IMG/VR virus record: IMGVR_UViG_3300028840_002431
Location: 248,001-312,000 of that record
DNA length: 64,000 nucleotides
Direction: 5' to 3' (one strand)
In this document: one piece after another, positions 1-64,000 of the stretch
Position numbering within the stretch: the stretch's first letter is position 1
Layout of the letters: each line of letters opens with the position of its first letter
Notes under the pieces: model-generated
The model's database searches: none
What the model was told of the DNA's origin: nothing
What the model saw: the letters and a program-made list of their open reading frames with translations, nothing else
Translations under genes and position numbers: made by a program

Positions 1-915
1 TTTCTGGCCGACGACGAATTCCGCGAGTACACCCTCAAAGAAGCCGCGAAAGCCCTGAGAAAGCTAACCACAGAGCGAGCCAAGGAGATTGCTGCCGCTG
101 CCGAGAAGAAGACGGAAGACCTCAAGGAGGCCGCCGCTGCCCTGATGGACGGCGGCGAGATGTCGGACGAGCAAAAAGAAGCTCTCGAATCAGCGGCCAC
201 CCGCATTGGCGTCAAGGCCGGGTTCGATGCCCTGGAAGCGTCTGTGCTCTCTGGCGCGAAGTCGTTCAACAAGGGGTTGGCCAGTTATGTGGCTTCCAAA
301 GCATTAGGGCGGGCGTTGAAAAACCCAAAGGGCGTCGAAGGTCCTCCGGAGGAGGCTATCGTTCATCTCGTCGTGGGAGCCATGGGTAAGGAGATCAACG
401 GTCTTGACGACAAGGGTCTCACGGAGGTGTTAGAAAAGATGAAGCCGGAAAAGACAAAAACCAGTGCCGCTCGCGTTGCCAGCCGGTTCATAGAAGCCTC
501 CGATATACGGGTCGTGAATGTGGATTTTGTCGGAGACAGACAACCTCGCTGGGACGGCGATCCTGACTTTACCGCCGACGTTACTGTCACCTTCGACGTA
601 TCCGGCATGGCTCTGGCTCGTTTGTTCGGCAAGCAACGAAGGGTGCTGGAAGGCTTCCTCGAAAAGCTGGACGAAAAAACAGCGATCAAACGGATCGAGG
701 CTGGCGGCAGTCGCACCAGCCAAATCATGAGAGCCATCGAACCTGAGGTCAACGACCTCATCATTGACTACAACTTGAACGAGTTCGATTCTGACTCCAA
801 GGTCAGAGACTTCACACCCTCTGAGGACACATCATTCTGGGAAGCCGACATCGATCCCAGAAAGCAGAGAATCCGGTACACCATCGAGGTGGACGCGCAC
901 GGACTCTGGCAGTAG
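1..915 (+). CDS. Multi-domain hypothetical protein, 5'-truncated by the window edge; carries the internal RVASRF tag (candidate virion protein)
   Basis: Frame is open from base 1 to TAG at 913-915; KTSAARVASRFIEA (RVASRF at 472-489) separates two segments. Confidence 0.6.
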   Translation, partial: FLADDEFREYTLKEAAKALRKLTTERAKEIAAAAEKKTEDLKEAAAALMDGGEMSDEQKEALESAATRIGVKAGFDALEASVLSGAKSFNKGLASYVASKALGRALKNPKGVEGPPEEAIVHLVVGAMGKEINGLDDKGLTEVLEKMKPEKTKTSAARVASRFIEASDIRVVNVDFVGDRQPRWDGDPDFTADVTVTFDVSGMALARLFGKQRRVLEGFLEKLDEKTAIKRIEAGGSRTSQIMRAIEPEVNDLIIDYNLNEFDSDSKVRDFTPSEDTSFWEADIDPRKQRIRYTIEVDAHGLWQ

Positions 916-916
916 C

Positions 917-1819
917 TCAGGGCTGGCGCTGGAAGAACCCGGACCAGCGATCCCCAGCGGTCTCGGATGTAAAGTCCAAGGTAGCGAGAGGGGTCGAGAT
1001 CACCCCCGAAATATCGGGGGCACCGTAAACGGCTTTCCCGGTGAGGACTCTCAGGTTAGGGGCGGGTTGACACTCGCCATAACTATGAGTGTGCCCACAG
1101 AGCACCAGGATTCTATTCTCTGGGTGCTTAGCCGCCGCCGCAAGTAACATCTGACCCATGGCCTCACATGTGAACCAGGGGAGCCAACGGGAGTCAGAAA
1201 TAGCTCCTTCGTGCCAACACGCCTCTTTGAAGGGCGGGAAATGCGTGGCGAATATAACAGTCTCACGGAGTTTGAGAGCTTCCAATAGTTTGGGTTTGGC
1301 CGACTCAGCCGCCTCAACCCCCAAGGCTCTTACCTTGTCCAGAAACGCCAGCCGCCCACGGCCGCCTCTCTCTTGCCATTCGAAGCGGTTATAGAACGCG
1401 GAAAGGTCGCTGATAAGCTCGAAGTCGTTAAGGACAACATGCGATTTTTTGGGCTTTCCGATACGAGCATCAAACCACCCCTCGTGTCCTGTCAGAGCGG
1501 TCTTGTCACCCAAGAGAAAAATACCCGACCGGTCGAGCCAGGAAAGACTACCCGCAGCGGTTTCGAGTATTTCTTCTCGAACCTCCTCGAAGCTACTCTT
1601 GTAGTAGTCGTGGTTCCCCAGCGTGAAATACACTTGGCACCCGACACCTTCGGCAAACTGTTTCAGGTGCCCGGCGACGTTGTCCCCCTCACCTATGTCC
1701 CCGGTGAGCACAACTGCGTCGAACTTTCTCTCAGACGTAAGGTATCGTCCGAAAGAACGGGCGGCTCCCTTGGCGGGGAGAAAGTTCAAGTGCGGATCTG
1801 TGATCCAGAGTAGATCCAT
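917..1819 (-). CDS. Calcineurin-like metallophosphoesterase (Icc/CpdA-like)
   Basis: Motifs TDPH, TGDI, GNHD, THFPP, GHTH in canonical order. Confidence 0.9.
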   Translation of the reverse strand: MDLLWITDPHLNFLPAKGAARSFGRYLTSERKFDAVVLTGDIGEGDNVAGHLKQFAEGVGCQVYFTLGNHDYYKSSFEEVREEILETAAGSLSWLDRSGIFLLGDKTALTGHEGWFDARIGKPKKSHVVLNDFELISDLSAFYNRFEWQERGGRGRLAFLDKVRALGVEAAESAKPKLLEALKLRETVIFATHFPPFKEACWHEGAISDSRWLPWFTCEAMGQMLLAAAAKHPENRILVLCGHTHSYGECQPAPNLRVLTGKAVYGAPDISGVISTPLATLDFTSETAGDRWSGFFQRQP

Positions 1820-1842
1820 AACGCGAGCCGTTTCGGTAGAGG

Positions 1843-2253
1843 TTAGGAGGGACGCCGGTATTCGCGGGGAGGGTCCCCACGATAGTCTCGGTCATCCCGA
1901 CGGTGATTGTTCCGTCGATGGTTTCCGCCGCCATTCTTTTTACGGTAGGTATTCTCGCGTGGCTCCTGGCCGTCCAGGTGGATGATAACCTTCCGGCCGT
2001 CAAGATAGGCCGATTTGCCGAACAGATGAATTATGGCGTTCAAGGTCTGCCGGTTGCGGCCTATGACATGGCCACGGTCATCAGGATCAACAGTCAACGT
2101 CAAAAGCGTCACTGCCTTGCCACGAGCAACGTCAACTGACACCTTCTCTGGTTTGCGGACGATGGAACGTGCGAGTTCGAGCAGAAGTTCCTCTTCTGTT
2201 AGGACGAGGCTTTCTGAATCGGTGCTTATTGTTTCGGATTCGTTAGTCGGCAT
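1843..2253 (-). CDS. khpA: KH-domain RNA-binding protein, KhpA (UPF0109/YlqC) family
   Basis: ELARSIVRKPEKVSV...LTVDPDDRGHVIGRNRQTLNAI matches the KhpA pattern; basic/acidic C-terminal tail. Confidence 0.75.
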   Translation of the reverse strand: MPTNESETISTDSESLVLTEEELLLELARSIVRKPEKVSVDVARGKAVTLLTLTVDPDDRGHVIGRNRQTLNAIIHLFGKSAYLDGRKVIIHLDGQEPRENTYRKKNGGGNHRRNNHRRDDRDYRGDPPREYRRPS

Positions 2254-2719
2254 AGTCTTCCGGGTTGATTTCTTCGTCGTCGATATCTATATCGTCGTCG
2301 CTCATGTTGAGAAAAGGGTTAGAATCCGTGAGCCAACCTAACTCTTTGGCGTGTTCTCGACGGAAGCTTGGTCGGCGTGCGTATGCTAACCATTTACCGA
2401 TTTCTAGGTTGATTGGTTTACGAGTCAGATAATGGATACGTCTCTTGATTGCCTTGATGTTTCGCCCTTCGGAGGCGAGGTAGGCGTACCATTCTCGGAG
2501 AGTAAGATCTTTTTTAACAGAATTGCAGGATCGGCAACAGGTGACTAGATTAGCAGGGTTGTGCCCTTTTGTCGAGTCAAGGTGGTCCAGGGACAACCCG
2601 TAACCTAAGGGGTCAACAGGAAACACTCCCTTACACCATACACAATCAAACGAATCTCTGTGGTAGACGGCCATACGTTTGGGTAAACGTATCCAGTCCA
2701 TGCCCTTGTTGTGCGGCAT
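2243..2719 (-). CDS. HNH endonuclease
   Basis: RD..CVWC...LSLDHL...HNPANLVTCCRSCNSVK. Confidence 0.85.
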   Translation of the reverse strand: MPHNKGMDWIRLPKRMAVYHRDSFDCVWCKGVFPVDPLGYGLSLDHLDSTKGHNPANLVTCCRSCNSVKKDLTLREWYAYLASEGRNIKAIKRRIHYLTRKPINLEIGKWLAYARRPSFRREHAKELGWLTDSNPFLNMSDDDIDIDDEEINPEDYAD

Positions 2720-2731
2720 TGAGCCTCTAAA

Positions 2732-3022
2732 TCACCGACTCTTACGCCGCTTCTTGGATTTCTTCTTAGCCTTCTTAGCCTCTTCCCGGATATCTCTTTC
2801 TAACTCCCGGACGTGTGTGCGGCAATCGTCACACAGGGTACTAGGCTTCCCGTTTGGTAGGAGACGGGCCGGGTTCGGGCAGCGTGAACATAAGCCTTGT
2901 TTCTTACGTCCAGCCCGGTACTGAGCCATCTTCTTTCGTTGATGATCTAAGTGACGCTTGCAAAGGCGTTTGCCATCATGCACAACCTCACCGCAACCAA
3001 AAGCACAAAGTTTTTGAGTCAT
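2732..3022 (-). CDS. Small basic Cys-rich (zinc-finger) protein
   Basis: CAFGC, CKRH, CSRC, CDDC pairs; Lys/Arg tail; ATGA overlap with the upstream gene. Confidence 0.6.
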   Translation of the reverse strand: MTQKLCAFGCGEVVHDGKRLCKRHLDHQRKKMAQYRAGRKKQGLCSRCPNPARLLPNGKPSTLCDDCRTHVRELERDIREEAKKAKKKSKKRRKSR

Positions 3023-3438
3023 ACTATATCATCGTCCAAATGGGCAAATAGGTCTTTTGTCTCCGACTTGCCTTCTTCCGGCTCCCTGTCAGTGTACAGA
3101 GGGCCTTCTATTGTGGTTTCGCCCGTCAGGGTTAACGTGAAAGTCCTCGCTTCATCGTACGAAGCGAATTCGGAAAAGAGGTAGGCACCTTCTTTATGAT
3201 ATCTTACAGTCCAAATCGAGGGTTCGGCTTTCAATTCTTGTTCTTCGTAGACAGCCGCGACAATCTCGTCCTCATGACTCACGAGATAAGTAGCCCCTAA
3301 GTGGTCCACAACAAGACCAGGGCAGTCCGACCGTCGTGCCTCTTGATGGACTTTGGCCGCAACGAAGGCACGTCCCTCCAACAACGAGGATGCAGTTCTC
3401 ACTGTTTCGTTCTTCATAAAACGCATTGGTGACATCAT
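3019..3438 (-). CDS. Hypothetical protein with C-terminal DLFAHLDDD tag
   Basis: ORF directly follows the CCGGTGTAGAAT motif. Confidence 0.6.
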   Translation of the reverse strand: MMSPMRFMKNETVRTASSLLEGRAFVAAKVHQEARRSDCPGLVVDHLGATYLVSHEDEIVAAVYEEQELKAEPSIWTVRYHKEGAYLFSEFASYDEARTFTLTLTGETTIEGPLYTDREPEEGKSETKDLFAHLDDDIV

Positions 3439-3450
3439 ATTCTACACCGG
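3439..3450 (-). promoter_or_regulatory. Recurrent phage promoter motif CCGGTGTAGAAT
   Basis: One of about 13 intergenic (C/T)GGTGTAnnn copies at gene-block starts. Confidence 0.65.
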
Positions 3451-3523
3451 AATTATTGCGGAAGACATCGTTTTTTAGGGTCTTTCGCATGGACCTTTTA
3501 TCCGTAAGCAGTAGAGAGGACGA

Positions 3524-4738
3524 ATGACGAAAGCGACCGCACTGATGAAGTTTCTTTCCCAGGCCGCCAAACGGCTTGGGGTTGCCGACCACGTGTACAT
3601 CGTTGGAGGGGCGGTCAGAAACTACCTCATGGGTATCGCCCCCAAAGACGTGGACATGGTCATCGACTCCCTGGCTCTGGGCCGGGGAAGGGACTCTGAG
3701 TGGTTCGCAAAGAAGCTCCAAAGGGTAATCCCAGCCAGGACGAGCCTCACGACCAACCAGTACGGGGTAGCCATCCTGACGGTTGCCGACTCCTGGGAAC
3801 TGGGCGGCCACGACATGAAAGGGGAGGTGTTGGAAATCGCCAACGCCCGTAAGGAGTCGTATGGAGGCCCAGAGGGCAAAGGCTACAAACCCCACACAGT
3901 GGAACCGGCGACCATCGAAGAGGACCTCCTGAGGCGGGAGTTCACATTCAACACCCTGTTGTGGCGGCTTCTGGATCTCGAACACGGTGCCGAGAGAGCC
4001 GAAGTCATCGACCTCCTTGGCCGGGGACGCAAGGATCTGGAAGAACGACTGCTAACCACGCCTGTCGATCCGGACAAGACGTTCTCCGACGACCCTACCC
4101 GGATGCTCAGGGCCATCAAGTTCGTGGCCAAGTATGGGTTCAAGATCCCACCGGACGTGAAGGCAAGCATCCAGAGGAACGCCGGGAAGCTTTTGCGGAT
4201 GCCATGGGACGCCGTTCGTAAGATTCTGATTGAGGATATCCTCGAAGGCCCGGCTCCCCGTAAAAGCGTGAAGCTGTTACACGACCTTGGGTTGGGAGAG
4301 GTTCTCAAGGACATGCTCCAAAAGGAATCCGGTTTCGCGGCGGCGTTAACCCGGAGCCTGAGCGAGAAGGAAATCCATCTGGTCCTGGATCTTCTCGACC
4401 TGGGTTGGACCATGAAGACGCCGGTATCCTTCTTGGACGCGAAAGGGTTGAGACGCCTCCGAGAAATCCTACTGTCGAATGCGAACGACCCGGCCTTCGA
4501 GAAACGGTTCCTGGCCTCCTTGAAGAAGCCTCCCATTGATCAGGTACGCCTCTTCGAGACCTATCAGTTGAAAGGCCAGGATCGAGGTGAGGTCGCACAG
4601 TTAGCCCGTGCCGCTCTCTTGGAAGAACCGGAGCTTGCTGAGAAGCCGTCAGAGTTGGAGCGGCATGTTGAAGAGGCGGTCGAGAAGAGATTCAAACGTA
4701 CGGCACGGATCGTGAAGAGATACCTCAGGAGTCTGTAG
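3524..4738 (+). CDS. Class II tRNA nucleotidyltransferase (CCA-adding/poly(A) polymerase family), no HD domain
   Basis: YIVGGAVRN, KDVD, EDLLRREFTFN, FSDDPTRMLRAIKF; RBS GAGGA. Confidence 0.9.
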   Translation: MTKATALMKFLSQAAKRLGVADHVYIVGGAVRNYLMGIAPKDVDMVIDSLALGRGRDSEWFAKKLQRVIPARTSLTTNQYGVAILTVADSWELGGHDMKGEVLEIANARKESYGGPEGKGYKPHTVEPATIEEDLLRREFTFNTLLWRLLDLEHGAERAEVIDLLGRGRKDLEERLLTTPVDPDKTFSDDPTRMLRAIKFVAKYGFKIPPDVKASIQRNAGKLLRMPWDAVRKILIEDILEGPAPRKSVKLLHDLGLGEVLKDMLQKESGFAAALTRSLSEKEIHLVLDLLDLGWTMKTPVSFLDAKGLRRLREILLSNANDPAFEKRFLASLKKPPIDQVRLFETYQLKGQDRGEVAQLARAALLEEPELAEKPSELERHVEEAVEKRFKRTARIVKRYLRSL

Positions 4739-5237
4739 CCTCAGGTAGACGCTTTCTGACAAGGCACAACATCCGCCCCAGTTTGTTCTGGCCCGAACCA
4801 TCTTTCCCAGTACCCCAGTAATAGTCGTAAGGGGAAGCCTCCACGAGAAGTTGGTCGCCAGTAGAACGGAGAGCCGCAGTAAGGTCGTGACGTTGCGTGA
4901 ATTTTGCCACGAGCGCTGCGAACATGTAGTGGTCCTTGACCAACTCCACAACGACGCCTTGATCGTCACGGAATATATCGTGGAGATGCTTTGTGCCCAC
5001 AGAGGTTTCCCAGTCCTGTCTCATCTGACAAGCCCTTCCGAGTTTCTTTGCCAGTCCTGGTCCACCCGCGTCGGCAATACGTTGACGTTCTTCCGGCGTC
5101 GCAGCCTTACTGGCTTGGAAGAAGTGCTCGACAGTGATCCATTGCCGGTCTTCTATCTCGAACACAGCCTCGTAGAAGTTGGAAAGGAATCCGTGTGGAC
5201 CCTTAGGGCTGAAAAATTCTATCGTCATGTCTTCCAA
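4725..5237 (-). CDS. NADAR (YbiA-like) family ADP-ribose/N-glycosidase
   Basis: GFLSNFY, TVEHFFQASK, AKFTQ, LVEASPYDYYWG, GQNKLGRML. Confidence 0.9.
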   Translation of the reverse strand: MEDMTIEFFSPKGPHGFLSNFYEAVFEIEDRQWITVEHFFQASKAATPEERQRIADAGGPGLAKKLGRACQMRQDWETSVGTKHLHDIFRDDQGVVVELVKDHYMFAALVAKFTQRHDLTAALRSTGDQLLVEASPYDYYWGTGKDGSGQNKLGRMLCLVRKRLPEATDS

Positions 5238-5779
5238 TCCGAGACGAAGGGAGCCGGGTCGGCCGTAAGCTCTCGCAACGTCTCTAGGTATTTGGGTAGC
5301 ACCTTATCGAACAGAGCCACAGCATATGGCCCTCTTCGTTTTTTAACAGGAACCCGGAGTGTTATGATGCCCTTCTCCGGATCGGCCGGGAAAGTGAAGG
5401 TCGCCCCCAGGTTCTCAGTCTTCAACAGCTTTATGATCTGGTCCTCGTCCGGCGTCCCGGCTGGCCAGCCCTCGTCCTTGTAGGGCCACACTCTGCCGTC
5501 CCAGCCGAAGTCCTGGAGCAGTGAGCAGACGTGACGCTCCGTCTTCGGGTTGAAGGGAAGGCTCATGAGCAAGCCGCCGACAGATTTGGCCATCGTCTTG
5601 CTGAGCAACGCCAAACGAAGTATGACGACCGGCCAATGTTTCTTCCGGCTCGCCGTCCATCCTAACACAACAAAAGCCGGGTAAATTCCAGGACGTACGG
5701 CACCTTCCACCACGACGGCGGTGGGCACGTCTTTCCGCCCCCAAGCTTTTATATAGTCCTGTGTTCGCTGGTCTTTCAC
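5225..5779 (-). CDS. Hypothetical protein
   Basis: 184-aa ORF overlapping the NADAR start on the same strand. Confidence 0.55.
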   Translation of the reverse strand: MKDQRTQDYIKAWGRKDVPTAVVVEGAVRPGIYPAFVVLGWTASRKKHWPVVILRLALLSKTMAKSVGGLLMSLPFNPKTERHVCSLLQDFGWDGRVWPYKDEGWPAGTPDEDQIIKLLKTENLGATFTFPADPEKGIITLRVPVKKRRGPYAVALFDKVLPKYLETLRELTADPAPFVSDWKT

Positions 5780-5786
5780 GTTATTT

Positions 5787-5798
5787 CCGGTGTAGTAT
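5787..5798 (+). promoter_or_regulatory. Promoter motif CCGGTGTAGTAT, 5 nt before ATG (leaderless)
   Basis: CCGGTG-TAGTAT-taggt-ATG(5804). Confidence 0.7.
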
Positions 5799-5803
5799 TA
5801 GGT

Positions 5804-6349
5804 ATGCTTATAGATGTTTCGCGTAAGCCAATCAGGCTGATTCCAGAGGAGTGCGCGTCCGTTGTCGTCGTTCGCACGATGGCGATTCGTGGCGGTGCTT
5901 CTGGTATTATACACCAGCACATAAAGACCAAATACACGAGCAAGGACTCCTCGTTAGCCCCGACTGTTACAGTCCCCAACGGTGACGTGGAGCACATAGA
6001 GACACTTTTACCAGCCCCGAACATCCTGGTACCCAAGGTCAAAGCACAACACGGCCTACATTCCCGGCCGGAACACCACACCGTATCAGGCTACCAAGAC
6101 CTCACAACCAAACGGACCGGGACGTGGCGCGTCAATTTCATTTTCGACGGCACACAGAAAGATGACTACTTGCTCACGTTGTTCGACGAGACCAACAGTG
6201 TAATGTTGTTCACGGTCCAGATACAACCGTCGGACAACCAACTGTGGCGTGTGACAACACCTCTACGGCGTTTTCTCAATCGCCAGATGAACGACGGACT
6301 CGAAGGAGCGGACGGTCTTTGGGGCGCGGTCCTGGACGACGACTTCTAG
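5804..6349 (+). CDS. Hypothetical protein with C-terminal GLWGAVLDDDF
   Basis: 181-aa ORF directly after the promoter motif. Confidence 0.6.
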   Translation: MLIDVSRKPIRLIPEECASVVVVRTMAIRGGASGIIHQHIKTKYTSKDSSLAPTVTVPNGDVEHIETLLPAPNILVPKVKAQHGLHSRPEHHTVSGYQDLTTKRTGTWRVNFIFDGTQKDDYLLTLFDETNSVMLFTVQIQPSDNQLWRVTTPLRRFLNRQMNDGLEGADGLWGAVLDDDF

Positions 6350-6376
6350 AACCACCGAACGGTCAAGGAGGAGAGC

Positions 6377-6649
6377 ATGAAATTGAAACCCACCCACCGC
6401 GAGTTTTTCGAGGCGTTAGCGAAGCTCTGTGACCGGCACGCGGCCCAGATGGAGGGCGTCATCTGCATCGAGTTCCAGGACAACCTCCTCGCAGACGATG
6501 AGCCGGGGACCTTCGCAAAGAAGGGGACGGCAGAGGTCACGCAGGAATACTGTCTCACGCAGGTGAAGCAAGACAGCGGCGCTCACACCGTCCGGTTCCA
6601 CGACCCGAACGACACGGGCACGCGGGAGTTGTACATCGATTGCCGATAA
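6377..6649 (+). CDS. Hypothetical protein
   Basis: Strong RBS AAGGAGGAG before ATG. Confidence 0.6.
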   Translation: MKLKPTHREFFEALAKLCDRHAAQMEGVICIEFQDNLLADDEPGTFAKKGTAEVTQEYCLTQVKQDSGAHTVRFHDPNDTGTRELYIDCR

Positions 6650-6850
6650 TCAGAGCCTGGGTGTGAGCAGAGCCGTCACCCACACCAAAGCGGTCCCAAT
6701 AGCCGCAGCCGCTTGCGACGGTTGTCCGTGTCGAGAGAGCGCCCAAACCAACACGGTTGTCCCCGCCATGAAGTGTATACCCAAGCCGCCCATTAGGATC
6801 ATAACGAGTTCCTTCTTCGCAGCGGCTATCTTTGCCTTTGTTTCGCTCAT
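6650..6850 (-). CDS. Small two-TM membrane protein
   Basis: Two hydrophobic stretches; ATGA overlap with the upstream ORF. Confidence 0.5.
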   Translation of the reverse strand: MSETKAKIAAAKKELVMILMGGLGIHFMAGTTVLVWALSRHGQPSQAAAAIGTALVWVTALLTPRL

Positions 6851-7185
6851 TTCACATCCTTGACACAATCGAAGAAGTTGAGGGAGGGCTTCACGGGTTT
6901 GGTTGGTTTCCGTCCGCGTCGTAAAACCATACCGTCTTCGAACGGGACGGTTTCCTCTCTGTAGACCACGTACCAGTTCCGTTTTTTCTGGTAAACGTGA
7001 AAGCCGAGTCCGAACTGCTCGCTCGTTTCGTTCATACGCTTTTTCGTCGTGGTTGTCTTATGCCCACCGGAATCCAAGACTATACGCTTGTAGTTGAAAC
7101 CAACGACTCTCGTTCCATGGTAAATGACGTTTGTTGAGTTCTCGTCCGTGTAAACCTGAGTCCCGGTTTTTCCTATGGTCATCAC
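6847..7185 (-). CDS. Hypothetical phage protein
   Basis: Coupled to the kinase stop; GHKTTTTKKRMN motif; ends SLNFFDCVKDVK. Confidence 0.6.
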   Translation of the reverse strand: MMTIGKTGTQVYTDENSTNVIYHGTRVVGFNYKRIVLDSGGHKTTTTKKRMNETSEQFGLGFHVYQKKRNWYVVYREETVPFEDGMVLRRGRKPTKPVKPSLNFFDCVKDVK

Positions 7186-8093
7186 ACCGCTCGCTCAGGC
7201 ATCGGGAACGGTCGGTACTTGCGTTTGCCTATGGCTCGTTTGAGCACGCCATCGAACTCCTCGTGGGCGTCCCATGCGTCCTGTGGGCGTTTGGAGGGTA
7301 CCGACCAGAGACAGGTCTTTAAGAAATCTCGAACGAGCTTGGGGACAGAGTCCGACATCTGGTTGGTCGAGACATTACCCCCAACCAGCGCAACGGCACA
7401 TTTGGCAGCCATGTAGATGTCTGTAGCAGCGGTGGGGGTCTCCTTGGCCAGAATCTCCGGAGCGTAGAAATCCTTGTAAGGAGCGCTGATCGCTTTCACG
7501 TGCGGGTTCGAGAGAAAGGTGTCATCCGTCAGGTAGTCGTATAACGTCGGACCCTTCTTGGCTTTCGCCTTCTTGGGTGTGATGTCCACGGCATAGGACC
7601 AGTCGATGATCTTGGCCCCGTGGTCGGTTGGATGGATCAGCACGTGGGGCGGTATCAGAGCACCATGCACAATGCGATTCGTGTGAGCGAACCCTATGCC
7701 ATGCAGGATACGGTTGAACATCCACACCATATCCCGGAAGTCGATCCCATCTGGAAAAGCCTCCAACACTTCCGCGAGCGAGCGGTGCTCATTGAACCAA
7801 GGCAGGATGTTGACTCGCCGTTGGGACGGGACCAGGAACGAATCTAACACCCGTGGGAGAAAACGGTAAAACTTCTCGTCCTTGGCCGTCGGCGGGTACA
7901 ACCTTCCCAGGATCTTGGCTTCGTTCTCAACAAGATCATTGTCTGCGCTTTGTTTGACCACTTTGAAAACTACCGGGTACTCGTTGGTCCCGTTGAACAC
8001 TACGCAGTTATAAACGTCGCAGATGTCTCCCGACGCGAGTTTGTCAGTGAGGACGTACTTCTTGTTCTTGTGTTCGATCGCTATCGGTTCCAT
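7182..8093 (-). CDS. Ser/Thr protein kinase-like protein (atypical catalytic loop)
   Basis: LASGDICDVY, VFKV, NEAKIL, IVHGALIPPHVLI, IIDWS, YAPE, TDIYMAA. Confidence 0.8.
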   Translation of the reverse strand: MEPIAIEHKNKKYVLTDKLASGDICDVYNCVVFNGTNEYPVVFKVVKQSADNDLVENEAKILGRLYPPTAKDEKFYRFLPRVLDSFLVPSQRRVNILPWFNEHRSLAEVLEAFPDGIDFRDMVWMFNRILHGIGFAHTNRIVHGALIPPHVLIHPTDHGAKIIDWSYAVDITPKKAKAKKGPTLYDYLTDDTFLSNPHVKAISAPYKDFYAPEILAKETPTAATDIYMAAKCAVALVGGNVSTNQMSDSVPKLVRDFLKTCLWSVPSKRPQDAWDAHEEFDGVLKRAIGKRKYRPFPMPERAV

Positions 8094-9444
8094 GTCTTTC
8101 TTCTTCCCGAGGCCACGGGGTCTTGTCTTCGTATGTGGGTCCGGTTGAGCACAGTGTTACAGGTGTCTTGAGTTCTTGCGCTATATCGTCCAGGAAAGCG
8201 CTTCTGTCAAAAAGCTTCACGACCGGGATTGCGTTTTCGATCTTACGAGTTAACTCTTCTTGCTTGTCGAGATTGGGTTCTAGCCCTCGAAGGCAGCCGT
8301 AGAGATCCAGACGCTGTTGGACCGGCAGTTTGGTAATAGAGACGCCTTTTTCTAACACATAACCTACACACACTGACGGCCGGTCCGTTACTCTCAATTT
8401 ATCGAGGTTGGTGATCACCAATTCATCTACACCACCGATAACTTCAAGGGCGTATCTGGCCAGGACCATGTCGAAGTGCCCCAGGCGGAAGCTCTGTTGC
8501 CACTCGCCGTATTTGTTGTGTGTATCCGTGGCGTACTCTGTACAATTTCCGGCCGCGTCCTTGTCATGGACCTCCGTTGGGAAGGGGCCAGCGCCGTGCC
8601 TTGTCATGTAGGCGCGTAGAATTCCCATCCTACGTACCGGCCCGTTGAAATCTCCGAGTAGTTCGTAGGCGTTGTTGAAGGTTATGTCGGAGCGCGTGAC
8701 GTAAGGGAAGAAACCGTAATCCTGGTCCAACAAGACCCCCTGCGCTCCCTCGAAGATAACGGTCGAATCCCGCGACAACCGGAATTCTAACCAGTTGCGA
8801 TCGACGATGTTAATCTTGCAGCCAAAGGCGTGATACCGCACCGCGTAGTAAGACAATGCCGCTTCATCCCGGAGCAAGAGCAGGTTGGGGTCCCCGGCAT
8901 CAATGTCACACCCCTCGAACTCCTTCAGTTTCAGGTTTCGCGAGAAACGCAACTTCTCGTGAACCTTATCCCGATTCGGGAGATCCCCGATCCTCAGTGC
9001 CATGTCAGGATGCTCCAAGGCGTCCTTGGCTGTTTCTCCGATACCCATTCCGCAAGATCCGTGACGCTTGTTTCGAATGGTCTCTCGTAACCGGTTGGCG
9101 GCCACCTGATAGACGTTCGTTACCAGGGCTTCGCCTTCGACGAACAAGACGTTGTAGGGAGAGTGGCCAAGGGCCACAAGAGCTTGGACCTCCTCCTCCA
9201 AGGCGAGCGGGTTGACCATCATGTATCGGCTCAAGAGAGTGTCCGCCCCGGCCAGCGTCCCGCTACCAAACTGTGCAAACGTGTGGTGAGTTCCGTTGGG
9301 GAGAACGACGTTGTGAGCGGCTTGAGCACCTCCACAGTATCTGACTACCAGTTTGGAATGGTAGAGGCGGGTCAGGTAATCGACGATGGAGCCTTTGCCC
9401 TCATCCCCGAAACCCAACCCGGCTATGAGGATCACCTTTGCCAC
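8044..9444 (-). CDS. Adenylosuccinate synthetase-like protein (divergent PurA family)
   Basis: GLGFGDEGKG, GGAQAAH, GSCGMGIG, FEGAQGVLLD..FPYVTRS, AYMTRHGAGPFPTE; GTG start overlaps the NAMPT stop (TAGTG). Confidence 0.88.
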   Translation of the reverse strand: MAKVILIAGLGFGDEGKGSIVDYLTRLYHSKLVVRYCGGAQAAHNVVLPNGTHHTFAQFGSGTLAGADTLLSRYMMVNPLALEEEVQALVALGHSPYNVLFVEGEALVTNVYQVAANRLRETIRNKRHGSCGMGIGETAKDALEHPDMALRIGDLPNRDKVHEKLRFSRNLKLKEFEGCDIDAGDPNLLLLRDEAALSYYAVRYHAFGCKINIVDRNWLEFRLSRDSTVIFEGAQGVLLDQDYGFFPYVTRSDITFNNAYELLGDFNGPVRRMGILRAYMTRHGAGPFPTEVHDKDAAGNCTEYATDTHNKYGEWQQSFRLGHFDMVLARYALEVIGGVDELVITNLDKLRVTDRPSVCVGYVLEKGVSITKLPVQQRLDLYGCLRGLEPNLDKQEELTRKIENAIPVVKLFDRSAFLDDIAQELKTPVTLCSTGPTYEDKTPWPREEERHGTDSDRTQEQEVRPH

Positions 9445-10844
9445 TACAACTCCGCCCGCTCCCTGATGTGGGCCAGCGACTGATCCCACAGAAGCTCACC
9501 GTCCCGGAAGACCTCTGTCAGTTGTGGGACGCCCGCTGTTATGAAATTCCCTCGTTCGGGTACCGTGTGCCATGCCCCGTCTTGCTCGCGGATGACCAGG
9601 AAACGGCCCCGCTTGCTCTTCTTGGCCGACGACGTGACAGGGTCTTTGTACACGTCCCGCTCGTAGTCCTTACCCTTGGCCCACGAGCATTTGAAGGCGA
9701 ACTGTAGGGTATCCCTGTTGAACTTCTGTAACAGGCCGCCGCCGCTACCGAAAGCGATGTTGTCGATCGACCACCCCGAGTTGAGCAAGGCCCTGACTAT
9801 CGTCCCCAACATCTCCCTGTCGATACCATCTCCCTGGATGACGCGGACTTGCGGGGGAAGGACCTTGTACCCTTTCTCGTTCTTCTCCACACCAAAAGCG
9901 TCTCCCAGACCCTTGAGGACCTGGAGCACGGTGATGGGAAGCTCTCCCGAGTCAGGACGGACTACGAGCGTACCGTCACGGCTCAGGATCTGGTCTTTCA
10001 GTTCCTGACCCCAGTACACTTCGACGGCCCTCATGATGTCGAAACTGTCGCTCACACAGGCCACCAGACCCGTGGGGTACTGGTTCAACATGTTCCTGAA
10101 AGCGTCGAGTTCGTGCTCTTTGCCCCATGCTGTGATGGTCGAGTGCTCCGAGGCCGGGATGCTAACACCCGGCATCTCACAGCCGTAGAAGTCCATCAAC
10201 ATGTTACAGGCGATGAACGTGTCGGTGCCCTGGAAGTTGACCAAGTGGGCCGCCCCTCCAAGGGCCGCTTGCTCTGGGCACGAGACCCCACGGAAGCCGA
10301 AATCGTGGAGCTTGAATGGCAGCCCAGCAAGGTCTCCGCTCTTCTCCAGAGCGTCGTGGAGGATTTCCTTACACCCTCTCGAATTGGTGGCGATCGTGCT
10401 GGCGTACCAGACCTCAACGAGTATGGTTTCCAGCCAGTTGGTCAGCCAGTAGCACTCCGGGTCGGTGTTCTCGATCGTCATCAACGGCGTGCTCGTAGGA
10501 ACGACCGATCCTTCCGGCACTGCCTGTATGGAGACGGGCAGCTTGCCGCCGTGTTTGTCGATAATGTGCTGCCAACCGGCGACATTGAAGAGCTTGTCGT
10601 TGCCGAAGTGGGCCGCCCAACGCTTCGCAGACTTGTCAAGCCCCTCCTGCGTTACAACGACACCAGCGAGGTATTGTTTCAAGAAGTATTGCAGCCCGAA
10701 GAACACGACATAATCGCTCCACGACAGAGGTTTGCCGCGTGACTCGAAGTACGAGTAGACGTTCGTCGTGTCAGGTGGGTATTGAAGCCAGTGGGTTCCC
10801 TTGTAGCTGTCGGTTGCCCGTGTGATATCAAGTATTGGTTGCAT
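9444..10844 (-). CDS. nadV: Nicotinamide phosphoribosyltransferase (NAMPT)
   Basis: TDSYK..H..QYP, KLHDFGFRG, SIPASEHS, VSDSFD, VRPDSG, IQGDG, FGSGGGLLQ..RDT..FAFK. Confidence 0.95.
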   Translation of the reverse strand: MQPILDITRATDSYKGTHWLQYPPDTTNVYSYFESRGKPLSWSDYVVFFGLQYFLKQYLAGVVVTQEGLDKSAKRWAAHFGNDKLFNVAGWQHIIDKHGGKLPVSIQAVPEGSVVPTSTPLMTIENTDPECYWLTNWLETILVEVWYASTIATNSRGCKEILHDALEKSGDLAGLPFKLHDFGFRGVSCPEQAALGGAAHLVNFQGTDTFIACNMLMDFYGCEMPGVSIPASEHSTITAWGKEHELDAFRNMLNQYPTGLVACVSDSFDIMRAVEVYWGQELKDQILSRDGTLVVRPDSGELPITVLQVLKGLGDAFGVEKNEKGYKVLPPQVRVIQGDGIDREMLGTIVRALLNSGWSIDNIAFGSGGGLLQKFNRDTLQFAFKCSWAKGKDYERDVYKDPVTSSAKKSKRGRFLVIREQDGAWHTVPERGNFITAGVPQLTEVFRDGELLWDQSLAHIRERAEL

Positions 10845-11757
10845 GGCTTCTCCTTATTGCGCGGGTTGCGATATCCAACAGTTCGGAATGGCTGTCGGCG
10901 TAGTCGTATTGCTCTAACCGGTCGATATTGACCCAGAGACATTCGTCCAGATCGTCGTTGCCCTTGGCCGATCCGAAGACGTATTTGGCCAGATACAACG
11001 TGGTGAACATGGCGTAGCCAGGGGCGTCCCGCGCCACCACTCGAATCTGAGACAGGGGCGTGAAACCAGCGGCCTCGATACCGGTCTCTTCCAAAAGCTC
11101 ACGTTTGGCGGCGGCTTCTCCCCCGGCGTCGTCGGCATTGATATGGCCGCCTGGGAGCCTCAAGATACCGCCCTCCCGTTCACGCCTACCGAGTAGGACC
11201 TCAATCCCGCCGTCTTCCGTCGGCCGCCACACACAGATATCCACGACCGGGTCACAGCGGGCAAACTGGTTTGTCGCGCCGTAGATGACACCTCTACGAA
11301 AAGCCTCCGACACCTCCTGGCTACGTCCCGCTTCTAACCGCAGTTCGGTTGCCGACACATGCGGGATCTCTTCGATCTCCCGAACCTGGAAAGGGCCATG
11401 ATACCCGCTTTGAAGCGACTTCTTGGAGTTAGGACGGCCGCAGTAGATCACCACGTCATCCGTGGGGAACATGATGTTGATAAGTTGGTTGAGGTGTTTG
11501 GTCCAGCGCTCGTCTGTCGGTTGGTCGGGGAGCGGTACGACCACAGCACGCGGGTACTCCTCCTTGATCATCTGCTCACGCGCTTGGTAATCCAGGGGGT
11601 CTCGCGGCGTTCCGATAACCCGACTGACACCGACGCAGACCAGTAACTTGCTGTGGTTCCCGGCTGTGTTGAGCAACGCTCTGTGCCCCTCAGTCAACCT
11701 GTGGCACTGGAAACGTCCAATAACAACTCCGACGCTGGCTTTTCTCTTTTCGCTCAT
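10828..11757 (-). CDS. nadM: Bifunctional NMN adenylyltransferase / ADP-ribose pyrophosphatase (NadM-Nudix)
   Basis: IGRFQ...TEGH and SATELR in the N-terminal domain; Nudix box GGHINADDAGGEAAAKRELLEETG. Confidence 0.9.
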   Translation of the reverse strand: MSEKRKASVGVVIGRFQCHRLTEGHRALLNTAGNHSKLLVCVGVSRVIGTPRDPLDYQAREQMIKEEYPRAVVVPLPDQPTDERWTKHLNQLINIMFPTDDVVIYCGRPNSKKSLQSGYHGPFQVREIEEIPHVSATELRLEAGRSQEVSEAFRRGVIYGATNQFARCDPVVDICVWRPTEDGGIEVLLGRREREGGILRLPGGHINADDAGGEAAAKRELLEETGIEAAGFTPLSQIRVVARDAPGYAMFTTLYLAKYVFGSAKGNDDLDECLWVNIDRLEQYDYADSHSELLDIATRAIRRSHATNT

Positions 11758-11772
11758 GTTTCCTGGAGAGAT

Positions 11773-11798
11773 GGGGAGGGGGCCGGAACCCCCTCCCC
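11773..11798. other. GC-rich intergenic hairpin between the vWA gene and nadM
   Basis: GGGGAGGGGG-ccggaa-CCCCCTCCCC, 10-bp perfect stem with no U-tract on the coding strand (stabiliser or attenuator?). Confidence 0.6.
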
Positions 11799-11811
11799 TA
11801 TGGGTTAGGGT

Positions 11812-12792
11812 TTACAGTCGTACGTTTGTGCTCGCCTTATCTCCGTCCGGGACATCCCCGACGGTCGCGTCTCGAAGGGCTTCGCTGTTGGCCAGGGAGT
11901 TCAGGGCGGCCGTGACCACCTTGGCGTCCTTGCCGCCGCCGAGATCCGCCTCCACCTTGTCCAGGGTCAGCGCGTTCTCGAACATACCGACGCACGATCC
12001 GATGGCCTCACAGACCACTTCCGGGTCGTCCAGCATAAGGACGTGCTCTTCACCGACCAGTTCGGACCACGTCTCCTTCAGCCACGGCTCGCTGTAGTAG
12101 GAACTGCCGCCCGGAATGATGAAGAACAGGTTGTAACGCTCCTGGACCTCCTTGATGAGTTCCTTCGTCGTCACGTTCTGGTTCACCTTGTCCCCGAAGA
12201 TGTCCTTGATCTCCCGAGGGGTGGAACCCCCGTAAGGCCGCTCATCTCCGATCAGGAACAGGTAGCCCTTCTTGCCCCGCTTCTCCCAACAGTCGATGCT
12301 GGTCTTGCGGGCGAAGAAGTACAGGGCATTCTGGTAACTCTCTTCCCGGCTACCGCCACCCCCGCCTTCCAGGTACAGAAGGCCGAGTTGCTCGTCGATC
12401 TCGATTCCGGACTCGAACTGTCCGACTTGCAGTGGGACCCGGTCGGAGTTGTAGTCCCCAACACCGCCGACCATGATCTGAGGATCTTCGCAGTACTCCT
12501 TCTCCAGCAAAATCCCCATGAGCTTGGTCAGCTTCTCCTGTAACCGAGTCGGGACACTCCTCATGGAACCGGTGACATCGAACATGACTCCGATGGCTAC
12601 CGAGTTCGGATGAGCGTCCGAATCCCGAGACTCCCGGACCTCCACTCCCTTTGGGTCCAGCATGTCGTGGGCCTTGGCCGTCGTTCGCCCCCTTCTGATG
12701 TTGTCATCGTGGGCAAACGTCGGTGTGTTCGTCGCGGCCCGGTGACGGGCGCGGTCTCTGTACAGATCACTGCTCCAACTTGAACCACCCAT
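11812..12792 (-). CDS. vWA (MIDAS) domain protein
   Basis: MFDVTGSM MIDAS-like motif, GGGG..ESY, FLIGDE. Confidence 0.8.
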   Translation of the reverse strand: MGGSSWSSDLYRDRARHRAATNTPTFAHDDNIRRGRTTAKAHDMLDPKGVEVRESRDSDAHPNSVAIGVMFDVTGSMRSVPTRLQEKLTKLMGILLEKEYCEDPQIMVGGVGDYNSDRVPLQVGQFESGIEIDEQLGLLYLEGGGGGSREESYQNALYFFARKTSIDCWEKRGKKGYLFLIGDERPYGGSTPREIKDIFGDKVNQNVTTKELIKEVQERYNLFFIIPGGSSYYSEPWLKETWSELVGEEHVLMLDDPEVVCEAIGSCVGMFENALTLDKVEADLGGGKDAKVVTAALNSLANSEALRDATVGDVPDGDKASTNVRL

Positions 12793-12794
12793 TG

Positions 12795-13550
12795 TTATTG
12801 TTCCTTCCTTTTGTTCGTTGTTTGCATCTCGAAGTTGAATCCGTCGCGTACAGCCTTCTCGTAAGCCTTCTTGTTGAACCGGTAGAGTGTCGCGGGCGGA
12901 CCGGGGCGCTTACTGTTCCGGCGTTCCCCCGCCTTGACCAAGATACCCGTGGCCTGATTGAGTATCCGAATGCGTTTCCGGAAGTTGCCCCTGTCCAGAG
13001 GCCGAAAGAGAACGGCCTCGTACAGCCTTTGAAGCTGTGCCAGCGTGAAGCGCCTAGGCAACAGGTTGAAGCCGACGATGGGCGCGTACATAACCTTGCC
13101 TTGAAGACGGGTAACTGCTGTTTGAAGAATCTCGTGGTGGTCGAAGGCCCAGTCGGATGGAGGCAACGCCATGGCGTCCGCCACCGACATCCACAACGCC
13201 TCTGTGGCGTCCGTGCCGCACTTCGCTATGTGGTCCTGAGTGCGAACAAGGCCGTAGTAGGCGACCGACAGGACACGACCACGAGGGTCGCGGTCCGGAG
13301 CGTCGAACGTGTAAAGCTGTTCCAAGAAACCGACCGTGATGCCAGTCTCTTCTCGCAGCTTCCGTTCGGCCGCGTTTTCGGCTGTCTCGTCAGGGAGATT
13401 GATAAACCCACCGGGAAGCGCCCACTTTCCCTTGAATGGCTCCACGCCCCGACGGATCAACACGACCTCGATACGCCCTTCCGGGTGAAAACCAAAGAGG
13501 ACGCAGTCCACGGTTACATCGGCCTTCGGGTATTTGTACGTGTGTGCCAT
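12795..13550 (-). CDS. nrtR: NrtR-family ADP-ribose-responsive transcriptional regulator (Nudix + wHTH)
   Basis: TVDCVLF, WALPGGF, RDPRGRVLSVAY, AFDHHEI; C-terminal FTLAQLQRLYEAVL..DRGNFRKR..PATLYRF. Confidence 0.9.
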   Translation of the reverse strand: MAHTYKYPKADVTVDCVLFGFHPEGRIEVVLIRRGVEPFKGKWALPGGFINLPDETAENAAERKLREETGITVGFLEQLYTFDAPDRDPRGRVLSVAYYGLVRTQDHIAKCGTDATEALWMSVADAMALPPSDWAFDHHEILQTAVTRLQGKVMYAPIVGFNLLPRRFTLAQLQRLYEAVLFRPLDRGNFRKRIRILNQATGILVKAGERRNSKRPGPPATLYRFNKKAYEKAVRDGFNFEMQTTNKRKEQ

Positions 13551-13560
13551 ACCAGCCTTC

Positions 13561-13602
13561 GTGTACTATGGACACTGTGCCCTTTGGACACAAATATGTC
13601 AA
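13561..13602 (-). promoter_or_regulatory. Tandem NrtR-box-like operators overlapping a sigma70-type promoter
   Basis: GTGT-actatgg-ACAC (13561-13575) and GTGc-cctttgg-ACAC (13577-13591); TTGACA on the minus strand at 13597-13602. Confidence 0.7.
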
Positions 13603-13684
13603 TAAGAGAATGAAACAGATTCGCAACTTACCGGAACCATTAGAATAAATAGGGCCGAAAAGACACAAATAAGCCGATGAACCG

Positions 13685-13873
13685 TCAGCGCTTGGCCAGA
13701 TACTTTTCGTTCAAGGTCTCGACCCAGAGCTTCTGGTGCGGGTCCAAATCCCCACCCTCCGAGACGTTCTTGGCTAATTTCTCGAAGGCCGCACGCTCCG
13801 GTTTCGTCAGTTTCTTGGATTCGAGTAGAAGTCGAACCAGAGTCTTGTGGGGAAGGTTTCTTCTCTTCGGCAT
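13685..13873 (-). CDS. Small hypothetical protein
   Basis: ORF MPKRRNL...; start uncertain. Confidence 0.45.
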   Translation of the reverse strand: MPKRRNLPHKTLVRLLLESKKLTKPERAAFEKLAKNVSEGGDLDPHQKLWVETLNEKYLAKR

Positions 13874-13932
13874 TAAGAGGCGGTACACCACCAAAACCGA
13901 AGACTTCCCTCAGTCGCTAGTACACCGTGGTA

Positions 13933-14145
13933 CTATAGTTGATAATTTGATGGATCTATGCCCAACCAGTCCGCGAATAACCGATCGTCGTTCAAAACGA
14001 CGCGGCAAAAGTGATCCCTCTGCCGTTCATATTCGCTGCGGCACTCCTGGCTACAGCACATATCTCCATCAATACTAACAACCACCGCGCCCATGCTTTT
14101 GAGCGGGTCCTTACCACAGTTCTCGTTCAAGCATCTGGCCATCAT
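13933..14145 (-). CDS. Small Cys-rich protein
   Basis: CLNENC...CCSQEC; overlaps the upstream stop. Confidence 0.5.
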   Translation of the reverse strand: MMARCLNENCGKDPLKSMGAVVVSIDGDMCCSQECRSEYERQRDHFCRVVLNDDRLFADWLGIDPSNYQL

Positions 14146-14438
14146 TCAACCCTCGTGCAAACACCATAGATAGAGTTACGCCCTATCCAACCGTTAATGC
14201 GTCCTTTGTTGTTGCCGATCTGGAAGCGCTCTCCCTGGACTGCCTTCACCAGATGCAGGTACTGGCTCCCTCGAACCTTACAAAGGACGATGTCTCCGAC
14301 TTCGATTACTTTGGAGATCGGTTCGACCGTACACAACTGGCCGGACTCGATCTTCCCTTTCATGGAAGTACCGCGTGGGCGAAACCGAACCGTCTTACCA
14401 GCGTTGAGTTTCTCGATATGTTGAGTCGCCCAGCCCAC
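14142..14438 (-). CDS. S24/S26 peptidase-like protein
   Basis: GTSMKGKIESG...GDIVLCKV..YLHLVK...GNN. Confidence 0.65.
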   Translation of the reverse strand: MGWATQHIEKLNAGKTVRFRPRGTSMKGKIESGQLCTVEPISKVIEVGDIVLCKVRGSQYLHLVKAVQGERFQIGNNKGRINGWIGRNSIYGVCTRVE

Positions 14439-14468
14439 GGAACAGCCTGAGTAGTTTAGCCACCGACG

Positions 14469-15188
14469 TTATGTGCGAGCGGCGGCCCGGCTCGATTTTT
14501 TTGAGGACTTGCCATTGTTGGCGTGTCGCAGTTTCCGAAGCTCCGCGTCCTGGTCGTCGTACTTGCTCTGCAACTCTTCGTACTTTCTCCGTAACTTGTA
14601 GTTCTTTTCCCGTTCCTGGTTGAGTTCGTCCCGTTCCGCTCGTAGCCGAGAGTAGTTGGCGAACAGAGCAGCGACGTGCTCACCTTTAAAGGTCTTCAAC
14701 ACATCGGCGGCGGCGTGAAAAGTGTCGCCCCTGGTCCGGCTTCCGCGAAACTCACGGATGAATTCTTCGCGGTGCTGCCATGGCGAGAAGAATTCCACCA
14801 CATGCCCCCTCAAATTCGCGTTCATCTGTAGCTCGTGCCCCTTGCTTCGTAGCAAGTGTTCGATCGCCTCCATCTCGTCGCCCCTCGACCCTTGAAGATC
14901 CCCGAGGCTGGCCGCCATCCTGTCCAATTCCTGTTGAGCTTCTTCGGAAACTCTCTCTACCTTTCTGGACTCGATGTCGAAGCACAGGTTGAGAAGGTCG
15001 ATTAACTTGACCTTCTCGTCTTTGGTGACGTGTTCGTTGTCGAACGCTTCCGTCACGATTTTACGGAGGGCGTCAACCTCGATCTCCGTGCTCTCCTGAG
15101 TGAGATTACCAGCGACAAGGGACGCCTTGCTCGTGATGTCTCTTTTGAGGGACTGAAAGTTAACTGCGGGTTTTTCGGTTTCTGGCAT
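14469..15188 (-). CDS. Hypothetical coiled-coil protein
   Basis: RBS GGAGA before MPETEK; heptad-like C-terminus. Confidence 0.55.
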   Translation of the reverse strand: MPETEKPAVNFQSLKRDITSKASLVAGNLTQESTEIEVDALRKIVTEAFDNEHVTKDEKVKLIDLLNLCFDIESRKVERVSEEAQQELDRMAASLGDLQGSRGDEMEAIEHLLRSKGHELQMNANLRGHVVEFFSPWQHREEFIREFRGSRTRGDTFHAAADVLKTFKGEHVAALFANYSRLRAERDELNQEREKNYKLRRKYEELQSKYDDQDAELRKLRHANNGKSSKKSSRAAART

Positions 15189-15226
15189 AGTATCTTCTCC
15201 ACGTAGGTTATTAGGGTTATTAGGTT

Positions 15227-16021
15227 TCAAAGGTCTTGAGTGTCGATCCACCATCCGATAAGGAATGTCAGTCCGACCTCAGTGTAAGGTCCATCCCGGC
15301 GAACGATACGGCCGGTGACAATCGGATCACGAGCGCGACGACGGGCGCGACGAGCCGGTAACACGCCGATCTCGTCAAAGAGTTTGAGGGCCATGGCTTT
15401 CCCGGCGTTGTCAAGAATCTGGGGTTTCACCCGTTTCATGGGGAAGTCAGGAGGCTTCCAGGAGTCCGCCCAAGCTGTGACCCTGGTGCGAGTCTTGCCG
15501 TTGCTATCCGTTATCTCTTTACTTCTCTCGCGCAACTCAGCCTCAGGGCTTTGGTACTCACCCTCCCCAAGAGGCGGAGAGTCTGTTTGTTGATCCTGGA
15601 TGTCGGGAACCCAACCGTGCTCGTTGGAGCGGGTGTTCTTCCGGGGCTTCTTCTTACTGGTACGGATGGCGAATATCTGGGTCGGAAAGTCGGGTATGAT
15701 GCAAAACCCCTCTTCCAGGGCCGCCAAGCCCTTCTCGTAAAAGTTGAAACGGCCACGAGCGAGACCGACCTGACGTGTCCAGCCGCGAGTGGCCCACTTT
15801 CGTTTCTTGGCCTGTTCGAGGTTGGCTTCTGCGTCGTCTAGTTCCACCCTGGCGAGCCGGACCCTCTCCTGAAACCAGCCGATCAATTGCTTCTGGCTGG
15901 CCGCCATCTCTTGTGGGTCCTTGGCCAGGACCACCATGTTCTCAGCCAGGGGGAAACTGGGTAAGTTCTCCTGGGGCGGCGGTGCGACTATAGCTTCACC
16001 AGGGTTGGTTTTCTCGTCCAT
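15227..16021 (-). CDS. Hypothetical protein
   Basis: RBS GGAGGAG before MDEKTN; follows the promoter motif. Confidence 0.65.
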   Translation of the reverse strand: MDEKTNPGEAIVAPPPQENLPSFPLAENMVVLAKDPQEMAASQKQLIGWFQERVRLARVELDDAEANLEQAKKRKWATRGWTRQVGLARGRFNFYEKGLAALEEGFCIIPDFPTQIFAIRTSKKKPRKNTRSNEHGWVPDIQDQQTDSPPLGEGEYQSPEAELRERSKEITDSNGKTRTRVTAWADSWKPPDFPMKRVKPQILDNAGKAMALKLFDEIGVLPARRARRRARDPIVTGRIVRRDGPYTEVGLTFLIGWWIDTQDL

Positions 16022-16041
16022 AACACTCCTCCAATCTCCTA

Positions 16042-16105
16042 GTATTACACCGGATTTCAACACCCTGCAATTTATTTTGGATTTCCCAAAGGTGCGGTGT
16101 AGTAG
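16042..16105. promoter_or_regulatory. Divergent pair of promoter motifs
   Basis: CCGGTGTAATAC on minus (16042-16053) and GCGGTGTAGTAG on plus (16094-16105, 6 nt before ATG 16112). Confidence 0.7.
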
Positions 16106-16111
16106 TAGGAA

Positions 16112-16462
16112 ATGAGCCGCCCCACATTTACCGCCGAATTCTACGAAAAACTCTATGATCTCTTAGTGGATCTCGCCGGGGCACCGGCTTCGATGAAAGA
16201 GAATTTCGTACACTACGCCACCAACGAAGCGGGCGATCATTTCGAGTACCGGTTCCAGGGGAAGTTCGGTTTCGGGGGCAAGATCTGGCGACGGGCAGCC
16301 GATTACGACTACGAGACGCAAACCACCGCCTACCGCCACGACATCAACGCCTACACCGAAGATTACACCCCGGAACTACGTAGGCTTCAAAAGGAGATCA
16401 ACAAGCGTCTAGCTCAGATGGACGCCGACTTCTGCGAGGGAAAATGGAAATCCAATCACTGA
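16112..16462 (+). CDS. Hypothetical protein
   Basis: First gene of a plus-strand block; EYRFQGKFGFGGK motif. Confidence 0.6.
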   Translation: MSRPTFTAEFYEKLYDLLVDLAGAPASMKENFVHYATNEAGDHFEYRFQGKFGFGGKIWRRAADYDYETQTTAYRHDINAYTEDYTPELRRLQKEINKRLAQMDADFCEGKWKSNH

Positions 16463-17322
16463 GCATTTGCGTCCCGTCAAAAGGATGTCCCAACAGGTGT
16501 CCTTTCTGTGTTTCTCGCCAACACGATGAGCGTTGGAAGGCTCCATCGGATTTCGTGTACGAGAGGGACTTGATACGCCGAATGCAGTTCGCCCGTGACA
16601 ACCACTGCAACACCGTTGTCCTGACGGGAACCGGCGAACCGATGCTCAACCATGACTTCTTTTCCGTTTTCGGCAAGATCAACTGCGAGCTAACGACGCC
16701 TTTCCAGTGGATCGAGCTTCAAACATCCGGCGTCACGTTGAACGACACCCATCTGCTCGACCACCTCTACGATACAGGCGTAAGCACAATCAGCCTGAGC
16801 GTTGCCAACATCTTCAGCGGTGAGGGCAATGCCGACCTGATGGAAATCCCCGCGAAGCTCCGGTTCTCTCTGCGAGAGCTTTGCAAGAAAATCAAGGATC
16901 GAGGGTTGAATCTACGCCTCTCGTTGAACATGACGGATCTTTACAACGATCGGTCGCCGGACGAGATCTTCGGCGCGGCCCAGTTGCTGGGAGCCGACCA
17001 ACTAACGTTTCGGTACCTTTTCGAAAACAACGGAGACTCAAAACAGGCCCAGTGGGTGAAGGGCCATCGTTACGATCCTGACCCGGAGGTGCAAAAGACT
17101 GCCCTCTACCTGGACCCCATAAAGCGGTACATCGTGGGAGAGGGCCGCGAATTGGAGACGCTACCTTTCGGCGCTACCCGTTACTCTGTCCACGGGATCT
17201 CAACGGTGATCGACTCCGACTGCATGAGCGTCAAGGCAGACAACGTTATCCGATATCTGATTATCCGTGAAAACGGCAAGCTGTACACCAAGTGGGACGA
17301 TGAAGGGTCCCTGTTGTTCTAG
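16444..17322 (+). CDS. Radical SAM protein
   Basis: CPNRCPFC (CxxxCxxC), LTGTGEP. Confidence 0.85.
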   Translation: MEIQSLSICVPSKGCPNRCPFCVSRQHDERWKAPSDFVYERDLIRRMQFARDNHCNTVVLTGTGEPMLNHDFFSVFGKINCELTTPFQWIELQTSGVTLNDTHLLDHLYDTGVSTISLSVANIFSGEGNADLMEIPAKLRFSLRELCKKIKDRGLNLRLSLNMTDLYNDRSPDEIFGAAQLLGADQLTFRYLFENNGDSKQAQWVKGHRYDPDPEVQKTALYLDPIKRYIVGEGRELETLPFGATRYSVHGISTVIDSDCMSVKADNVIRYLIIRENGKLYTKWDDEGSLLF

Positions 17323-17330
17323 GAGAAGAG

Positions 17331-18068
17331 ATGCCAAGACCAAAAACAGAACCCATCGAGCGGACGGCAGAAGGATTCGGAGGCGACCAGGAGGAGATCG
17401 AGAAGCACCCGGCTTTCGGTCTGATTCAGTTCAGTCGAATCCAGGGAAGGCCCGGCAAGCTGTTCGGCACCCATCTGAACGACCACGGCTCGTTTATCCG
17501 AATGTCCGTGCTCAGGGCGGAACGCCGCCACCACCTGAGCTACGACCGGTATCACGGCACCATGCGGGGCCGCCCGGTAGTGGAACTCGAACTGTCCGCT
17601 GTCCAGTTCTCGGAACTGCTCACCTCCATGAACATGGGCGACGGCGTCCCCTGTACCCTTCGCCATTACGAGGGTCAGGCCATCCCTTACATCCCGGAGG
17701 ACCTCGAAACCGAGCAAGAGAAGGTGGCCGAGAACTTCAAACGCGAGATGAAGGACCTTGCGGAGACACTGACAAAGGCGGAAGCCGATGTCAGGGAAAT
17801 CCTGGCTAAGAAGTCTCTCCTGAAAGCCGACCGGGAAGCCATCAAACGTGCTTTCAGCAAAGTCGCCACGTTCCTGGCTTCTCACGCACCGTTCATCATG
17901 GACCAGTTCACAGAGAGCATCGAGAAGTCCACCAAGGCTGGCAAAGCCGAGATCGAGGCGTTCATGACAAACGCTCTGGTTTCGGCCGGACTCGAAGGTC
18001 TCAAAAAGAAGCTGGCGGAAGCTACCCAGGAACCGGCGCTCGTTTCCGGGGACCCGGAGGACGAATGA
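17331..18068 (+). CDS. Hypothetical phage protein
   Basis: RBS AGGAG; 245 aa; coupled to the next ORF. Confidence 0.65.
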   Translation: MPRPKTEPIERTAEGFGGDQEEIEKHPAFGLIQFSRIQGRPGKLFGTHLNDHGSFIRMSVLRAERRHHLSYDRYHGTMRGRPVVELELSAVQFSELLTSMNMGDGVPCTLRHYEGQAIPYIPEDLETEQEKVAENFKREMKDLAETLTKAEADVREILAKKSLLKADREAIKRAFSKVATFLASHAPFIMDQFTESIEKSTKAGKAEIEAFMTNALVSAGLEGLKKKLAEATQEPALVSGDPEDE

Positions 18069-18295
18069 GAAAGCCGTTCTTAGCACGGTTGTTCGGGTGG
18101 GAGCCTTTCACCTTCCGGCACAGGGAACGCGAGGAGGCTGTGATCACGTTCTACGCTCGTGACGAAAAGAGTGCGTGGAAGAAGATGCGTGCCTTCGTGC
18201 GAGACAAAATGTATGGCCCATGTGCGTTGTGGTACCACCCGGCTGCGGTGAATCAGGCCATGGAGGGGATCTATTTGGAGGCCGAGAATGAGTGA
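18065..18295 (+). CDS. Small hypothetical protein
   Basis: ATGA overlap, RBS GGAGG. Confidence 0.55.
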   Translation: MRKPFLARLFGWEPFTFRHREREEAVITFYARDEKSAWKKMRAFVRDKMYGPCALWYHPAAVNQAMEGIYLEAENE

Positions 18296-18530
18296 AGACG
18301 CGAAGACGAACCAGATCTTGAGGCTGATCCGGAACCGCCTGAAAGAAGAGAACAAGACCCTCGAAGCTGCATTCAAGGGCGCGACAGACGAGTTGGAATG
18401 GTTGCGCACCAAAGGGAAAGAAGCACGGGTCCCGTCCGTAGAAGATCTGACACGCCGGGTCGGTAACGTAAGAACGACGTTGGCGCGGATCGAGCTTCTA
18501 CGGGAACTCGAAGAGGAAATCTCAGATTGA
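18288..18530 (+). CDS. Small hypothetical protein
   Basis: RBS GGAGG; part of a coupled chain. Confidence 0.55.
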   Translation: MSEDAKTNQILRLIRNRLKEENKTLEAAFKGATDELEWLRTKGKEARVPSVEDLTRRVGNVRTTLARIELLRELEEEISD

Positions 18531-18790
18531 CGAAAGAAGAGAGGATAACAAGAGCCGTAGCCGAAATTAACAAACGGTTCCGATTACGCACAGAGGACTT
18601 CGACCGGATTGTTGAGGCTCACAGCCTAGACCCAGATGACGACGACCTAATCAGCAAGCTCATCGACGACGGCTGGGAGCACGTCCTCTGGGAAGCGTAT
18701 AAAGGAGGCTTCGCGTACATGAACACCAACGATGAACCCGAACCACCTCCGCTACTTTTTCAAGAAATCATGAGGGACGAAAGGCGATAG
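18527..18790 (+). CDS. Small hypothetical protein ending PPPLLFQEIMRDERR
   Basis: TTG start overlapping the previous stop. Confidence 0.5.
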   Translation: MTKEERITRAVAEINKRFRLRTEDFDRIVEAHSLDPDDDDLISKLIDDGWEHVLWEAYKGGFAYMNTNDEPEPPPLLFQEIMRDERR

Positions 18791-18794
18791 AGAG

Positions 18795-19022
18795 ATGGCG
18801 AAGCCGAAATGTGCGCTCTGCAAGGAAAAATCCGCGAAGATGTTGCCGCGTGTGCAGAATCGAGTTGGGTCGGCAGAGGAACCAGGATTCTGCTCAGTGA
18901 CGTGCGCGGCGATCTACGGACTGATCGCGCTGAACGGCAACGAACACCTGTGCTCGAAAACAGGCGAGTGGGAGATCGAGCCGATCGCGTGCGCCGAGTG
19001 TATGGCTAACGACGAGGAGTGA
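18795..19022 (+). CDS. Small Cys-rich protein
   Basis: CALC, CSVTC, CAEC. Confidence 0.5.
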   Translation: MAKPKCALCKEKSAKMLPRVQNRVGSAEEPGFCSVTCAAIYGLIALNGNEHLCSKTGEWEIEPIACAECMANDEE

Positions 19023-19023
19023 A

Positions 19024-19311
19024 ATGGGCGACGTAGGCGACATGGGTCGTGCGATACGAGAGCACACACGGGAGAAGCACGCCGAGTGGCATCGACGGAA
19101 CCGTGGCCGCCTGGAGAAGTCAGGTATCCCGTTCACGGACCGGGGAGAAACCCTCCTGTTCCGAGAAGAGGGCAAGCCGATGGTGGACTTCTACCCTTCG
19201 ACCGGGCGCTGGCGAGTTCCGAACGAGAACCTCAAGACGTTTAGCGGCGGAGCGGGCAAGTTCCTCAAGTGGTACGAGAGGCAAAAACGAGATGTCAGAT
19301 CCGACATATGA
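19024..19311 (+). CDS. Hypothetical protein
   Basis: RBS GAGGAG; VDFYPSTGRW motif. Confidence 0.6.
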   Translation: MGDVGDMGRAIREHTREKHAEWHRRNRGRLEKSGIPFTDRGETLLFREEGKPMVDFYPSTGRWRVPNENLKTFSGGAGKFLKWYERQKRDVRSDI

Positions 19312-19780
19312 AATAGGCAAAAACGAGAAAGGGGAGCGGTACATCAAGTGCCTGACGTGCGGGATGGCGAGCTACCATCCGCAAGACATTGCGCACCTGT
19401 ACTGCGGGAAGTGTCATAAATTCCACTACGGCCCTAACGATCTCGACCCCGGCGATTATGCCCCGATTCACATGTGGTTCGGCTTGACCTACGCCAGTTG
19501 GTTGACCATACCCCGTGTCCTCATGGAAGCCATGCCGCTCCAATGGCAGAAGGATATGGTGCGTTTACTCAACGAGTTCAACGAGGAGTTCCCCCGCTGG
19601 TTGCCGGAAGACTTGTCCATCCATCTGTCCGGGAAACGACGCGGCAAGTATGCGTCCTTACCCAGAGAATTACACGAATACCGGCACCCGGACCGGCAAT
19701 GGTTAGCGCAGCAACACAGGAGTCATAACCATGACGAAATGCTCAATGAAACCGATAAAGATATACGCGGAAAACGCTGA
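19292..19780 (+). CDS. Zinc-ribbon-containing hypothetical protein
   Basis: CLTCG...YCGKCH followed by WFGLTYASWLTIPRVLM. Confidence 0.55.
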   Translation: MSDPTYEIGKNEKGERYIKCLTCGMASYHPQDIAHLYCGKCHKFHYGPNDLDPGDYAPIHMWFGLTYASWLTIPRVLMEAMPLQWQKDMVRLLNEFNEEFPRWLPEDLSIHLSGKRRGKYASLPRELHEYRHPDRQWLAQQHRSHNHDEMLNETDKDIRGKR

Positions 19781-20855
19781 CCCCAAAGCGCTGCACCAGT
19801 TCTATACAGCCATGGAACAGGACGCCGCCGTCCAGGGGGCGGTCATGCCCGACGTTCACGCGGGCTACTCATTACCCATCGGAGGGGTGGTGGCCACGGA
19901 GGGTGTAATATTTCCTTCGTGGGTCGGGTACGACATTGGGTGTGGAATGTGTGCTCAAGGCTTCTCTTTCGGAAGGGGAGCCGTCGAAGCCTACAGGCAA
20001 GAGATCTTCGAGAAGATCTATGAAGCCGTCCCGATCGGCCTTGGTAAATACCACGAGGGTCGGAAAAAGCTCACCTGGAAGAACGGTCCGCGCCCGATGC
20101 CCGAACACACGGAAGCCGTAAAAGAGATTCTCGCCAAGAAGAACGGCGAGTCACAGTTGGGCACTCTTGGGAGCGGGAACCACTTCATCGAGATAGGCTA
20201 CGACGAAGACGATATGATCTGGGTGATCGTCCACTCAGGGTCGAGAGGCGTTGGCCATGCGACGGCCACACACTACATGAAGCTGGCCGGGGGAGGAAAA
20301 GCCAGGGAAGGCCACTTCGGACTCAGGGTCGATAGCACAGAGGGCCATGCCTACCAGATTGACCTGAACTTCTGCCTGGAGTTCGCCCTGGAAAACCGAC
20401 GGCAAATGCTGACGACGATCTACACGGTGATGAAATCGTTCTGTGACGGAGAGCCGACGACAGAGCTTATCAACCGAAACCACAACCACGCCGAGAGTAA
20501 GGACGGCCGGTGGATTCACCGGAAAGGGGCCACCCACGCCGAAGAAGGAATGGCAGGAGTCATCCCCGGCAACATGAGGGACGGCTCCTTCATCGTGGAG
20601 GGGAAAGGCAACCCGGAGTCCCTGTGCTCCAGTTCCCACGGTGCCGGTCGTGTGAAGAGTCGGAGTCAAGCGAAGAAGACCATCGACTTCACGACGTTCA
20701 AGGAGGAGATGGAGGGCATCACCGCGAAAGTCGAGCCGTCAGTCATCGACGAGTCTCCGGGAGCCTACAAGGACATCTTTGAGGTCATGAGGCTACAGTC
20801 CGGACTCGTGGACGTGAAACACCACGTGAGACCGATCATCAACGTAAAGGCGTGA
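19731..20855 (+). CDS. rtcB: RtcB family RNA ligase
   Basis: PDVHAG, VGYDIGCG, GTLGSGNHFIE, HSGSRG, HNH, HRKGAT, HGAGR, DESPGAYK. Confidence 0.95.
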   Translation: MTKCSMKPIKIYAENADPKALHQFYTAMEQDAAVQGAVMPDVHAGYSLPIGGVVATEGVIFPSWVGYDIGCGMCAQGFSFGRGAVEAYRQEIFEKIYEAVPIGLGKYHEGRKKLTWKNGPRPMPEHTEAVKEILAKKNGESQLGTLGSGNHFIEIGYDEDDMIWVIVHSGSRGVGHATATHYMKLAGGGKAREGHFGLRVDSTEGHAYQIDLNFCLEFALENRRQMLTTIYTVMKSFCDGEPTTELINRNHNHAESKDGRWIHRKGATHAEEGMAGVIPGNMRDGSFIVEGKGNPESLCSSSHGAGRVKSRSQAKKTIDFTTFKEEMEGITAKVEPSVIDESPGAYKDIFEVMRLQSGLVDVKHHVRPIINVKA

Positions 20856-20856
20856 C

Positions 20857-21357
20857 ATGCCGACCAAAGAGCAGAAGAGAAGGGCCGAAGTAAAAAAGAA
20901 GAAGGCCGAAGCCGAAGCCCAGCATCTGGACGTAGCTGTTAAAACGGTGAACTACTGGCTCCAGCGTGCCAGGGCCGACGGCCGGGAAGAGTTCGTTGTG
21001 ACTGTGGAGCCGATGCGCCTGATTCTGGCCGCTCTCGAAAAGGAACTGGACGCCCTCAAGGACTGGAAGCGCGAGGCCAAGAAGAAAAAGAAGGCTCTCA
21101 AGCAACTGTCCGGTTGCGTCTCGTCTTTCCTGGTCTCCCTGGACACCCTCATGAACGAACCGGAGTCCTACGAGAGAGGCCGTAAATTCGCCCGAATTGC
21201 TAACACCCTGGACAGGGCCAATGATGAAGCCCGGTATTTCGAGCTAGGGGTGGACCACCGGAAAGACGAGAAAAAGCATGATCCTCTTGTAAGCTCGCAG
21301 GGGTATGAAGCTTGCCGAACGTGTGGCTGCCCGGTACCGGGAAGCGATAATTCGTAA
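20857..21357 (+). CDS. Hypothetical protein
   Basis: ORF immediately after rtcB. Confidence 0.5.
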   Translation: MPTKEQKRRAEVKKKKAEAEAQHLDVAVKTVNYWLQRARADGREEFVVTVEPMRLILAALEKELDALKDWKREAKKKKKALKQLSGCVSSFLVSLDTLMNEPESYERGRKFARIANTLDRANDEARYFELGVDHRKDEKKHDPLVSSQGYEACRTCGCPVPGSDNS

Positions 21358-21673
21358 AGAAAAGGGCGAATTCTGCGTCCGCTCGCCTAACAATCCCGAC
21401 TGGAACGGGGGTTGTTACCCCACCGAGGGAGAGGCCAAGAAGCGCCTCCAACAGGTGGAGTTCTTCAAGCATAAGAAAGCCTGGGAAGGGAATGAACCTA
21501 ACGAGTCTGAAGATCTGGCCGTGACGACATACGAAGCGTCAGAGGCCGCCGCCGACTACATCAAGCGGCATCTTCCCCGTTACTTCAAAATCGATTCCGG
21601 GACCCTTAGGCAGATCCAGAAGGCCACGTACTCAGCCATGGCTGATATCCTGTCTCGGAAGTACCAACAGTAG
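21305..21673 (+). CDS. Small protein with N-terminal RVAARY tag (candidate virion protein)
   Basis: MKLAERVAARYREA followed by IIRKEKGEFCV...EAKKRLQQVEFFK. Confidence 0.6.
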   Translation: MKLAERVAARYREAIIRKEKGEFCVRSPNNPDWNGGCYPTEGEAKKRLQQVEFFKHKKAWEGNEPNESEDLAVTTYEASEAAADYIKRHLPRYFKIDSGTLRQIQKATYSAMADILSRKYQQ

Positions 21674-21675
21674 GC

Positions 21676-22104
21676 TCACTTCGGCCGCATTCTAACAACG
21701 CGGATAACTTGCGCGGGGGAGAACGGTGTCGTTGTGGTCGATGTCGTAGCCCAAGAAGTAAACGGCGACGCGCCAGCCCAAGTGTAAGATCCGTTATCCA
21801 CCGTGTAAGTAACCTGGAAGGTGGGAACTGGTACGGGAGCCTGAACCTTTGTCTTGTCTAACTCTTCGAGGACACGGCCTAACAAGACAAAGAACTCCGC
21901 CTTGTCTTGGTCTCCCTGTGTCCGGTCGGGGTGTAGCTCTAACGCCAGCTTCTTATACTGCCGGTGCGCTTTCTTCTTGAGATCATCAAGGAGTGTTTGC
22001 GCCTGAGGGAGTGGTGATCTACGGATAGCTTCTAGATCCGTCTGGGTGACGCCGAGCGCTTGTAACGCCTTCTGGGCATCTTGTGGCGGAATCGGTGCTG
22101 GCAT
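21676..22104 (-). CDS. J-domain (DnaJ-like) protein
   Basis: YKKLALELHPDRTQGD (HPD motif); likely start MPAPIP at 22104. Confidence 0.7.
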   Translation of the reverse strand: MPAPIPPQDAQKALQALGVTQTDLEAIRRSPLPQAQTLLDDLKKKAHRQYKKLALELHPDRTQGDQDKAEFFVLLGRVLEELDKTKVQAPVPVPTFQVTYTVDNGSYTWAGASPFTSWATTSTTTTPFSPAQVIRVVRMRPK

Positions 22105-22120
22105 GGTGTAACCTACACTA
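22104..22120. promoter_or_regulatory. Overlapping bidirectional promoter motifs
   Basis: Plus: TGGTG-TAACCT; minus: TAGTG-TAGGTT-acacc-ATG. Confidence 0.5.
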
Positions 22121-22137
22121 GCCGAGAAACAAGAAGA

Positions 22138-22860
22138 ATGCCCGCAGATAGCCCGCAAATTGGCGAGACTTGGTTCAACCCGGTCGCCCAAGTGAATGGT
22201 ATTGTCGCTTCCATCGACGAAGAACGAATTTATTTCGTGAGCCTCACCGGGAAACGAGCGCCCATACCATTGAGGAGCGTTCTCCACGTTTGGGAGTTTC
22301 GAAAAGCTGCACCGAATACTTACAGACGGTGTTCCCGAGAGGGGTGCGACCGGAACGCCTTTATCCAATACGAACGCCCACGAAAGGGGTTAGAGATCGT
22401 CTGCCCCTTTCACGTCCCCAGAGGCGTCGAATCAACCATTTACACAGACGATACGCGCCGACGAGACTTCTTCAAAGCTGAGACGTGCGAGAAGTGCGGT
22501 ACGGACGGAACCGAAGTCTTCGGGGAGATGCCCGTGGAGTTAGCGGTAAAGGCGACCATGTGGAACTGCCAAACGTGCGGGATATGGTGGCTCAACGGGA
22601 CCATACCGGAAATGGAGACTCCGGAGCGGTTCGTTCGAGGCTCAAAATCAGTAGAGAACGCTGGCTCTGACGTTCTCAACGAAGCGATCCGAAAATTCCA
22701 CGGCATCCCTGGCTACCGAGGTGTTCGCGCCGAGACGTGGGTCAATCCACACAACATGGACTTGGGTTTCAACGTGTTCCTGAAACCCGGCCGCGATCAC
22801 GAGTTGAAAGGGCCTCAACCCCTGACCCTCTTTGACTACTTGAAGATGGACGACTTTTAG
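22138..22860 (+). CDS. Cys-rich hypothetical protein ending TLFDYLKMDDF
   Basis: CSREGC, CPFH, CEKC, CQTC; start MPADSP. Confidence 0.6.
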   Translation: MPADSPQIGETWFNPVAQVNGIVASIDEERIYFVSLTGKRAPIPLRSVLHVWEFRKAAPNTYRRCSREGCDRNAFIQYERPRKGLEIVCPFHVPRGVESTIYTDDTRRRDFFKAETCEKCGTDGTEVFGEMPVELAVKATMWNCQTCGIWWLNGTIPEMETPERFVRGSKSVENAGSDVLNEAIRKFHGIPGYRGVRAETWVNPHNMDLGFNVFLKPGRDHELKGPQPLTLFDYLKMDDF

Positions 22861-22987
22861 CGAAGAGCGCTCTCAAGGCCGGGGTCGGAGGTCGTGGGTT
22901 CTCCAACAGATCGAGCACTCGTGCGGCCGACCCAGGTGTTAGAATCAGCGGTTGGAGCCAGGGCTTCTTTTTAGGCGTACCGGTCAC
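22769..22987 (-). CDS. Possible DUF1778 (TacA antitoxin) C-terminal-like peptide
   Basis: LILTPGSAARVLDLLENPRPPTPALRALF; overlaps the convergent gene by about 90 nt. Confidence 0.35.
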   Translation of the reverse strand: MTGTPKKKPWLQPLILTPGSAARVLDLLENPRPPTPALRALFAKSRPSSSSQRGSGVEALSTRDRGRVSGTR

Positions 22988-23561
22988 GCCGTCCCCACGC
23001 TGCGACCTGGACCGCGATTCTGTAGAAAGCCGTATCGTTGACAGACGCCGTCTTACTCCCCGGCAGACTCAACGGGAACTTGACGACAAGGCGGCCCGTA
23101 CCACGATTGGAACCCCACAGGACGAGTTCGTGAGCACCCCACGTTATTTCGGGGATGTCCAGGTCCACTTTTGTTTCCTCGTCGGGGGAGTAGGCCAGGG
23201 TCGTGTGAGGCTTGTAATCCGGGAACTTCTTATCGTAAGGGATCGCCGCTCTGTCCAGGGCCTCGCAGAGTTTCTCGCGGAACTCATGTAAGGGAGGGGA
23301 CTCAATTTCAGCGATTACAGGAACCCCGTCTTCTCCCGCTGGGAAGTTAGATATGTGGTTGGTTGAGACGGAGAAGGGAATTGTCTTTGAAACCACGTCG
23401 AAAATAACCGGGACTGCCTTTCCTACCCGCTCGATAGGAATATCTTTCCCGAGATAGATGATCGTGATGTGCGGGTCCTCTTTTTCGGAATCTCCTGGTA
23501 CAGGAACTTCTCTTAGAACCCTTGCAGTCTCCTCAGGCACCTGTAGCATCAACGCGGCCAT
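22971..23561 (-). CDS. 2H phosphoesterase (LigT/Acb1-like)
   Basis: Two HxT motifs: PHITIIYLG and KPHTTLAY. Confidence 0.85.
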   Translation of the reverse strand: MAALMLQVPEETARVLREVPVPGDSEKEDPHITIIYLGKDIPIERVGKAVPVIFDVVSKTIPFSVSTNHISNFPAGEDGVPVIAEIESPPLHEFREKLCEALDRAAIPYDKKFPDYKPHTTLAYSPDEETKVDLDIPEITWGAHELVLWGSNRGTGRLVVKFPLSLPGSKTASVNDTAFYRIAVQVAAWGRRDRYA

Positions 23562-23600
23562 AACTCTCCCTTACCGTACCATTTCTTACAAGTCGAATTT

Positions 23601-23612
23601 CCGGTGTAAATT
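23601..23612 (+). promoter_or_regulatory. Promoter motif CCGGTGTAAATT, 5 nt before ATG
   Basis: CCGGTG-TAAATT-atatt-ATG(23618). Confidence 0.65.
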
Positions 23613-23617
23613 ATATT

Positions 23618-24319
23618 ATGACCTCACTTCTTGTTTGTCTCGCTCTGTCGATCGCCTTCTGTTTTGTGTTCGTGAAGGCCCAAGACAAGATCGCCCGGTT
23701 CATAGCCAAGAAGATGATCGAGAACGATGAGAAAAAGAAAGCCGAAACGGAGCGAGAAAAGTTAGACAGATTGATCTCCAAGACCGCTGAAAACATCGGT
23801 AGGGGCCTTAATGAGAGAGAAGAAACTCGTGAGCAAGAAAACCCCGCCGAAGAAGCACAAGAGGGACGTGGGGTCGTAGGTATAAGCGGCACCAGTGGGG
23901 GCCAATTTTCAGGTGTTTTAGGCACAGGTGTTATAGGACACAATGGAAGCACGGGGGAACACCACTGGGAAATACGCGGCAGCGATGAGCAGTTGAGGCG
24001 TCTGGAAGCCAACCTGGAAAGAATGACACAGGCTCTGGAACGTGCGGGTGATCGGACCGATGCGCTGTCCAACAGCATACGGTCCAACCTTGTTCGATCC
24101 ATGGCCCAAAGCCCGGACTACTCCGTCTTTCTCGAAGAAATGCAACGGAGGCAAGAGAACATAAGTCAACGCCTTGTTCCCGGCAACCTTCATTTTTCCA
24201 TGTCGGCAACCATGTCTGAGTCGAAGACAACGAAGCCAAAACCAGAACCCAAGGCGGAACCCAAAGAGCCGCCGCCAAAGACGCTCTACGACCACCTGAC
24301 CGAAGACGGCTCAGAGTAA
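23618..24319 (+). CDS. N-terminally membrane-anchored protein ending TLYDHLTEDGSE
   Basis: Hydrophobic residues 4-19; coiled coil; Pro/Lys linker. Confidence 0.65.
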   Translation: MTSLLVCLALSIAFCFVFVKAQDKIARFIAKKMIENDEKKKAETEREKLDRLISKTAENIGRGLNEREETREQENPAEEAQEGRGVVGISGTSGGQFSGVLGTGVIGHNGSTGEHHWEIRGSDEQLRRLEANLERMTQALERAGDRTDALSNSIRSNLVRSMAQSPDYSVFLEEMQRRQENISQRLVPGNLHFSMSATMSESKTTKPKPEPKAEPKEPPPKTLYDHLTEDGSE

Positions 24320-24751
24320 TCGAGGCGCTACCCACTCCGGGAGTAGAAGGTCGTCTTTCGTACACCCAAACGCCAGCCAGCGTTCCGGCTCCTTTTCGAA
24401 CATGGGTCTGCCGATGATCGACACCTTGTTGAACATCAGACCGTAACCTCTGGCGACGTACGCCCGGTCGGGCCATTTCATACAACCCGCGAATACAACA
24501 TCCGCGATCTTACTGAACTGATCTAACATCCACGCTTCATTGGCCGGTGGAGCGAAAACAAAAACACGATCGTTAACTGTACCAAAAGTTAACGCTGCGA
24601 CGATCACGGCTTCTAACAACTCAGAATCCAAGGATTGATTAGAAACTCCTCGAAAACTTGGAAACTTGTTATAAAATTCTTGTTGTTTTTCCGTCGCCTC
24701 TTTATCGAGTAATGTACGATGCTTCACTCTGAGTGGTGTATTAACGGGCAT
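24311..24751 (-). CDS. Hypothetical protein
   Basis: ATG lies 5 nt after TGGTGTAATAT (24757-24767, minus). Confidence 0.6.
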   Translation of the reverse strand: MPVNTPLRVKHRTLLDKEATEKQQEFYNKFPSFRGVSNQSLDSELLEAVIVAALTFGTVNDRVFVFAPPANEAWMLDQFSKIADVVFAGCMKWPDRAYVARGYGLMFNKVSIIGRPMFEKEPERWLAFGCTKDDLLLPEWVAPRLL

Positions 24752-24907
24752 ATACGATATTACACCAAAGATACGAGGTCGGTAGTCTTCTTGTCATAAA
24801 TGTACCTGCGAATATAAAACCGGGACGAGATCCAGACCAAAAACTAGCATAGTTAGAATCAGCTAGTCGCTGGAACTCGGAAGATGGGATTCAGTGTAGG
24901 AGCTTAT

Positions 24908-25786
24908 ATGCGACTCTTATTGCCTTCGTTATCGTTCATCGTTGTTGTGCTGGCGCTAACGCCGATCAAGGCAGAACATAACCCAAAGGTTCCGCCAGAA
25001 GAGTGGACCCTAGAGACACAACTTAAGGCCGCTCACATGTTGTATGGAGAGGCGTCGTTTGAGTTCCAGGATATTCAGATCCTCAACATCGCCAAGAGGA
25101 GACAGAACATTCTGAACGCCGCGCAACAACGAGAGTGTAAGCGGAAAGGCATACCTGCGAACGAGTGTTCCCACGTCACATTTCTCGACACCATGCAAGC
25201 CTACTCGTTCGCCATCAAGCCCGGACACGATAAGGTTCTCCGTCGAATGTTGAAACACGCCAAGGCGAAAAGGGCGAAGGCCGAGATCGAGTTGCAGGAG
25301 CTTATCGAGGCCGGGGCGGATATGAAGAACCAGAAGCGTCTACGCCGAGACGTAGACAGGTTCACCAAACGAGCCAACAATCTCCGGAAGCGTTTACGCC
25401 GTTGGAAGCAGGTCCAGGATATGCCGTGGGGCGACTATGACGGGTGGCCCAGCAACTACAACAAAGAGCGCTGCAACAAGAAATGGGCGACAATCCGAGA
25501 GCTTGTAATCCGTTGGAATAACGGGGAAATTCGGGACGCTTGCCCGAACACGACCCACTGGGGCGGCCGAAAAATCGACCCTGTTCAGCCGGGCTACAAA
25601 GAAGAACCTTGCCACAACACGGCCGGTGGTTTACTGCCCCAAAAGACAGAGACCGTGAACGCCATGTTGAAACAGACAGGTTATCGGGGAATCAAACGAC
25701 ACAGGAGTCGTGGCCGTGTTATCGACGCCCAAAAGGTGAAGAAGGCGTTCCAGAACGGACCGCTGACGTTCACCAATATCCGATAA
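24908..25786 (+). CDS. Secreted protein, possible SleB/Hydrolase_2-like cell wall hydrolase
   Basis: Signal peptide; AAHMLYGEAS..ILNIAKRR and DACPNTTHW resemble SleB-type motifs; RBS AGGAG. Confidence 0.45.
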   Translation: MRLLLPSLSFIVVVLALTPIKAEHNPKVPPEEWTLETQLKAAHMLYGEASFEFQDIQILNIAKRRQNILNAAQQRECKRKGIPANECSHVTFLDTMQAYSFAIKPGHDKVLRRMLKHAKAKRAKAEIELQELIEAGADMKNQKRLRRDVDRFTKRANNLRKRLRRWKQVQDMPWGDYDGWPSNYNKERCNKKWATIRELVIRWNNGEIRDACPNTTHWGGRKIDPVQPGYKEEPCHNTAGGLLPQKTETVNAMLKQTGYRGIKRHRSRGRVIDAQKVKKAFQNGPLTFTNIR

Positions 25787-25828
25787 GTTGAACATCCCTT
25801 TATTCGATTATCTCAGTAGAGGGGTACT

Positions 25829-26299
25829 ATGAAAGATCACGAGCTAGTCGAATTCCGGGTCCGTTGTGCAACTGCTCAAACCTTTCAGCGGAAGATTGCA
25901 AACGCAGATGTGTATGCCGCTGAGTTGGAAGGTGAGACCGGGCCACTTCCACTTCCGCCCGGAGTGCCAAAGCATTCCCCGGCACATCTGATCCTTCTCC
26001 TCGACAAGGTCATCAAGATCCGATCCGGGAAGGAAAAGAAGGCCGAGCCGCCAAAGGCTAAGGCCGAGCCTAAGCCGAAAGCAAAGGCCGCTCCTAAGGC
26101 AGCGCCGAAGGCCAAGGCCAAGAAGGCCGAGCCTAAGCCGAAAGCAAAGGCCAAACCAGCCAAGAAGAAGGCTGCGCCCAAGAAGAAGAAAGCTGCCGCG
26201 AAGAAGGCTAAGCCAGCCGCCAAGGCCAAGAAGAAGGCTGCCCCTAAGAAGAAGGCTGCTACCAAGAAAAAGGCCGCTAAGAAGAAGGCCCGGCGCTAG
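25829..26299 (+). CDS. Histone H1-like Lys/Ala/Pro-rich DNA-binding protein
   Basis: C-terminal ~85 aa of KAEPKPKAKA / KKKAAP repeats. Confidence 0.75.
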   Translation: MKDHELVEFRVRCATAQTFQRKIANADVYAAELEGETGPLPLPPGVPKHSPAHLILLLDKVIKIRSGKEKKAEPPKAKAEPKPKAKAAPKAAPKAKAKKAEPKPKAKAKPAKKKAAPKKKKAAAKKAKPAAKAKKKAAPKKKAATKKKAAKKKARR

Positions 26300-26730
26300 T
26301 ATATGGTGGCGTAGTACTCAGCCCACTGCTCGTCCCAGTAGGCGTGGTGCTCTCTCGCACACTCCCGGCATAAAGGAGAGGGGGCGTTAGGATCGGGCGG
26401 TTTATCATCGTACATGACCGCGATCCAGAGAGAGTAATCAGGTTCCACGTAAGCCGTTCGGGAATCTTCTAACTCCACGCCCTCAGTGGAACCACAACGC
26501 TCGCACGCCTCTTTCGTCGGCGGGTATTTTCTTCTGTACGTGTTCTTGCCAGGACTCAGTTTGGCGAACTCCACGTTACCGGAAGTGGCCGTGGTCGTTG
26601 TTACTGGAAGCTGGACATCCCCGTTGGCGTTGGCCTCCACATTATAATCGACCCGGATGGTGTTGTCAGACGCAACCGTGGGGACAGTCAGGTTGTAAAC
26701 TGCGTTGCCGTGATTGAGGATGACCGGCAC
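26296..26730 (-). CDS. Hypothetical protein with CxxC pairs
   Basis: CERC...CREC; internal SLWIAVMYDD. Confidence 0.5.
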   Translation of the reverse strand: MPVILNHGNAVYNLTVPTVASDNTIRVDYNVEANANGDVQLPVTTTTATSGNVEFAKLSPGKNTYRRKYPPTKEACERCGSTEGVELEDSRTAYVEPDYSLWIAVMYDDKPPDPNAPSPLCRECAREHHAYWDEQWAEYYATIY

Positions 26731-26731
26731 A

Positions 26732-27202
26732 CTACCTCGCGCTAACCATATCCACGGCGGCCCGGCAAACGGCGCTCAACGTGTCGCCGCCTGGGACCCG
26801 GTATTTGTTGGCGTAGTAACGCTGGTATCTGACCCTGACCGCGTCAGGGGGAGCGCCGAACACCACCTTGCCTGACTTCTTCCAAAAACCCCACTCATCA
26901 TTGGTCGTGAGCGCTGGCATCGTTTCCATGTCACGCGGAACCCAGAACAGGATACAGTCGGCCCGGTTGAGAGCCTTCTCCTCCCATTCGATTTGAGCGG
27001 TATACACACCCTTCCAGACACCGTCAGCCGGTTCCGGAACGAAAACGTAACCGTCATGACCCATGGCAGCGAGAAGTTGGAGAGCGCGTGGCCTCCAACT
27101 CCCGACCGTCTTGTCACGCGGTGTCGGCCCTGCCAGAAAAATGGATCGGAGCGTCTCTGACCGAAGATACGGAAGAGGCTCAGTGGCGTAGATCTGGATC
27201 AT
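26732..27202 (-). CDS. Nucleoside 2-deoxyribosyltransferase-like protein
   Basis: SIFLAGPTPR..SWR, QIEWE..ADCILFWVPR, TTNDEWG. Confidence 0.8.
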   Translation of the reverse strand: MIQIYATEPLPYLRSETLRSIFLAGPTPRDKTVGSWRPRALQLLAAMGHDGYVFVPEPADGVWKGVYTAQIEWEEKALNRADCILFWVPRDMETMPALTTNDEWGFWKKSGKVVFGAPPDAVRVRYQRYYANKYRVPGGDTLSAVCRAAVDMVSAR

Positions 27203-27369
27203 AGATCACCTTTGCTCTTCACGGCCACAAACCGTTTCAATAGCCTGTTCTCTTCCCGGAGCCGTTTAAGCTCCTTGAGCCATCGGGCGAGTTGCCGGTG
27301 TTCCCGGCCGCAGTCGGTCTTCTCGCGTCCGAGAGTCTCAGCGTGAGATATGGCGGCATCGATCTTCAC
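27199..27369 (-). CDS. Small hypothetical protein (MKIDAAISHA...EHRQLARWLKELK)
   Basis: GTG lies 5 nt after GCGGTGTAAGAC (27375-27386, minus). Confidence 0.55.
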   Translation of the reverse strand: MKIDAAISHAETLGREKTDCGREHRQLARWLKELKRLREENRLLKRFVAVKSKGDL

Positions 27370-27435
27370 ACTAAGTCTTACACCGCTTGTCAAACCCCAG
27401 ACCGAAAACAAAAGTTGAATCGGGCAAAATAAAAG

Positions 27436-27464
27436 TTGAATTCCCCGTATCTCCGGTGTAGTAG
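27436..27464 (+). promoter_or_regulatory. Promoter TTGAAT-17 nt-TAGTAG containing the CCGGTG motif
   Basis: Followed by RBS AAGGAGG and ATG 27482. Confidence 0.7.
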
Positions 27465-27481
27465 TAGTAAGGAGGAACAAC

Positions 27482-28450
27482 ATGCACGGAATCGAATACA
27501 CCAACGACGCATGGTCCATGTTCTACGTCGGAGAGGTCCCCTGGCACGGGTTGGGAAAATCCCTGGAAGACCCTCCGACCATCGAAGATGCCATTCGTTT
27601 CGCGGGGTTAGACTGGAACGTCGAGCGCGTCCAGTTGGTCATGGAGGACACCGGAACCAAGGTCTCGGCCTTTGCCAACGTCCGTTCGACCGACCGGAAG
27701 GTGCTGGGCGTCGTGGGTCCGACCTACCGACCGCTACAGAATATGGACGCTTTCAAGTGGTTCCAGCCTTTCCTGGATTCAGGACAGGTGAGCCTGGAAA
27801 CGGCCGGTAGCCTACGCGGCGGCCGACACGTCTGGGTTCTGGGCCGAGTCAAGAGCGACCCCATCGAGATCGTCAAGAACGACCCGGTGGCGGCTTACAT
27901 TCTGCTCTCCAACTCGCACAACGGAACGGCCAGCATCCGCGCCGGGTTCACTGGCATCCGAGCCGTGTGTATGAACACCCTGGCAGCCGCTCACGACAAC
28001 AAGTCGAGCAAGCTTCTCAAGGTGCGCCACACGGAGAACGCAGTCATGGCTCTGGACGACATCCGTGAGTCGATGGACGTTGCCCGTCGCGAGTTCGTGG
28101 CGACCACGGAGGGCATGAAGCTGATGGCCCGCAAGGGTGTGAGCGTGGAGACCCTCAGGCAGTATGTGAAGGCCGTCTTCGAGCCGAGAATGACCCTCAA
28201 GGACGAGGCCGAGAAGAACGAAAAGCTGGAACGCCAGCTTGCCCGCGTCATCCCGCTCTTCGAGAACGGCCGGGGCACCGACGTACCGGGCGTCAAGGGC
28301 ACCGTGTGGGGCGCTTACAACGCCGTGACCGAGCTTCTGACCTGGGAGCGCGGCCGGTCCAACGACACCCGCCTGGAGAACCTGTGGCTGGGCGACGCCG
28401 GTAACATCGCTCAGAGGGCATACACCGAAGCCGTCAAGATCGCGGCGTAA
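27482..28450 (+). CDS. DUF932/DUF945 family phage/plasmid protein
   Basis: PWHGLG, AGLDWNVE, Y.PLQN..AF, ETAGSLRGGR.VW, LLSNSHNG, R.VC.NTL, GT.WGAYNAVTE. Confidence 0.85.
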   Translation: MHGIEYTNDAWSMFYVGEVPWHGLGKSLEDPPTIEDAIRFAGLDWNVERVQLVMEDTGTKVSAFANVRSTDRKVLGVVGPTYRPLQNMDAFKWFQPFLDSGQVSLETAGSLRGGRHVWVLGRVKSDPIEIVKNDPVAAYILLSNSHNGTASIRAGFTGIRAVCMNTLAAAHDNKSSKLLKVRHTENAVMALDDIRESMDVARREFVATTEGMKLMARKGVSVETLRQYVKAVFEPRMTLKDEAEKNEKLERQLARVIPLFENGRGTDVPGVKGTVWGAYNAVTELLTWERGRSNDTRLENLWLGDAGNIAQRAYTEAVKIAA

Positions 28451-28470
28451 CGATTCTCCGGTCGAAGACA

Positions 28471-28513
28471 GCCGACCGGTGTAATATATAACACCATTAC
28501 GGCACCGGTCGGC
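28471..28513. promoter_or_regulatory. Promoter motif CCGGTGTAATAT nested in inverted repeats
   Basis: GCCGACCGGTG (28471-28481) / CACCGGTCGGC (28503-28513); inner GGTGT...ACACC. Confidence 0.55.
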
Positions 28514-28539
28514 ACACCCGGCCGGTGCTACAGGACCCA

Positions 28540-29940
28540 ATGAAAACCGTCGAGAACCTCAGATACTGGTTCGCGTGCAACAGTTCCAGCACGCACAGCG
28601 TTGTATTCTACCCCGATCGTAAGCTGGAAGATGAGCTTTGCGAGGACGGCGAGTTCGGCTGGCAACCCTTTGTCGCCGCGTCCGACGAGATGAAGAGGAG
28701 TTATCTGGCGTCCATTCTCGATCACCGGCTGGATTACCTTGGAGACGGAGACGCCTCCGAAACCGCAAAGATGATCGTCGATCATCTTTTCCCATCGGTG
28801 ATGACCGGCTTCATCGACCATCAATCAGTGCCCGTAATCCCTCGACGCTACGGATCGTCGGAGCCGCACTACGACTTCTTCCATGAGATGGTCTCGTACG
28901 TCATGAGAGAAGGCGTCGTCATCCACGGCGGAAACGACAACGGAGATATAAACGATAATACGACGCCCCCGGCGACCAATATAGAATGGTACCGGCAGAT
29001 ACCACTGGACTCACGGGATGATAAGTGGGTCTGCCGTCAAGAGGGCGACTGGTGGCTCCTGTTCAACCACGAAGAGGGTATCAAAGCGACCGTCTCGTTC
29101 GAGGACAACCCCCGGCCCAGACCTTACGCCATGGTCCCGGAACTGGTCGATCTCAAGATCACCGACTTTTGCCCCTACGCTTGCCCCTGGTGTTATCAGG
29201 GAAGCACCCACAAGGGAGGTTTTGCAGAAAACGTCTCTAGCTGGCTCTACGCCTTTCACAGAATGGGTGTCTTCGAGGTTGCCATCGGTGGTGGTGAGCC
29301 GACTCTACACCCGGAATTCAAGCAAATCGTGGGCCACTCGTTGACCGATCTGAGAGTCAACTTCTCCACCCGTAACCTTGACTGGGTCTGCCACAATGCC
29401 CGGCTGATCAGAGAACACTGCGGTGGTTTTGCTTTCTCCGTGGACGGCGACCTTCACAAACACCTGGATGTGATCAGGGCGTTGAAAGAAGCCGAACTGT
29501 TGGAGAAGGCTACCCTACAGTACGTAATGGGAACGGGAACGGACTACGACTTCGAGAATCTCGTCGAAGACTGTAGCAAGCACAACGTCCGCCTGACGCT
29601 GCTTGGCTACAAAGTGACCGGGCGTGGAGCACACGCACGAGGCAATTTACCAGTGACGCCGGTCCAGGACGGAGACGAGTGGATCGAGATCGTCAATAAG
29701 CACAGCTACAACCTCGCTATCGACACAACTCTCGCTGCCCGCGTCCCTAAAGAAGTCTTCGACGAAACCCTCCTCCGGAGAACAGAAGGCACCCATAGCA
29801 TGTACGTTGATGCTGTGACATCGACGGCGGGTCCTTCCAGTTACGTGCCACAAAACGAGATGGTATCGCTCAGTGGCCGAAGACTCCAAGAGAGCCTCCT
29901 CAACGCCTTCGAGTCCTTCCAGACCAGGAGCACAAAATGA
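28540..29940 (+). CDS. Radical SAM protein with N-terminal 'NSSSTHS' domain
   Basis: CPYACPWC, EVAIGGGEPTLHP. Confidence 0.85.
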   Translation: MKTVENLRYWFACNSSSTHSVVFYPDRKLEDELCEDGEFGWQPFVAASDEMKRSYLASILDHRLDYLGDGDASETAKMIVDHLFPSVMTGFIDHQSVPVIPRRYGSSEPHYDFFHEMVSYVMREGVVIHGGNDNGDINDNTTPPATNIEWYRQIPLDSRDDKWVCRQEGDWWLLFNHEEGIKATVSFEDNPRPRPYAMVPELVDLKITDFCPYACPWCYQGSTHKGGFAENVSSWLYAFHRMGVFEVAIGGGEPTLHPEFKQIVGHSLTDLRVNFSTRNLDWVCHNARLIREHCGGFAFSVDGDLHKHLDVIRALKEAELLEKATLQYVMGTGTDYDFENLVEDCSKHNVRLTLLGYKVTGRGAHARGNLPVTPVQDGDEWIEIVNKHSYNLAIDTTLAARVPKEVFDETLLRRTEGTHSMYVDAVTSTAGPSSYVPQNEMVSLSGRRLQESLLNAFESFQTRSTK

Positions 29941-30164
29941 AACGACTCATCGAGATCATCGTCGTCGCTGCGATCCTTATCATCGGAGGCGCGGTGACGT
30001 GGTACCCAGCCAAACACCTACGCCCAGCGCGGGCTACCTCGTATAACGAAGGGGAGCAACGAGAACGGCTGATAAGAGCCTACCAGGAGCAAACCAAGGC
30101 GCTCAGGGAACAAACCAGGGCGCTTCAATCCATAGCCACGAGTCTTAAACGGAAGTGTAAGTGA
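29937..30164 (+). CDS. Small membrane-anchored protein
   Basis: N-terminal TM helix then coiled coil; ATGA overlap. Confidence 0.55.
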   Translation: MKRLIEIIVVAAILIIGGAVTWYPAKHLRPARATSYNEGEQRERLIRAYQEQTKALREQTRALQSIATSLKRKCK

Positions 30165-30826
30165 TGGAGTTCTCAATAAAAGAAGAAACCGCGATCCTCG
30201 AAAACAGCAAGCTCCCGGATTTGCTGGGGGACCTCCTGGATAGCGTAAAGATGCAGTACGTTATCGGGGAAGCTCGTTATTACCACACCTGGGACCACGC
30301 CTTGGCGACCCTATCATGGGTCAACTGGGTTAACGAGTCTGTTCCGGCCTACGCAATGGCCCCCTTCTCTCGTTCTGACCTGTGTGTGGCCGCATTGTAT
30401 CATGACGCTGTCTATACGGCTCAGGGGTCTCCCGGTAACGAGAAAGCGAGTGCCGACCTTCTCGAAAAACAATGCCACGGAAAGATAGCCATCGAACGGC
30501 CGAGAGAACTCATCATGCTCACGGCCGAGCACGGAAAGATCGAGGCCAACGACGACCGGTTGTGTGACGCCTCACGGCTATTCCTGGACTGCGACATCGC
30601 CAGCTTCGGGGAACCCCGTTGGGATATTTTTCTCGCGACCAACGACGACATCGAGGCAGAACTATTGGCACACCACGAGGAGGACGTGGTCAAAGAAGGC
30701 CGACTCAAGTTCCTGAAAATGATGCTCAACAAGGAGAGCATCTTTCTGTCCGACCACTTTCAGGTTCGGTACGAAGTACAGGCTCGTTACAACATTCGTC
30801 GTCTCATTCGGCTATTGAGCGACTAA
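30161..30826 (+). CDS. HD-superfamily metal-dependent phosphohydrolase
   Basis: RYYHTWDH, ALYHDAVY, NEKASA, FLDCDIA. Confidence 0.8.
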   Translation: MMEFSIKEETAILENSKLPDLLGDLLDSVKMQYVIGEARYYHTWDHALATLSWVNWVNESVPAYAMAPFSRSDLCVAALYHDAVYTAQGSPGNEKASADLLEKQCHGKIAIERPRELIMLTAEHGKIEANDDRLCDASRLFLDCDIASFGEPRWDIFLATNDDIEAELLAHHEEDVVKEGRLKFLKMMLNKESIFLSDHFQVRYEVQARYNIRRLIRLLSD

Positions 30827-30838
30827 CCGGAGGCAACC

Positions 30839-31033
30839 ATGGCAGCAACCGAGATCCAAGACACGACCATACGGCAGAAGCGAGGACGGCTGGTCCTTAC
30901 CAACGCCTTCTTCAAATGCACCGGCCCCTGCGGGAGGACGAAACCCGCCTCAGAGTTTGGTGTCCGTAAGATGCCCAACGGCGAGACCCGGAACCAGTCC
31001 CAGTGTAAGAAGTGTCGCGGAGAGTACAAATAA
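30839..31033 (+). CDS. Small zinc-finger protein
   Basis: CTGPC...QCKKC; RBS GGAGG. Confidence 0.55.
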   Translation: MAATEIQDTTIRQKRGRLVLTNAFFKCTGPCGRTKPASEFGVRKMPNGETRNQSQCKKCRGEYK

Positions 31034-31069
31034 ACCTTAGGCTCCCCAAACCACACGTGTAGCAGGAGT

Positions 31070-31690
31070 ATGGACCGCTTCCCGAAAATGGTAGAGATTG
31101 TCTCCCCTGGCAAGAGCGGGGACGCCGAGATACGACACACCACGGTTTCCAGGGAGGCTTCCAGGTTCACGGCCTTGCGCCCCGGTGGCTTCGTCCCGGC
31201 CGGGAAGTACGCCGAATTGCTCGTGGATGGCGCACTCGTTATGTCCGACACCCGGCACGAGCACATCACCAACATCGACGCTGTGTTAGCCTCGCAAGGT
31301 CACGTCCTCATTGGTGGCCTGGGGTTGGGGATGATCTGCCACCCCATCGCCGCCAAGAAAGGCGTCACCAAGATCACTGTTGTCGAGCGAAACAAAGGGG
31401 TCATCGATTTGGTGTCTCCCACGCTACCGAAGAAGGTCGAGGTCATCCACAGCGACATCTTTGACTACAAGCCTGAGAAGGGTGCCAAGTTCGACACCAT
31501 CTATTTCGACATCTGGACCGACATCTGCACCGACGCCCTCCCGGACATGGGCAAGCTTCTCCGCCGTTTCCGGAAGTATTTGGCCGATGACGGCTGGATC
31601 AATTGCTGGTGCCGGGACCGTCTCAAGAGCGAGCGCCGTCGGGAACTGGCCGAAGAAAGAGAGTACCGGGCACATGGAATACGAATATAA
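31070..31690 (+). CDS. Class I SAM-dependent methyltransferase (spermidine synthase-like fold)
   Basis: VLIGGLGLG, ITVVE, FDTIYFDIW. Confidence 0.8.
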   Translation: MDRFPKMVEIVSPGKSGDAEIRHTTVSREASRFTALRPGGFVPAGKYAELLVDGALVMSDTRHEHITNIDAVLASQGHVLIGGLGLGMICHPIAAKKGVTKITVVERNKGVIDLVSPTLPKKVEVIHSDIFDYKPEKGAKFDTIYFDIWTDICTDALPDMGKLLRRFRKYLADDGWINCWCRDRLKSERRRELAEEREYRAHGIRI

Positions 31691-31832
31691 GATCGAACGC
31701 TGGTTCGATTACAACGAGCGGTCTCTCAACGCCATGTCAGAGAAGGGGTGGCAGTTGGTCACGGTTTTCACCACACTCAGGCGCGGCTTAGGGACCGAGT
31801 ACGTCTGCACCTTCCGGAGGAAATGTGCCTAA
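31674..31832 (+). CDS. DUF4177-like small protein
   Basis: MEYEYKI...LNAMSEKGWQLV. Confidence 0.5.
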   Translation: MEYEYKIERWFDYNERSLNAMSEKGWQLVTVFTTLRRGLGTEYVCTFRRKCA

Positions 31833-32985
31833 CGTCTTATTCGTCGGTGGGTGGTTCGACAAAAAGGGCGGCCATCCCTCAAGGATCGTCCGGAAGTTGG
31901 CCTACGGCCTGTACGAAACCATCAACGGCGGGACTATCCAGGACCTGGAAGAGGTGCTCGATACCGTCCACCGGTATGACGCTGTCGTGTGGATGCCCCA
32001 CATATCCAACTCCGAGACAAAACTTCTTCCCCGGATCAAAGAAAACGCGCCTCGCATCGTCCTCATTAGCTCCAAGCGTAACGACCGCAGAAAGTACGAG
32101 TTCGAACACGTTATCGACCGGGCGTTGAAATCCAAGTCTCAACTGCTTATCGAGATCAGGGACTCGCCGCTATCCAACACGGCCAGATGTTACGATCTGA
32201 GGCTCGTAGACCCGCTGGGCAACGTGTCCGAATGGTTTACCACCGGCCGCATTAACGAACAGGGCGAGGAGGAGATCGCGGAGTTCCGTTGTCTCCTGTA
32301 CGAGCGAATCCAATTCCTGTTGAGAATGAAAAGAGTTAAGTCAGTCTGTAGCGCTCTCCAACCCCTTGAAAAGGCTCGTCTCGATCGGCGGTTCATGAAA
32401 GCGATTCAGAAGTACGCGGACAGATTCCACGAGTTAATCCACGGTGATAACGAGAACCCACGCTTCATGGGTAACGCCTCATTCCGATGCACGAAGGGCG
32501 GCTTCCCTTCCCAGCGGACGGAGCACGCCATCTACGTCAGTCGGCGCAATGTTGACAAGCGCTGCCTCGATTCAGACGGCTTCGTCGCCGTGGACAACAC
32601 CCTTGAACACTCCCGCATGATGCGCAGATCCCCCAGCCACCTGAGAAAAGAGATTAGTGAGCAGTCTGTCATGTACTGGGGTGAGAACAAGCCCTCCGTG
32701 GATACGCCGGTCCAGGTCGAGTTGTACCGGCTCTTCCCAAACATCAACTTCATGCTCCACGCTCACGTCTACCATAAGGACGGCGTGATGACGGCCCGGT
32801 ACGTGCCTTGTGGAGATCTCCGAGAGGTAGACGAAGTCGTGAACGCAATCGGAGACCCAGAGGCAAAACGCTTCATCGTGAACCTCAAAGGGCACGGTTG
32901 TATTCTGGCCAGCGAGAACGTGGAAGACCTTCTCGACCAGGAACCCAACTTCCGGGCCAGACCCACGGAAGAAAAGACGCTATGA
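31825..32985 (+). CDS. Protein with C-terminal class II aldolase/adducin-like domain
   Basis: GNASFR, KPSVDTPVQ, MLHAH, NLKGHG. Confidence 0.65.
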   Translation: MPNVLFVGGWFDKKGGHPSRIVRKLAYGLYETINGGTIQDLEEVLDTVHRYDAVVWMPHISNSETKLLPRIKENAPRIVLISSKRNDRRKYEFEHVIDRALKSKSQLLIEIRDSPLSNTARCYDLRLVDPLGNVSEWFTTGRINEQGEEEIAEFRCLLYERIQFLLRMKRVKSVCSALQPLEKARLDRRFMKAIQKYADRFHELIHGDNENPRFMGNASFRCTKGGFPSQRTEHAIYVSRRNVDKRCLDSDGFVAVDNTLEHSRMMRRSPSHLRKEISEQSVMYWGENKPSVDTPVQVELYRLFPNINFMLHAHVYHKDGVMTARYVPCGDLREVDEVVNAIGDPEAKRFIVNLKGHGCILASENVEDLLDQEPNFRARPTEEKTL

Positions 32986-34088
32986 CAGACTTCGACTGGT
33001 CCGTATACGACCTTGAAACCTCCTGGCTTCCCGAGCAGACGATCTACGTCACACGCCATGGGTCACAGGCGTACGGAACGTCACGGCCCGACAGCGATCT
33101 GGATCTTCGGGGTATCGCTGTCTCTCCCATGAGGTATTACCTGGGAGTGGGGGAGGGCTTCGAGCAAGAGGTCATCCGCGAACCGGACGACTTGACGGTA
33201 TACGATATACGCAAGTTTCTAACACTGGCCAAGGTTGCCAACCCAAACGTCCTCGAACTTCTCTACACAGAGCCGGAAGACCATCTAGTGGTTCACCCGG
33301 TTATGAGGTCCTTGTTCGATATCCGAGACACGTTTCTCACCCAGAAGGTCAAGCATACCTTCTCCGGGTACAGCCGAGCGCAGATGAAGCGGATTCGTAC
33401 CCATCGCCGCTGGCTGATGGACCCGCCAACGACCCCTCCCACGCGAGCCGAGTATGATCTCCCGGAGCGAACTGTGATCCCGGCCGACCAGCTTGCGGCG
33501 GCTCAGGCGGCGGTCCAGAAGCAAATCGACCAATGGTCCTGGCACGAGATGGAAAACCTGGAACCGGCCCTACGCCGGTCCCTGCAAGACGAGTTCACCC
33601 GACGCCTGTTGGAGATCACCCAGTGGTCCTGGGAAGAAATCGATGACAAGGTCTGGTTCGCCGCTTCCAGGGCCGTGGGCCTGGACACCAATTTCATCGA
33701 ACTGTTGGACCGTGAGCGCCGGTACACGGGTGCCCAACGGGAGTGGGCCAACTACCAACGGTGGAAGAAAGAACGTAACCCGGCGCGAGCCGCCCTGGAA
33801 GCCAAGCACGGGTACGACACCAAACACGCCATGCACCTCGTGAGACTCGCCCGCATGTGCCGGGAGATCCTCACGGAGGGTGTTGTCAGGGTCCGTCGTC
33901 CCGACGCCGAAGACCTGTTGACCATCCGGGACGGGGCATGGACTTACGACCAGCTTGTCGAGTTCTCCGACAAGCAAGACGCCGAATTGGACGCCCTTCT
34001 CAAAACCTGTTCGCTGCCGTGGGGTGTTGACGAACGGCAAATCAGCAAAACCTGTATGGAGATTATCCTACACTTTCAAGGAGCATGA
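32982..34088 (+). CDS. Pol-beta superfamily nucleotidyltransferase (RlaP/YcgL-like)
   Basis: HGSQAYGTSRPDSDLDLRG, NPNVLELL, GYDTKHAMHLVRL; ATGA overlap at 32982. Confidence 0.85.
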   Translation: MTDFDWSVYDLETSWLPEQTIYVTRHGSQAYGTSRPDSDLDLRGIAVSPMRYYLGVGEGFEQEVIREPDDLTVYDIRKFLTLAKVANPNVLELLYTEPEDHLVVHPVMRSLFDIRDTFLTQKVKHTFSGYSRAQMKRIRTHRRWLMDPPTTPPTRAEYDLPERTVIPADQLAAAQAAVQKQIDQWSWHEMENLEPALRRSLQDEFTRRLLEITQWSWEEIDDKVWFAASRAVGLDTNFIELLDRERRYTGAQREWANYQRWKKERNPARAALEAKHGYDTKHAMHLVRLARMCREILTEGVVRVRRPDAEDLLTIRDGAWTYDQLVEFSDKQDAELDALLKTCSLPWGVDERQISKTCMEIILHFQGA

Positions 34089-34089
34089 A

Positions 34090-34326
34090 ATGGAGATACC
34101 GACCCTGGAAGAGATGCCTCATTACGTAGTCGCCTTGAACCCGGACACCGGAAAATACGAGTCCGTCACGGACAAACCGTTCCTCCTGGTAGAGAAAGCG
34201 GCAGAGGTCCGGGATCGGATTTCTGCCGATCGCAAACCGAGCGTCGTCTACGACTCCCGAGGCATCGGCGTTTTCCTGGCCGAGAAAAACGCAGAGTTAA
34301 GTTCGACGAAGCCCCTGGAAAGCTAA
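34090..34326 (+). CDS. Small hypothetical protein
   Basis: RBS AGGAG; start MEIPTL. Confidence 0.5.
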   Translation: MEIPTLEEMPHYVVALNPDTGKYESVTDKPFLLVEKAAEVRDRISADRKPSVVYDSRGIGVFLAEKNAELSSTKPLES

Positions 34327-34355
34327 GCCCCAAAGCTTTCGGCTCCGTCAATCCT

Positions 34356-34393
34356 GAAACCCCGCTGGTCCCCCCGCCAGCGGGGTTTCTTTT
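34356..34393 (+). terminator. Intrinsic terminator
   Basis: GAAACCCCGCTGG / CCAGCGGGGTTTC 13-bp stem followed by TTTT at the end of a long plus-strand block. Confidence 0.8.
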
Positions 34394-34440
34394 GTAAGAA
34401 CAACATGGATATAGATCGTTCACAACGAGGAGAGGCTTGT

Positions 34441-35091
34441 ATGATTAGTGACGTTCTGTCCGACGCTATCCACGCGATCAAAGAGTATAGAAGGCACCCT
34501 GGAACGAGGGATGCGTACTCAGACCCTAAGATCTCTCGAAAAATTGACCGGGTCGTGAAAGTCATGGACGACCTTAGGAGTGAACTCGACACCCCTCCTC
34601 GTATCGCGAGTTATGATCGCCGGGCGTCAACTCCAGGTGTCCGCGAACGCCAAAGAGCCAAGAAGGACTTAGTCAATGCCTTATTCACCCAATACCCGAA
34701 CGTCCCCAAGAAAGAGCTTGGTAAGCTCGTGGATTCAGCAATTAGCGGCGTGGGATACAAGGCGAAAGAACTCAACAAGCGAAAGTCAGCGTCGGAACGG
34801 GTGGCCCGCCAATCCGGAAGGGAGATTTTCTACTCCATCGTTCCTGAGAGGCAAGCCGTTCGGCTTTATGACAAGTTGGAGAAAGAAGACGAACAGTCGG
34901 CCCAACTGTTTCTAGACGTGATCCAGGAGCTTCAAGACCAGTTGGACATCAGTCCCGGAGCGGAGTCGGCCCTGAGCAGAATCCGCAACGTGGTGGATAA
35001 GGGGTCAAGTTGGGACGCAGCACTCATTCGGAACAATGTGTTCAAGGCAGCCAACTCGTTGGGTATGAAGCTGCCGTCTCACATGTTCTAA
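34441..35091 (+). CDS. Multi-segment hypothetical protein (candidate virion protein)
   Basis: RBS GGAGAGG; junctions PRIASYDRRA and KSASERVARQSG. Confidence 0.6.
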   Translation: MISDVLSDAIHAIKEYRRHPGTRDAYSDPKISRKIDRVVKVMDDLRSELDTPPRIASYDRRASTPGVRERQRAKKDLVNALFTQYPNVPKKELGKLVDSAISGVGYKAKELNKRKSASERVARQSGREIFYSIVPERQAVRLYDKLEKEDEQSAQLFLDVIQELQDQLDISPGAESALSRIRNVVDKGSSWDAALIRNNVFKAANSLGMKLPSHMF

Positions 35092-35101
35092 GGGGTTATC
35101 C

Positions 35102-35659
35102 ATGAGTGAATATGACAAGATGATCGCGGAGTTAGAAGATGAGTTTCCGAAGTTCCGGCTCATAGAGAAGAAAGATAGCTTCATGATGAAAGCTATCGAC
35201 ATCTTTCTCAAGGTCATCACCTTCTGGAAGATGAAAAGCTTCATGACCAAGTTCACAACCACGGTTGGTTATCTAGTGTACACACCATCCGGCTGGGGAA
35301 AGATGGACAAGGTCGGAATACTAGACCACGAGCGCGACCACATGAGAAGGATGCGTAAGGTCGGCCGGATCTGGTTCACCATCTCCTACCTTGCCGTGTG
35401 GTTCCCTGTGGGGCTTGCCTACTACCGAAAAGAATACGAGCAGTCGGCGTATGAAATAACCATGCGTCGTGTTGCGAAAAGATTCGGAATAGAGACGATC
35501 GAGGGCGACGCATACAAGAACCACATGATCAAGCGCTTCACTGGCCCGAAGTACGTATGGACGTGGCCGTTCCGAAAAGACATGGAAAAGTGGTACGACG
35601 GGGCTGTCAAAAAGATCAGGTTGGAGATGGGCCTTCCGCCGAAGGACAAAGCTGCCTGA
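35102..35659 (+). CDS. Putative HExxH metallopeptidase-like membrane protein
   Basis: ILDHERDH, hydrophobic segment, YEQSAY. Confidence 0.55.
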   Translation: MSEYDKMIAELEDEFPKFRLIEKKDSFMMKAIDIFLKVITFWKMKSFMTKFTTTVGYLVYTPSGWGKMDKVGILDHERDHMRRMRKVGRIWFTISYLAVWFPVGLAYYRKEYEQSAYEITMRRVAKRFGIETIEGDAYKNHMIKRFTGPKYVWTWPFRKDMEKWYDGAVKKIRLEMGLPPKDKAA

Positions 35660-35676
35660 TGGTGTAGCTATCGGGC

Positions 35677-36369
35677 GTGCCATCGATCCCCGATAGCTTG
35701 GCCCGCGAAATTGACAGACACGAGTACGTCTGCGGCTCCGACGAGGTAGGGTACGGAGCGTGGGCCGGACCGCTCGTGGTCTGTGCCGCCGTATCGTCAA
35801 ACCGGGAGATACTGGCATCCCACAAAGACGGCATGGTCGTATCTCCCACGGACTCCAAGAAGCTCACCATCGCCCAGCGGGAGAGCCTGTATCCAGTCCT
35901 GGTCAAGACGGTCACACACGCCATTGTCCGTATCGAACCGGAGGAGATAGACGCACAGGGCCTTGGGAGAGTCTGGGAGGCGGCCCACGTGAGGGCCATC
36001 CAGGAGGCCCTGGACGCCCACAAGGGCAACGGGCACGAGGAGGTGCCCCTCGTCATCGTAGACGGTAACAGGAGCGTCTTCGGGGCCACAGCCCTACCAA
36101 AAGCCGACCTCCTCGTGCCAGCGGTCTCCATGGCCTCCATCCTGGCCAAGGTCTACCGGGACCGCCTCATGTACGAGATGGACGAGAAGTACCCCGGCTA
36201 CGGCTTCAAGAAACACGTCGGCTACGGAACCGCTCAGCACAAGACGGCGTTATCCCAGCACGGTGTAACTCCCATTCACCGTAAGAGTTACGCACCCATC
36301 GCCGCCATGCTCAAACCGGAAACCTCGAATGTGTTGGACCTGATCGAAAGCCTCGAACAGGATGTCTGA
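35677..36369 (+). CDS. rnhB: Ribonuclease HII
   Basis: GSDEVGYGAWAGPLVVCA, DSKKLT, IVDG, KAD..VSMASILAKVYRD; preceded by TGGTGTAGCTA. Confidence 0.92.
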   Translation: MPSIPDSLAREIDRHEYVCGSDEVGYGAWAGPLVVCAAVSSNREILASHKDGMVVSPTDSKKLTIAQRESLYPVLVKTVTHAIVRIEPEEIDAQGLGRVWEAAHVRAIQEALDAHKGNGHEEVPLVIVDGNRSVFGATALPKADLLVPAVSMASILAKVYRDRLMYEMDEKYPGYGFKKHVGYGTAQHKTALSQHGVTPIHRKSYAPIAAMLKPETSNVLDLIESLEQDV

Positions 36370-37327
36370 CCGAACTTCACCCTTTTTGAAATGGGTTGGG
36401 GGTAAGAGACAGCTACTCCACAGCCTTTCCCGTGTGATCGCCAAGAAGAGTCTCACATACTACGAGCCTTTCCTTGGAGGCGGGGCTGTGTTCTTCCATT
36501 TCGCGGACAGACGGCGCTTTCGGGAGGCAGTCCTGAATGACCGTAACCCTGAGTTGATCAATTGCTTCGAGGTGGTCAGAGACCGTCTGCCGGAACTCCT
36601 ACAGGGACTCGACACCATTCGGTCGCAACCGGGTTGGAACACCAAGCCCTTTTTCGAGGCTGTCCGGACATCGACACCCTCGAACCCTGTCAGCCGGGCC
36701 GTTCGAACCATCTACCTGAACAAGACGTGCTTCAACGGCCTGTATAGAGTCAACCAAACGGGTGACTTCAACGCTCCTTTCGGCCGGTACGACAACCCCC
36801 AGCTATACAACCGGGCTAATATAACGGCGTGCTCCGAGGCCCTACAGCGCTTCGCCACGTTACGGACCGGAGATTTCACGGACGCCGTAAAAGACGCTCA
36901 AGCCGGGGACCTCGTGTACTTCGACCCTCCTTACGTGCCGGTGTCAGAAACGGCCAACTTCACCTCGTATGCCGGTCAGTTCGGGCCAACCGAGCAAGAG
37001 GCGCTGGCTTCGTTGTTCCGGGAGTTATTCGACCAGGGTGTGATCGTCATCCAGTCTAACTCCGACACCCCACGTGTCCGCGAACTCTACGCGGGTTTTG
37101 ACTTCCACGTCGTGGGAGCCAGACGCAGCGTCAACTCCAAGGCGGACGGACGAGGAGAGGTCAACGAACTCGTGGTCGTAGGGCAGCCGGAAAACCTGAA
37201 AGTTGACGTTCCGGCCGTGTCTTATCTGCCGGACATCTTCCCCCTGACATGCGCTGATTGTGGGACCCTATACAGTTCGTCTGATATCGTGTGTACGGAG
37301 TGCGGCTCGACTCGCACAAAGGAATAG
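36362..37327 (+). CDS. dam: Dam-family DNA adenine methyltransferase with C-terminal zinc ribbon
   Basis: PFLKWVGGKRQL, YYEPFLGGGAV, FNGLYRVN, YFDPPY; CADC..CTEC. Confidence 0.9.
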   Translation: MSDRTSPFLKWVGGKRQLLHSLSRVIAKKSLTYYEPFLGGGAVFFHFADRRRFREAVLNDRNPELINCFEVVRDRLPELLQGLDTIRSQPGWNTKPFFEAVRTSTPSNPVSRAVRTIYLNKTCFNGLYRVNQTGDFNAPFGRYDNPQLYNRANITACSEALQRFATLRTGDFTDAVKDAQAGDLVYFDPPYVPVSETANFTSYAGQFGPTEQEALASLFRELFDQGVIVIQSNSDTPRVRELYAGFDFHVVGARRSVNSKADGRGEVNELVVVGQPENLKVDVPAVSYLPDIFPLTCADCGTLYSSSDIVCTECGSTRTKE

Positions 37328-37330
37328 CAA

Positions 37331-37855
37331 TTTTGAGCCTCTTACGCGACCATGGAACCTGGAAACTCTCGGCCCCTACTCGGTGCCTACCCAGTCAGAA
37401 TGCTACTTGATTATCGGAGCTACTTCACCTGACATCTCTTCGTCAGCGAACTTCCAGCAAAACCCTTGGGCACTACTGTCTGTCCAATGTACAACCGAGG
37501 TGATGTTCTCCTTCACTGTCTGGCGTCCGTATTGATCCTCCGCGCCTTCGTTCTTATCAACGACGACCAGATTCACACACGGCCAATGCTTCCCGGCTTC
37601 TTTGTAGTCGGAAAGGATATGACCTTCTTCGTCCGTCTCAAAGATGTACGTGTCGTCCGTCCCCGTTGGGTTCGGGTTCGGCTTCCGACGTGACACCACC
37701 AAACGGCCTTTCGGATCACCGTGTATGCAAATAAGCAGGGCATCTCGCTCCTGCCTGTTCGCATCTACAAACACCAGATGCTGTCCGATTCTCAATTCAC
37801 GTTCCATGTTACCTGCCTTTCAGCGCGGCTCCATTGCCGCGTAAAAGGCTCAAAA
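37331..37855. repeat. 29-bp imperfect inverted repeat pair (37331-37359 and 37827-37855) flanking one ORF
   Basis: ttttgagcctcttacgcgaccatggaacc vs ttttgagccttttacgcggcaatggagcc, 25/29 identical. Confidence 0.7.
37403..37807 (-). CDS. Hypothetical protein
   Basis: 134-aa ORF between the inverted repeats. Confidence 0.55.
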   Translation of the reverse strand: MERELRIGQHLVFVDANRQERDALLICIHGDPKGRLVVSRRKPNPNPTGTDDTYIFETDEEGHILSDYKEAGKHWPCVNLVVVDKNEGAEDQYGRQTVKENITSVVHWTDSSAQGFCWKFADEEMSGEVAPIIK

Positions 37856-39094
37856 CTCTTCGGGTGCCCCACCGCAGTCTTCACACAACTCGTGGATGAT
37901 AATTTTGTTGGGGCCGCTGCAACGGCATTGGCTGACGACCGTCCCGCAGCTAGGACAAATGACTGTGTAGTGGTCGCCCGGCCCCACGTCGTCCATGGTC
38001 TTTGGCGCAGAAGCGAGCCTGATGGCAAGTCCAAAAGCGCCCAACTTGTCGATAATGGAGCCGTCTTTCAAATAGTTCTCGGCAAGACCCGGCACGAGAT
38101 ATTGACTCTTGAGAGTGGACGCCTCGTGGCCCACGGCTTCGGCCGTCTCTTCTAACGCCTTCTTGAACTCTTCTTTGAGCTTGGCCTTCCGTTTCTTGGG
38201 GTCGCTGGGCAACGCTCCTTTCCGGGCCGCTTTGAGGCGCTTACGCATCTCGTCATTCGCGTGGTAGCCACGGATATCCTTGGACGTTACCTCAAACGGT
38301 TTCAGGTAGGCGTTGACCTTGTCGGCTGTTACTTTGCCGCCATCCCAAGCCAGGATGTTAGAATCGCCCCCGTCCATGTCGTCATAGGCTTGCCGAAGAG
38401 CTTTCTGGATCGCCTTATCCGCGACCTTCTTCTCCTGTTTGACCCCGGACTTTCCCACGTACTTGATGAACGCCCCGTCCGGCTTGAAGCTTACCTGACT
38501 CCGTTTCCAACCCGTGACCCCGTAGTGCCCGTCTTTGGCTGACTGGTCATTCCCGATTCTCTCGTATGTGTGGTCCATGAGCGCCACAGCGAGAGCAGTG
38601 CGAGCCGTTTCCGGGTTGCTCGACTTCATGTCCTTCTTGACCTTGGCCCTAATCCGTCTGATAGCCCGGCCTAGCTTTTGTAACCGTTCCGCCTTCTTGC
38701 GGTTCCGGTCAGCTATCTGACGCTCCGAGTAGACGTAGACCGTGGTCTTGCCGCCATTCTCAGACTTGACTTCTTTCTTCTGTTTGTACTTACCGGTCAG
38801 GTACCTCTCGACGACGCCTTTCTTTTTCTTGAGGGCCGCCTCTTCCATCGCCATCGCTTCTGGCACCTTGTCGGGCGACATCTTACGAATCGTATAGAGG
38901 CCCATGGTCCGATTCTTCTTACGCCCCTTGGGAATCGGCTGAAGCTCGATCTTTGGGTTCCCTTTCTCGTCCAGGAACATACGAACGATCTTACCCCGCT
39001 TGTTCTTGAATTTGCCGAAGAGGATATATTCCCCCGGCTTGAAGTAAGCGGTCAGGTAGCGCGTCGCGACCCGGTGTGTGAGAGGTTCACCCAT
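37850..39094 (-). CDS. DNA topoisomerase IB (bacterial/poxvirus-like core) with extra N- and C-terminal modules
   Basis: ERIGN..YGVT, YVGKSG, KDIRGYHAN, VGH..STLKSQY (catalytic Tyr). Confidence 0.88.
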   Translation of the reverse strand: MGEPLTHRVATRYLTAYFKPGEYILFGKFKNKRGKIVRMFLDEKGNPKIELQPIPKGRKKNRTMGLYTIRKMSPDKVPEAMAMEEAALKKKKGVVERYLTGKYKQKKEVKSENGGKTTVYVYSERQIADRNRKKAERLQKLGRAIRRIRAKVKKDMKSSNPETARTALAVALMDHTYERIGNDQSAKDGHYGVTGWKRSQVSFKPDGAFIKYVGKSGVKQEKKVADKAIQKALRQAYDDMDGGDSNILAWDGGKVTADKVNAYLKPFEVTSKDIRGYHANDEMRKRLKAARKGALPSDPKKRKAKLKEEFKKALEETAEAVGHEASTLKSQYLVPGLAENYLKDGSIIDKLGAFGLAIRLASAPKTMDDVGPGDHYTVICPSCGTVVSQCRCSGPNKIIIHELCEDCGGAPEEF

Positions 39095-39121
39095 ATTTAC
39101 AAGAGCGACAGTAAATATGGA

Positions 39122-40090
39122 TTAATCCCCCTCATACTCCTTGAGGAACCGCCGAAGCTCCGTATACGGGTCCACGCGCTCCGAGTCCGGGTCAAATGTT
39201 ATGCTGAATCCAGCGGCTTTGGTGTGGCCCCCGCCGCCGAACTTATTGCAAAATTCCGCACAGTTGAAATTCGTATGCGACCGTGTTGAGAACGTAAGGT
39301 TGGCCCTCCCGTCCTCCTCGATGCCGCCATACTTGAACCCGACCAACAGGTCAGCGTCTTCGTGGATGGCGTCGGCCGTGTCGCTGGTCAACTTGGTCCC
39401 GCTGATCACGGCGACTCTGGTCCCGCGAGGAGTCGTGAAGCGGAGAGCCTTGTTAACGGCGTAGTCAACATACCCCTCTGTGCGCTGCCTCAGGATCTGG
39501 CCAACCTCCCAGCGCTCTTCCCACCATCTCTTGAACTCCGCAGAGAAGATCCGATCCTTGGCCGCCACCTCCAACCAGGATTTCTCCGGGTAGAATCGGA
39601 ACGACTCCGCCAGAACGCACGCCATACGCCATTGTTCGCTGTCTCTCTGCCATGTATCTCGAATACCCGACAGGGTAGCTACCTTCTTGGCAAACGCACG
39701 CTCCTCATCGCTGTGATTGCCGATAGCGCTCCACACGTGGTCATGGGCCAGGACCGCCCCGCAAACACCAGGGTCCTTGTTCTCATCCCCGAAGATGCCG
39801 TTCTCACCGAACGCTTCGACGACCTCCCGGCTCGTCATGTGGTGGTCCAGGACGATCGCCCCGGCGTCCACGAACTCCTTGAGACGATCTGGATGCGGAG
39901 AGAAGTCGCAGAAAAGCATACCCGGAGTCGCTTCTAACATCCGGTGCTCCAAGGTGCTGTACTGGATGAACCTGACTTCCGCTTCCGGTAAAACGCTCTT
40001 ACAGAAAACGGCAGCGGCAACACCGTCAGCACACCAACCATGCGATATGATGGTCCTGACCTCTTTCAACTTGTCGAGCGAAATACTCAT
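39122..40090 (-). CDS. DHH/DHHA1 phosphoesterase (NrnB/oligoribonuclease-like)
   Basis: HGWCADG, CDFS, LDHH, GGGGHTKAAG. Confidence 0.85.
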   Translation of the reverse strand: MSISLDKLKEVRTIISHGWCADGVAAAVFCKSVLPEAEVRFIQYSTLEHRMLEATPGMLFCDFSPHPDRLKEFVDAGAIVLDHHMTSREVVEAFGENGIFGDENKDPGVCGAVLAHDHVWSAIGNHSDEERAFAKKVATLSGIRDTWQRDSEQWRMACVLAESFRFYPEKSWLEVAAKDRIFSAEFKRWWEERWEVGQILRQRTEGYVDYAVNKALRFTTPRGTRVAVISGTKLTSDTADAIHEDADLLVGFKYGGIEEDGRANLTFSTRSHTNFNCAEFCNKFGGGGHTKAAGFSITFDPDSERVDPYTELRRFLKEYEGD

Positions 40091-40461
40091 GGGAACAAAA
40101 TCTCGTATCTAACACCCGCGTCCCACAGCCTACCGGCCATGTCCTTGCTTCCACGGCTCTTGGCCCCTGTAGCGAAACCGTAAGCCTTATCAATTATTAC
40201 ACCATCTAGGTCCGGGTTCTCTTTTTCTAGCATTTCGGCGTTTCGTATTGGCCCGGCCGCTCTGCCATGTCTGTCCCAGTCGGCCGGGTATTCTCTCACC
40301 TCGAAGCCGAGTTCTTTGCCGATGCGTCCAGCGGCCCGATCCGCTCCGCGAGCACCTCCGTGAACCAGAGTTATGTGGTCCAGCTTCGCCAGCTTGGACA
40401 ATACCCTTCGAATTATATCATCTCGAACCCAGTTCCGAGAACCGAAAACCAGGATTTTCAT
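40087..40461 (-). CDS. SLOG family protein (YspA/DUF2493-like)
   Basis: ILVFGSRNW, LVHGGARGAD, PADW..HGRAAGPIRN.EM. Confidence 0.85.
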   Translation of the reverse strand: MKILVFGSRNWVRDDIIRRVLSKLAKLDHITLVHGGARGADRAAGRIGKELGFEVREYPADWDRHGRAAGPIRNAEMLEKENPDLDGVIIDKAYGFATGAKSRGSKDMAGRLWDAGVRYEILFP

Positions 40462-41135
40462 GATAACAGCGAGTGCTTCTTTGCCCGGATGCCGTCTAAC
40501 AGCGCGTTGCGCAATTTTTGTGTGACGATCTTGTCCCGCAGTTCTTTCGTCTCAGCATACCACTCATTCAGGTTTTCCATGTTTTCTATTCTATTGAGGT
40601 CGGCCAGTAGTCGTCGCTGGATTTCGTACTCCTGGAACTCGGCTGGTGGTTTCTTGAACGCTTCCGCCGCTTCGCTCGTCGCCGCCTCTGGAACGTCTTC
40701 CAGCTTGTCCGTAAGCTCTGTGGCCTGTCTCGTGGCTGTCAGAGCCATCTCCAGGGCTTTCTGAGCCTCCTTCTCCGCCGACGTGTCCTGGGCCAGAATG
40801 GCGTTCAAAACGAGCTTGAGGGCGTCCATAGCGCCGACAACGGCGTCGTACTGCCCCTGCGACTTGATGTCCGGCATCTGGCCCTTGAGCAGATCGGCCA
40901 TGACCGCCTCAGGGTCCTTTTTCTCGGGTTCGGGGAGGCTCTCGGCCTCTTTCTCCAACGCCTCCCAGTCGAGCCAAGCGTAGTTTTCCCCCTTGGTCAG
41001 TTCTTTCCAGAACTCCTTGTGGCGTGGGCCGGTTTTGATCGCCTGGACGGCCAGCCTTTTGACCTCATCTTTCCAGGCTGCCTCGCCCATGGTCTTGCGG
41101 AACTGTTCCAGATACTTTTCGACCTCGATATTCAT
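40458..41135 (-). CDS. Hypothetical helical protein
   Basis: 225-aa ORF in a coupled chain. Confidence 0.6.
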   Translation of the reverse strand: MNIEVEKYLEQFRKTMGEAAWKDEVKRLAVQAIKTGPRHKEFWKELTKGENYAWLDWEALEKEAESLPEPEKKDPEAVMADLLKGQMPDIKSQGQYDAVVGAMDALKLVLNAILAQDTSAEKEAQKALEMALTATRQATELTDKLEDVPEAATSEAAEAFKKPPAEFQEYEIQRRLLADLNRIENMENLNEWYAETKELRDKIVTQKLRNALLDGIRAKKHSLLS

Positions 41136-41416
41136 CAGTGGGGTTTCCCTCTCTTGATGAGACGTTGGTAGAAACGGTCAGACATCGTACGAGTCATGGT
41201 CCCAGGTACACCGGTTTCCCGTAGACCCATTTCATAAAGACCTTTGAGCAGTTGCGCCCCCGCCTCCTGGTCTTCCATGACCTTTATACACGGGCCGCAG
41301 TAGTCCACCTCGTCAGAAGCGCTCTCTCCGATGGCTTTCTTCTCCTCGTCGGTGAGGACGAACGTCTTACCGCCGCTCTCGAACTCTTTTTGGCACACGC
41401 AACACGTCTTAGGCAT
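41135..41416 (-). CDS. Small zinc-binding protein
   Basis: CCVC...CGPC. Confidence 0.55.
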   Translation of the reverse strand: MPKTCCVCQKEFESGGKTFVLTDEEKKAIGESASDEVDYCGPCIKVMEDQEAGAQLLKGLYEMGLRETGVPGTMTRTMSDRFYQRLIKRGKPH

Positions 41417-42014
41417 AGAAGTCCTTTGTGTACTGAAACCTCAGATCATTGATCTCCAGGCTTCCCATTTCCAGGGACGCTCCTAACAACACGGCTTCTG
41501 ACAAAGGCATCAAAGCTTCCAACATCTCGATTCGACGCAACCGTGCCAGAAGAGTCTCGCAATACTCCACGACGACCTCTGAACTGGGTATCAACATCGT
41601 CGAGTTCCCCAGTGAATGTGGATGACACATCTCGGGATCACCCACAGAGAAGGTGGCACGGCAATGCAAGGGGCGGATGCTGTACGCCGCACACATCCCG
41701 TCCTCCAATAACGGACACGGGATGTTGGTGAGAAGCCAGACCTCAATAGAAAGGCCCAGCGTCTTTTCTCTATGCTCTTCGAGCGCCTTCTGTAGAGAAG
41801 GGGTCCAGTGTCCGCGAGAAGCCAAGTCGCGGTGCAACAGAATACCTTCCGCCACCGTGATCAGAAAAGGGTAGTGACAACAGTAGTGGCAGCCCTTTCT
41901 ACAGGAAAATAGAACCTCGTCTTGCCGTAATTTACGCTCGTACTCAAACCCGGCCTGGGTTTGAAAAGCCTTGATCTCTGTCAAAGCCTGTTCGATTACG
42001 AGGGGGAATTTCAT
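41409..42014 (-). CDS. YkgJ-type cysteine-cluster (CxxxCxxCC) protein
   Basis: CRKGCHYCC, CPLL...CAAYSIRPLHCR. Confidence 0.8.
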   Translation of the reverse strand: MKFPLVIEQALTEIKAFQTQAGFEYERKLRQDEVLFSCRKGCHYCCHYPFLITVAEGILLHRDLASRGHWTPSLQKALEEHREKTLGLSIEVWLLTNIPCPLLEDGMCAAYSIRPLHCRATFSVGDPEMCHPHSLGNSTMLIPSSEVVVEYCETLLARLRRIEMLEALMPLSEAVLLGASLEMGSLEINDLRFQYTKDFYA

Positions 42015-42019
42015 TAAGG

Positions 42020-42538
42020 CTATTCATCACCCATCAGGTGGTCGTAGAGGTTGGGCTTGGTAGCAGCTTTGGCCGCCTTGGCGTCTTCTCTCGCCTTTAT
42101 TACCTTTTGTTTATCATTCAGCGGTTGGAAGTCACGGGGAATGTCGATCGGAAATTCTACAAGCCGGGTCCGCCCCGGACGAGAAAGACGTAAAACGAGC
42201 CGGTCTCCGTATCTTAAACTGAAGACTGGGTTAAGATACAACGAGCCTCCCATCTGAAACTCGTCTATCTTGACCCAGTCTAGGAGCCATCTCAAAGGCA
42301 CCGGGCCGCTTGGAGTCGGCATCAACAGAGCGTCCAGGGTGCCTTTTCGAGAAGGGAGCGTAACCGCTGGCCAGTCCAGAGTCGGATTGCAGACGATCGG
42401 GCAATCCGACTCTGTGCCTAGTATCTGTTGTTCGTGGTCCTGGGACTCGACGAAAGCAGTTTGTGTGGCTGGATCTATCTTGCGAACCAGCCACACCTTG
42501 GATTGCCATCGAAGTAAGTCACCAGTCCGGATCGTCAT
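42020..42538 (-). CDS. Hypothetical protein ending PNLYDHLMGDE
   Basis: Follows CGGTGTAGTGT (42547-42557, minus). Confidence 0.6.
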   Translation of the reverse strand: MTIRTGDLLRWQSKVWLVRKIDPATQTAFVESQDHEQQILGTESDCPIVCNPTLDWPAVTLPSRKGTLDALLMPTPSGPVPLRWLLDWVKIDEFQMGGSLYLNPVFSLRYGDRLVLRLSRPGRTRLVEFPIDIPRDFQPLNDKQKVIKAREDAKAAKAATKPNLYDHLMGDE

Positions 42539-42558
42539 TGACTAATACACTACACCGT

Positions 42559-43458
42559 CTAAGGCGTCGGGTCCGGCTGTTCCGTCAGGCCAAGGCCCTC
42601 CTTCGACACACCCAACTCGGAGAGTAGCTTGTCCGCCTCGTTCTCACCGTCTCCGGTTTCACTGGCCGGTGGAGTCGCCGCCGCTTCTTCTACGGCGGGT
42701 TGTTCCGGTTCGGCCGGTTTCTCCGGGGGTGAGGCGCTGGTCGTTGGAGCCGCCTCCGGGCTGCTAGGAGCCGTCTCCTCACCGCCTTTTGGGGACGAGG
42801 TCTTTCGGGTTGCCGTTATCTTGCCGTTCCGCTTCCGGACCCAGTCGGCCACCTTGAAGCGACCCCGATCGACCGTATCGAAGACCTTGGCCTTCATGGG
42901 CTTACCGTCCTTGTCGCGAACGATCTTACCCTTCTTGTCGATCTCATTCGGAGCGTCCTTGGAGCCACGGGCACCGCTGAACACCGAACTGATGTAGGCC
43001 GGGAGGTTGTTGCTGGGCGGGTCGATCCCCTTCTCCGTCAGGGCTTCGGCAACGTCCTTAGCGCCCATGGTCTTCGCGCCCATGAGCTTGATCATGGTCT
43101 CGACCAAAGTACCCTTGCGCTTGTTCTTGCCACCCTTCCCCTTGGCCGGTGCTGCCTTCTTCTTAGGGGCTGCCTTCTTCTTCGCCGGGGCTGCCTTCTT
43201 CTTGGCTGCCTTCTTCTTCGGGGCCGCCTTCTTCTTGGTGGCTGGGGCCGCTGCCTTGCCGTTCTTCTTAGGGGCCTTGAAGAAATCGCGGAACCTGTCA
43301 GATTGCTCCTTGGTGTCTTCGTACTCCTTGAGAGCGGCCTCGTGTTCCGATGTCGCCTTGGCCAGAGCTTTCTCGGTCACACCCAATCTGTTTTTGGCCG
43401 CCGAGACCGCTTTATCCAAGTCCCGTTGAACCTTGTCGAATATGACATTTGTTCCCAT
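42559..43458 (-). CDS. Histone H1-like / nucleoid-associated protein
   Basis: Coiled coil, KKKAAP repeats, possible winged-helix segment, acidic Pro-rich tail; RBS AGGAGA. Confidence 0.65.
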   Translation of the reverse strand: MGTNVIFDKVQRDLDKAVSAAKNRLGVTEKALAKATSEHEAALKEYEDTKEQSDRFRDFFKAPKKNGKAAAPATKKKAAPKKKAAKKKAAPAKKKAAPKKKAAPAKGKGGKNKRKGTLVETMIKLMGAKTMGAKDVAEALTEKGIDPPSNNLPAYISSVFSGARGSKDAPNEIDKKGKIVRDKDGKPMKAKVFDTVDRGRFKVADWVRKRNGKITATRKTSSPKGGEETAPSSPEAAPTTSASPPEKPAEPEQPAVEEAAATPPASETGDGENEADKLLSELGVSKEGLGLTEQPDPTP

Positions 43459-43626
43459 TTATCATCTCTCCTATTTGATTTGATACTAGGCGTACGACGC
43501 CTTGATACGATATACATACACCTCTTAACAGACTTCTGAATCTAACCCTCCTTACACCCATCCGCAATAGAAACAAGCGATTTAACACTACCGGCGTAAT
43601 AGCCTGTAATTTGCCCACTTTACGGG

Positions 43627-43881
43627 TCAGGCTCTGCCGGAAAATTCTCGGTTGATATCTACCTCGTGAATGATTCCCAGGCTCCTAAGATGACGCTCTG
43701 CTTGGTCCTTGATCAATGCTCTCCTGAGTCCCTCAAGTCTACGGTCCTGGGTCGATTCGGCCCGCTTGATGGCCTTCTGTAGAAGCTGTTTCCAATCCTC
43801 CCGACGTGTCGGGGCTTGAACTCGTTTCTTGGGCTTCGTTTTCTGGGCTGTCTTCCCCCGCCCTAGTAGTCGTGTCGGCAT
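43627..43881 (-). CDS. Small basic hypothetical protein
   Basis: 84-aa ORF overlapping the upstream ORF. Confidence 0.4.
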   Translation of the reverse strand: MPTRLLGRGKTAQKTKPKKRVQAPTRREDWKQLLQKAIKRAESTQDRRLEGLRRALIKDQAERHLRSLGIIHEVDINREFSGRA

Positions 43882-44215
43882 CTAACTTCTCCCGTATTTG
43901 GGCTTCCATCGTAAGAACATCCTCTAGAGGAATATCCATGCCCGTGGCGAACATGCGGAGATACACCTGTCTTTGTATATCAAAGCTGGCCTTTAGCTCC
44001 GCATTCTCTGACTGAGCTTTTTCAAGGGCTTCGTTGGCGGAATCCAACGCCGCGCCCAACTGTTCTACGTTGTCGGTATACGGCTTGAGGCGCTCAACCA
44101 AGCCTGTGAGTTCCTGTAAGGATTCCAACGACGAAAGAGCCTGAGTAAGCTCTTTCGGCAGATTCTTCGGCCCAGAAGTTGTCTTCTTCTGTGCCCTGCG
44201 TTCACGTCGGTTCAT
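43739..44215 (-). CDS. Coiled-coil hypothetical protein (MNRRERRA start)
   Basis: ATGA overlap with the upstream ORF. Confidence 0.55.
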   Translation of the reverse strand: MNRRERRAQKKTTSGPKNLPKELTQALSSLESLQELTGLVERLKPYTDNVEQLGAALDSANEALEKAQSENAELKASFDIQRQVYLRMFATGMDIPLEDVLTMEAQIREKLDADTTTRAGEDSPENEAQETSSSPDTSGGLETASTEGHQAGRIDPGP

Positions 44216-44616
44216 TGTGCGAAAGGCGGCCGTCCTCGAAAGATGGCATAGAAGGGTAACGAGCCGGGATTATTCGGTTCGTTATACAAGGCTTGTTCTG
44301 CGTCGGCCTGTTCGACAACGGGTAATTTGGGTGTCGTCGCGGCCAGTTCCCGTAGACGTTCGTCCGAGGTCACTCTTAACAGGTCCGCACGGGCCTTGTC
44401 ATCCCGTTGCAGGATGTATACGACCTGACACTCCTCCATCGTGTCGAGCATACACACGCCCGGAGCATTCACATCGTTCGGGCTGTCCCCTCTCTCCACC
44501 CAAACATTAGGTGTGCCGGGGACGTAGAGATCACATTTGGTAGTCGGAGTCGGAGGGCACTCCTCTTCGGTGGCCGGACATGCACACGGTTCGTTCTGAC
44601 AAGTGACACAGGGCAT
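44212..44616 (-). CDS. Cys-rich hypothetical protein
   Basis: RBS GAGG; N-terminal Cys cluster. Confidence 0.55.
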   Translation of the reverse strand: MPCVTCQNEPCACPATEEECPPTPTTKCDLYVPGTPNVWVERGDSPNDVNAPGVCMLDTMEECQVVYILQRDDKARADLLRVTSDERLRELAATTPKLPVVEQADAEQALYNEPNNPGSLPFYAIFRGRPPFAQ

Positions 44617-44640
44617 CGTTACCTCTTACCTAACTGATTG

Positions 44641-44904
44641 TTAAGAGGATAACCAGTCTGCCCGGAACACGATATTACCATCGTGCCCATTGGTACACCG
44701 AAAGCCCATGCGTGCGTAGAAAAAAGGCGTTCGTCTTCGCAAGGCATGGGCGTTGACCTCGACTTCCCCATCGCACTCCTGGCAGCGGAGTTGCCGTAGA
44801 CGCTCTAGCATGGCATCCACAGACGGTACCGCAACCGCTGTTTCAACTTCGGCGTCGGTAAGGTCCTCAGAGTCCTCTTCTAACTCGCTTGGTAAATTCA
44901 TCAT
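44641..44904 (-). CDS. Small zinc-ribbon protein
   Basis: CQEC...CTNGH. Confidence 0.5.
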   Translation of the reverse strand: MMNLPSELEEDSEDLTDAEVETAVAVPSVDAMLERLRQLRCQECDGEVEVNAHALRRRTPFFYARMGFRCTNGHDGNIVFRADWLSS

Positions 44905-45698
44905 GTCGTGTCCCGCCGTTCGGCAGACAGGCTACTGTCCGCTGTGTAACAGTAGGCGCATTTATAAAGACACGCTTCATTAATCGTGAAGGGGTCAGCC
45001 ATTAGAACGCACCCGCAGTCTTCCAGGGAGACCGGTGCGCCTGGGAAATCCGACTCCGGTACACAATGACCCGTCTCGAACGGAACGCCCGGCTTCACGA
45101 GGCTCTGGTCGTCGGAACACAGAATCACCCGCACGTCCCGCTCCGCAGCCTTATCTGCCAGCATGTTCAGTATATCGGATTTCTCCGGGCCGGTCCTGGT
45201 TTCCGGCATCCGATCGTTTTCCTGGAGAAAGGACACGTACACGCGATCCAGACCGCCGCTCAGGGCGGCATACATCAGAATCTCAGAGAAGCGACGTAGC
45301 AACTCCTCGTTCGGCAAGAGAGGGACCGGGCTGAATCGCCAGTAGACCTTTTTGAACGCCTTGGCCGCGTCCGCCAAAAGGAGGGCCGATTCCCGAAGAC
45401 CGGGAGCGCCTTCTTCCGCTTCTTCCCACCCCGTGGCCGTCATGTGGACGCTCACATCATACTCCTCGAAAATATGCTTGGTTCTAACAAGCATCCGGGG
45501 ATTTTTCGTCCAGAAGACGAGGCCCAGCGTGTCCTCAGGAGCCAGAGACCACGCTTGCGGGGCGATCGACTTGGGGTCAAAAGCCACCATTTGACCCGCT
45601 TTCAGACAGGCCCGGAACCAGTCCCATTTGCTGGCAACAACGTCCGTCCACCGGGACAGACTGTAAGGAATTCCGTCGGCACGGCCACTTCTAACCAT
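44901..45698 (-). CDS. DUF1848-like (radical-SAM-related) protein
   Basis: SRWTD, VFWTKNP, WRFSPV, C-terminal CLYKCAYCY; ATG lies 5 nt after CCGGTGTAATAT (45704-45715). Confidence 0.75.
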   Translation of the reverse strand: MVRSGRADGIPYSLSRWTDVVASKWDWFRACLKAGQMVAFDPKSIAPQAWSLAPEDTLGLVFWTKNPRMLVRTKHIFEEYDVSVHMTATGWEEAEEGAPGLRESALLLADAAKAFKKVYWRFSPVPLLPNEELLRRFSEILMYAALSGGLDRVYVSFLQENDRMPETRTGPEKSDILNMLADKAAERDVRVILCSDDQSLVKPGVPFETGHCVPESDFPGAPVSLEDCGCVLMADPFTINEACLYKCAYCYTADSSLSAERRDTT

Positions 45699-45735
45699 GC
45701 CTAATATTACACCGGTTTTCTAACTATTGCGAGCC

Positions 45736-47373
45736 TTATTTCCGGGTCTTGGGTTTATAACCCCTCCGGGTCGGCTCGACCTTGAAGCCGAACTTCTTAC
45801 CCACCTTGGCCAGGGCTGCAAGGGTCGCTCTCTCGGAAGTGTCAACATCGCCGCCTTCATCGAGCGGGAACTGCACGTCAACACGGGTCTCGCGCTTCCA
45901 ACCCATCTTCTCCTGTTGATAGGTCAGCGGTCCGGAGTACACGTTGTTCAAGACCTTGAGATTCACATCGTGGACGTTACCGTCGTCGGCAACCACGGGA
46001 ATCGTTGTACGATTGATGACCCTGATGGTGTCGATGTTGAAAGGAACGGGCTTGCGGCCCTCAACAAACAGAACACTCATCCGGTCAGTCGCGTAGCTGA
46101 AGCCGCCGACCTTCTCCAAGAAGCGACCGACGACCGACCCGGCTGATTTGAACTTGTCCTTGTTCTTCTCGTTTTCTTCACGCCATTTCTTGGCGTCTTC
46201 GGGACTCATGTTCTTCGTTGGGTCGGCTGGCTTACCCTCTTCAAACCGGCCGATCATCCCCTCATCCGCCGTTTCAGCGGCGGCCTTCAAACCTTTTTCT
46301 CTCATACTCTCCTCACGACGAGCTACGAAACGGTCCCAGTCATGCAGACGGTTACTAACGGTCAACGCCATCTCGGGGAAGGTGGCCCGGCCGCCGCTCT
46401 TGTTAGAGTCGAAGTGTGTCCACCGTCCGCCGTCTGACATGCGGACGAAATCCCGAAAACTCCAGGTCAGCTTCAAGGTATCGGTACCGCCGTATACCTT
46501 GTCCGTGATGGAGACCTCCTGTCTGAAATCGTAATCTGCCCAGTCGCTACGGCCTGAGCCATAGACCGGCGTCGGCTTCCCCAGCTTCACGTTGAACCCA
46601 AGATCCTCGAACTCGGGCAGACTGGCGCGTTCGAAACCCACCAAACGCCTCACAAGACGCTTAGCCGCCTCGTTGATGATATCGTTGATCTCTTCGAGTT
46701 CTCTTTGGTACTGCGGGAGGATGTGCTCGTGGAAGCCCTCCTCTTCCGAACGCCTCTGATACTCTTCGTCTCTGGAGTCAGTTACCCAGTCCACCTTCGT
46801 TCGCTGGGACACCATGCGATCGATTAGCTTGCAGTCCTTTGTCTCAACGGACTTGAACTGCGGGGCAGCGGCGTCCTTCTTGAATTTATCTTTGTTCTTC
46901 TGGTGCTCCTCACGCCACTTTTTGGCGTCCTCAGGACTCATATTCTTCGTAGGGTCAGCGGGTTTCCCTTCTTCGAAGCGAGAAACGACCTCTTCGCTCG
47001 ACGTGTCGGTCATGCCGGACTCCTTCGCGTAGCGCTCCCAACTTCTGGAGTAGACTTCTTCGTCATCGACTTCCATCTCGAACTTACGCCAAGCGTCTTC
47101 GGCCTTCTTGCCTACCATGAAAGTCTTGGTTCGCGGCCAGTACAACACGAGATCGCCGCGTTTAAACGGTGTCCCGTCGTCTGCCTTACCTGGGTATCTG
47201 GCGTGTATCCAACGGGGGTCGCCTTTGACGTAGCGAGCGCTCTTGAATTTATCCCCGTGCTCCTCGTTCATCTCCCGCCACTTGGCGGCCTGTTCGGCGC
47301 TCATGTTCTGAGTCGGGTCAGCGGGCTTACCCTTCTCGAACTTGGAGACTACGTTTTCCCTGGCATTAGGCAT
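45736..47373 (-). CDS. Repeat-punctuated multi-domain protein (candidate virion polyprotein)
   Basis: Three FE(K/E)GKPADPT(Q/K)NMS.E.A.KWRE...DKFK repeats. Confidence 0.75.
   Translation of the reverse strand: MPNARENVVSKFEKGKPADPTQNMSAEQAAKWREMNEEHGDKFKSARYVKGDPRWIHARYPGKADDGTPFKRGDLVLYWPRTKTFMVGKKAEDAWRKFEMEVDDEEVYSRSWERYAKESGMTDTSSEEVVSRFEEGKPADPTKNMSPEDAKKWREEHQKNKDKFKKDAAAPQFKSVETKDCKLIDRMVSQRTKVDWVTDSRDEEYQRRSEEEGFHEHILPQYQRELEEINDIINEAAKRLVRRLVGFERASLPEFEDLGFNVKLGKPTPVYGSGRSDWADYDFRQEVSITDKVYGGTDTLKLTWSFRDFVRMSDGGRWTHFDSNKSGGRATFPEMALTVSNRLHDWDRFVARREESMREKGLKAAAETADEGMIGRFEEGKPADPTKNMSPEDAKKWREENEKNKDKFKSAGSVVGRFLEKVGGFSYATDRMSVLFVEGRKPVPFNIDTIRVINRTTIPVVADDGNVHDVNLKVLNNVYSGPLTYQQEKMGWKRETRVDVQFPLDEGGDVDTSERATLAALAKVGKKFGFKVEPTRRGYKPKTRK
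46141..47352 (-). repeat. Three dispersed ~39-codon repeats: 47236-47352, 46870-46989, 46141-46257
   Basis: Near-identical peptides separated by unrelated domains. Confidence 0.85.
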
Positions 47374-47376
47374 CTG

Positions 47377-48066
47377 TCACCGCCACTGCGAGAAATGGGT
47401 TTCCCAGTTGATCTTGTTCTTCCGGAACCAGTCAGTGAGGTTCCCCCAAGATACGTTCTTCAAGGCAGTAGGGTCGGCCTTGAGAATCTTGTACAGCTTA
47501 CGGGCCGACGCCGGGGCCGTGGACTCGTACATCGTGTAGTGCGGGTCGGCTTGCTGGAAATCAGACTTGGGGTCGTAGACCTTGAAGCTGGTCCACCTTG
47601 CGTGAAGAGTGAAATCCTTGCCCTTGGCTTCGATCGGGTCCGTGTCCTCAGGCTCGATCTTGAGAAAGTGCTCGGTGAACTCGTCCCATCTCGGCTCTTT
47701 CTTGATCCACTCGAAGTGCTCTTTTTTATCCGGCTCCTGCTTCTCGTAGGCTATGTCGGCGGCAGTCCTCAGGGCCTCAGTGAGCTTGTCCTTCACCCGG
47801 TCGTAGTTGTCGGACCGGCTTAGCTTGGCATCGTCCAGGACGTTCTCCGGGATGAAAGAGGAGAAGCCGTGCCAACCCCTGTCCATGAAGGTGCTCGCGG
47901 TAGATACCCGAAGCTTCTTTTTACCCTTCTGGGGCATCTCTTCCAAACGCCATACGTTACGGTTCCACCGAAGGCGGCAATCGCGGCCTAGGAACTTGCC
48001 GTCCCAACTGCCATAACGACCGGTCCTGCTTTGGAATCGAGTCAAAATCTGTTGCGCGTCAATCAT
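47377..48066 (-). CDS. Hypothetical protein, N-terminal QILTRFQSRTG (candidate virion protein)
   Basis: RBS GAGG; same block as the repeat protein. Confidence 0.6.
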   Translation of the reverse strand: MIDAQQILTRFQSRTGRYGSWDGKFLGRDCRLRWNRNVWRLEEMPQKGKKKLRVSTASTFMDRGWHGFSSFIPENVLDDAKLSRSDNYDRVKDKLTEALRTAADIAYEKQEPDKKEHFEWIKKEPRWDEFTEHFLKIEPEDTDPIEAKGKDFTLHARWTSFKVYDPKSDFQQADPHYTMYESTAPASARKLYKILKADPTALKNVSWGNLTDWFRKNKINWETHFSQWR

Positions 48067-48071
48067 AAGCC

Positions 48072-48479
48072 TCACCCTAACACCACGGTCACGTCGTACT
48101 TTTCGAGGGGGTCCTCAAGAGTCCCCGCTCCCGCCGCCGTGATGGTACCGTGGATGATTTGTTCCCTGCCCCTCTCGTTGACGTAGGGGATCTCGATTCG
48201 CCACACCTTTGAGCTAGGCATCTTTGGCCGGGGTATCGTCCGCGACCACTCGTAGTCAGCCCGCTTTATTTCATACGGGATATCGTGATTCCTGAAAATC
48301 TTGAAGATCTCGTGAACGGGCTTCCAGTACGTGTCTCGGAAAATACCGTCCGGCGTGTTGCCGATCAGCTTGTAGAGGTACCGGACCGCTTTCTGCTTCC
48401 GCATGGAATCCAGCGGGTTAGCTTCTTCCAGGGCGGATTTGTAGCGAGCTACGACCCGATCAGAGGCATTCGCGTCCAT
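48072..48479 (-). CDS. Hypothetical protein, N-terminal DRVVARYKSA (candidate virion protein)
   Basis: RVVARY at 48441-48458. Confidence 0.6.
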   Translation of the reverse strand: MDANASDRVVARYKSALEEANPLDSMRKQKAVRYLYKLIGNTPDGIFRDTYWKPVHEIFKIFRNHDIPYEIKRADYEWSRTIPRPKMPSSKVWRIEIPYVNERGREQIIHGTITAAGAGTLEDPLEKYDVTVVLG

Positions 48480-48502
48480 GCCTTACAGAAAACACAAATA
48501 CT

Positions 48503-49768
48503 CTAAGCGTTTTCCGCAGCCGCTTTTCTGACTATCAGGGCAGATCCAGGATTGGCCACCGCCTCTGCGGTGATTCGGATAGCGGAAACGTCAGGGCTGT
48601 CCGGAGCGTCGAAAGAGTAAGGTTTGAGCACGTCCTCCATGATGGTCCTGAGCGCCCTGGCTCCGGTCTCACGCTTCTGGGCCAATTTGGCGATATCCCT
48701 AAGCGCTTCTTCTTCGAATTGAAGGTCGATGCCGTCAAGGGAGAACATGGCCCTGAATTGCTTGCAGATGGCGTTCTTCGGCTCAATGAGAATGCGAATC
48801 AACTCGTCTTCTGTCAGTTCGTAGGTCGATGTTAGAATCGGGAACCGGCCGACGGTCTCCGGTATCAGACCGAACTCCAGGACATCCTCAACTGTGATGT
48901 TCTTGTAGATATCGGTCTTGTCCCGTTCTTGGGCGTGTTCCCTTCCGAACCCGATGCCCGTCGAAGCGTTGAGACGATTATCAACAAGCTCCTCGATTCC
49001 GGCGAACGACCCGGCCGCTATGAAAAGGATGTTGGTCGTGTCGATGACATCGACAGGGGAAACCCCGGAAACCGCTCTCGTCCCGTGCCCCCGTGGGACC
49101 GGAACCTGATGGCCTTCCACGAGCTTGAGCAACGCCTGTTGCACACCCTCACCGGTTACGTCTCGATACCCGGAGGGACTACGGCCCGATTTGCGGGCGA
49201 GCTTGTCGAACTCGTCCAGAAAGATGATACCCCACTCGCACCGCTCGATGTTCTGTTGGGCGTCCGCAAACAAGCCTTGAAGGATGGATTCGGGGTCGTC
49301 TCCGACGTACCCAGCTTGGGTCAGTCTGTTACAATCGGCCACGTAGAAGGGGACATCTAACGCTCTTGCGATCGCTCTGGCGATCAGGGTCTTACCAGAT
49401 CCGGACGGGCCGGGGAGTAATATGTTAGATTTCTCGATCTCGACCCTTTCACCTTCTAACACTACCCCGCCATTCTTACTCACTTCCCGACGGCGGAAAT
49501 GCTTGTAGATGGCTATGGCCATATCCCGCTTGGCGGCCTCCTGTCCGATGACAATCTCGTCCAGTAAAGCCATGATTTCACGAGGCTTTTTCAGCGGTAC
49601 GTTGGAAGTGGACTCGGCCTTTCGCTCGACTTCCGCGATAGCCCTGGACGCCTCCTCGATGCAACCCTCGCAGATGTGCGGGCCGTCCGTAGCGCCCACG
49701 AGATGGTTGACCTCGTTTCGGGGACGGTCACAAAAATCACACTTCTTCTTAGGGTCCTTATCGGCCAT
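48503..49768 (-). CDS. clpX: ATP-dependent Clp protease ATP-binding subunit ClpX
   Basis: C4 zinc domain, IGQEAAK, KSNILLPGPSGSGKT, GYVG, FLDEFDK, RDVTGEGVQQALLK, IGF loop; promoter motif at 49778-49789. Confidence 0.95.
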   Translation of the reverse strand: MADKDPKKKCDFCDRPRNEVNHLVGATDGPHICEGCIEEASRAIAEVERKAESTSNVPLKKPREIMALLDEIVIGQEAAKRDMAIAIYKHFRRREVSKNGGVVLEGERVEIEKSNILLPGPSGSGKTLIARAIARALDVPFYVADCNRLTQAGYVGDDPESILQGLFADAQQNIERCEWGIIFLDEFDKLARKSGRSPSGYRDVTGEGVQQALLKLVEGHQVPVPRGHGTRAVSGVSPVDVIDTTNILFIAAGSFAGIEELVDNRLNASTGIGFGREHAQERDKTDIYKNITVEDVLEFGLIPETVGRFPILTSTYELTEDELIRILIEPKNAICKQFRAMFSLDGIDLQFEEEALRDIAKLAQKRETGARALRTIMEDVLKPYSFDAPDSPDVSAIRITAEAVANPGSALIVRKAAAENA

Positions 49769-49792
49769 GACCCTAATATATTACACCGGAAA

Positions 49793-50362
49793 CTAGGGTG
49801 TCAACCACAAACCCAAAGACTGCAAAAGAGCTTTAGCAGCCTTGTATAGCTTCTCGACCAAACTTACGAGCGGTCCCACATCGTTGGCTCTCTCCGCCAT
49901 TTTTATAAAAGAACTGGAACCTACAAAACTTAGCTGTTCGACGACTTTTTCATCAAGCCCTACCCGACCCGTTCCGATTCTCTTTTGCATGACGGCGGTG
50001 TCTCTGTCGTTCAGATCGGTTTTGAACTCGTTGATTGCCTTCTTCCACTCTCCTTCACGTACGTTATCGTCGAAATCCCCAAACGTCACATCACGCAAGG
50101 TAAACCGGTCCCCAAACTGTCCCCGTTTCGCCTTGGCGATTCTGTCCCACTTGTTCCTGATCTGTCGATCGGCGGACAACCAAATCAAATAGCCCCAACT
50201 GTTGTACGGTAGCAGGTGGGTGTCGATAAAAGTCGATGGGATGTGTAAGGATTCCAGATACCCCGGCCCCCAATAGCGATCGGGAGGAGGTCCCCGCCAT
50301 TCTTCAACCCGCGCTTCTCTATGAAACCCCTCAACATAACGTTTGACGACGTTGTGTTTCAT
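49793..50362 (-). CDS. Hypothetical protein, N-terminal NVVKRY..REA (candidate virion protein)
   Basis: RBS GGAG before MKHNVV; ATGA overlap with the nitrilase stop. Confidence 0.55.
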   Translation of the reverse strand: MKHNVVKRYVEGFHREARVEEWRGPPPDRYWGPGYLESLHIPSTFIDTHLLPYNSWGYLIWLSADRQIRNKWDRIAKAKRGQFGDRFTLRDVTFGDFDDNVREGEWKKAINEFKTDLNDRDTAVMQKRIGTGRVGLDEKVVEQLSFVGSSSFIKMAERANDVGPLVSLVEKLYKAAKALLQSLGLWLTP

Positions 50363-51144
50363 GACACTACTCCATAGACGATACAATCTTGGCCCCAGAC
50401 GAGGCCCTCGCACTGCACTCGGCCGTCCGGATAAATGATACAAACCCCGCCGTCCCCGAAATCGTTGTTGGCCTCCACACCGTACCTGTTGGACACAACG
50501 AGCACGGTGTTATTCTCTTCCGCGAACTCCATCCAGGCCGTGGCCGGAAACGAACCCTTACCCCAATTCGTGGACAAGGCTACGATGTCGGCATCACCCC
50601 TCTCGTAGAAGGACTTCCACTCGTTGTCCTTCTTGTCCCGTACGTCCCGACACAACAACAGGCCGACCTTGTGCTCTTTGAAGAGTTCGGTTTCCCCTGG
50701 TTCTCTGATCTTGACGATGGGTGGATTGGCTCTTCCCGGCGTGCTCCACAGAAAGTCGTTTCCGAACCCGTTTATCTTACGGACAGACTCAAACCTACCG
50801 TCAGGGCACATGAGGACCTGAGTGTTATGAAGCTTGGCGGTCCCACAGTCTTTCTCGACTAGGCCCCAAACGATATATACCCCGCGTTTGTCCGCTATGG
50901 AGTAGAACACGTCCATACTGGAAAGCGGGTCAACTACGTTGGTCGGGTCAAAATCCGTGATGGTCTCTGACAGCGGCTCCGCCTCTGCGAAACTCATCAT
51001 GGAATACCCGGTCGTAGCGAGTTCCGGCAACACAATGAGTTGTGCCCCGTTCTCGGCGGCCTGATGAACCAGCGGGATCAAGGCCCCGATATTACCTCTA
51101 CGCTCTCCGAACCGTGGTCGGAATTGAACAGCGGCAACTTTCAC
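50359..51144 (-). CDS. Carbon-nitrogen hydrolase (nitrilase superfamily)
   Basis: MKVAAVQ, LIVLPEL..TGY, RK, GLLLCRD (E-K-C triad). Confidence 0.88.
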   Translation of the reverse strand: MKVAAVQFRPRFGERRGNIGALIPLVHQAAENGAQLIVLPELATTGYSMMSFAEAEPLSETITDFDPTNVVDPLSSMDVFYSIADKRGVYIVWGLVEKDCGTAKLHNTQVLMCPDGRFESVRKINGFGNDFLWSTPGRANPPIVKIREPGETELFKEHKVGLLLCRDVRDKKDNEWKSFYERGDADIVALSTNWGKGSFPATAWMEFAEENNTVLVVSNRYGVEANNDFGDGGVCIIYPDGRVQCEGLVWGQDCIVYGVVS

Positions 51145-51154
51145 ACCCGGCCTC

Positions 51155-51937
51155 CTATTGGGCCTTTTTCATAGGTGGAAGTTCATCGTGGGTCTTATAC
51201 TGGTAGATCCACCGCTTTAACTGGGTCCCGGAGAAGGTGTGGCCCATCCCCATTCGAGCGGGAGAGCACATGGCGGCTGTGGGGTAACGGCCTTTCTTGC
51301 CGCCATTGATGTTAACCCTGAAACCCTCAACATCTGGGACAACGTACGAGCGTCCCAACCGTTTAATAATGGGGAACACGTCCTCTATATCGGCTCGGAA
51401 CCGTACGAAATTCGTCACACCGATCGCCGGGGTATCTAACACCTGTATTTTACGGAACAGGATCTTCAACGCATCAGCCGCCTCAGTTACGACGTACGCC
51501 ACGTCTTTGTAGTTTTCACCTCTCAGACGTTCGACGGCGAAATAGGTGCCCATCGAAACCCTGGCTCTGGGCGCTAATGTTATACGCGACGATCTCTTCG
51601 GTTTTTGGTAAATAGGATCGGACGGAGAGACCTCTTCGGGCATCAGTGCGTTCCGGGGCAGCGGAAGTTCAGACAACGGCAACTCCTTTGGAGGAGGGAA
51701 CTCAGGTACCGGGGTGGCGGGTATCTTTACTGGCGGTACATCGGTCAAAGGCGGCGGGTTGATAGCGTCTTTTCTAAACGTCTTTCTCAGCCGCCAGATT
51801 GTTTTTCTACTAACGCCAAACGATTTGGCGAGCTTGGTGTCGGAAGGCTCGTCCGGGAGTCTGGATAAAATCGCCTGTCGAACTTCGTCCGCTATTTTTG
51901 AAGTCACTATGAGATCCTGTTTCCCACCTACAAACAA
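51155..51937 (-). CDS. HTH-containing protein
   Basis: SDTKLAKSFGVSRKTIWRLR followed by a Pro-rich linker. Confidence 0.6.
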   Translation of the reverse strand: MFVGGKQDLIVTSKIADEVRQAILSRLPDEPSDTKLAKSFGVSRKTIWRLRKTFRKDAINPPPLTDVPPVKIPATPVPEFPPPKELPLSELPLPRNALMPEEVSPSDPIYQKPKRSSRITLAPRARVSMGTYFAVERLRGENYKDVAYVVTEAADALKILFRKIQVLDTPAIGVTNFVRFRADIEDVFPIIKRLGRSYVVPDVEGFRVNINGGKKGRYPTAAMCSPARMGMGHTFSGTQLKRWIYQYKTHDELPPMKKAQ

Positions 51938-51973
51938 TAATAGACTATGGGAACGGATCTTAGTCCCGGCCCA

Positions 51974-52237
51974 CTACTCGTGCAATGAATTCTTCGGGGG
52001 ATGGGGCAACGCTATCCACGACTCTCCGTCTTCTTCCGTTATTACGTGGGCATCTTCTCCGTCGAGTTTATTTACCTCGTCAACTCGAACACCGTCGGCC
52101 TTCAAGACCTCTACGAACCCATCAATGTCGTCCGTCAGCACATTGAAGACGTTCATCCCCGGTTCGATAAAGATAACGGAAGGCTCTTCGTATTGAACCG
52201 AGACGGTCGAGAAGGCTTTAACAGAATAGTAATTCAC
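51974..52237 (-). CDS. Small hypothetical protein
   Basis: GTGA overlap with the upstream stop. Confidence 0.45.
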   Translation of the reverse strand: MNYYSVKAFSTVSVQYEEPSVIFIEPGMNVFNVLTDDIDGFVEVLKADGVRVDEVNKLDGEDAHVITEEDGESWIALPHPPKNSLHE

Positions 52238-53481
52238 GATACAACCTCTACCGACAAACCAGACTCTGGAACGTCTTTCAGTTGGTACACCGAAAACGTT
52301 CCTGGTTTGACGTAGAGTGTGTACGAGAATACGGCGGCCACTTCCCAACGCTCCAAGAACTCACGCGAGTCGCATTTGTATGAGTCCGGGTCCACACAAA
52401 GGTACGCCACCGGAGCCGACCAATCATGGAGCAGTATAGTTCTAACACCCGGTACCGGTAAGACTTTTTTGTCGGACGCCGCCTCCCGAAACGCCATGGC
52501 CACGTTGGGGTCAGCTATCCAAAACCCCGATGGCAGCGAATCTAACACTGACGCTTCGACGATATCGTCACGCAAATGGTCCCAGAGATCGTTCTGAGTG
52601 TTGGCCAGATGTGTGGCGATCTCCGTGGCCCACTTCGAGGCGATTTGACGTTTGAGGAGAGTGTAAGGATCGTGACGAAGATTGGAAGCAAGCGGGTCCA
52701 CGACTGGAGTTATCACACTAGCGCGGGCCTCAAAGCGATAGGCATCGCACTTGCCTTCTTGGTGTTCCTCCGTGCTGTCGCAACCACAGGCTTTGATCCC
52801 GCTACCTTCTACACACTCGACGGGGACCTCTGAAAGCTCGCAGAAATGGAGTAGGTCCAGGAACTCCCTGGCTATCCCGGACGGAGGGGGCAAGAGGTTG
52901 GGAAGGTCTTCTCGAAGGAGATCCACGATACGTTTCCGGCCGCCTCTGGTAGCCCTGAGGAGCCGGTTATCCCCCTCCTGAGCCAGGAACTCGGTCTGCG
53001 TCACCCGCTTGGCCAAGGTCTCCAAAACACGTTGGTCGCGGCCCCTACTGAACTCGTACTGAACAATCATTCCTTCCAGGTCGGGCCGTAAACGAGGCAG
53101 CGGTTTGACGGCCATCTTCCCGGTCTCACGCCTCACCGGTTCCGGGACGTAGATGTCCTTCTCGGAAACCGTGAAAAGCGCTCGTCCCGTTTCACGTGAA
53201 ACGATGAGCGTCTTGCCTTCTTTACCAAACTGGAAGAACTCATCAGCGAGGTAAAGGCACGTTTCCCAGAGGTTCTCCGCGTCCAACACATACTCGGGTA
53301 GCCGAACATACAAGGCGTCGGCCAACTTATCCGGAGGCCAGTTCTCAGCTTTGGCCGTCTTGAACACTTCTTGAAGATCCGGCCGCACTCGAATCGCTGT
53401 CCTGGCTGCCAGAAGAGAATCAGCGACGGGCTTTGCCAAGGTGTTGACCTTGGCTTCAACTGTGGCGAGTTTATCTGACAT
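52234..53481 (-). CDS. Hypothetical protein
   Basis: 415-aa ORF; TGATG coupling. Confidence 0.65.
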   Translation of the reverse strand: MSDKLATVEAKVNTLAKPVADSLLAARTAIRVRPDLQEVFKTAKAENWPPDKLADALYVRLPEYVLDAENLWETCLYLADEFFQFGKEGKTLIVSRETGRALFTVSEKDIYVPEPVRRETGKMAVKPLPRLRPDLEGMIVQYEFSRGRDQRVLETLAKRVTQTEFLAQEGDNRLLRATRGGRKRIVDLLREDLPNLLPPPSGIAREFLDLLHFCELSEVPVECVEGSGIKACGCDSTEEHQEGKCDAYRFEARASVITPVVDPLASNLRHDPYTLLKRQIASKWATEIATHLANTQNDLWDHLRDDIVEASVLDSLPSGFWIADPNVAMAFREAASDKKVLPVPGVRTILLHDWSAPVAYLCVDPDSYKCDSREFLERWEVAAVFSYTLYVKPGTFSVYQLKDVPESGLSVEVVS

Positions 53482-53900
53482 CAGAAACCGTCATCCTTGA
53501 TACACGCAAAGAGGTTTAGAACAGGATGGTCAAAACTACGATGTGACGGAAGGCGACGCCACCATTTTACACCCTTCTCTGGTATAGCCGTATAACCCCA
53601 GTATCCCGTCCCGTCTTCCGTCGGGACCGCTGGAACCAACCACCCTATGGTGTCTGTCTTCTCTAAGGTGATTATGGTGTTGCCGTTCGCGTCTTTACCG
53701 TCAGTCCCGGAGTCAACGAACTTACCGTCATCACCCATCGCGGTGATGTTCTTACCCTGATCGGCCGCCGCACAATCAGCGCAGTAAAGTTGAATATGGT
53801 TGGTCTGGTACGGACGCCAGAGTTTGCAGTCTCTAGCCAAACACTCCCCGCAGTAGTAGTTGTCTGGCACCACGCCGTTGAGATAACGGGCGCGTGCCAC
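53481..53900 (-). CDS. Zinc-binding hypothetical protein ending NLFACIKDDGF
   Basis: CGEC..CKLWR..CADC; GWLVPAVP..YWGYT. Confidence 0.6.
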   Translation of the reverse strand: MARARYLNGVVPDNYYCGECLARDCKLWRPYQTNHIQLYCADCAAADQGKNITAMGDDGKFVDSGTDGKDANGNTIITLEKTDTIGWLVPAVPTEDGTGYWGYTAIPEKGVKWWRRLPSHRSFDHPVLNLFACIKDDGF

Positions 53901-53904
53901 GAAA

Positions 53905-55452
53905 CTACCCTACGGAAAGTTTACGATCCTGACCGGTTGGATCGGCAGCGAAACGTGCCCGAACGCCGTCGTCGGCCTCCGGATCAAAGCCAACCCAATC
54001 CAGAGTCTCTTTGATCTCGTCCGCCATGGTGTTGACGATACGGGGTTTCCGCTCCAACGCTTTCAAGAATATAGCCTGATCGAGCTTCTTTTTCTTGTTG
54101 CTGAAGCTCTCCACCAGAGAGGACTTCATACACTGCTCGATCTCACGGGGGACCATCCGCTCCGCCGCTTCTGCTAACTCGGCCAAGTTGAACTCGGACG
54201 GCTCCTGGCCACGCTTTCGCAGATGGATCTTGATGACATCGATCCGATCCTCTTTCGAGGGAAGGTCGAAGAACCAGCGTTCGTCGGCCCGGTTGGTCAT
54301 CTCGACCGGAAGCGTCTTGAGTGAGTTGGCCGTCATCGCCAGACAGACCGGGGCCTGAGTCTCCTGTAACCATGTGGAGATGATCCCGATCATACGGCTT
54401 GTGGTCCCGGCGTCCGTGAAGGACGAGGAGTGGCCGCCCGCAAAGGACTTTTCCGCCTCGTCGGTCCAGACCACGCACGGGGCCACGGACTCGATAATCC
54501 TGAGGGCGCGGTAGACGTTGCTCTCCGAATCCCCGACTCCGGACTGCCGTAGACTCCCCAGGTCGAACTGGACCAGTGGAAGCCCCCAAGCGTTGCCCAG
54601 AGCCTTTATGCACAGGGATTTACCCGTGCCCCAGACCCCCACGGCAAGGACGCCACGGGGTGGTTCGAGGCCGAATTCCCGCCCTTCCGGAGTCCAGACC
54701 GCCGCCGTCTGGGCGGCCCATTCCTTGAACCGTCCGGCACCGCCTACCTGTTCAAATGTGTAGTCGGTCGTGTCGATGTACCGGACAAGGTCGGTCTTTT
54801 TGAGTTGCTTGAAGCGGTACTCGGTCAAGACCTTTGGGTCGGCGTGCCCTTGGGTTTTCTTGTAGGACTGAATGAGAGACGCCTGAGCCTCGAAAGAGGT
54901 CAGACCACGAAAAAGGTCCTCTACGTTTTCAGGGATCTCCATCTTGAGAGGCGTGCAAGTCTTCTCCACCACCTCGTAGATCTCTTCTTTGGAAAGCCCG
55001 GTATCGTAAACGACCTCCGTGTAGCGGGCCAGCTTGGGCGGGATCATCGGGGCATTGCCCACACAGATCAAAACCTTCACCGTCCCCACATCGTTATGGA
55101 CCTGATGCAGGATATTCAAAATCCGCCGCTGGACATGGGCGTCCTTCAACCACCTCTCCGGATCGGTGATCACGTAGAATTTACGCTCTTTGGGGGTAGG
55201 CTCTTTATAGATATTGATCAGAGCGTCGTGAATTGGCATCGTATCACGTTCGACTTTGTGAGCCTTGGAACTCCAGTCCGAAATGAGGTCGGACAGACCC
55301 ACAAGGCCAAAGGCGGCGTTGTACACTTTGACGTGCGCCGCCTTATCTCGCATGGCCGTTTGAAGCTGTACGAGGAACCGGTCTTCTTCTTCAGTCACGA
55401 AGTAAATAAGCCTCGTGACTGCCCGGAGATGAAATTCTAGTTCTGGGAACAT
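53905..55452 (-). CDS. Ycf46-like AAA+ ATPase
   Basis: TEEEDR N-domain, PRGVLAVGVWGTGKS, VGDSESN, WTDEAEK, FFDLP. Confidence 0.85.
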   Translation of the reverse strand: MFPELEFHLRAVTRLIYFVTEEEDRFLVQLQTAMRDKAAHVKVYNAAFGLVGLSDLISDWSSKAHKVERDTMPIHDALINIYKEPTPKERKFYVITDPERWLKDAHVQRRILNILHQVHNDVGTVKVLICVGNAPMIPPKLARYTEVVYDTGLSKEEIYEVVEKTCTPLKMEIPENVEDLFRGLTSFEAQASLIQSYKKTQGHADPKVLTEYRFKQLKKTDLVRYIDTTDYTFEQVGGAGRFKEWAAQTAAVWTPEGREFGLEPPRGVLAVGVWGTGKSLCIKALGNAWGLPLVQFDLGSLRQSGVGDSESNVYRALRIIESVAPCVVWTDEAEKSFAGGHSSSFTDAGTTSRMIGIISTWLQETQAPVCLAMTANSLKTLPVEMTNRADERWFFDLPSKEDRIDVIKIHLRKRGQEPSEFNLAELAEAAERMVPREIEQCMKSSLVESFSNKKKKLDQAIFLKALERKPRIVNTMADEIKETLDWVGFDPEADDGVRARFAADPTGQDRKLSVG

Positions 55453-55464
55453 GTTGTCTCTGGA

Positions 55465-55791
55465 TCAGCCCATGTGCCACATCAGAACGATGTCGCCTTC
55501 TTCGTTGACCTCGCGGCTGTCGATGATAGTACCGTTCTTGAGGTACTCGGCCTTGACCTTGGCCTCGCTGTAGTGTTGACGAAGCAACCCCAGCTTCGCG
55601 GACGTGTGACCGTAGTCGCTGTCCCCGGAGATGGTGCCGGTTTTGAGATCCAGGGTGGCGTTGCTGTAGGTGCCGGACCCCAGGTGAATCATGTTGCCTT
55701 GCACCTGATGAGAAATACCGGCCGCCTTGAGAGCGTCGATCGCCAGATCCTTGTCCGTGATCTCCGTGCGGGTTTCGATACGCCGTGACAT
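55465..55791 (-). CDS. DUF1257/Ycf35-like protein
   Basis: MSRRIETRTEITDKDLAIDAL...LRQHYS; adjacent to the Ycf46-like ATPase. Confidence 0.65.
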   Translation of the reverse strand: MSRRIETRTEITDKDLAIDALKAAGISHQVQGNMIHLGSGTYSNATLDLKTGTISGDSDYGHTSAKLGLLRQHYSEAKVKAEYLKNGTIIDSREVNEEGDIVLMWHMG

Positions 55792-55818
55792 GTGGTTCTC
55801 CCTTTCCTTGTTTCGAAC

Positions 55819-55992
55819 TCAGTCGGTTGTTGTCTCGTGAACTTCGTCGCAGTCCGGACCGGTGATTTCCTCACCTACCGTCTTGCCGACGTTTTCGGTA
55901 AGCCTGTGTACATCCTTACAGTCTTGACCTTCCCGGTCAATGACCTCCGTGACGACCTTGCCGTCCTTTTTGATTATGGTCTTGCCTCTCAT
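55819..55992 (-). CDS. DUF2997-like small protein (57 aa, absent from the ORF track)
   Basis: MRGKTIIKKDGKVVTEVIDREGQDCKDVHRLTENVG...; RBS AAGGAGG; promoter motif GCGGTGTAACGT at 56010-56021. Confidence 0.65.
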   Translation of the reverse strand: MRGKTIIKKDGKVVTEVIDREGQDCKDVHRLTENVGKTVGEEITGPDCDEVHETTTD

Positions 55993-56021
55993 TGGTAGCC
56001 TCCTTCTTTACGTTACACCGC

Positions 56022-56681
56022 TCAGCCCAGTTTAATTTTCGTTCCCGGTTTAACCACACGAACATTTTCCGTATCCGCCGAAGAAATGGGGGCATCCCAT
56101 GAGTCGCCTTGCGGTATTTCTTTCTGTGGTTTGATCATCTGACCTTGCTCGACCGGGGTATTTTCAAGGGCTAAATTGTTAGGTAATTGGCCTTTCGGCT
56201 CAGGTTTAGGGGTTTTAGGGGGTTCCGGAGTTGGCTCGGGAACAGGAACTGGTTCGGGGGTGCTCGGTTTTTCCGGCTCAGGGGTTTGCGATTCGTCTTT
56301 GGTCTTTAGGGATCGTAGTTTAGAGACGGCGTCGGGGAAAGTTTCTGACACCGGGGCTTGTGAAGTTTCTACTGAGGGCGGTAAGTCTAATATTAAAGGA
56401 TCTACCCAGTCTGGGTTTATGTCGCCAAGCGACGGTTTGATATTTACGAATTTTTGAGCCGCGATTTTAGAGTAGTTAGAATCTCCAGGGTCCATCCTGG
56501 GAGTGTCTGTGAATAGCCTTTCATACCATGTGCTCGTACGAATTTCAAATTTAGATTTGCCGAAAGTGCTGCGGGAACACTTGGGGTTGATACAGAAAAC
56601 ACAACACTCCGCCGTGAAAACGTCTACCGGCGCGTTCTCAACATTACACTCACCATAGAGATCAGTCCGATCCATCTTCAT
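56022..56681 (-). CDS. Hypothetical protein with Cys cluster and Pro/Glu-rich linker
   Basis: CCVFCINPKC; PEP repeats. Confidence 0.55.
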   Translation of the reverse strand: MKMDRTDLYGECNVENAPVDVFTAECCVFCINPKCSRSTFGKSKFEIRTSTWYERLFTDTPRMDPGDSNYSKIAAQKFVNIKPSLGDINPDWVDPLILDLPPSVETSQAPVSETFPDAVSKLRSLKTKDESQTPEPEKPSTPEPVPVPEPTPEPPKTPKPEPKGQLPNNLALENTPVEQGQMIKPQKEIPQGDSWDAPISSADTENVRVVKPGTKIKLG

Positions 56682-59643
56682 TCTCAGACGAGCAGAGCAA
56701 GTTGTGGTCCTGTAGTTTCGATATTAGGTTAGCCCGATTGACCCTTAGATTCAACGAAGCCGGTATTAGAGTTGTCCCAACGATATCAGTAAGATGTAGA
56801 AGAGGGCCGTCCTTGTCGCCCTCCTCCAAGACAAAACACACTAGCTGATTCACAGTCCGCTCGTTCAACTGGTTGATCCGCAAAACAAGAGTATCGTCGG
56901 ACACGGGTTGTTCGGGTTCCTCAGGCTCGGGTTCGGGGTCCGGAATCGGCTCATCTTGAGATTTAGGCTCTTCGGCCGATTTCTCAGATTCTGGTTCAGG
57001 GTCAGGTTCCGGCTTCGGTTTGGCGATCTTCTCAGGGTCAGGGACCGGTTTATCGACGGCCGGACCTTCTAACACTACTTGCTCTCCGGGTTTCGTCCCC
57101 ATGAGCCATGGCGGGTCCACTACCCGGAACACCTTCCCATCCTGGACTTCGTTACGATCCAGGGTCTCGACGATCTCGTCATCCTTACCCGTGCGGGGCT
57201 TCCGGGTCATGCTGTAGGCGAAACCGTTCATAACGACTTCACCGTCTTTCGCCGGGTGAGCCTCTGTCACAAGCCGGGCCTCATAACCAGAAGCCCAGTT
57301 GAATCCAACGAGAGGTTCGACGATGAGAGGGACTCTCCAGGTCGGCTGCCGTGGCATCGTCCAGGGAGACTCCATCAGATCCACAATAAGAGGGATTGCT
57401 TCCGCGACGCGATCGTGACGAATCTCGCACACAACTTCGTCATGCACGGTCAAGAGCATCCGTACAGAATCGTCCCCGTTCTTGAGCCAGCCCCTCTTAT
57501 AGAAAGCCTTGTGGAGCAAGATCATGGAAATCTTCATGATGTCAGCGCCGGTTCCCTGAACGACATAGTTGACGGAGTGCCGTTCACAGGCGGCCCTGAT
57601 GGCTCGTTCTTCGCTGTTAGCGTCCGGAATGGGCAGCCAGCGACCGAAAGCCGTCCAGACCCCCATTTCCTTTTTCACACGTTTGTGTTGCCCCTTGATC
57701 CAACCGGCAAAAGTGGGGACGGCCTTGTCGAAAGCCTTTTTCCTCGTCCTGGCCACGTCCAGGGAGCAACCGGTTGCCCGGATAATCGCTTGCGGGCCAC
57801 CGCCATACAACAACGAGAAGTTGGCGATCTTACCGCCCTTGCGTTCCTCCTTCGTGACCTCTGGTTTGTTGAAGAAGGCTCTCGCGGTAATCGAGTGGAG
57901 ATCCCCGTCCCCGTGTAAGAACTCGTCGATCCACACAGGTTCCTCGGACTCGTTGGCCGCGATACGTAACTCTTCGCCCGCGTAGTCCGCCTTGACCATC
58001 GTGTACCCTTCACGGGCCTCGAAGACACGCCTGATCTCGGAGCCGCCTGGAATCCCGTGTACAGGAATCCCGGAATACCCGTGGTCCGGCTGCCCGGCCG
58101 GGGCAGAAAAACGGCCACTAGCAGCCCCTGTCTGCTTGAAGCTGAATCTCAATTCGTCGTTTTCGTCCGGGTTGTTGACCAGACCCGTTAGGTAGGTCCC
58201 TATGAACTTCTCAACCTCTCGGAACTCCACGATGTCTTTCAGGATCGGGGGAGCGTGTTCTTTCTTGGCCAGATTCTTGAGGGTCTCGGCATCCGTCTTG
58301 TATTGACCGCTGGCCTTGTTTATGTCCGGCTTGGGAGTGATATCCATCCCGCTCCTACTGAACAGGAACTCCGAAAGCTGTTTTGGCGAGTTGGGGTCAA
58401 CTTCGTTTCTGCCTTGAAGCTGAGCGAACTTCTGAATCCTGTTGTATAACTCCTCCCGCTTGCTTTCCTCTTCGGCCAGGGTCTTCCGCACCTCTTCCCG
58501 CGTGATCCTGACCCGGTTACGTTCCATGGCGCGAAGCACACACGTTGTTTGCTTTTCGAGCCGGTATGTGAACTCGTACTTCTCGTGGCAAAGTGGCACA
58601 AGATCCGGGTGGACACATAGCTTGTAGGTGCAGATGCCATCCGCCCCTGTGTACTTCTTCACCCCCGGCTCGTCCGGCGCTAACTTGTGGAACTGGATGT
58701 TCCGTGTCTTCCCGAAGAACAACTCTTTCAGTTCAATTTGCTGGTAGGGGTTGCCATCAGGGTCGGCCAGCATCTGTCGGGATTTGACCTTCAAACTGAT
58801 CCGTTTGTCTGACGAGTTCACGACAAAGGCGGCAAGCATTCCGTCTTCAAACGACTCAGGGTGCCACCAGTCGATTCCAGTTACCGGGTAAAGAAATTCC
58901 TGGTCAAACTGGGCGTTCCAAAAGCCGATGACGACTTTCGGAGGCTCACACTTGTAAGATAAAGGGTCCTTCTCGATATCTTCGGGAGTGCCTTCCGGAA
59001 CCGCCGCGTGACACAACCGGTTGATAGCCTTATCAACCTCAACAGGATTCAGATTGAGGTTAGGGCCACCGTCGGTCGGTTGGTGACGAACAGGGATGTA
59101 GAACCCTTCTTCCCCATCGTACGATATGCAATAACCGACAATCTTATGAACGGTCTCGGGCTTCCCGTCATCATTGTAAATGATCCGATTGTCCAGACCC
59201 TCGCACTCTAGATCGAGAGCACAGAACCCTCTCTCGATACACTCGTCCACGATTCGGTTAACTTCCAGGATGGTCGCCACCAACGTGAATGTGTGATGCT
59301 TCATCCACGGATACGTAATATCCGGTACCTCTCTGTCCTCTTTTAACCCAGACGATTCCCGCCACGCTTCCGGGTCTTCAAAAGCAGCGTCAGGCCCAGT
59401 CTTTGCTGGCGCGGTCGGTGGCGGAGCCTTCGGAGCGGGACCGCCGTCAAGGTCGTCGAGAAAATCGGCGGCGTCGGTATCAGTATTGAGGTCAACCTCT
59501 ACCGGTGTCGGCTTCGGCTTCTCCTCCTCGATATCAAGTGTCTGTTGAATAGCCTTCTGCTCTTTCTTCTGAGCGGGCTTATCATCAGAATCACCGAAAT
59601 CCACGGTCTCAAGAAAATCGGAAACGTCGTCATACTCGGGCAT
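56662..59643 (-). CDS. polA: Family A DNA polymerase with 3'-5' exonuclease domain
   Basis: LDLECEG, SGRFS, KADYAGEELR, ERKGGKIANFSLLYG, VQGTGADIMK, TVHDE; RBS AGGAG before MPEYDD. Confidence 0.95.
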   Translation of the reverse strand: MPEYDDVSDFLETVDFGDSDDKPAQKKEQKAIQQTLDIEEEKPKPTPVEVDLNTDTDAADFLDDLDGGPAPKAPPPTAPAKTGPDAAFEDPEAWRESSGLKEDREVPDITYPWMKHHTFTLVATILEVNRIVDECIERGFCALDLECEGLDNRIIYNDDGKPETVHKIVGYCISYDGEEGFYIPVRHQPTDGGPNLNLNPVEVDKAINRLCHAAVPEGTPEDIEKDPLSYKCEPPKVVIGFWNAQFDQEFLYPVTGIDWWHPESFEDGMLAAFVVNSSDKRISLKVKSRQMLADPDGNPYQQIELKELFFGKTRNIQFHKLAPDEPGVKKYTGADGICTYKLCVHPDLVPLCHEKYEFTYRLEKQTTCVLRAMERNRVRITREEVRKTLAEEESKREELYNRIQKFAQLQGRNEVDPNSPKQLSEFLFSRSGMDITPKPDINKASGQYKTDAETLKNLAKKEHAPPILKDIVEFREVEKFIGTYLTGLVNNPDENDELRFSFKQTGAASGRFSAPAGQPDHGYSGIPVHGIPGGSEIRRVFEAREGYTMVKADYAGEELRIAANESEEPVWIDEFLHGDGDLHSITARAFFNKPEVTKEERKGGKIANFSLLYGGGPQAIIRATGCSLDVARTRKKAFDKAVPTFAGWIKGQHKRVKKEMGVWTAFGRWLPIPDANSEERAIRAACERHSVNYVVQGTGADIMKISMILLHKAFYKRGWLKNGDDSVRMLLTVHDEVVCEIRHDRVAEAIPLIVDLMESPWTMPRQPTWRVPLIVEPLVGFNWASGYEARLVTEAHPAKDGEVVMNGFAYSMTRKPRTGKDDEIVETLDRNEVQDGKVFRVVDPPWLMGTKPGEQVVLEGPAVDKPVPDPEKIAKPKPEPDPEPESEKSAEEPKSQDEPIPDPEPEPEEPEQPVSDDTLVLRINQLNERTVNQLVCFVLEEGDKDGPLLHLTDIVGTTLIPASLNLRVNRANLISKLQDHNLLCSSENEDGSD

Positions 59644-60052
59644 AAGGCTCCTGTACAACCACTACATACACCTCTGACCGCCATAGTTTGACAACTTCGG
59701 CAGCAAGATTTCCTGGGGAAATACCGTCCGGCTCAAAACACCAGGGCATCTTCGACGAAAAAACATCGCAGCGTCTTTGAACGTAGAACGGGCAACTGTT
59801 TTCATGGGCGCATCGTTTAGCGGCGTCCGGCAATTTGCGCAGCTTTCCTTTTGGAGACGGTCCCAAATTATCAACTAACGGTTTGGTCCACGTGTGCAGT
59901 GCATGGTCCATCGTCTCCTTGGGTATGGTGGGAAGATCCATCACACCTTGTAGCGGTTGCCATTCCTCTTCCCACGTGCCGTCGTAGTCGTAGATGAGAT
60001 ACAAATCGATTGTCCCCATCTCGTGGGTCGGGATCGTCAACCTGCGAGGCAT
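59630..60052 (-). CDS. Hypothetical protein
   Basis: TGATG coupling; Cys cluster. Confidence 0.55.
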   Translation of the reverse strand: MPRRLTIPTHEMGTIDLYLIYDYDGTWEEEWQPLQGVMDLPTIPKETMDHALHTWTKPLVDNLGPSPKGKLRKLPDAAKRCAHENSCPFYVQRRCDVFSSKMPWCFEPDGISPGNLAAEVVKLWRSEVYVVVVQEPYARV

Positions 60053-60417
60053 CAGCCTACCGTCACCCAAGTAGTGAAAGTGACTTCCGGTTCGTAGGGT
60101 ATTGTCGGGGCGTTCGTATCCGTGTTGTTCCTGTATGTTATTGTGTAGCCGGGTCCCGTCACGGTGAGAGTTGGAGCAGTGGTGTCCGTGAACTCCTCTT
60201 CTCTTCTACGCGCCGCCTCCAACCGTTCCGCCATCTCCGCTTTTATCTCTTCCAGTATCCTCTTGTGGTTGTCATACCACTCGTGACAAGGCCGCTTGGG
60301 AAGGCGTGGTAAGCGCATCGGCTCCTTGCGAATCCCTCTTGTGATCCAGAGAGGTGGACCAGGGGATAAAGCGCGTTCTCTACGCCGGTACCAATTTTTG
60401 AGACCCGTTGCCTTCAC
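60052..60417 (-). CDS. Hypothetical protein
   Basis: GTGA overlap in a coupled chain. Confidence 0.45.
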   Translation of the reverse strand: MKATGLKNWYRRRERALSPGPPLWITRGIRKEPMRLPRLPKRPCHEWYDNHKRILEEIKAEMAERLEAARRREEEFTDTTAPTLTVTGPGYTITYRNNTDTNAPTIPYEPEVTFTTWVTVG

Positions 60418-61037
60418 CCACGCACCTTCTCACCTATCTTATCCAACACTTGATCCAAGCGGAGTTTGACCTCTTCGAGCGGCAAGAGATTGTTCTCGTG
60501 GGCATAGCGAAGACGGTCTACGATTGAACCCAGCTTCAAATGGGTCTCCATCTCGAACTGGTCCCGCTCTTGCCGCAATCGACTCTCACACGCCTCGAAC
60601 TGGCTTTTGACCTCTTCTTGGAGAGGGTCATATTCCTCCTCGACGATTGCCGTAGGGAGTCTCGATTCTGGCGGCGAGATCCCAAATGCCCTCTCTATGT
60701 TGAAAAGCAACTCGGAGAATTTTGACTCACCGTTAAACTTCTTCCACAGACCGATCGCGTCCCATTGTTCCCGGCACACGAAGCACCAAACGCTGGAAGA
60801 GCCGTTATTGTTTTGAGGGTAATAACGAGCACTCGGTTTCCGGTCCTCCCCGTGAAAAGGGCACGAGATTTGCTCTTGCTGATGGCCGTTCTTGTGTAGC
60901 GTGATGCCATTACGGACGAGGACATCAGCCGCCGTGATGTTGGCGTGGATGTTAGCCACCCGGTCCTTCATCCATTGTTGGATCGCTAGATTACGCTCGT
61001 GTTCGGCGTACGCCTCCTGTTGATAATCACGAGCCAT
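60414..61037 (-). CDS. Stand-alone CHC2 zinc-finger protein (primase zinc-binding-domain-like)
   Basis: CPFHGEDRKPSA...WCFVC; no TOPRIM domain. Confidence 0.8.
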   Translation of the reverse strand: MARDYQQEAYAEHERNLAIQQWMKDRVANIHANITAADVLVRNGITLHKNGHQQEQISCPFHGEDRKPSARYYPQNNNGSSSVWCFVCREQWDAIGLWKKFNGESKFSELLFNIERAFGISPPESRLPTAIVEEEYDPLQEEVKSQFEACESRLRQERDQFEMETHLKLGSIVDRLRYAHENNLLPLEEVKLRLDQVLDKIGEKVRG

Positions 61038-62521
61038 CAGACAGCGTACTCGTCCAAGAGACCACCCAACGAATCGTCATGATCATTCGCCTCGAACCCC
61101 TCCCCGGACATCTTGTCAATGGATTGGATACGACGGCACGGAAACTTCACCTGAGCGATAAACGGGTCGAAGAGAGGGTTGTCTCGGTTCTTGAGGTTGG
61201 TAAATTTGGTCTGGCTTTTCGACCGCAGAGTATCGTTCAGGTAGGTGGTTGTGATGACATCGGCCGTCTTTTCTGCGGCGTTGGCGTATGTAAGAGCTTT
61301 AATTTTGTACACACCGTCGTTCTTATCGGCGTCGTCTTTACCCATCCGGTTGATCTGAAAGAGCATCAGGACAGGCACGCCGTTATTATGGTCGAACGTA
61401 AGCGCGAAACGCTTGGCGTCATTGATAACGGAGTTGAGTTCTATCGTGTAGTCCCTGTTCCTACGGCTCTTACGGGCTTCAACCCATTGCCCGTGGTCCA
61501 AAATAACAAGGCCCACATCAAACTCTTTTTGAAGCAACTCCACATGGGCCGTCACGTCGTCCATCGACCACTCACGATCCGGCGTCACCACTTCGGGGGT
61601 CGTGTAAGTCGGGTTGGTTGTGAAATCAGGTATCACCTTATTGAAATAGAAGTCCTTTTCCTCCGGGGTGAGCAGACCATCGCGGATCTTGTCGTAGTCC
61701 AGAGGTTTGTGCCCCTGAGCCGCGAAACGACGATTCGTGCTATGAATCGCATAGAGTTGACGCCGTATCTGTTCGTAAGTCATCTCGAACGAGATGTAGA
61801 CGACGTTACTCTTAAACCTCGTGATAGCGCTGTAGGCCCAGTTGACAGCGAACGTGGTCTTTAGCTCGGAAGGGAAGGCAGCGTGTATCCACAGGTCGCC
61901 TCTCTTCACACCCTTGCAGACGTTATCTATCTCCTTGATGCCTGACAGCACACCATAGACAAGGCTCTTGTCGCTCTCGGCTCGCTCGTACTCCTCAACC
62001 ATCTCCTGGTGATCCTTACGGATATCCCCGTGGATTCGAACGTTTGTATCCACTAGCCGGATGTCCTGTGATTGCTTAGTAAAATGAAGGATGGCGTCTT
62101 CTACACCCTTGAGTTCCTTCTTGGTGCTCTTGTCTTCGACACCCTTGATCAGAATCTCGTGCGTCTCCTTGAGAAGCGCGACAGTCCTGATCTTGGCTTG
62201 CTCCTCTTGCAGCGTCCGCAAGAGATGGACGAAATTCGTGCGTGCGTAAGGGCGGTTGGCCTGGACATCCTTCAATCGCTCAATCGTGTCCACGGCATTG
62301 ACGCTCTGGAAATAGTCCAGAACAGTCTGGGCCGACGGCATCTCAAAGTGTTGGATAAAGAAACCTAGGACGTACTTGTACAACTGGTCGTCTTCCGGGC
62401 GGCCCCACTCAAACTGACCTATCTCAATAGCCCGCCGAAGAAGCTGAAAGTTCCGCACGAGGTTCTCAGGAGAGACCTCTTTGTCGAACTCTATAACCGA
62501 CCGTAGTAACCGCTTAGGCAT
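61037..62521 (-). CDS. DnaB-like replicative helicase
   Basis: SGIKEIDNVCKG..RGDL, AFPSELKT, YISFEM, LVILDH, FQINR, LKNR. Confidence 0.8.
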   Translation of the reverse strand: MPKRLLRSVIEFDKEVSPENLVRNFQLLRRAIEIGQFEWGRPEDDQLYKYVLGFFIQHFEMPSAQTVLDYFQSVNAVDTIERLKDVQANRPYARTNFVHLLRTLQEEQAKIRTVALLKETHEILIKGVEDKSTKKELKGVEDAILHFTKQSQDIRLVDTNVRIHGDIRKDHQEMVEEYERAESDKSLVYGVLSGIKEIDNVCKGVKRGDLWIHAAFPSELKTTFAVNWAYSAITRFKSNVVYISFEMTYEQIRRQLYAIHSTNRRFAAQGHKPLDYDKIRDGLLTPEEKDFYFNKVIPDFTTNPTYTTPEVVTPDREWSMDDVTAHVELLQKEFDVGLVILDHGQWVEARKSRRNRDYTIELNSVINDAKRFALTFDHNNGVPVLMLFQINRMGKDDADKNDGVYKIKALTYANAAEKTADVITTTYLNDTLRSKSQTKFTNLKNRDNPLFDPFIAQVKFPCRRIQSIDKMSGEGFEANDHDDSLGGLLDEYAV

Positions 62522-63378
62522 TATTCCAGATCCGATAAACCGCCACTTCCGCTTCCGCCATTCCTGCGTTTCTTCCAGGGAGGTCTTCGCTCCGCTCCGG
62601 GGACCTCGAAGGTGCCATCCTCCTCGTGATAAGCAGGGGTTTGGATATTAACCCCCATAGCAATCCCCATCTCGACGGCATCTTTGAGTTCAAAGGCAGT
62701 CGCCTCTTTCCTTTCCTTCGCCGCTTCCCTTTCAGCCTCTTTATCCCCGCCTAGATCAACGATGTCGTACCGGCTCTCTATGTACTCAGCCACCGCATCG
62801 CTGTAGGCCGGGTGTAGATGGTTAAAAGGGTCCACACCCTCAACGATCCATGTGGGCTTGAATCTGACTTCCCTGGCCCTAAGAGTTTCGAGCAAGACAT
62901 CCGGAATAGCCCGGTTGCGTGACACTTGTCCGATCCGAATGATGGTCAGAGTAGAGTCAACCACCAAATCAAGAAGGCTGTTGTAGGACTGGACGCTGTC
63001 CCTCACCTCTTTTGATCGTTGCGCATACTTTTCCGCCCCCAGCCACACACGGAGAAGCCTGTTGTCGTCCAGAATCTGGTGCGTGAAACCGGGCCAGTGC
63101 CAGAACTTCGCGCTTAACACCCACAGCAAATGGCGGCAAACCTCTTCCCAGGTACCCTTGATAAAGAGGTTGTCCTCCGTTCGATCCACGTCATTGGTAA
63201 GCAACTCGCTACGGATTAACTTGGCCTTGAAAATCTCAGGCCCAAGATGCTCCAGGAGCATCTTTCTTTTCAGGCATTTGCAGGGACGGGGCACCATCTC
63301 TACCCCATCGTCCCTGTAGAGCCATTGCTCGCCATCACAGATCGGGCAAACCTTCTCGTTCTTCTTTTTCTCTGCCAC
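62521..63378 (-). CDS. Putative helicase loader (DnaC/IstB-like, degenerate)
   Basis: CPICDG...PCKC zinc motif; position directly upstream of the helicase. Confidence 0.5.
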   Translation of the reverse strand: MAEKKKNEKVCPICDGEQWLYRDDGVEMVPRPCKCLKRKMLLEHLGPEIFKAKLIRSELLTNDVDRTEDNLFIKGTWEEVCRHLLWVLSAKFWHWPGFTHQILDDNRLLRVWLGAEKYAQRSKEVRDSVQSYNSLLDLVVDSTLTIIRIGQVSRNRAIPDVLLETLRAREVRFKPTWIVEGVDPFNHLHPAYSDAVAEYIESRYDIVDLGGDKEAEREAAKERKEATAFELKDAVEMGIAMGVNIQTPAYHEEDGTFEVPGAERRPPWKKRRNGGSGSGGLSDLE

Positions 63379-64000
63379 TGCCGTTCTCTACACCACTAGA
63401 ACGTAAACGCTCCATCAATTCGAAAGTGAAGCTACGGTCCCCTTCAAAGTCGAGAGCACCAACCGCGCTCTCCCCTAACACCTGATCAATCACCTTCTTC
63501 TTACGTTGTAAGATTTCCAGCGTGTAGTGGTCGATCGTCTTTCGCCCTCTACCTGGACGTTCTGCGACAAGATGGATAGCGACGACGTGTTGGTGCGGGG
63601 AACCGATCCGGATAGGTCGGCCCAAAAGCTGGACGTAGTTACCCCAGGACCACGGAGCGTTATAGAAGACCATGACTTCGGCGGCCTGTAGATTGATGGC
63701 CTCTGACCCCGCGTCGGAGATGAAGATAACCCTGGTGTCGGACTTCATGTCCTGGAAAGCCTTCATAGCCTTCTGCCGGGCCGGGTTTTTCTTTGTGTCC
63801 ACAACCTTGCCGGTGATGGCTGTGGACTTGATCTTGGCCTTCTTGCAGAGTTCCTGGAGCCTGGGGATAAGAGACGCAAACCTCGTATAGACAATGATCT
63901 TCTCGCTATCGAACTCCCCAGTAAGCAGATCCATGAGAGCCTGTTCCTTGGAGCTAAGCTCGGAGAGTTCGACCTGTTCTTGGTGGAACATGTCCACGTC
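63335..64000 (-). CDS. SNF2/SF2 helicase, C-terminal domain (5'-truncated by the window edge)
   Basis: KIIVYTRF, SDAGSEAINLQ, APWS..QLLGRPIRIG. Confidence 0.85.
   Translation of the reverse strand, partial: DVDMFHQEQVELSELSSKEQALMDLLTGEFDSEKIIVYTRFASLIPRLQELCKKAKIKSTAITGKVVDTKKNPARQKAMKAFQDMKSDTRVIFISDAGSEAINLQAAEVMVFYNAPWSWGNYVQLLGRPIRIGSPHQHVVAIHLVAERPGRGRKTIDHYTLEILQRKKKVIDQVLGESAVGALDFEGDRSFTFELMERLRSSGVENGSGREKEEREGLPDL

Follow-up and report, generated by a model that had tools for sequence, protein, structure and literature searches.

Tag copies and their carriers in the 64-kb window

The analysed stretch of DNA (64,000 nucleotides, hereafter "the window") corresponds to bases 248,001-312,000 of a 416,539-bp IMG/VR contig. 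Its genes include a topoisomerase IB, a CCA-type nucleotidyltransferase, a 2H phosphoesterase and a phage clpX, and the tagged genes sit among replication, RNA-repair and NAD genes. The window and about 50 kb of its flanks hold no structural gene, and searches for the head module of the same contig did not find it. The initial annotation described a short basic peptide shared by about nine unrelated proteins of this region, and every peptide it listed was found in the window at, or within a few bases of, the positions it gave. The observation is therefore confirmed. In the following list, L002, L003 and L267 are loci of related phages, and PSSM denotes the score against a position-specific matrix of the tag:

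466..498 (+), strong tag AARVASRFIEA (PSSM 23.8), internal at about residue 221 of a 368-aa gene that begins upstream of the window
4697..4726 (+), C-terminal tag RTARIVKRYL, 4 residues before the stop of the CCA-type nucleotidyltransferase (3524-4738)
21314..21346 (+), N-terminal tag AERVAARYREA (PSSM 24.8) of the 122-aa ORF 21305-21673
22995..23021 (-), very weak C-terminal RIAVQVAAW of the 2H phosphoesterase (22971-23561), which does not match the motif here; in L267 a stand-alone 2H gene next to the portal gene ends in the canonical HRVAARYLAEIRRLSE
34783..34818 (+), weak item KSASERVARQSG, which lacks the aromatic residue but lies exactly at a module boundary, since residues 137-228 occur as separate small genes near the terminase gene in relatives
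35465..35494 (+), strong tag RRVAKRFGIE (PSSM 19.0) in ORF 35102-35659, directly after Met121
38792..38818 (-), second, tag-like element GVVERYLTG about 30 residues before the topoisomerase IB catalytic domain
39047..39079 (-), N-terminal tag THRVATRYLTA (PSSM 26.4) of the topoisomerase IB gene (37850-39094), followed by a predicted SH3/Tudor/KOW-like barrel
46105..47355 (-), four tag variants (NVVSKF, EVVSRF, MIGRF and SVVGRFLEKVG) in the 545-aa repeat protein (45736-47373); three open a 40-aa KPADPTKNMSPEDAKKW repeat, and the fourth precedes a C-terminal domain that is a separate, N-terminally tagged gene in L002 and L003
48019..48051 (-), decayed N-terminal tag QILTRFQSRTG of the 232-aa protein (47377-48075), whose orthologue in L002 has the canonical ERVVARFQGRTG
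48432..48461 (-), N-terminal tag DRVVARYKSA (PSSM 27.3) of the 135-aa protein encoded directly after clpX; most orthologues keep it
48503..49768 (-), phage clpX (zinc finger, GYVG, IGF loop; RKH loop replaced), flanked on both sides by tagged genes
50312..50353 (-), weak N-terminal tag NVVKRYVEGFHREA of the ORF directly upstream of clpX, with the likely start Met28 at 50362

Several details of the initial annotation were corrected. AERVAARYREA (MKLAERVAARYREA) is the N-terminus of ORF 21305-21673 and not the C-terminus of the ORF upstream, whereas ORF 145-915 is only the 3' part of the 368-aa gene, so that its tag is internal. NVVKRY most likely lies 4 residues after the real start (Met28 of ORF 49793-50443, with GGAG upstream). 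The strong copy RRVAKRFGIE had been missed, while KSASERVARQSG, MIGRF and RIAVQVAAW do not fit the motif on their own.

Enrichment, consensus and predicted structure of the motif

In order to assess whether the motif exceeds chance expectation, we compared the 94 ORF products of the window (20,587 aa) with 300 residue shuffles. The pattern R[VI][AV].R[YF] was observed 6 times against 0.13 +/- 0.35 expected, and [VI][AV].[RK][YF] 12 times against 3.2, with 0 of 300 shuffles reaching the observed value in either case. The loosest form, [VILM][VAIGL].[RK][YF], occurred 26 times against 14, so about half of the loose matches are chance. While these patterns were defined after seeing the data, independent data confirm them: PSSM hits of 16 or more occur at 0.02-0.10 per kb in related phage loci, at about 0.001 per kb in reversed-sequence controls (0-1 hits where real sequence gives 15-35), and 0 times in 676 kb of unrelated phage clpX loci. 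The motif is also conserved in orthologues and sits at fixed offsets. A chance or composition effect of an Arg/Val/Ala-rich proteome, which might be suggested by the loosest pattern and by some weak examples, is thus virtually excluded.

Over 81 non-redundant strong copies from the window's own and related loci, the consensus is [LSM]-A-x-R-V-A-[AS]-R-[YF]-L-x-A, with 33 N-terminal, 13 C-terminal and 35 internal copies. Positions -2 and -1 were not part of the scoring matrix, yet they are conserved too (L 38%, A 41%). All 4 hits to one strict DNA pattern that fall in contigs over 390 kb are N-terminal tags. The codons of the motif differ synonymously between copies, so selection acts on the peptide and not on the DNA. 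Non-homologous proteins of related huge phages carry the motif as well, and the carrier proteins show no similarity outside the tag, apart from a shared 40-aa KPADP repeat.

The tag is a portable add-on, as had been proposed. The closest orthologues of the CCA enzyme (76-77% identical) lack the C-terminal tag, while a 49%-identical one has its own, VRVAQRFARLSSQH, so that the CCA tag is present in two separate lineages. In the AlphaFold model of the 135-aa protein, the tag lies in a low-confidence helix (residues 3-17) apart from the domain at residues 28-135; in both models examined it is a terminal helix of low to moderate confidence.

Giant proteins of relatives and the clpX neighbourhood

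Next, we investigated where the modules of the window occur in a large family of related phages. Topoisomerase IB, the CCA-type nucleotidyltransferase, the 2H phosphoesterase and an SH3-like barrel are found there as domains of giant proteins of 1,000-2,800 aa, or as small genes beside them. These genes lie downstream of the large terminase (TerL), between the portal (phrog_16240) and head maturation protease (phrog_18299) genes, and the major head protein (phrog_2522) follows downstream. The giant proteins L170, L162, L172 and L168 (named after their loci) contain Topoisom_I, PolyA_pol, RNA ligase, InPase and a peptidase-like domain. Window proteins have homologues inside those giant ORFs, with 55 hits for the topoisomerase catalytic part, 22 for tag plus barrel and 14 for 2H, plus clpX-flanking families. 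Tags sit at the N-termini, junctions and C-termini of the giant proteins, and in TerL-centred loci 18 of 26 same-strand tags fall 4-12 kb downstream of the TerL start, which is the portal-to-protease interval. The tag core lies at -26 to -31 of the topoisomerase catalytic domain in 18 of 35 related giant proteins, against 0.8 expected, although this element could simply be part of that enzyme family.

The initial annotation further proposed that the prohead protease cuts after a small-residue site (xxA/G) following the tag. This has no support, because the protease, scaffold-like protein and major head protein of the relatives carry no tag-like site. A related possibility is that the tag is mainly a processing signal, at which the head protease or a peptidase associated with the giant proteins would release the modules, tags on stand-alone genes being leftovers of former fusions. 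In line with this, 35 of 81 copies are internal and those checked lie at module boundaries; modules fused in one phage are separate tagged genes in another; a peptidase-like domain occurs in L162, and a weak zincin-like hit lies next to L172; Ala is favoured three residues after the aromatic position (61%); and autoprocessing of polyvalent proteins has been proposed (Iyer et al. 2017, PMC5512222). However, 46 of 81 copies lie within about 12 residues of a protein end, where a cut achieves almost nothing, yet they are conserved across lineages whose ClpX proteins are only 51-82% identical. Together with the lack of such a site in the head proteins, this makes a mainly processing role unlikely. 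Tags retained at the extreme N- or C-terminus of stand-alone proteins argue for binding rather than mere cleavage.

The phage's own ClpX is a candidate alternative reader of the tag, which would then be a tether or degron that binds the zinc-finger N-domain, as the SspB XB peptide does, or enters the pore. Tagged proteins would be unfolded or degraded on schedule, or act as adaptors bringing host proteins to ClpXP. The zinc finger of this ClpX is of the Cys4 type, and GYVG forms its pore loop. In about 25 clpX loci of this clade (at least 50% identity), strong tags occur in about 20; all are on the clpX strand, mostly within 8 codons of an ATG and often in the gene directly before or after clpX, whereas none occurs in 55 other phage clpX loci. 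The flanking proteins are not homologous between lineages. Moreover, the ClpX of this clade has lost the RKH motif that all outgroup copies keep, and RKH loops set ClpX specificity (PMC7112951). The tag shares R-V-V/A plus a basic residue with XB, RGGRPALRVVK (PMC3983244), which binds regardless of its position in a polypeptide (PMC12373786), and ClpX reads both N- and C-terminal degrons (PMC12723719). Like the tag, these ClpX recognition signals are short basic and hydrophobic peptides.

On the other hand, the tag is also common in large contigs of the terminase-family phages (257-436 kb; loci L164/L194/L277, L177/L209 and L157/L204), none of which appears among the clade-type ClpX hits. Within clade genomes, tag density at the CCA loci (7 in 63 kb) equals that at the clpX loci (0.095 per kb), so only the immediate-neighbour pattern remains, and since synteny is conserved over the whole region, adjacency may be inherited. 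The loss of RKH and the presence of the tag are one clade-level coincidence. The similarity to XB covers only 3-4 residues, and XB binds as a strand, whereas the tag is predicted to be helical. While not excluded, a role of the tag in ClpX recognition, for which binding would have to be assumed, therefore appears unlikely.

Possible function and comparison with known systems

Taken together, we propose that the tag is a short linear docking peptide, a basic amphipathic helix of about ten residues that hangs off folded domains and works at an N-terminus, a C-terminus or between domains. In this view, it marks the phage's set of accessory "polyvalent-protein" modules, namely topoisomerase IB, CCA enzyme, 2H phosphoesterase, an SH3-like barrel and many unknowns. 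In related phages these are strung together in one giant protein encoded between the portal and head-protease genes, whereas in this 416-kb phage they would have become separate genes scattered through the genome, each keeping its own tag. The most likely job of the tag would be to bind a component of the assembling head, so that these proteins are packaged and enter the host with the DNA. The analysis itself establishes the motif, its enrichment, its conservation at the peptide level, its add-on nature and the homology of its carriers to head-module giant proteins; that the giant proteins and the stand-alone carriers are packaged, and that the tag is what gets them in, is inferred. The virion-cargo interpretation of the initial annotation is thus partly supported: the three enzymes it named are virion-context genes in relatives, but this is support by context only, without virion data for any of these phages, and the proposed cut by the head protease is not supported. 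We regard the capsid-targeting reading as the best available but tentative, since no receptor is identified and some giant proteins carry several tags, more than targeting alone needs.

Alternatively, the tag could dock to some other common partner unrelated to the capsid, such as nucleic acid (most known carriers act on DNA or RNA ends), the conserved AAA+ ATPase encoded three genes upstream of clpX (53905-55452), a J-protein/Hsp70 system, or a replication or repair factory. Identified carriers include topoisomerase IB, the CCA enzyme, 2H, RNA-ligase-containing proteins and a Tudor/KOW-like barrel; the tag has two invariant arginines and runs into a lysine tract before topoisomerase IB; a DnaJ gene, like the AAA protein, is encoded nearby; and the motif acts independently of position, like hub-binding motifs. 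However, many carriers have no known link to nucleic acids, nothing ties the tag to any particular partner, and this reading does not explain why the carriers are the head-module giant-protein modules. We therefore consider it doubtful.

The giant proteins of the relatives fit the description of polyvalent proteins of phages and conjugative elements (Iyer, Burroughs, Anand, de Souza and Aravind 2017, PMC5512222), as they combine many unrelated enzymatic domains, including InPase and a peptidase-like domain, and are encoded beside the portal gene. Such proteins are predicted to be packaged and delivered with the DNA, although for most of them packaging is itself a prediction. In the window, by contrast, the modules are separate genes far from any head gene found. 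No mention of a shared delimiting or addressing peptide was found in that study, as far as a term search rather than a full reading can tell.

The capsid targeting sequence (CTS) of the T4 internal proteins IPI-III and Alt (Mullaney and Black 1996, cited in PMC10052503) is likewise a short, portable peptide shared by otherwise unrelated proteins, and directs them into the prohead so that they are injected with the DNA. However, the T4 CTS is strictly N-terminal and ends in the prohead-protease consensus, which the T4 head proteins share, whereas the present tag also occurs at C-termini and between domains, has an unrelated sequence and is absent from the relatives' protease, scaffold-like and major head proteins, so that the parallel fails at this point. 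The giant phages SPN3US, phiKZ and 201phi2-1 package tens of proteins, a subset of which have N-terminal segments removed by the prohead protease (PMC10052503, PMC7411985), while no cleavage evidence exists for the tag.

Finally, the cargo-loading peptides of encapsulins and the C-terminal targeting tail of the HK97 protease are terminal peptides that dock cargo to the inside of an HK97-fold shell and are reported to be transferable to foreign proteins (Sutter et al. 2008; Duda, Oh and Hendrix 2013). Their sequences differ from the tag, and they sit on one or a few cargo proteins encoded next to the shell gene, whereas the tag is on dozens of modules. The head protease of the relatives ends in a different conserved peptide, TL[IM]RLGxL[IL]S.

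Gene content of the window and its flanks

In order to place the tagged proteins in their genomic context, we first annotated the 64 kb of IMG/VR contig UViG_3300028840_002431 (416,539 bp; bases 248,001-312,000), which belongs to a huge phage without a close relative in GenBank phages. Neither megablast nor a search with the 135-aa tagged protein returned a relative there; topoisomerase IB found only LR745208, and an AAA protein gave only distant mycobacteriophage hits. The region encodes NAD salvage and nucleotide enzymes, an RNA-repair set (RtcB, a CCA-type nucleotidyltransferase, a 2H phosphoesterase and RlaP), RNase HII, Dam and topoisomerase IB, as well as a complete ClpX, two further AAA proteins, a family-A DNA polymerase and DnaB. 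Features of the window, besides the tags themselves, are:

3524-4738, 19731-20855, 22971-23561 and 32808-34088: scattered RNA-repair set of CCA-type nucleotidyltransferase, RtcB ligase, a 2H phosphoesterase that also scores on the anti-CBASS Acb1 model (E 2.6e-6) and an RlaP-type nucleotidyltransferase
7182-8093 (-), 16444-17322 (+) and 28525-29940 (+): a eukaryote-type Ser/Thr protein kinase and two radical-SAM proteins
8044-13550 (-): block of nucleotide and NAD metabolism genes with adenylosuccinate synthetase, a NAMPT-type phosphoribosyltransferase, two NUDIX proteins (one with an NrtR-like winged helix) and an unknown 326-aa gene
31825-32985 and 32808-34088 (+): two long ORFs in different frames that overlap by about 180 bases, one with an Aldolase_II hit and the other the RlaP-type nucleotidyltransferase; this may be a real overlap, a mis-set start or a frameshift
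45736-47373 (-): 545-aa protein with three copies of a 40-aa repeat (EEGKPADPTKNMSPEDAKKWREE..KDKFK)
48503-49768 (-): clpX
53905-55452: AAA protein

No structural gene was detected in the window or in about 50 kb of flanks taken from identical contigs, which instead encode DnaJ, SNF2, sugar-modification genes, an AcrVA2-like gene, patatin, PolX and many small ORFs. The phage recurs in samples of the source sediments. In the left flank (locus L062), an AcrVA2-like gene, a patatin-like phospholipase and a family-X DNA polymerase (15643-16719, 18117-18983 and 19052-19999) lie just upstream of the window, and two further N-terminally tagged genes (294 aa and 215 aa) sit among them. In the right flank (locus L065, 6869-7900 and 103-4443), a DnaJ-domain protein and an unannotated 1,446-aa protein follow the replication genes, and a cluster of glycosyltransferase, methyltransferase and epimerase genes comes next (locus L066). 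Searches with a portal profile, a TerL profile and a TerL DNA pattern did not return the window's own contig, so that its head module remains unseen.

Conservation of the peptide motif

The initial annotation had reported a short basic peptide shared by unrelated proteins, and this observation holds, as all of the peptides listed are present in the window. The strict pattern R[VI][AV]xR[YF] occurs six times in 20,587 residues against 0.13 in shuffles, an intermediate pattern 12 times against 3.2, and the loosest pattern 26 times against 14, so some of the weaker examples may be due to chance. Several placements needed correction: AERVAARYREA opens ORF 21305-21673, ORF 145-915 is the end of a 368-aa gene, NVVKRY follows a likely internal start, and one strong copy at 35465-35494 had been missed. 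A DNA or RNA signal near start codons was ruled out because the codons differ synonymously between copies. A shared domain was likewise rejected, since the carriers share nothing beyond the tag, apart from a 40-aa repeat in the clpX-proximal genes, and since the tag is outside the fold in the model of the 135-aa protein. A module related to the 40-aa repeat of the 545-aa protein, FEFPT..YLKEHPKADPKxHTV, follows the tag in several clpX-flanking genes of relatives (L002 11695, L006 13260, L080 7248), and Pfam has no family for either.

Next, we investigated whether the motif extends beyond the window. Relatives whose ClpX is 82, 66, 54 and 51% identical carry it at the N-termini of non-homologous genes, and orthologues of the 135-aa protein mostly keep it. 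A strict DNA pattern for [DE]RVAAR[YF]xxA hit IMG/VR 53 times, which is about the chance number; however, all four hits in contigs over 390 kb were tags located 3-8 residues after a start codon. Over all loci fetched, we counted 81 non-redundant strong copies, with 33 N-terminal (within 12 residues of a start codon), 13 C-terminal and 35 internal. The consensus is [LSM]-A-x-R-V-A-[AS]-R-[YF]-L-x-A, and its first two positions are conserved although they were not scored. Reversed-sequence controls gave about 0.001 hits per kb compared to 0.02-0.10 in real loci, and 676 kb of other phages' clpX loci gave none. Based on these controls, an origin by chance or composition was rejected and can be regarded as practically excluded.

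AlphaFold places the tag in a terminal helix of low to moderate confidence. In the 135-aa protein, this predicted helix is separate from an alpha/beta domain; a fold search of the 135-aa protein gave only weak NTF2-like matches with E above 0.01. In topoisomerase IB, the tag is followed by a predicted SH3/Tudor/KOW-like barrel, whose Tudor/chromo/KOW-like matches (E about 0.01) provided no functional lead. Pfam searches with ten further tagged proteins detected no families, and the ESM Atlas gave nothing usable.

Genomic context at clpX and in head modules of relatives

The gene at 48503-49768 encodes a full ClpX with a zinc finger, GYVG and an IGF loop, and it is flanked by tagged genes. In about 25 clpX loci of this clade, about 20 have strong tags on the clpX strand, often in the adjacent gene, whereas none of 55 outgroup loci does. 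All clade clpX loci belong to tag-using phages. Moreover, the ClpX of this huge-phage clade (window and loci L068-L091, L114) keeps the zinc finger, GYVG and the IGF loop but has lost the RKH specificity motif (GTRAV, GSKMI, GKMVT and similar), while all 55 other phage ClpX copies examined keep G-R-K-H/N-P or a close form; RKH loops determine specificity (PMC7112951). Compared with the known ClpX signals (XB, N-motifs 1-3, C-motifs 1-2), the tag shares only R-V-[VA] plus a basic residue with the XB tether RGGRPALRVVK, which binds wherever it sits in a chain (PMC3983244, PMC12373786). A tether or degron that would bind the N-domain or the pore of the phage's own ClpX is conceivable, but we consider it unlikely. 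Tag density at the CCA loci of the same genomes equals that at the clpX loci, so that instead of a special enrichment around clpX only the immediate-neighbour pattern survives. In addition, the tag is frequent in large contigs (257-436 kb) that do not appear among the clade-type ClpX hits, although these contigs may be incomplete.

A search for the CCA enzyme revealed that its C-terminal tag is an add-on, which is absent from the 76-77% identical orthologues and independently present in a 49% one. In other phages, the CCA domain is part of proteins of 1,000-2,800 residues. Pfam detected PolyA_pol, an intein and Topoisom_I in the giant protein of related locus L170, and DUF5661, InPase, a peptidase-like domain, Topoisom_I and RNA ligase in that of L162. 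These giants lie directly between the portal (phrog_16240) and the head maturation protease (phrog_18299), downstream of TerL (phrog_2), and are followed by a scaffold-like gene and the major head protein (phrog_2522). The uncultured 485-kb phage LR745208 likewise has topoisomerase IB right after its portal. Inteins with LAGLIDADG endonuclease domains interrupt the CCA domain of a giant head-module protein (L170 8213-16648) and the head maturation protease of a related phage (L160 18126-20807).

Tags lie at the N-termini and junctions of these giants and at the C-termini of small neighbouring genes, one of which is a stand-alone 2H enzyme next to the portal of a 618-kb phage. The tag core sits 26-31 residues before the topoisomerase domain in 18 of 35 cases, against 0.8 expected. 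Many window proteins have homologues inside these giant ORFs, namely the topoisomerase catalytic part, tag plus barrel, 2H and the C-terminal module of the 34405 protein, and so do tagged proteins that flank clpX in the related phages of loci L003 and L006. The giants are in line with the "polyvalent proteins" of Iyer et al. (PMC5512222), both in combining several unrelated domains in one polypeptide and in being encoded next to portal and terminase; that such proteins are packaged and injected is a prediction in that study for most members. In contrast, the window's own genes are single-module and far from any head gene found.

Predicted role of the tag

In our reading, the carriers are the dispersed modules of a head-module giant protein, and each kept the tag. 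A tag conserved within a dozen residues of a protein end cannot, in this view, be there merely to be cut, so it would have to bind something, and a pure processing signal appears improbable. The most economical partner would be a head component, which would make the tag a cargo address, and we put this forward only tentatively. A different hub or nucleic acid as the partner is less likely. While the motif, its enrichment and conservation as a peptide, the add-on nature of the CCA tag and the homology of carriers to the giant head-module proteins are results of the sequence analysis, the binding of the tag to a head component, the packaging of the carriers and their delivery with the DNA are inferred, given that there is no cultured relative, that no virion data exist and that the head module of the window's own phage was not retrieved. 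The interpretation in the initial annotation, which had proposed both capsid loading and a maturation cut after xxA/G, is partly supported. The cut has no support: no tag-like site (PSSM of 8-9 or more) was found in 18 head-protease homologues, or in the scaffold-like proteins and major head proteins of eight related loci.

Capsid-targeting peptides and polyvalent proteins are both known. As in the capsid targeting sequence (CTS) of T4, a short peptide is found at the N-terminus of unrelated proteins, but the T4 CTS is neither C-terminal nor internal, and it ends in the prohead-protease cleavage consensus that scaffold and major head proteins also carry. Carriers of a T4-type CTS are found in virions and the peptide suffices to package a foreign protein, whereas for the present tag packaging is only inferred. 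The comparison with encapsulin-type cargo-loading peptides, which are terminal peptides on cargo encoded beside an HK97-fold shell gene and bind the shell interior, is only an analogy; the head gene of the relatives is HK97-like by its PHROG family. What appears new is a single portable peptide shared by dozens of modules across a family of huge phages, at N-termini, C-termini and junctions, which was not found in the papers searched; a literature search for phage virion topoisomerase IB also gave nothing relevant.

If the tag is a cargo address, it would be a simple, readable code predicting from sequence alone which proteins a whole family of huge, uncultured phages injects with their DNA, here including a topoisomerase, tRNA and RNA-end repair enzymes and dozens of unknown proteins, which are likely counter-defence factors. 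It would also show how a giant head-module polyprotein can break up into scattered genes without losing delivery, and would give a ready-made peptide for loading foreign proteins into large capsids. If it is instead read by the phage's ClpX, it would be the first phage-private degradation or tethering code. A far more speculative and very unlikely possibility is that the re-specified ClpX unfolds tagged cargo and threads it into the procapsid, or hands it to the portal. Protein packaging in these huge phages would then be driven by an AAA+ motor, which would explain both the head-module origin of the carriers and their clustering around clpX.

The head maturation proteases of the terminase-family phages (L172, L189, L166, L180 and others) end in their own conserved peptide (ALGRxPTxxExxTL[IM]RLGxL[IL]S), which differs from the tag and could be the protease's own capsid-targeting tail. 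Finally, most of the window genes checked lack a recognisable Shine-Dalgarno sequence upstream of the start codon, which hints at a host with weak use of SD.

Follow-up and report, generated by a model that had tools for sequence, protein, structure and literature searches.

Unrelated proteins of an uncultured 416-kb phage share a short acidic-hydrophobic peptide that most likely acts as a docking motif

Why would about ten unrelated phage proteins, among them a protein kinase, carry the same short acidic-hydrophobic peptide? The question arose from a 64,000-nucleotide stretch (hereafter the window) of the IMG/VR contig 3300028840_002431, a 416-kb uncultured phage, in which a sequence-only reading had pointed out a recurrent peptide at the C-terminus of many proteins and had proposed that these proteins dock on one hub. 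We first examined whether the peptides exist as described. All ten translated exactly as claimed, at the given positions and strands, and lie in open reading frames that an independent gene caller also calls; the observation therefore holds. The carriers, the related features and their positions in the window are as follows (L and P numbers are our handles for relatives).

3019..3438, minus strand: carrier A, an ORFan of 135-139 aa with the tail ...KDLFAHLDDDIV (tail codons 3022-3057). The orthologue L023:16838-17242, 38% identical, ends ...TRNLFDHLNDA.
5804..6349, plus strand: carrier B, an ORFan of 181 aa with the tail ...GLWGAVLDDDF (6314-6346). The orthologues end ...GLWAALEDEDDL (L023, 35% identical) and ...GLWGAILDDAF (L066).
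6847..7185, minus strand: carrier C, 111 aa, with a Kyano_Gp96 domain (residues 7-88), a basic/Pro linker and the tail ...SLNFFDCVKDVK (6850-6885). The L066 orthologue ends ...GTLNFFDCVREVR.
7182..8093, minus strand: carrier D, a Hanks-type Ser/Thr kinase of 303 aa without a J-domain, identified by Pfam and PHROGs hits. The motif TLYDYLTDD (7521-7550) sits in an insert of roughly 30 residues (about 7494-7583) between the IDW (DFG-equivalent) and APE motifs and is kept in L023, P0004 and P0005.
18527..18790, plus strand: possible carrier E, 87 aa, with the tail ...PPLLFQEIMRDERR.
21676..22104, minus strand: a stand-alone J-domain protein of 142 aa (HPD motif; Pfam DnaJ, E = 2e-6), divergent from carrier F and not itself a carrier.
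22138..22860, plus strand: carrier F, an ORFan of 240 aa without Pfam or PHROG hit, with the tail ...QPLTLFDYLKMDDF (22825-22857).
23618..24319, plus strand: carrier G, an ORFan of 233 aa, in which a Pro/Lys/Glu linker precedes the tail ...PKTLYDHLTEDGSE (24281-24316). A search of 5.8 billion proteins returned no homologue.
26296..26730, minus strand: carrier H, 144 aa, with CxxC...CxxC and the internal copy SLWIAVMYDD (26404-26433) between the two Cys pairs.
42020..42538, minus strand: carrier I, 172 aa, with the tail ...KPNLYDHLMGDE (42023-42052). The orthologues end ...SANLYDHLLEDE (L019, 58% identical) and ...TPMLFARLRKRTE (P0003, 43% identical), with linkers that differ in length and sequence.
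52564..52590, minus strand: a motif-like internal stretch, DLWDHLRDD, in the conserved 415-aa protein K (52234-53481).
53481..53900, minus strand: probable carrier J, an ORFan of 130-139 aa inserted between the AAA ATPase gene and gene K, with the tail ...LNLFACIKDDGF (53484-53516).

The core of these copies reads cap(T/S/N/D/G)-x-[YFW]-[DA]-[HYC]-[LIV], followed by acidic residues, and lies 2-6 residues from the C-terminus, behind a variable linker. To evaluate whether such copies could arise by chance, we searched the six frames of the window with the strict pattern L[YF][DA][HY]L..[DE]. It occurs five times, always in real genes and four times within 1-3 residues of a stop, against 0.010 expected from a residue-shuffled proteome. 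A looser pattern gave 8 hits against 0.20 expected. Both patterns were chosen after seeing the data, and an unbiased BLOSUM seed and pair test on the last 16 residues was not significant. However, a motif model built only from 27 kinase inserts of other phages picked out the tails of I (score 16.8) and G (16.4), while 0.05 hits of 15 or more are expected in the whole proteome. The copies also differ at synonymous sites, indicating that selection acts on the protein and not on a DNA repeat.

Analysis of orthologues of only 30-73% identity confirmed that the tails of A, B, C and I, the kinase insert of D and the internal copy of H are kept while the linkers diverge. For the tails of A, B, C and I, which are islands of conservation, the orthologues are 35-58% identical. 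F and G are ORFans, and the gene for J is absent from the syntenic site in 8 relatives. E fits the clade-wide pattern only loosely and no orthologue was found, so that J and E remain plausible copies only. The stretch in K, found in addition to the cited copies, lies in a variable segment with a 5-residue insertion and is not conserved in 7 orthologues, which makes it doubtful as a functional copy. The reading that the copies share no function, being chance or compositional look-alikes or remnants of a duplicated gene end, could draw on the non-significant unbiased tests and on the four carriers without orthologue, but it is already contradicted by the independent model, the conserved tails, the synonymous differences and the kinase and variant data given below. 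No tags were found in 33 further genes of the same genome flanking the window, which counts against the docking reading given below; the tags are regional and not genome-wide.

Two side claims of the sequence-only reading were also examined. The GGTGTA promoter motif does precede five carriers, but it precedes 26 of 94 genes, including PolA and ClpX. It is not specific to the carriers, and the description of these as early proteins is not shown. The claim that no protein carries both this tag and the RVAxRY tag holds in the window, but not in the relative L024, at L024:18449-19003.

The sequence-only reading missed the kinase-centred pattern and the J-domain relationship. Alignments showed that related kinases carry the insert at either of two sites, the beta2-beta3 loop of the N-lobe or the activation segment, and almost every insert holds the motif. 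Of 36 kinases without an N-terminal J-domain-type extension, 28 have such an insert, against 5 of 97 with the extension, and the tree needs at least three gains. The AF2 model of the window kinase (mean pLDDT 96) predicts a helix at residues 184-189, at pLDDT about 80 in an insert of pLDDT 80-86, although most rows of the alignment lack the insert, and Foldseek matched the model to eukaryotic-like kinases. Tagged ORFs occur in 8 of 10 loci whose kinase carries the motif, against 2 of 26 loci with a J-domain kinase only (about 1e-4 by our calculation, not corrected for relatedness).

The near exclusivity of motif and J-domain suggests chaperone recruitment as a possible role: the tag would bind a phage J-domain protein, or DnaK itself, and would do in trans what the N-terminal J-domain does in cis in most kinases of this family. 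In total, 75 of 133 kinases have an N-terminal HPD J-domain, and forms with both J-domain and motif (P0005, P0011) are sisters of motif-only forms, as expected if the J-domain was lost after the motif was gained. The genome encodes two stand-alone J-domain proteins, the one next to carrier F and a conserved 343-aa protein with 87 homologues and no motif of its own. We nevertheless consider this reading unlikely, since an acidic motif is a poor DnaK or DnaJ client sequence and the association reduces to a few events on the tree, where an independent-pairs test, which had no power, gave p = 1. In addition, the C-terminal domain of the 343-aa protein is confidently folded by prediction but matches no known peptide-binding fold.

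In each genome, the kinase copy and the tails share a variant (L-, R-, V/M- or A-type). Kinase copy against tails scored BLOSUM 23.9 within a genome and 15.0 between genomes (permutation p = 1.5e-4), and the residue at position -1 is the same in 7 of 8 genomes. The same behavior is seen at an orthologous site of H, with SLWIAVM in the window and TRFERIL[ED]PE in L027, L028 and L044, the variant used by those R-type genomes. The loci that carry the motif form a related clade, and the locus-level association, the J-domain exclusivity and part of the co-variation could therefore come from shared ancestry or from tails being copied within a genome.

In relatives, the motif is also carried by a GH73 cell-wall hydrolase, an adenylosuccinate synthetase and a zinc-ribbon protein. 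Another possible reading is a virion-packaging or ejection signal, in which the tag would bind the scaffold, portal or inner capsid surface and the carriers would be loaded into the head and injected with the DNA, much like the T4 capsid-targeting sequence or an encapsulin cargo-loading peptide. The carriers are mostly diverse ORFans that share only the tag, like the T4 internal proteins (PMC3012670). The GH73 glucosaminidase, encoded next to the kinase in L024 and L046, has no signal peptide or membrane segment, and one motif-carrying kinase, P0034, is fused to a peptidoglycan-binding domain. A phage-encoded receptor would also fit the co-variation. Conversely, an adenylosuccinate synthetase carries the tag too, no protease site is conserved next to it, and it is C-terminal or internal rather than N-terminal and cleaved as in T4. 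This reading remains improbable on present evidence.

Among the hubs put forward by the sequence-only reading, a sliding clamp, either gp45-like or the host beta clamp, appears very unlikely. The RB69 polymerase tail SLFDMFDF resembles TLFDYLKMDDF of carrier F and the architecture matches the T4 tails (PMC2988020), but no clamp or clamp-loader family was found in about 90 kb including the PolA/DnaB/primase/SNF2 module. PolA itself lacks the tag, and the carriers are a kinase, a lysin, a purine enzyme and ORFans, not DNA enzymes or replication proteins. The motif does not fit QL[SD]LF, and the residue that would be the PIP-box hydrophobic plug is R in many genomes. An SSB-type tip or an ssrA-type degron, which need a fixed extreme C-terminus, are likewise disfavoured, since the last residues vary, one tail has 14 extra residues and conserved copies sit in internal loops. 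Docking on the N-domain of the phage ClpX or of the Cdc48-like AAA ATPase, for unfolding, timed degradation or as adaptors, remains possible but unlikely. The phage encodes a ClpX with a zinc-binding domain and a single-ring AAA ATPase closest to Cdc48/p97 D2 with a 200-aa N-domain. Both are 57-82% identical across relatives, as a conserved receptor should be, and carrier J lies directly behind the AAA gene. AAA+ N-domains commonly read tethering motifs that work at internal positions. However, nothing links the motif directly to either ATPase, and a degron in the activation loop of a kinase would be unusual.

Taken together, these results partly support the interpretation of the sequence-only reading: its core inference, that many unrelated proteins dock on one hub through a short hydrophobic-acidic tail, is backed by the conservation of the tails, the convergent gain in kinase loops and the co-variation within genomes. 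Our best reading, to which we assign a probability of roughly 0.78, is a short linear docking motif, a capped amphipathic helix of about 6-10 residues followed by acidic residues, with the pattern cap (T/S/N/D/G), x, aromatic, D/E/A, H/R and an aliphatic residue. It is attached by a flexible linker of free sequence to the C-terminus of fast-evolving accessory proteins and inserted in surface loops of two conserved proteins, the phage Ser/Thr kinase and a zinc-ribbon protein. In this view, all copies in one genome would bind one receptor, as yet unidentified, that co-evolves with the phage lineage, and the tag would bring a changeable set of proteins, including the kinase and, in relatives, the GH73 hydrolase and the adenylosuccinate synthetase, to one place or one machine. 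We regard as established by the analysis that the motif is real and under selection at the protein level, that, judged from its conservation, it works at internal positions as well as at tails, that it was gained convergently and that its copies co-vary within genomes, whereas binding to a single receptor, and the identity of that receptor, are inferred. The leading specific model, which is only tentative, centres the network on the kinase: the kinase domain would carry the pocket, its own loop copy would regulate it in cis, and the tails would dock substrates or regulators. This version has no direct support, as no column of the kinase core co-varied with motif position -1 (minimum p = 0.003 over 909 tests).

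The closest analogues of the motif are the T4/RB69 clamp-binding tails, the T4 capsid-targeting sequence and the PDK1 PIF-pocket docking system. A kinase-centred network would work like the PIF pocket of PDK1, where an aromatic-acidic motif near the C-terminus of many proteins docks on a pocket of a kinase domain (PMC7614687). Kinases of that family also bind their own copy in cis. Here the kinase is the one constant carrier and its copy lies in regulatory loops, the beta2-beta3 loop or the activation segment, instead of a C-terminal tail; there is no homology beyond the Hanks fold, and no pocket has been identified. The T4/RB69 clamp-binding tails of gp43, gp55 and gp33 follow the same logic, with a short hydrophobic-acidic peptide at the C-terminus of functionally different phage proteins, behind a divergent flexible linker, interchangeable and functional when placed internally (PMC2988020). 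The T4 consensus, [ST]LDFL[FYL], has a different residue order, and the polymerase here is family A and untagged. In the T4 capsid-targeting system, a highly diverse set of accessory proteins shares nothing but an address peptide of roughly 10 residues that binds one phage structure (PMC3012670). The T4 signal is N-terminal and is cut off by the prohead protease, while no cleavage motif is visible next to the tag described here. In encapsulin cargo-loading and microcompartment encapsulation peptides, a terminal short motif or amphipathic helix behind a flexible linker targets unrelated enzymes to one shell, but the sequences differ and no shell or compartment gene has been linked to the present motif. 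Finally, the SSB C-terminal tip, the T7 gp2.5 and gp4 acidic tails, ending GDF and TDF, and the ssrA degron share acidic tails that end in a hydrophobic residue, as do some copies here, which end DDF or DIV. Those signals depend on the extreme C-terminus, whereas in this phage clade the last residues vary freely and internal copies are conserved.

The window, at positions 248,004-312,003 of the 416,539-bp IMG/VR contig 3300028840_002431, belongs to an uncultured phage that was assembled from several metagenomes. No cultured phage is close: megablast finds nothing, and the best PolA match is 32% identical, in a 485-kb uncultured phage. The window encodes a family A DNA polymerase, a DnaB helicase, a primase zinc ribbon, an SNF2 helicase, a topoisomerase IB, a ClpX with its zinc finger, a Cdc48-like AAA ATPase, a CCA-adding enzyme, RtcB, a 2H phosphoesterase, NAMPT, NUDIX/NrtR, an adenylosuccinate synthetase and a Ser/Thr kinase. 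The features discussed below, besides the tagged carriers, are as follows.

Window 8044-9444, 7182-8093 and 11812-12792 (all -): a module of the kinase (7182-8093), an adenylosuccinate synthetase and an unknown protein of about 330 aa.
Window 40087-40461: an ORF ending ...GRLWDAGVRYEILFP.
Window about 25770-25832 (+): a 21-codon ORF ending ...IPLFDYLSRGVL.
Window 53481-53900 (-): gene J, a probable carrier.
Window 56022-56681 (-): a 219-aa protein just downstream of PolA.
Window 61037-62521 (-): DnaB.
L038:6012-7043 (same genome, about 2 kb beyond the window end): a conserved 343-aa J-domain protein.
L067:15643-19999 (same genome, 4-8 kb before the window start): genes for an AcrVA2-like protein, a patatin-like phospholipase and a family X DNA polymerase, which fits a counter-defence and accessory region.

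Every peptide cited in the sequence-only reading translates as written, and its observation of a recurrent acidic-hydrophobic motif held. The pattern L[YF][DA][HY]L..[DE] occurs five times in six frames; all five are in real genes, four lie 1-3 residues from the stop, and the fifth is in the kinase. Shuffled proteomes give 0.010 such hits, and a looser pattern gives 8 hits against 0.20 expected. These patterns were chosen after the fact, and unbiased pairwise and seed-neighbour BLOSUM tests on the last 16 residues, against internal and shuffled controls, were not significant, being too noisy for a 6-residue core. Independent support came from a scoring matrix built only from 27 motif instances in kinases of other phages, which scores the tails of carriers I and G at 16.8 and 16.4, while only 0.05 hits of 15 or more are expected in the whole proteome. 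The copies use different synonymous codons, which rules out a DNA repeat.

To determine whether the motif is conserved, we compared the carriers with their orthologues. Carrier I has two orthologues, one ending ...SANLYDHLLEDE (58% identical) and the other ...TPMLFARLRKRTE (43% identical), with linkers before the tails that differ in length and sequence. The 38% identical orthologue of the ORFan A ends ...TRNLFDHLNDA, the ORFan B ends ...GLWAALEDEDDL in one relative and ...GLWGAILDDAF in another, and carrier C, in which the tail lies beyond the Pfam domain, ends ...GTLNFFDCVREVR in its orthologue. The internal copy SLWIAVMYDD of carrier H, listed in the sequence-only reading, aligns with TRFERIL[ED]PE in three orthologues. 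The motif is thus an island of conservation in A, B, C, I, H and the kinase (carrier D). This comparison left out F, J and E, as well as G, which has no homologue among 5.8 billion proteins. A further motif-like stretch in the conserved protein K is not conserved in orthologues. The end of the 40087-40461 ORF is not a tag and shows no similarity to the tagged ORF at the same position in the related locus L019. Gene J is inserted between the AAA ATPase gene and gene K, which are directly adjacent in all 8 relatives. The 21-codon ORF starts just after the stop of gene 24908-25786, in the +1 frame, and could be a decayed or frameshifted tag. The 33 genes flanking the window on both sides carry no tag, and the tags therefore cluster in the accessory region.

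Two other elements raised by the sequence-only reading recur in the window. GGTGTA, which it placed as a promoter motif directly ahead of five carriers, lies 10-16 nt upstream of many start codons window-wide (for example 5789, 16096, 23603, 42551, 49782) and within 150 nt upstream of 26 of 94 genes, including PolA and ClpX, with 46 sites against about 31 expected. It looks like an element next to the start codon, not a mark of the tag carriers. Its other tag, RVAxRY (4717-4734, 21320-21337, 39059-39076, 48444-48461), sits at the N-terminus of three proteins, including topoisomerase IB, and near the C-terminus of the CCA-adding enzyme. That reading found no protein of the window with both tags, but in the relative L024 one zinc-ribbon protein (L024:18449-19003) ends ...RIVKRFTGENTRFDRVLEDD, which has both.

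Carrier D is a Hanks-type Ser/Thr kinase by sequence and by predicted fold, with Pfam Pkinase at 1.4e-9, PHROG_3043 at 5e-42, an AF2 model at pLDDT 96 and Foldseek probability 1.0 to MST2, Aurora A, CaMKII and PknB, i.e. to eukaryotic-like kinases in general. The motif lies in a roughly 30-residue insert, absent from most homologues, between the DFG-equivalent IDW and APE, which is the activation segment. AF2 folds LYDYLT as a helix (residues 184-189) inside an insert with pLDDT 80-86. The family (window 7182-8093 (-); relatives P0005-P0140; L069:3758-4831) is large, with 590 representatives at E of 1e-30 or better. Among 133 aligned members, 75 have an N-terminal extension of about 95 residues with an HPD J-domain signature, for which Pfam DnaJ gives weak hits. 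Most members of this phage kinase family are fusions of an N-terminal J-domain (HPD) with a Hanks-type kinase. The only cultured phages with this kinase family are cluster C mycobacteriophages, whose kinase, such as Catera gp249, is the J-domain form without the motif. Of the 36 members without any N-terminal extension, 28 carry an insert, either in the N-lobe beta2-beta3 loop or in the activation segment, against only 5 of the 97 with an extension. Nearly every insert holds a basic/Pro linker followed by a motif variant, for example ATMWDILLEDDE, GTIFERLKEDDD or LTVWERLMNDEDE. The tree needs at least three gains (a main N-lobe clade, a separate N-lobe pair inside the J-domain clade, and the activation-segment forms) and places J-plus-motif forms as sisters of motif-only forms, although most branches are weakly supported and the independent-pairs test of J-domain against motif had no power. 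The kinase, the synthetase and the protein of about 330 aa form a module kept in 28-32 of 32 loci and in Catera, where the synthetase is annotated '2-aminooxy adenylosuccinate synthetase'.

Loci around 36 kinases were then fetched. Tagged ORFs occur in 8 of the 10 loci whose kinase has the motif, and in 2 of the 26 with a J-domain kinase only. Within each genome the kinase copy and the tails share a variant: at position -1, L in the window and L023, R in L024, L028, L044 and L046, V/M in L026 and A in L041. Kinase-to-tail similarity is 23.9 within genomes and 15.0 between them (p = 1.5e-4 by permutation). These genomes are related, and part of this signal could be ancestry, or copying of tails within a genome. 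The tagged proteins with a recognisable domain are a GH73 glucosaminidase encoded right after the kinase in L024 and L046, a DUF3268 zinc-ribbon protein, and one adenylosuccinate synthetase, whose tail is an extension missing from 29 orthologues. One kinase that carries the motif (P0034) is fused to a peptidoglycan-binding domain. Its middle domain has no Pfam hit, and a likeness to GH73 is not claimed, since it rests on one heptapeptide (E = 0.11).

These features fit a short linear docking motif, i.e. a capped amphipathic helix plus acidic residues on a flexible tether. The core is 6-10 residues, lies behind Pro/Lys/Glu-rich linkers that differ between orthologues, and appeared convergently in carriers that have unrelated domains or none. 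The analysis itself establishes that the motif is real, kept at C-termini and in loops under selection on the protein, gained convergently and co-varying within genomes, whereas binding, and its reading by one receptor per genome that drifts in specificity, are inferred. The sequence-only interpretation, that many early proteins dock on one hub, is thus supported in part.

Four candidate receptors remain, each with only circumstantial support. The first is the kinase itself, which is the constant carrier, with copies in regulatory loops and an insert modelled by AF2 at fair confidence; however, no column of the kinase core tracks motif position -1. The second is the procapsid, which fits the ORFan diversity and the tagged cell-wall hydrolase but not the tagged purine enzyme. 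A J-domain protein or DnaK is suggested because motif inserts and the J-domain rarely occur together, and by two stand-alone J-domain proteins in the genome. The 343-aa J-domain protein has 87 homologues in related phages, and its 250-aa C-terminal domain is modelled at pLDDT 95, but no PDB fold matches at E below 0.02 and the ESM Atlas gave nothing useful. The last candidates are the ClpX and the Cdc48-like ATPase, both highly conserved. Regarding ClpX, which keeps its zinc-binding domain, the 219-aa protein downstream of PolA has a Pro-rich linker and a C-terminal tail VRVVKPGxKIKLG that is conserved in 8 genomes and resembles the ClpX-binding tail of SspB, and it could be a ClpX adaptor. 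Comparing the gene content of loci with a motif kinase against those with a J-domain kinase recovered only clade synteny and no receptor candidate.

A bolder reading, possible but less likely than not, is that the motif is the address label of a docking network, centred on the kinase or on the virion, of a type not described before in huge phages. In the kinase version, the phage kinase would read the label on its substrates through a PIF-like pocket and be regulated by its own loop copy, a system that in this lineage would have taken over the role of the J-domain found on most kinases of the family. In the virion version, the label would load an injected set of proteins, including the kinase, a cell-wall hydrolase and diverse ORFans, into the capsid. 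In both versions new accessory genes would join the system simply by acquiring about ten codons.

Literature searches found no description of this motif or of J-domain kinases in phages. Huge phages are full of ORFans with no handle on their function, and a shared, conserved, co-varying address tag groups about a tenth of the proteins in this region, plus a kinase, into one functional network, as inferred here, and gives a direct bait, a 10-residue peptide, for finding the receptor. The data also show how short motifs evolve in a virus: they are gained convergently in kinase loops, appended to a metabolic enzyme, and swapped in register at orthologous sites, in this view as the receptor's specificity drifts. 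The near absence of motif inserts and the N-terminal J-domain from the same kinase is a natural experiment on what the J-domain does for a phage kinase, and the J-domain form exists in culturable cluster C mycobacteriophages. If the tag turns out to be a packaging or localisation signal, it could serve to target cargo.

Known signals were compared one by one. The SSB tip, the T7 gp2.5 and gp4 tails and the ssrA degron depend on a fixed extreme C-terminus and are disfavoured, because the tails here end GSE, GDE, DDF, DIV, DVK, NDA, DDL, DPV and EDD, one tail is followed by 14 more residues, and internal copies are conserved. The DnaB orthologues, for their part, end in variable acidic-hydrophobic tails, for example ...SLGGLLDEYAV and ...HDEYLEAMNLPI, which recalls the T7 gp4 tail that contacts its family A polymerase. 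The bacterial beta-clamp motif, a QL[SD]LF-type pentapeptide, does not fit, since there is no conserved Q and D occupies the position of the second Leu. In the PIP box, Q-x-x-[LIM]-x-x-[FY]-[FY], the corresponding Q is absent here, the would-be plug position is R, V, M or A in many genomes, and the aromatic pair is replaced by [HR]-[LIV]. The T4 capsid-targeting sequence (PMC3012670), the model for the procapsid candidate, is N-terminal and removed by the prohead protease, whereas the tags here are C-terminal or internal and no conserved cleavage motif flanks them. The PIF pocket of PDK1 (PMC7614687) is the model for the kinase candidate.

In logic, the nearest known system is the T4 set of clamp-binding tails (PMC2988020), likewise hydrophobic-acidic C-terminal peptides behind a divergent linker. 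Several things argue against a clamp here. Pfam found no clamp or clamp loader in about 90 kb that includes the replication module, about 78% of the genome lying outside this search, and the conserved 190-290-aa proteins near PolA gave a CN hydrolase, an HTH, a helicase C-terminal domain and a primase zinc ribbon. The polymerase is family A and, like DnaB and the primase, untagged, and the clients are not DNA enzymes but a kinase, a lysin, a purine enzyme, zinc-ribbon proteins and ORFans. The tails read from the records are ...ASLDFLFG (T4 gp43), ...PSLDFLYEAND (T4 gp55), ...NTLDFLL (T4 gp33) and ...ASLFDMFDF (RB69 gp43). The clade-wide core T-x-[FWY]-D-[HR]-[LIV] does not match the T4 residue order, consensus [ST]LDFL[FYL], while the tail of the ORFan carrier F resembles that of RB69 (SLFDMF). 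What the two systems have in common is a shared address peptide on phage proteins, here with new clients and a receptor that is not identified.

What the first reader, a model, noticed from the sequence alone, without database searches (positions are those of the whole stretch)
7182..13602. ADP-ribose-sensing, self-regulated NAD+/purine rescue operon: nrtR-vWA-nadM/Nudix-NAMPT-AdSS-like-kinase
Seen: six co-oriented, mostly overlapping or coupled genes behind one promoter with operator-like palindromes. The NrtR Nudix box reads RKLREETG rather than RELxEETG, which fits a non-catalytic sensor. Established: NAMPT plus NMNAT rebuild NAD+ from nicotinamide (the phage NARP2-type route). NrtR repressors release DNA when they bind ADP-ribose, and ADP-ribose is the product of NADase defences (SIR2, TIR, Thoeris, DSR). 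Inference: the phage detects host NAD+ destruction through ADP-ribose and induces the countermeasure on demand. This would be an inducible anti-defence circuit, extended with adenylate resynthesis and a vWA/kinase pair.
Basis: partly seen in the sequence, partly recalled or inferred. Interest (0 to 1): 0.78.

Follow-up and report, generated by a model that had tools for sequence, protein, structure and literature searches.

The report
Self-regulated phage NAD-rescue operon plus unknown trio
A 416-kb phage carries one tightly packed operon, guarded by its own NrtR-type nucleotide-sensing repressor, that joins a known NAD+-rebuilding enzyme pair to an uncharacterised three-gene module also found behind the same repressor family in hundreds of bacterial species.

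Summary
Six co-oriented, coupled minus-strand genes (13550-7182) sit behind a TTGACA box and two adjacent 15-bp palindromes. That pair is the only tandem GTGT-N7-ACAC pair in the 416-kb genome. The gene string actually runs on to 6650.

The locus is a composite.
- The NadM-like/Nudix gene plus NAMPT is the usual phage NARP2-type pair.
- The vWA protein, the AdSS-like protein and the "kinase" are one conserved trio. Forty of 80 sampled bacterial loci carry NrtR-kinase-vWA-AdSS-like in that order. The trio also occurs in cluster C mycobacteriophages and other large phages.

The AdSS-like protein is not PurA. It scores below PurA's curated cut-off, its aspartate loop is replaced, the phage has no PurB, and host-type genomes keep a true PurA elsewhere. 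The "kinase" lacks the catalytic Asp (HRD is HGA). "Adenylate resynthesis" is therefore unsupported.

An ADP-ribose-relieved, self-limiting circuit controlling NAD+ rebuilding is plausible. NrtR next to NAMPT recurs in several large phages and NARP2 is known to be costly. The ligand is untested. The trio's function is unknown, and I found no description of it.

The parts
13673..13689 (-). Terminator-like hairpin plus T-run that closes the upstream minus-strand gene and sets off the nrtR promoter region.
   Evidence: consensus scan; sequence.
13597..13602 (-). TTGACA, a -35-like hexamer. Seventeen nt downstream lies a weak -10 candidate, CACAGT (13579-13574).
   Evidence: Read. The scan did not call it because the -10 is too weak. 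The same TTGACA-then-operator layout occurs in relatives L003 and L004.
13576..13592 (-). Operator site A, TGTGTCCAAAGGGCACA (core GTGT-N7-gCAC). It lies in the spacer and -10 region.
13561..13575 (-). Operator site B, GTGTCCATAGTACAC (exact GTGT-N7-ACAC). It lies over the expected transcription start, 16 nt from site A.
   Evidence: The GT-N7-AC family core is from PMC2330246.
12795..13550 (-). nrtR: an NrtR-family regulator of 251 aa, with a Nudix domain and an NrtR winged-helix domain. Its Nudix box reads RKLREETG.
11812..12792 (-). vWA-fold protein of 326 aa (PHROG 2971). It has a conserved roughly 60-aa N-terminal extension and a MIDAS-like DxTGS motif. First member of the trio.
11773..11798 (-). 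GC-rich intercistronic hairpin with an 11-bp stem (-27.9 kcal/mol) and no T-run. It is conserved with one compensatory pair change in L004, and other phage relatives have analogous hairpins after their vWA gene.
10828..11757 (-). Divergent two-domain NadM-like nucleotidyltransferase plus Nudix hydrolase. It carries GRFQ...TEGH and SATELR motifs and an intact RELLEETG Nudix box.
9444..10844 (-). NAMPT (nicotinamide phosphoribosyltransferase), 466 aa.
   Evidence: NF006629 scores 577 bits (cut-off 405) and PHROG 448 scores 528 bits.
8044..9444 (-). AdSS-fold paralogue. The likely start is the GTG at 9444, overlapping the NAMPT stop as TAGTG; the open frame reaches 9489. The P-loop, Asp13, His41 and Gln224 equivalents are kept, but the aspartate loop is replaced. 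Second member of the trio.
7182..8093 (-). Kinase-fold protein of 303 aa. HRD is replaced by HGA, and the catalytic-loop Lys and Asn are absent. The beta3 Lys, alphaC Glu and DFG-type Asp are kept. Third member of the trio.
6847..7185 (-). Kyano_Gp96-like gene of 112 aa, coupled to the kinase gene by an ATGA overlap. It is not conserved alongside the module elsewhere.
6650..6850 (-). 66-aa ORF that looks hydrophobic by eye, coupled by an ATGA overlap. It is the last co-directional gene before a conserved opposite-strand gene.

Best explanation
The locus is a composite, negatively autoregulated operon in a roughly 416-kb phage (an IMG/VR virus record from sediment and seawater metagenomes).

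Shown:
- An NrtR-family repressor gene heads the operon. Two adjacent GTGT-N7-ACAC palindromes overlap its own TTGACA-type promoter.
- Downstream lie two separable modules.
- Module 1 is a NadM-like nucleotidyltransferase/Nudix protein plus NAMPT. This is the standard phage NARP2-type gene pair.
- Module 2 is a conserved trio: a vWA protein, an AdSS-fold paralogue and a kinase-fold protein without the catalytic Asp. In bacteria the trio forms a four-gene cassette with the same NrtR lineage.
- In this phage the NAD pair sits inside that cassette, just downstream of a conserved hairpin that follows the vWA gene.

Inferred:
- Host RNA polymerase transcribes the operon early.
- NrtR accumulates and shuts the promoter unless a Nudix-domain ligand keeps it off the DNA. 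The most likely ligand is ADP-ribose or a close relative, the product of NAD+-cleaving defences.
- NAMPT and the NMNAT domain then rebuild NAD+ from nicotinamide, and the Nudix domain recycles ADP-ribose.
- The self-limiting loop spares the phage the PRPP cost reported for NARP2.

Inferred with low confidence:
- The AdSS-fold protein still phosphorylates a 6-oxopurine nucleotide using a nucleoside triphosphate, but couples it to an acceptor other than free aspartate.
- The vWA and kinase-fold proteins act as its regulatory or scaffolding partners.
- The trio's physiological role is tied to NAD/ADP-ribose stress, but I cannot name it.
For: Genes and domains.

Operators:
- They are the only tandem pair in the genome.
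- The same GTGT-N7-ACAC tandem layout occurs in phage relatives L003, L004 and L007/8/11. It also occurs at -51/-28 before nrtR in Planctomycetota and Chloroflexota cassettes.
- In flanking DNA the exact motif occurs in only 0.2% of 230-nt windows.
- The family core GT-N7-AC and release of DNA on ADPR binding were shown for two bacterial NrtRs (PMC2330246).

The trio as a unit:
- Every locus holding the vWA gene also holds the AdSS-like gene and usually the kinase gene.
- Of 80 bacterial loci, 40 read NrtR-kinase-vWA-AdSS on one strand and 47 hold NrtR.
- At least 575 pattern matches in species genomes encode a relative.
- It occurs in 219 phage records, mostly cluster C mycobacteriophages, e.g. 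Pinkcreek gp240-243.

Phylogeny: the phage NrtRs group together (support 90/93), next to trio-linked Planctomycetota NrtRs.

The NAD pair as a unit: 31 of 80 viral NAMPT loci have the NadM/Nudix gene adjacent.

Links between NAMPT and NrtR or the trio recur: L002, L003, L007/8/11, L010, L095, L132, L163, L165.

NARP2 cost and toxicity.

The AdSS-like protein is a paralogue. Four genomes carrying the cassette also have a true PurA scoring 567-641 bits, while the second, low-scoring match reaches only 86-171 bits. In three of the four that second match lies inside the cassette locus.
Against: - No ligand, DNA-binding or expression data exist. No RNA runs hold this sequence.
- The best solved relative of the regulator is AraR, which senses arabinose rather than ADPR.
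- The protein scores 147 bits against NCBI's ADPR-responsive NrtR equivalog, far below the 400 cut-off.
- The -10 element is weak, and huge phages may use their own transcription machinery.
- The NMNAT assignment is weak. The best full-length family score is 36 bits against a 409 cut-off, and the HxGH region carries a 2-residue insertion.
- Only 3 of the 80 closest viral NAMPT loci carry NrtR, so regulation is the exception.
- In Actinomycetota the cassette's NrtR tree follows taxonomy. That fits a chromosomal stress or housekeeping role rather than a conflict system.
- The strong hairpin after the vWA gene could end most transcripts before the enzymes.
Confidence: 0.55

Rival explanations
1. 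All six genes form one NAD+/purine rescue pathway. NAMPT and NMNAT rebuild NAD+, the AdSS-like enzyme resynthesises adenylate from IMP, and an active protein kinase with its vWA partner tunes the pathway.
For: The protein has the Adenylsucc_synt fold at 224 bits, with the P-loop and the Asp13, His41 and Gln224 equivalents retained. The genes are co-transcribed with the NAD enzymes.
Against: - It scores below PurA's curated cut-off, 199 against 402.
- The loop GATTGRRRRTGW, which binds aspartate in E. coli PurA (role from memory), is GEWQQSFRLGH here, and the replacement is conserved across 84 family members.
- Several IMP-phosphate contacts are also changed (N38Q, T129C, R143H by alignment; roles from memory).
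- No adenylosuccinate lyase is found in the phage.
- Bacteria with the cassette already have a true PurA.
- The trio occurs without any NAMPT in 80 of 80 bacterial loci.
- The kinase lacks its catalytic Asp, Lys and Asn.
Confidence: 0.1
2. This is a homeostatic module, not a counter-defence. The phage simply raises and stabilises NAD+ for its own NAD-dependent enzymes. NrtR acts as ordinary feedback, as in the bacterial nrtR-nadV and nadM-nadV regulons. The trio is a bacterial stress module carried along with its regulator.
For: - Bacterial NrtR regulons with prs-nadV and nadM-nadV are classic metabolic regulation.
- KVP40-type NARP2 raises NAD+ even without a defence system.
- Phage G has an NrtR-like gene ahead of a full Preiss-Handler set: pncA-like, pncB, nadD, nadE.
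- The cassette's NrtR tree follows taxonomy in Actinomycetota, and the Labilithrix locus has ordinary chromosomal neighbours.
Against: - NARP2 has been shown to defeat Thoeris and DSR2.
- The neighbourhood also holds a NADAR gene, conserved in relatives and found next to the cassette in Planctomycetota.
- ADPR, the NrtR ligand, is precisely what NADase defences produce.
- The two readings are not exclusive.
Confidence: 0.25
3. The trio is itself a conflict system. It would be an ADPR-triggered defence or exclusion module in bacteria, reused by phages against competing phages or against host immunity. The AdSS-like enzyme would make a modified nucleotide or a nucleotide-protein adduct.
For: - It is a self-contained cassette under a ligand-sensing repressor.
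- It is present in both bacteria and unrelated phage groups.
- The enzyme is catalytically competent-looking but has a changed acceptor site.
- Nudix-HTH regulators have been predicted to control systems that sense ADP-ribose in conflicts (PMC9503650).
Against: - There are no PADLOC hits for the vWA or AdSS-like proteins, and only generic kinase hits.
- No defence-island context was seen in the one bacterial locus with gene calls.
- Inheritance looks vertical in Actinomycetota.
Confidence: 0.1
4. The AdSS-like gene is PurZ, and the phage replaces adenine by 2-aminoadenine.
For: It matches PHROG 1211, whose label names a PurZ-type enzyme.
Against: - The PurZ model scores 50 bits against a 300 cut-off.
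- The solved PurZ matches at E = 4.6e-4, against 1e-36 for PurA.
- The same family sits in hundreds of bacterial chromosomes.
Confidence: 0.02

Closest known systems
Bacterial NrtR regulons (Shewanella nrtR-prs-nadV; Synechocystis nadM-nadV), Rodionov et al. 2008
   Same: It has a Nudix plus winged-helix regulator, palindromic operators with a GT-N7-AC core (sometimes in tandem), and nicotinamide-salvage genes (nadV/NAMPT, nadM) as targets. In the studied cases ADPR releases the repressor from DNA.
   Different: Here the regulator is encoded by a phage. It is only 147 bits against the curated equivalog (cut-off 400). It belongs to the lineage that in bacteria controls the kinase-vWA-AdSS-like trio rather than NAD genes. 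Its ligand is untested.
NARP2 (Vibrio phage KVP40 Nampt plus Nmnat/Nudix), Osterman et al. 2024
   Same: A NAMPT gene lies adjacent to a two-domain nucleotidyltransferase/Nudix gene, in the same order as in 28 of 80 related viral loci. The expected chemistry is nicotinamide to NMN to NAD+.
   Different: The NMNAT domain is very divergent. The pair is embedded in a larger operon with its own repressor and with three unrelated genes. No regulator is mentioned in the NARP2 passages I read; a brief mention elsewhere in that preprint was not ruled out. NARP2's constitutive cost is reported there.
Adenylosuccinate synthetase PurA and its phage derivative PurZ
   Same: It shares the fold, the GDxGKG P-loop, the catalytic Asp and His, and the Gln224 equivalent.
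   Different: The aspartate loop and several nucleotide-phosphate contacts are replaced in a family-wide pattern. It scores below both curated cut-offs. It is always paired with a vWA protein and usually a kinase-fold protein. It coexists with a true PurA in bacteria.
Bacillus phage G gp273 cluster
   Same: A full-length NrtR-like gene in a huge phage stands at the head of co-oriented NAD-salvage genes.
   Different: The cargo is the Preiss-Handler route (isochorismatase/PncA-like, PncB, NadD, NadE), not NAMPT/NMNAT. There is no trio. Identity to the window's NrtR is 33%.
vWA-kinase partnerships such as the TerY-P triad (recalled from the literature, not tested here)
   Same: A vWA protein is genetically coupled to a kinase-fold protein in a small cassette.
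   Different: There is no PP2C phosphatase. The kinase lacks its catalytic Asp. The third partner is an AdSS-fold enzyme. The vWA protein matches no Pfam VWA or TerY model.

Membership tests
NrtR family of Nudix-related transcriptional regulators | N-terminal Nudix-fold domain | tested here: met
   PF00293 at 70.4 bits (cut-off 21.1).
NrtR family of Nudix-related transcriptional regulators | C-terminal NrtR-type winged-helix DNA-binding domain | tested here: met
   PF21906 at 66.8 bits (cut-off 27). It aligns end to end with solved AraR and Shewanella NrtR.
NrtR family of Nudix-related transcriptional regulators | Palindromic operator with a GT-N7-AC core at regulated promoters | tested here: met
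   Two adjacent sites at 13561-13592. They are the only tandem pair in the genome, and the layout is conserved in relatives.
NrtR family of Nudix-related transcriptional regulators | Score above NCBI's equivalog cut-off for the ADPR-responsive repressor | tested here: not met
   NF050029 at 147.4 bits against a cut-off of 400. It is a family member but not the curated equivalog.
NrtR family of Nudix-related transcriptional regulators | ADP-ribose binding that releases the DNA | not testable with these tools
   This needs EMSA or ITC. The structure paper with the ligand contacts was not available. The nearest solved relative senses arabinose.
NARP2 (phage Nampt plus Nmnat) | Nicotinamide phosphoribosyltransferase | tested here: met
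   NF006629 at 577.5 bits (cut-off 405), NAMPT_N plus NAPRTase domains, PHROG 448 at 528 bits.
NARP2 (phage Nampt plus Nmnat) | NMN adenylyltransferase encoded with it | tested here: inconclusive
   The two-domain order matches NadM-Nudix, and the GRFQ...TEGH and SATELR motifs are present. Scores are far below the cut-offs (36 against 409) and Pfam finds no CTP_transf_like hit.
NARP2 (phage Nampt plus Nmnat) | Restores NAD+ and overcomes NAD+-depleting defences | not testable with these tools
   This is a functional assay, as.
Adenylosuccinate synthetase (PurA) | Fold, P-loop and the catalytic Asp13, His41 and Gln224 | tested here: met
   PF00709 at 224.5 bits. Alignment to E. coli PurA (1ade) is.
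Adenylosuccinate synthetase (PurA) | Curated equivalog score | tested here: not met
   NF002223 at 198.8 against 402, and TIGR00184 at 179 against 395.6. True PurA genes in cassette-bearing genomes score 567-641.
Adenylosuccinate synthetase (PurA) | Aspartate-binding loop (Thr300, Thr301, Arg303, Arg305 region) | tested here: not met
   GATTGRRRRTGW is replaced by GEWQQSFRLGH. The family consensus is G.WQG.FR.GHFD. The residue roles are from memory of the E. coli structures.
PurZ (2-aminoadenine pathway) | Curated PurZ model score | tested here: not met
   NF038379 at 50.3 bits against 300. PDB PurZ matches at E = 4.6e-4.
Hanks-type Ser/Thr protein kinases | Catalytic loop HRDxKxxN with the Asp base | tested here: not met
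   The loop reads HGALIPPH. Asp is Ala in 70 of 74 relatives and is never Asp.
Hanks-type Ser/Thr protein kinases | Kinase fold with the beta3 Lys, alphaC Glu and DFG Asp | tested here: met
   Pkinase at 38.2 bits (cut-off 31.7). Lys44 is kept in 72 of 74, Glu58 in 74 of 74 and Asp164 in 63 of 74.
von Willebrand factor A (vWA) domain | vWA fold with a MIDAS motif | tested here: met
   Asp72, Thr74, Gly75 and Ser76 are invariant (DxTGS). Atlas structural matches to PF00092 clusters reach TM 0.57-0.60 over residues about 60-310. No Pfam model matches.

The most novel reading that the evidence does not exclude
The NrtR-kinase-fold-vWA-AdSS-like cassette may be a new kind of ADP-ribose-responsive system. 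In this reading the AdSS-fold enzyme activates a 6-oxopurine nucleotide and joins it to an acceptor other than free aspartate, possibly a protein amine or another metabolite. The vWA and Asp-less kinase-fold proteins would control it; in many bacteria the kinase-fold protein carries a J-like domain. Large phages would have captured the cassette and fused it with NARP2, giving a two-armed, self-regulated answer to NAD+-cleaving immunity.
Probability: 0.2. Interest if true: 0.85.

Novelty: new variant of a known kind. Interest (0 to 1): 0.7.

Why it matters
NAD+ depletion is a common bacterial defence against phages, and phage NAD+ reconstitution pathways have been described only recently. No regulator is mentioned in the NARP2 passages I read, and NARP2 is reported there to be costly and even toxic. 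A phage-borne sensor of the NAD+ breakdown product would be a natural answer to that cost. It would also be an example of a virus reading the state of host immunity through a metabolite.

Separately, this window exposes a compact cassette present in hundreds of bacterial species and more than 200 sequenced phages. I found no description of it in the library searched. Its enzyme looks active, but on substrates other than PurA's. Tractable carriers exist, namely cluster C mycobacteriophages and Streptomyces and its relatives, so the question can be addressed directly at the bench.

Tried and rejected
- Megablast of the locus against the phage collection gave no match.
- PADLOC gave nothing for the vWA or AdSS-like proteins.
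- A profile of the vWA family against PDB sequences gave no meaningful hit.
- Literature searches for the trio found nothing relevant. They covered adenylosuccinate with vWA, kinase and phage; PurA-like; AdSS-like; and von Willebrand with adenylosuccinate and Nudix. The Vi01 paper lists unrelated genes.
No models were made, so fold evidence rests on the Atlas.
- No RNA sequencing runs hold the locus, only three metagenome DNA runs.
- The NrtR structure paper with the ADPR contacts was not held.
- My naive ORF clustering of the bacterial flanks was spoiled by long antisense ORFs in high-GC DNA. It was replaced by tblastn with the window's proteins.
- I searched the genome for further NrtR sites. 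The seven other exact single sites lie within ORFs of at least 90 aa found by a mechanical scan (one at an ORF start), with about six expected by chance, so I did not count them as regulon members.
- The PurZ reading was considered and rejected.

Full report
**Setting.** The window is bases 248,001-312,000 of a single 416,539-bp contig. That contig is held as an IMG/VR virus record, linear, with a CheckV completeness estimate of 87%. The same DNA is found in sediment and seawater metagenome runs; no RNA run holds it. The window also carries phage-type replication genes, including a DNA polymerase, a DnaB-like helicase and RtcB. The locus therefore lies in the nucleotide-metabolism and replication part of a huge phage. 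Megablast finds no close relative among deposited phages.

**Checking the observation.**
- Pfam, PHROGs and NCBIfam give an NrtR-type regulator (NUDIX plus NrtR_WHD).
- Next is a 326-aa protein without a Pfam hit (PHROG 2971).
- Next is a protein with an N-terminal nucleotidyltransferase-like region and a C-terminal Nudix domain.
- Next is a clear NAMPT.
- Next is an adenylosuccinate-synthetase-fold protein.
- Last is a kinase-fold protein.

The junctions are tight. There is a 2-nt gap, then 54 nt, then a 17-nt overlap. The NAMPT stop shares a base with a GTG that gives the AdSS-like protein a PurA-like N-terminus (TAGTG at 9444). The last junction is a 50-nt overlap.

The string does not stop at 7182. 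A Kyano_Gp96-like gene and a 66-aa ORF follow, each with an ATGA overlap, down to 6650. After that comes a gene on the other strand that is conserved in relatives.

**The promoter region.** Upstream of nrtR there is a terminator-like hairpin for the preceding gene. Then come TTGACA, then TGTGTCCAAAGGGCACA, then GTGTCCATAGTACAC, then a GAAGG ribosome-binding site and the ATG. The consensus promoter scan does not call this site, because the -10 candidate is weak.

The two palindromes are not chance.
- They are the only 1-mismatch matches to GTGTCC-N3-GGACAC in the whole genome; shuffled genomes give about 20 two-mismatch matches, as does the real one.
- They form the only tandem pair of GTGT-N7-ACAC-type sites in the genome.
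- The other seven exact single sites lie within ORFs of at least 90 aa found by a mechanical scan, one of them at an ORF start.

So the predicted regulon is this operon alone.

**The regulator.** It aligns over its whole length with solved NrtR-family proteins. The best match is Bacteroides AraR (E = 3e-43), followed by Shewanella NrtR. It scores far below NCBI's equivalog cut-off.

Rodionov et al. described 21-bp palindromes with a GT-N7-AC core, tandem sites in Shewanella, and loss of DNA binding with ADPR (PMC2330246). Site B here fits GTGT-N7-ACAC exactly, and site A fits with one mismatch.

The same motif, again in tandem and next to a TTGACA box, precedes nrtR in phage relatives L003, L004 and L007/8/11. 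It also sits at -51 and -28 before nrtR in Planctomycetota cassettes, and singly in two Chloroflexota cassettes. In the flanking DNA of those loci the exact motif occurs in only 0.2% of 230-nt windows. Actinomycetota cassettes use a different tandem palindrome, TTCTC-N5-GAGAA (33 of 46 loci).

However, 45 of 56 relatives have Glu at that position and only this phage has Lys. The family as a whole keeps a complete Nudix box. One substitution is thin evidence for a non-catalytic sensor.

**The NAD pair.** NAMPT is unambiguous (577 bits against a 405 cut-off).

The neighbouring protein has the domain order of NadM-Nudix enzymes. It carries GRFQ...TEGH and SATELR motifs and a full RELLEETG Nudix box. 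It is very divergent: Pfam gives no cytidylyltransferase hit, and it scores 24 bits against the Synechocystis NadM-Nudix structure.

Among the 80 viral loci with the most similar NAMPT, 31 have this kind of gene adjacent, 28 of them in the same order as here. This is the arrangement named NARP2. Osterman et al. showed that the KVP40 pair defeats Thoeris and DSR2. They also found that it overproduces NAD+ even without a defence system, consumes PRPP, and could not be cloned in E. coli. No regulator is mentioned in the NARP2 passages I read.

The 326-aa protein has thousands of relatives at 50-75% identity. It has an invariant DxTGS motif and structural matches to vWA clusters, so the vWA call is right.

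Its nearest homologue sits in a contig (L004) that reads NrtR, vWA, AdSS-like, kinase, with no NAMPT in the 16 kb fetched. A homologue in the Labilithrix luteola chromosome reads kinase, vWA, AdSS-like.

I used tblastn with the window's proteins on all fetched loci.
- Every locus with the vWA gene also has the AdSS-like gene, and nearly always the kinase gene.
- Of 80 bacterial loci, 40 read NrtR-kinase-vWA-AdSS on one strand, 18 more read kinase-vWA-AdSS, and 47 hold NrtR. The loci come from Actinomycetota, Planctomycetota, Chloroflexota and Myxococcota, chosen from at least 575 hits.
- None of the 80 holds NAMPT.

The trio also occurs in 219 deposited phage genomes, 201 of them mycobacteriophages. 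In Pinkcreek the genes are annotated serine/threonine kinase, hypothetical protein and PurA-like adenylosuccinate synthetase. It occurs in Rhizobium and Vibrio phages too.

In a tree of the regulators, the phage NrtRs group together (support 90/93). They sit next to the trio-linked NrtRs of Planctomycetota, which share their operator. The Actinomycetota clade follows taxonomy.

The simplest reading is that NrtR plus trio is the older unit, and that phages added the NAD pair to it. Here the pair was inserted between the vWA and AdSS-like genes. This is an inference from gene orders and an unrooted tree.

**What the trio proteins look like.**

*The AdSS-like protein.* It keeps the GDxGKG P-loop and the equivalents of Asp13, His41 and Gln224 of E. 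coli PurA. So the first half-reaction, phosphorylation of a 6-oxopurine, is plausibly retained.

The loop that reads GATTGRRRRTGW in E. coli reads GEWQQSFRLGH here. Across 84 members it reads G.WQG.FR.GHFD. In PurA this loop holds aspartate; that role comes from my memory of the E. coli structures, not from a tool.

By the same alignment, residues I recall as contacting the IMP phosphate are changed in a conserved way: N38Q, T129C and R143H. TKLD becomes TNLD or THLD.

The protein scores half of PurA's curated cut-off and one sixth of PurZ's. The phage has no Lyase_1/PurB gene. Four cassette-bearing bacterial genomes each have a true PurA at 567-641 bits elsewhere, and a second match at only 86-171 bits. 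In three of the four that second match lies inside the cassette locus. The protein is therefore a paralogue with its own function.

*The kinase-fold protein.* It keeps the beta3 Lys, the alphaC Glu and a DFG-type Asp. Its catalytic loop reads HGALIPPH where kinases have HRDxKxxN. Asp is Ala in 70 of 74 relatives and is never Asp. It is either a pseudokinase or an atypical enzyme.

In 45 of 73 relatives, though not in this window, a YRxL...HPD motif precedes the kinase core. It matches the DnaJ model weakly (28.5 bits in one case; count). That hints at chaperone recruitment.

I found no description of this trio or four-gene cassette in the library.

**How it most likely works.**

Shown: the anatomy, the operators and the conservation.

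Inferred: the regulator represses its own operon by sitting on the spacer/-10 region and the start site. A Nudix-domain ligand, most likely ADPR, relieves the repression.

No repressor exists when the phage genome enters the cell. The operon should therefore fire first and then be shut down, unless the ligand is present. This is a self-limiting loop that stays open when NAD+ is being cleaved. That design would answer the cost reported for unregulated NARP2.

The recurring linkage of NAMPT with NrtR and with the trio in several distinct large phages argues that the trio's job is connected with NAD/ADP-ribose stress. NrtR lies next to NAMPT in L002, L003, L095 and L163. NAMPT lies next to vWA and AdSS-like in L132 and L165. 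All three occur together in L007/8/11, L010 and this window. I cannot say what the trio's job is.

A conserved hairpin follows the vWA gene. It has an 11-bp stem (-27.9 kcal/mol), is unique in the genome, and shows one compensatory pair change in L004. Analogous hairpins occur in L006, L007 and L010. It may attenuate or stabilise the transcript and so set different levels for the regulator/vWA part and the enzymes. This is untested.

**Limits.**
- There are no expression, binding or enzymatic data.
- No structure models could be made.
- The ligand is uncertain, since AraR is the nearest solved relative.
- The NMNAT assignment is weak.
- Regulation by NrtR is the exception among NARP2-type loci (3 of 80).
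- The cassette's apparently vertical inheritance in Actinomycetota fits a stress or housekeeping role as well as a conflict role.

**Verdict.** The locus is a new variant of known kinds, namely the NrtR regulon and NARP2. It contains a widespread module that I found nowhere described, and that is the more interesting result.

Noticed in passing
window 4725-5237 (-), with a partner gene at 5225-5779 (-): A NADAR-domain gene (97 bits) lies 1.4 kb beyond the operon's end, preceded by a conserved 184-aa gene. Both are syntenic in L004 and L010. A NADAR gene (144 bits) also sits directly upstream of nrtR in a Pirellulales cassette (L086), and tblastn finds relatives in L092, L062 and L009 as well. 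This is a second ADP-ribose-related link to the cassette.
   Followed up: partly
window 11773-11798 (-); L004 8995-9022: A GC-rich hairpin lies immediately after the vWA stop codon. It is conserved between the window and L004, with the same loop and one compensatory pair change. L006, L007, L010 and some bacterial loci have different but equally strong hairpins at the same position. Its role (attenuator, processing site or stabiliser) is unknown.
   Followed up: partly
bacterial loci L005 and L024, and 45 of 73 kinase-fold relatives: Many relatives of the kinase-fold protein carry an N-terminal YRxL...HPD motif. It matches the DnaJ (J-domain) model weakly, just reaching the Pfam cut-off in L024. 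The window's copy lacks it.
   Followed up: partly
L001 (Bacillus phage G, gp273-gp283): A full-length NrtR-like gene in phage G heads a co-oriented set annotated isochorismatase hydrolase, nicotinate phosphoribosyltransferase, nicotinate-nucleotide adenylyltransferase and NAD synthetase. That is a whole Preiss-Handler route, with a KptA-like RNA 2'-phosphotransferase among the genes.
   Followed up: no
L013 (Mycobacterium phage Pinkcreek gp241): In a subset of cluster C mycobacteriophages the vWA homologue is 607 aa and matches in two pieces. This suggests an insertion of about 280 aa, possibly an intein.
   Followed up: no
window 3524-4738 (+): A PolyA_pol/CCA-adding-type nucleotidyltransferase converges on the NADAR gene. 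It is 72% identical and syntenic in L004. RtcB (19731-20855) and another nucleotidyltransferase (32808-34088) lie nearby, which suggests an RNA-repair theme in this part of the genome.
   Followed up: no
window 14142-14438 (-): A 98-aa ORF upstream of the operon has a weak Peptidase_S24-like match (21.9 bits, just under the cut-off). That is the LexA/CI-type self-cleaving fold.
   Followed up: no
genome 212271-215259 (outside the window): Two adjacent paralogous ORFs of 510 and 484 aa each contain a GTGTAyTTCTkACAC palindrome at the same relative place. I read this as sequence paralogy, not as NrtR sites.
   Followed up: partly
L014 (Rhizobium phage RHph_TM30, gp011-gp019): In this 208-kb phage the vWA and AdSS-like pair lies a few genes after a phosphoribosyltransferase-like gene and a cytidyltransferase. 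This may be another NAD-related pairing with the module.
   Followed up: no
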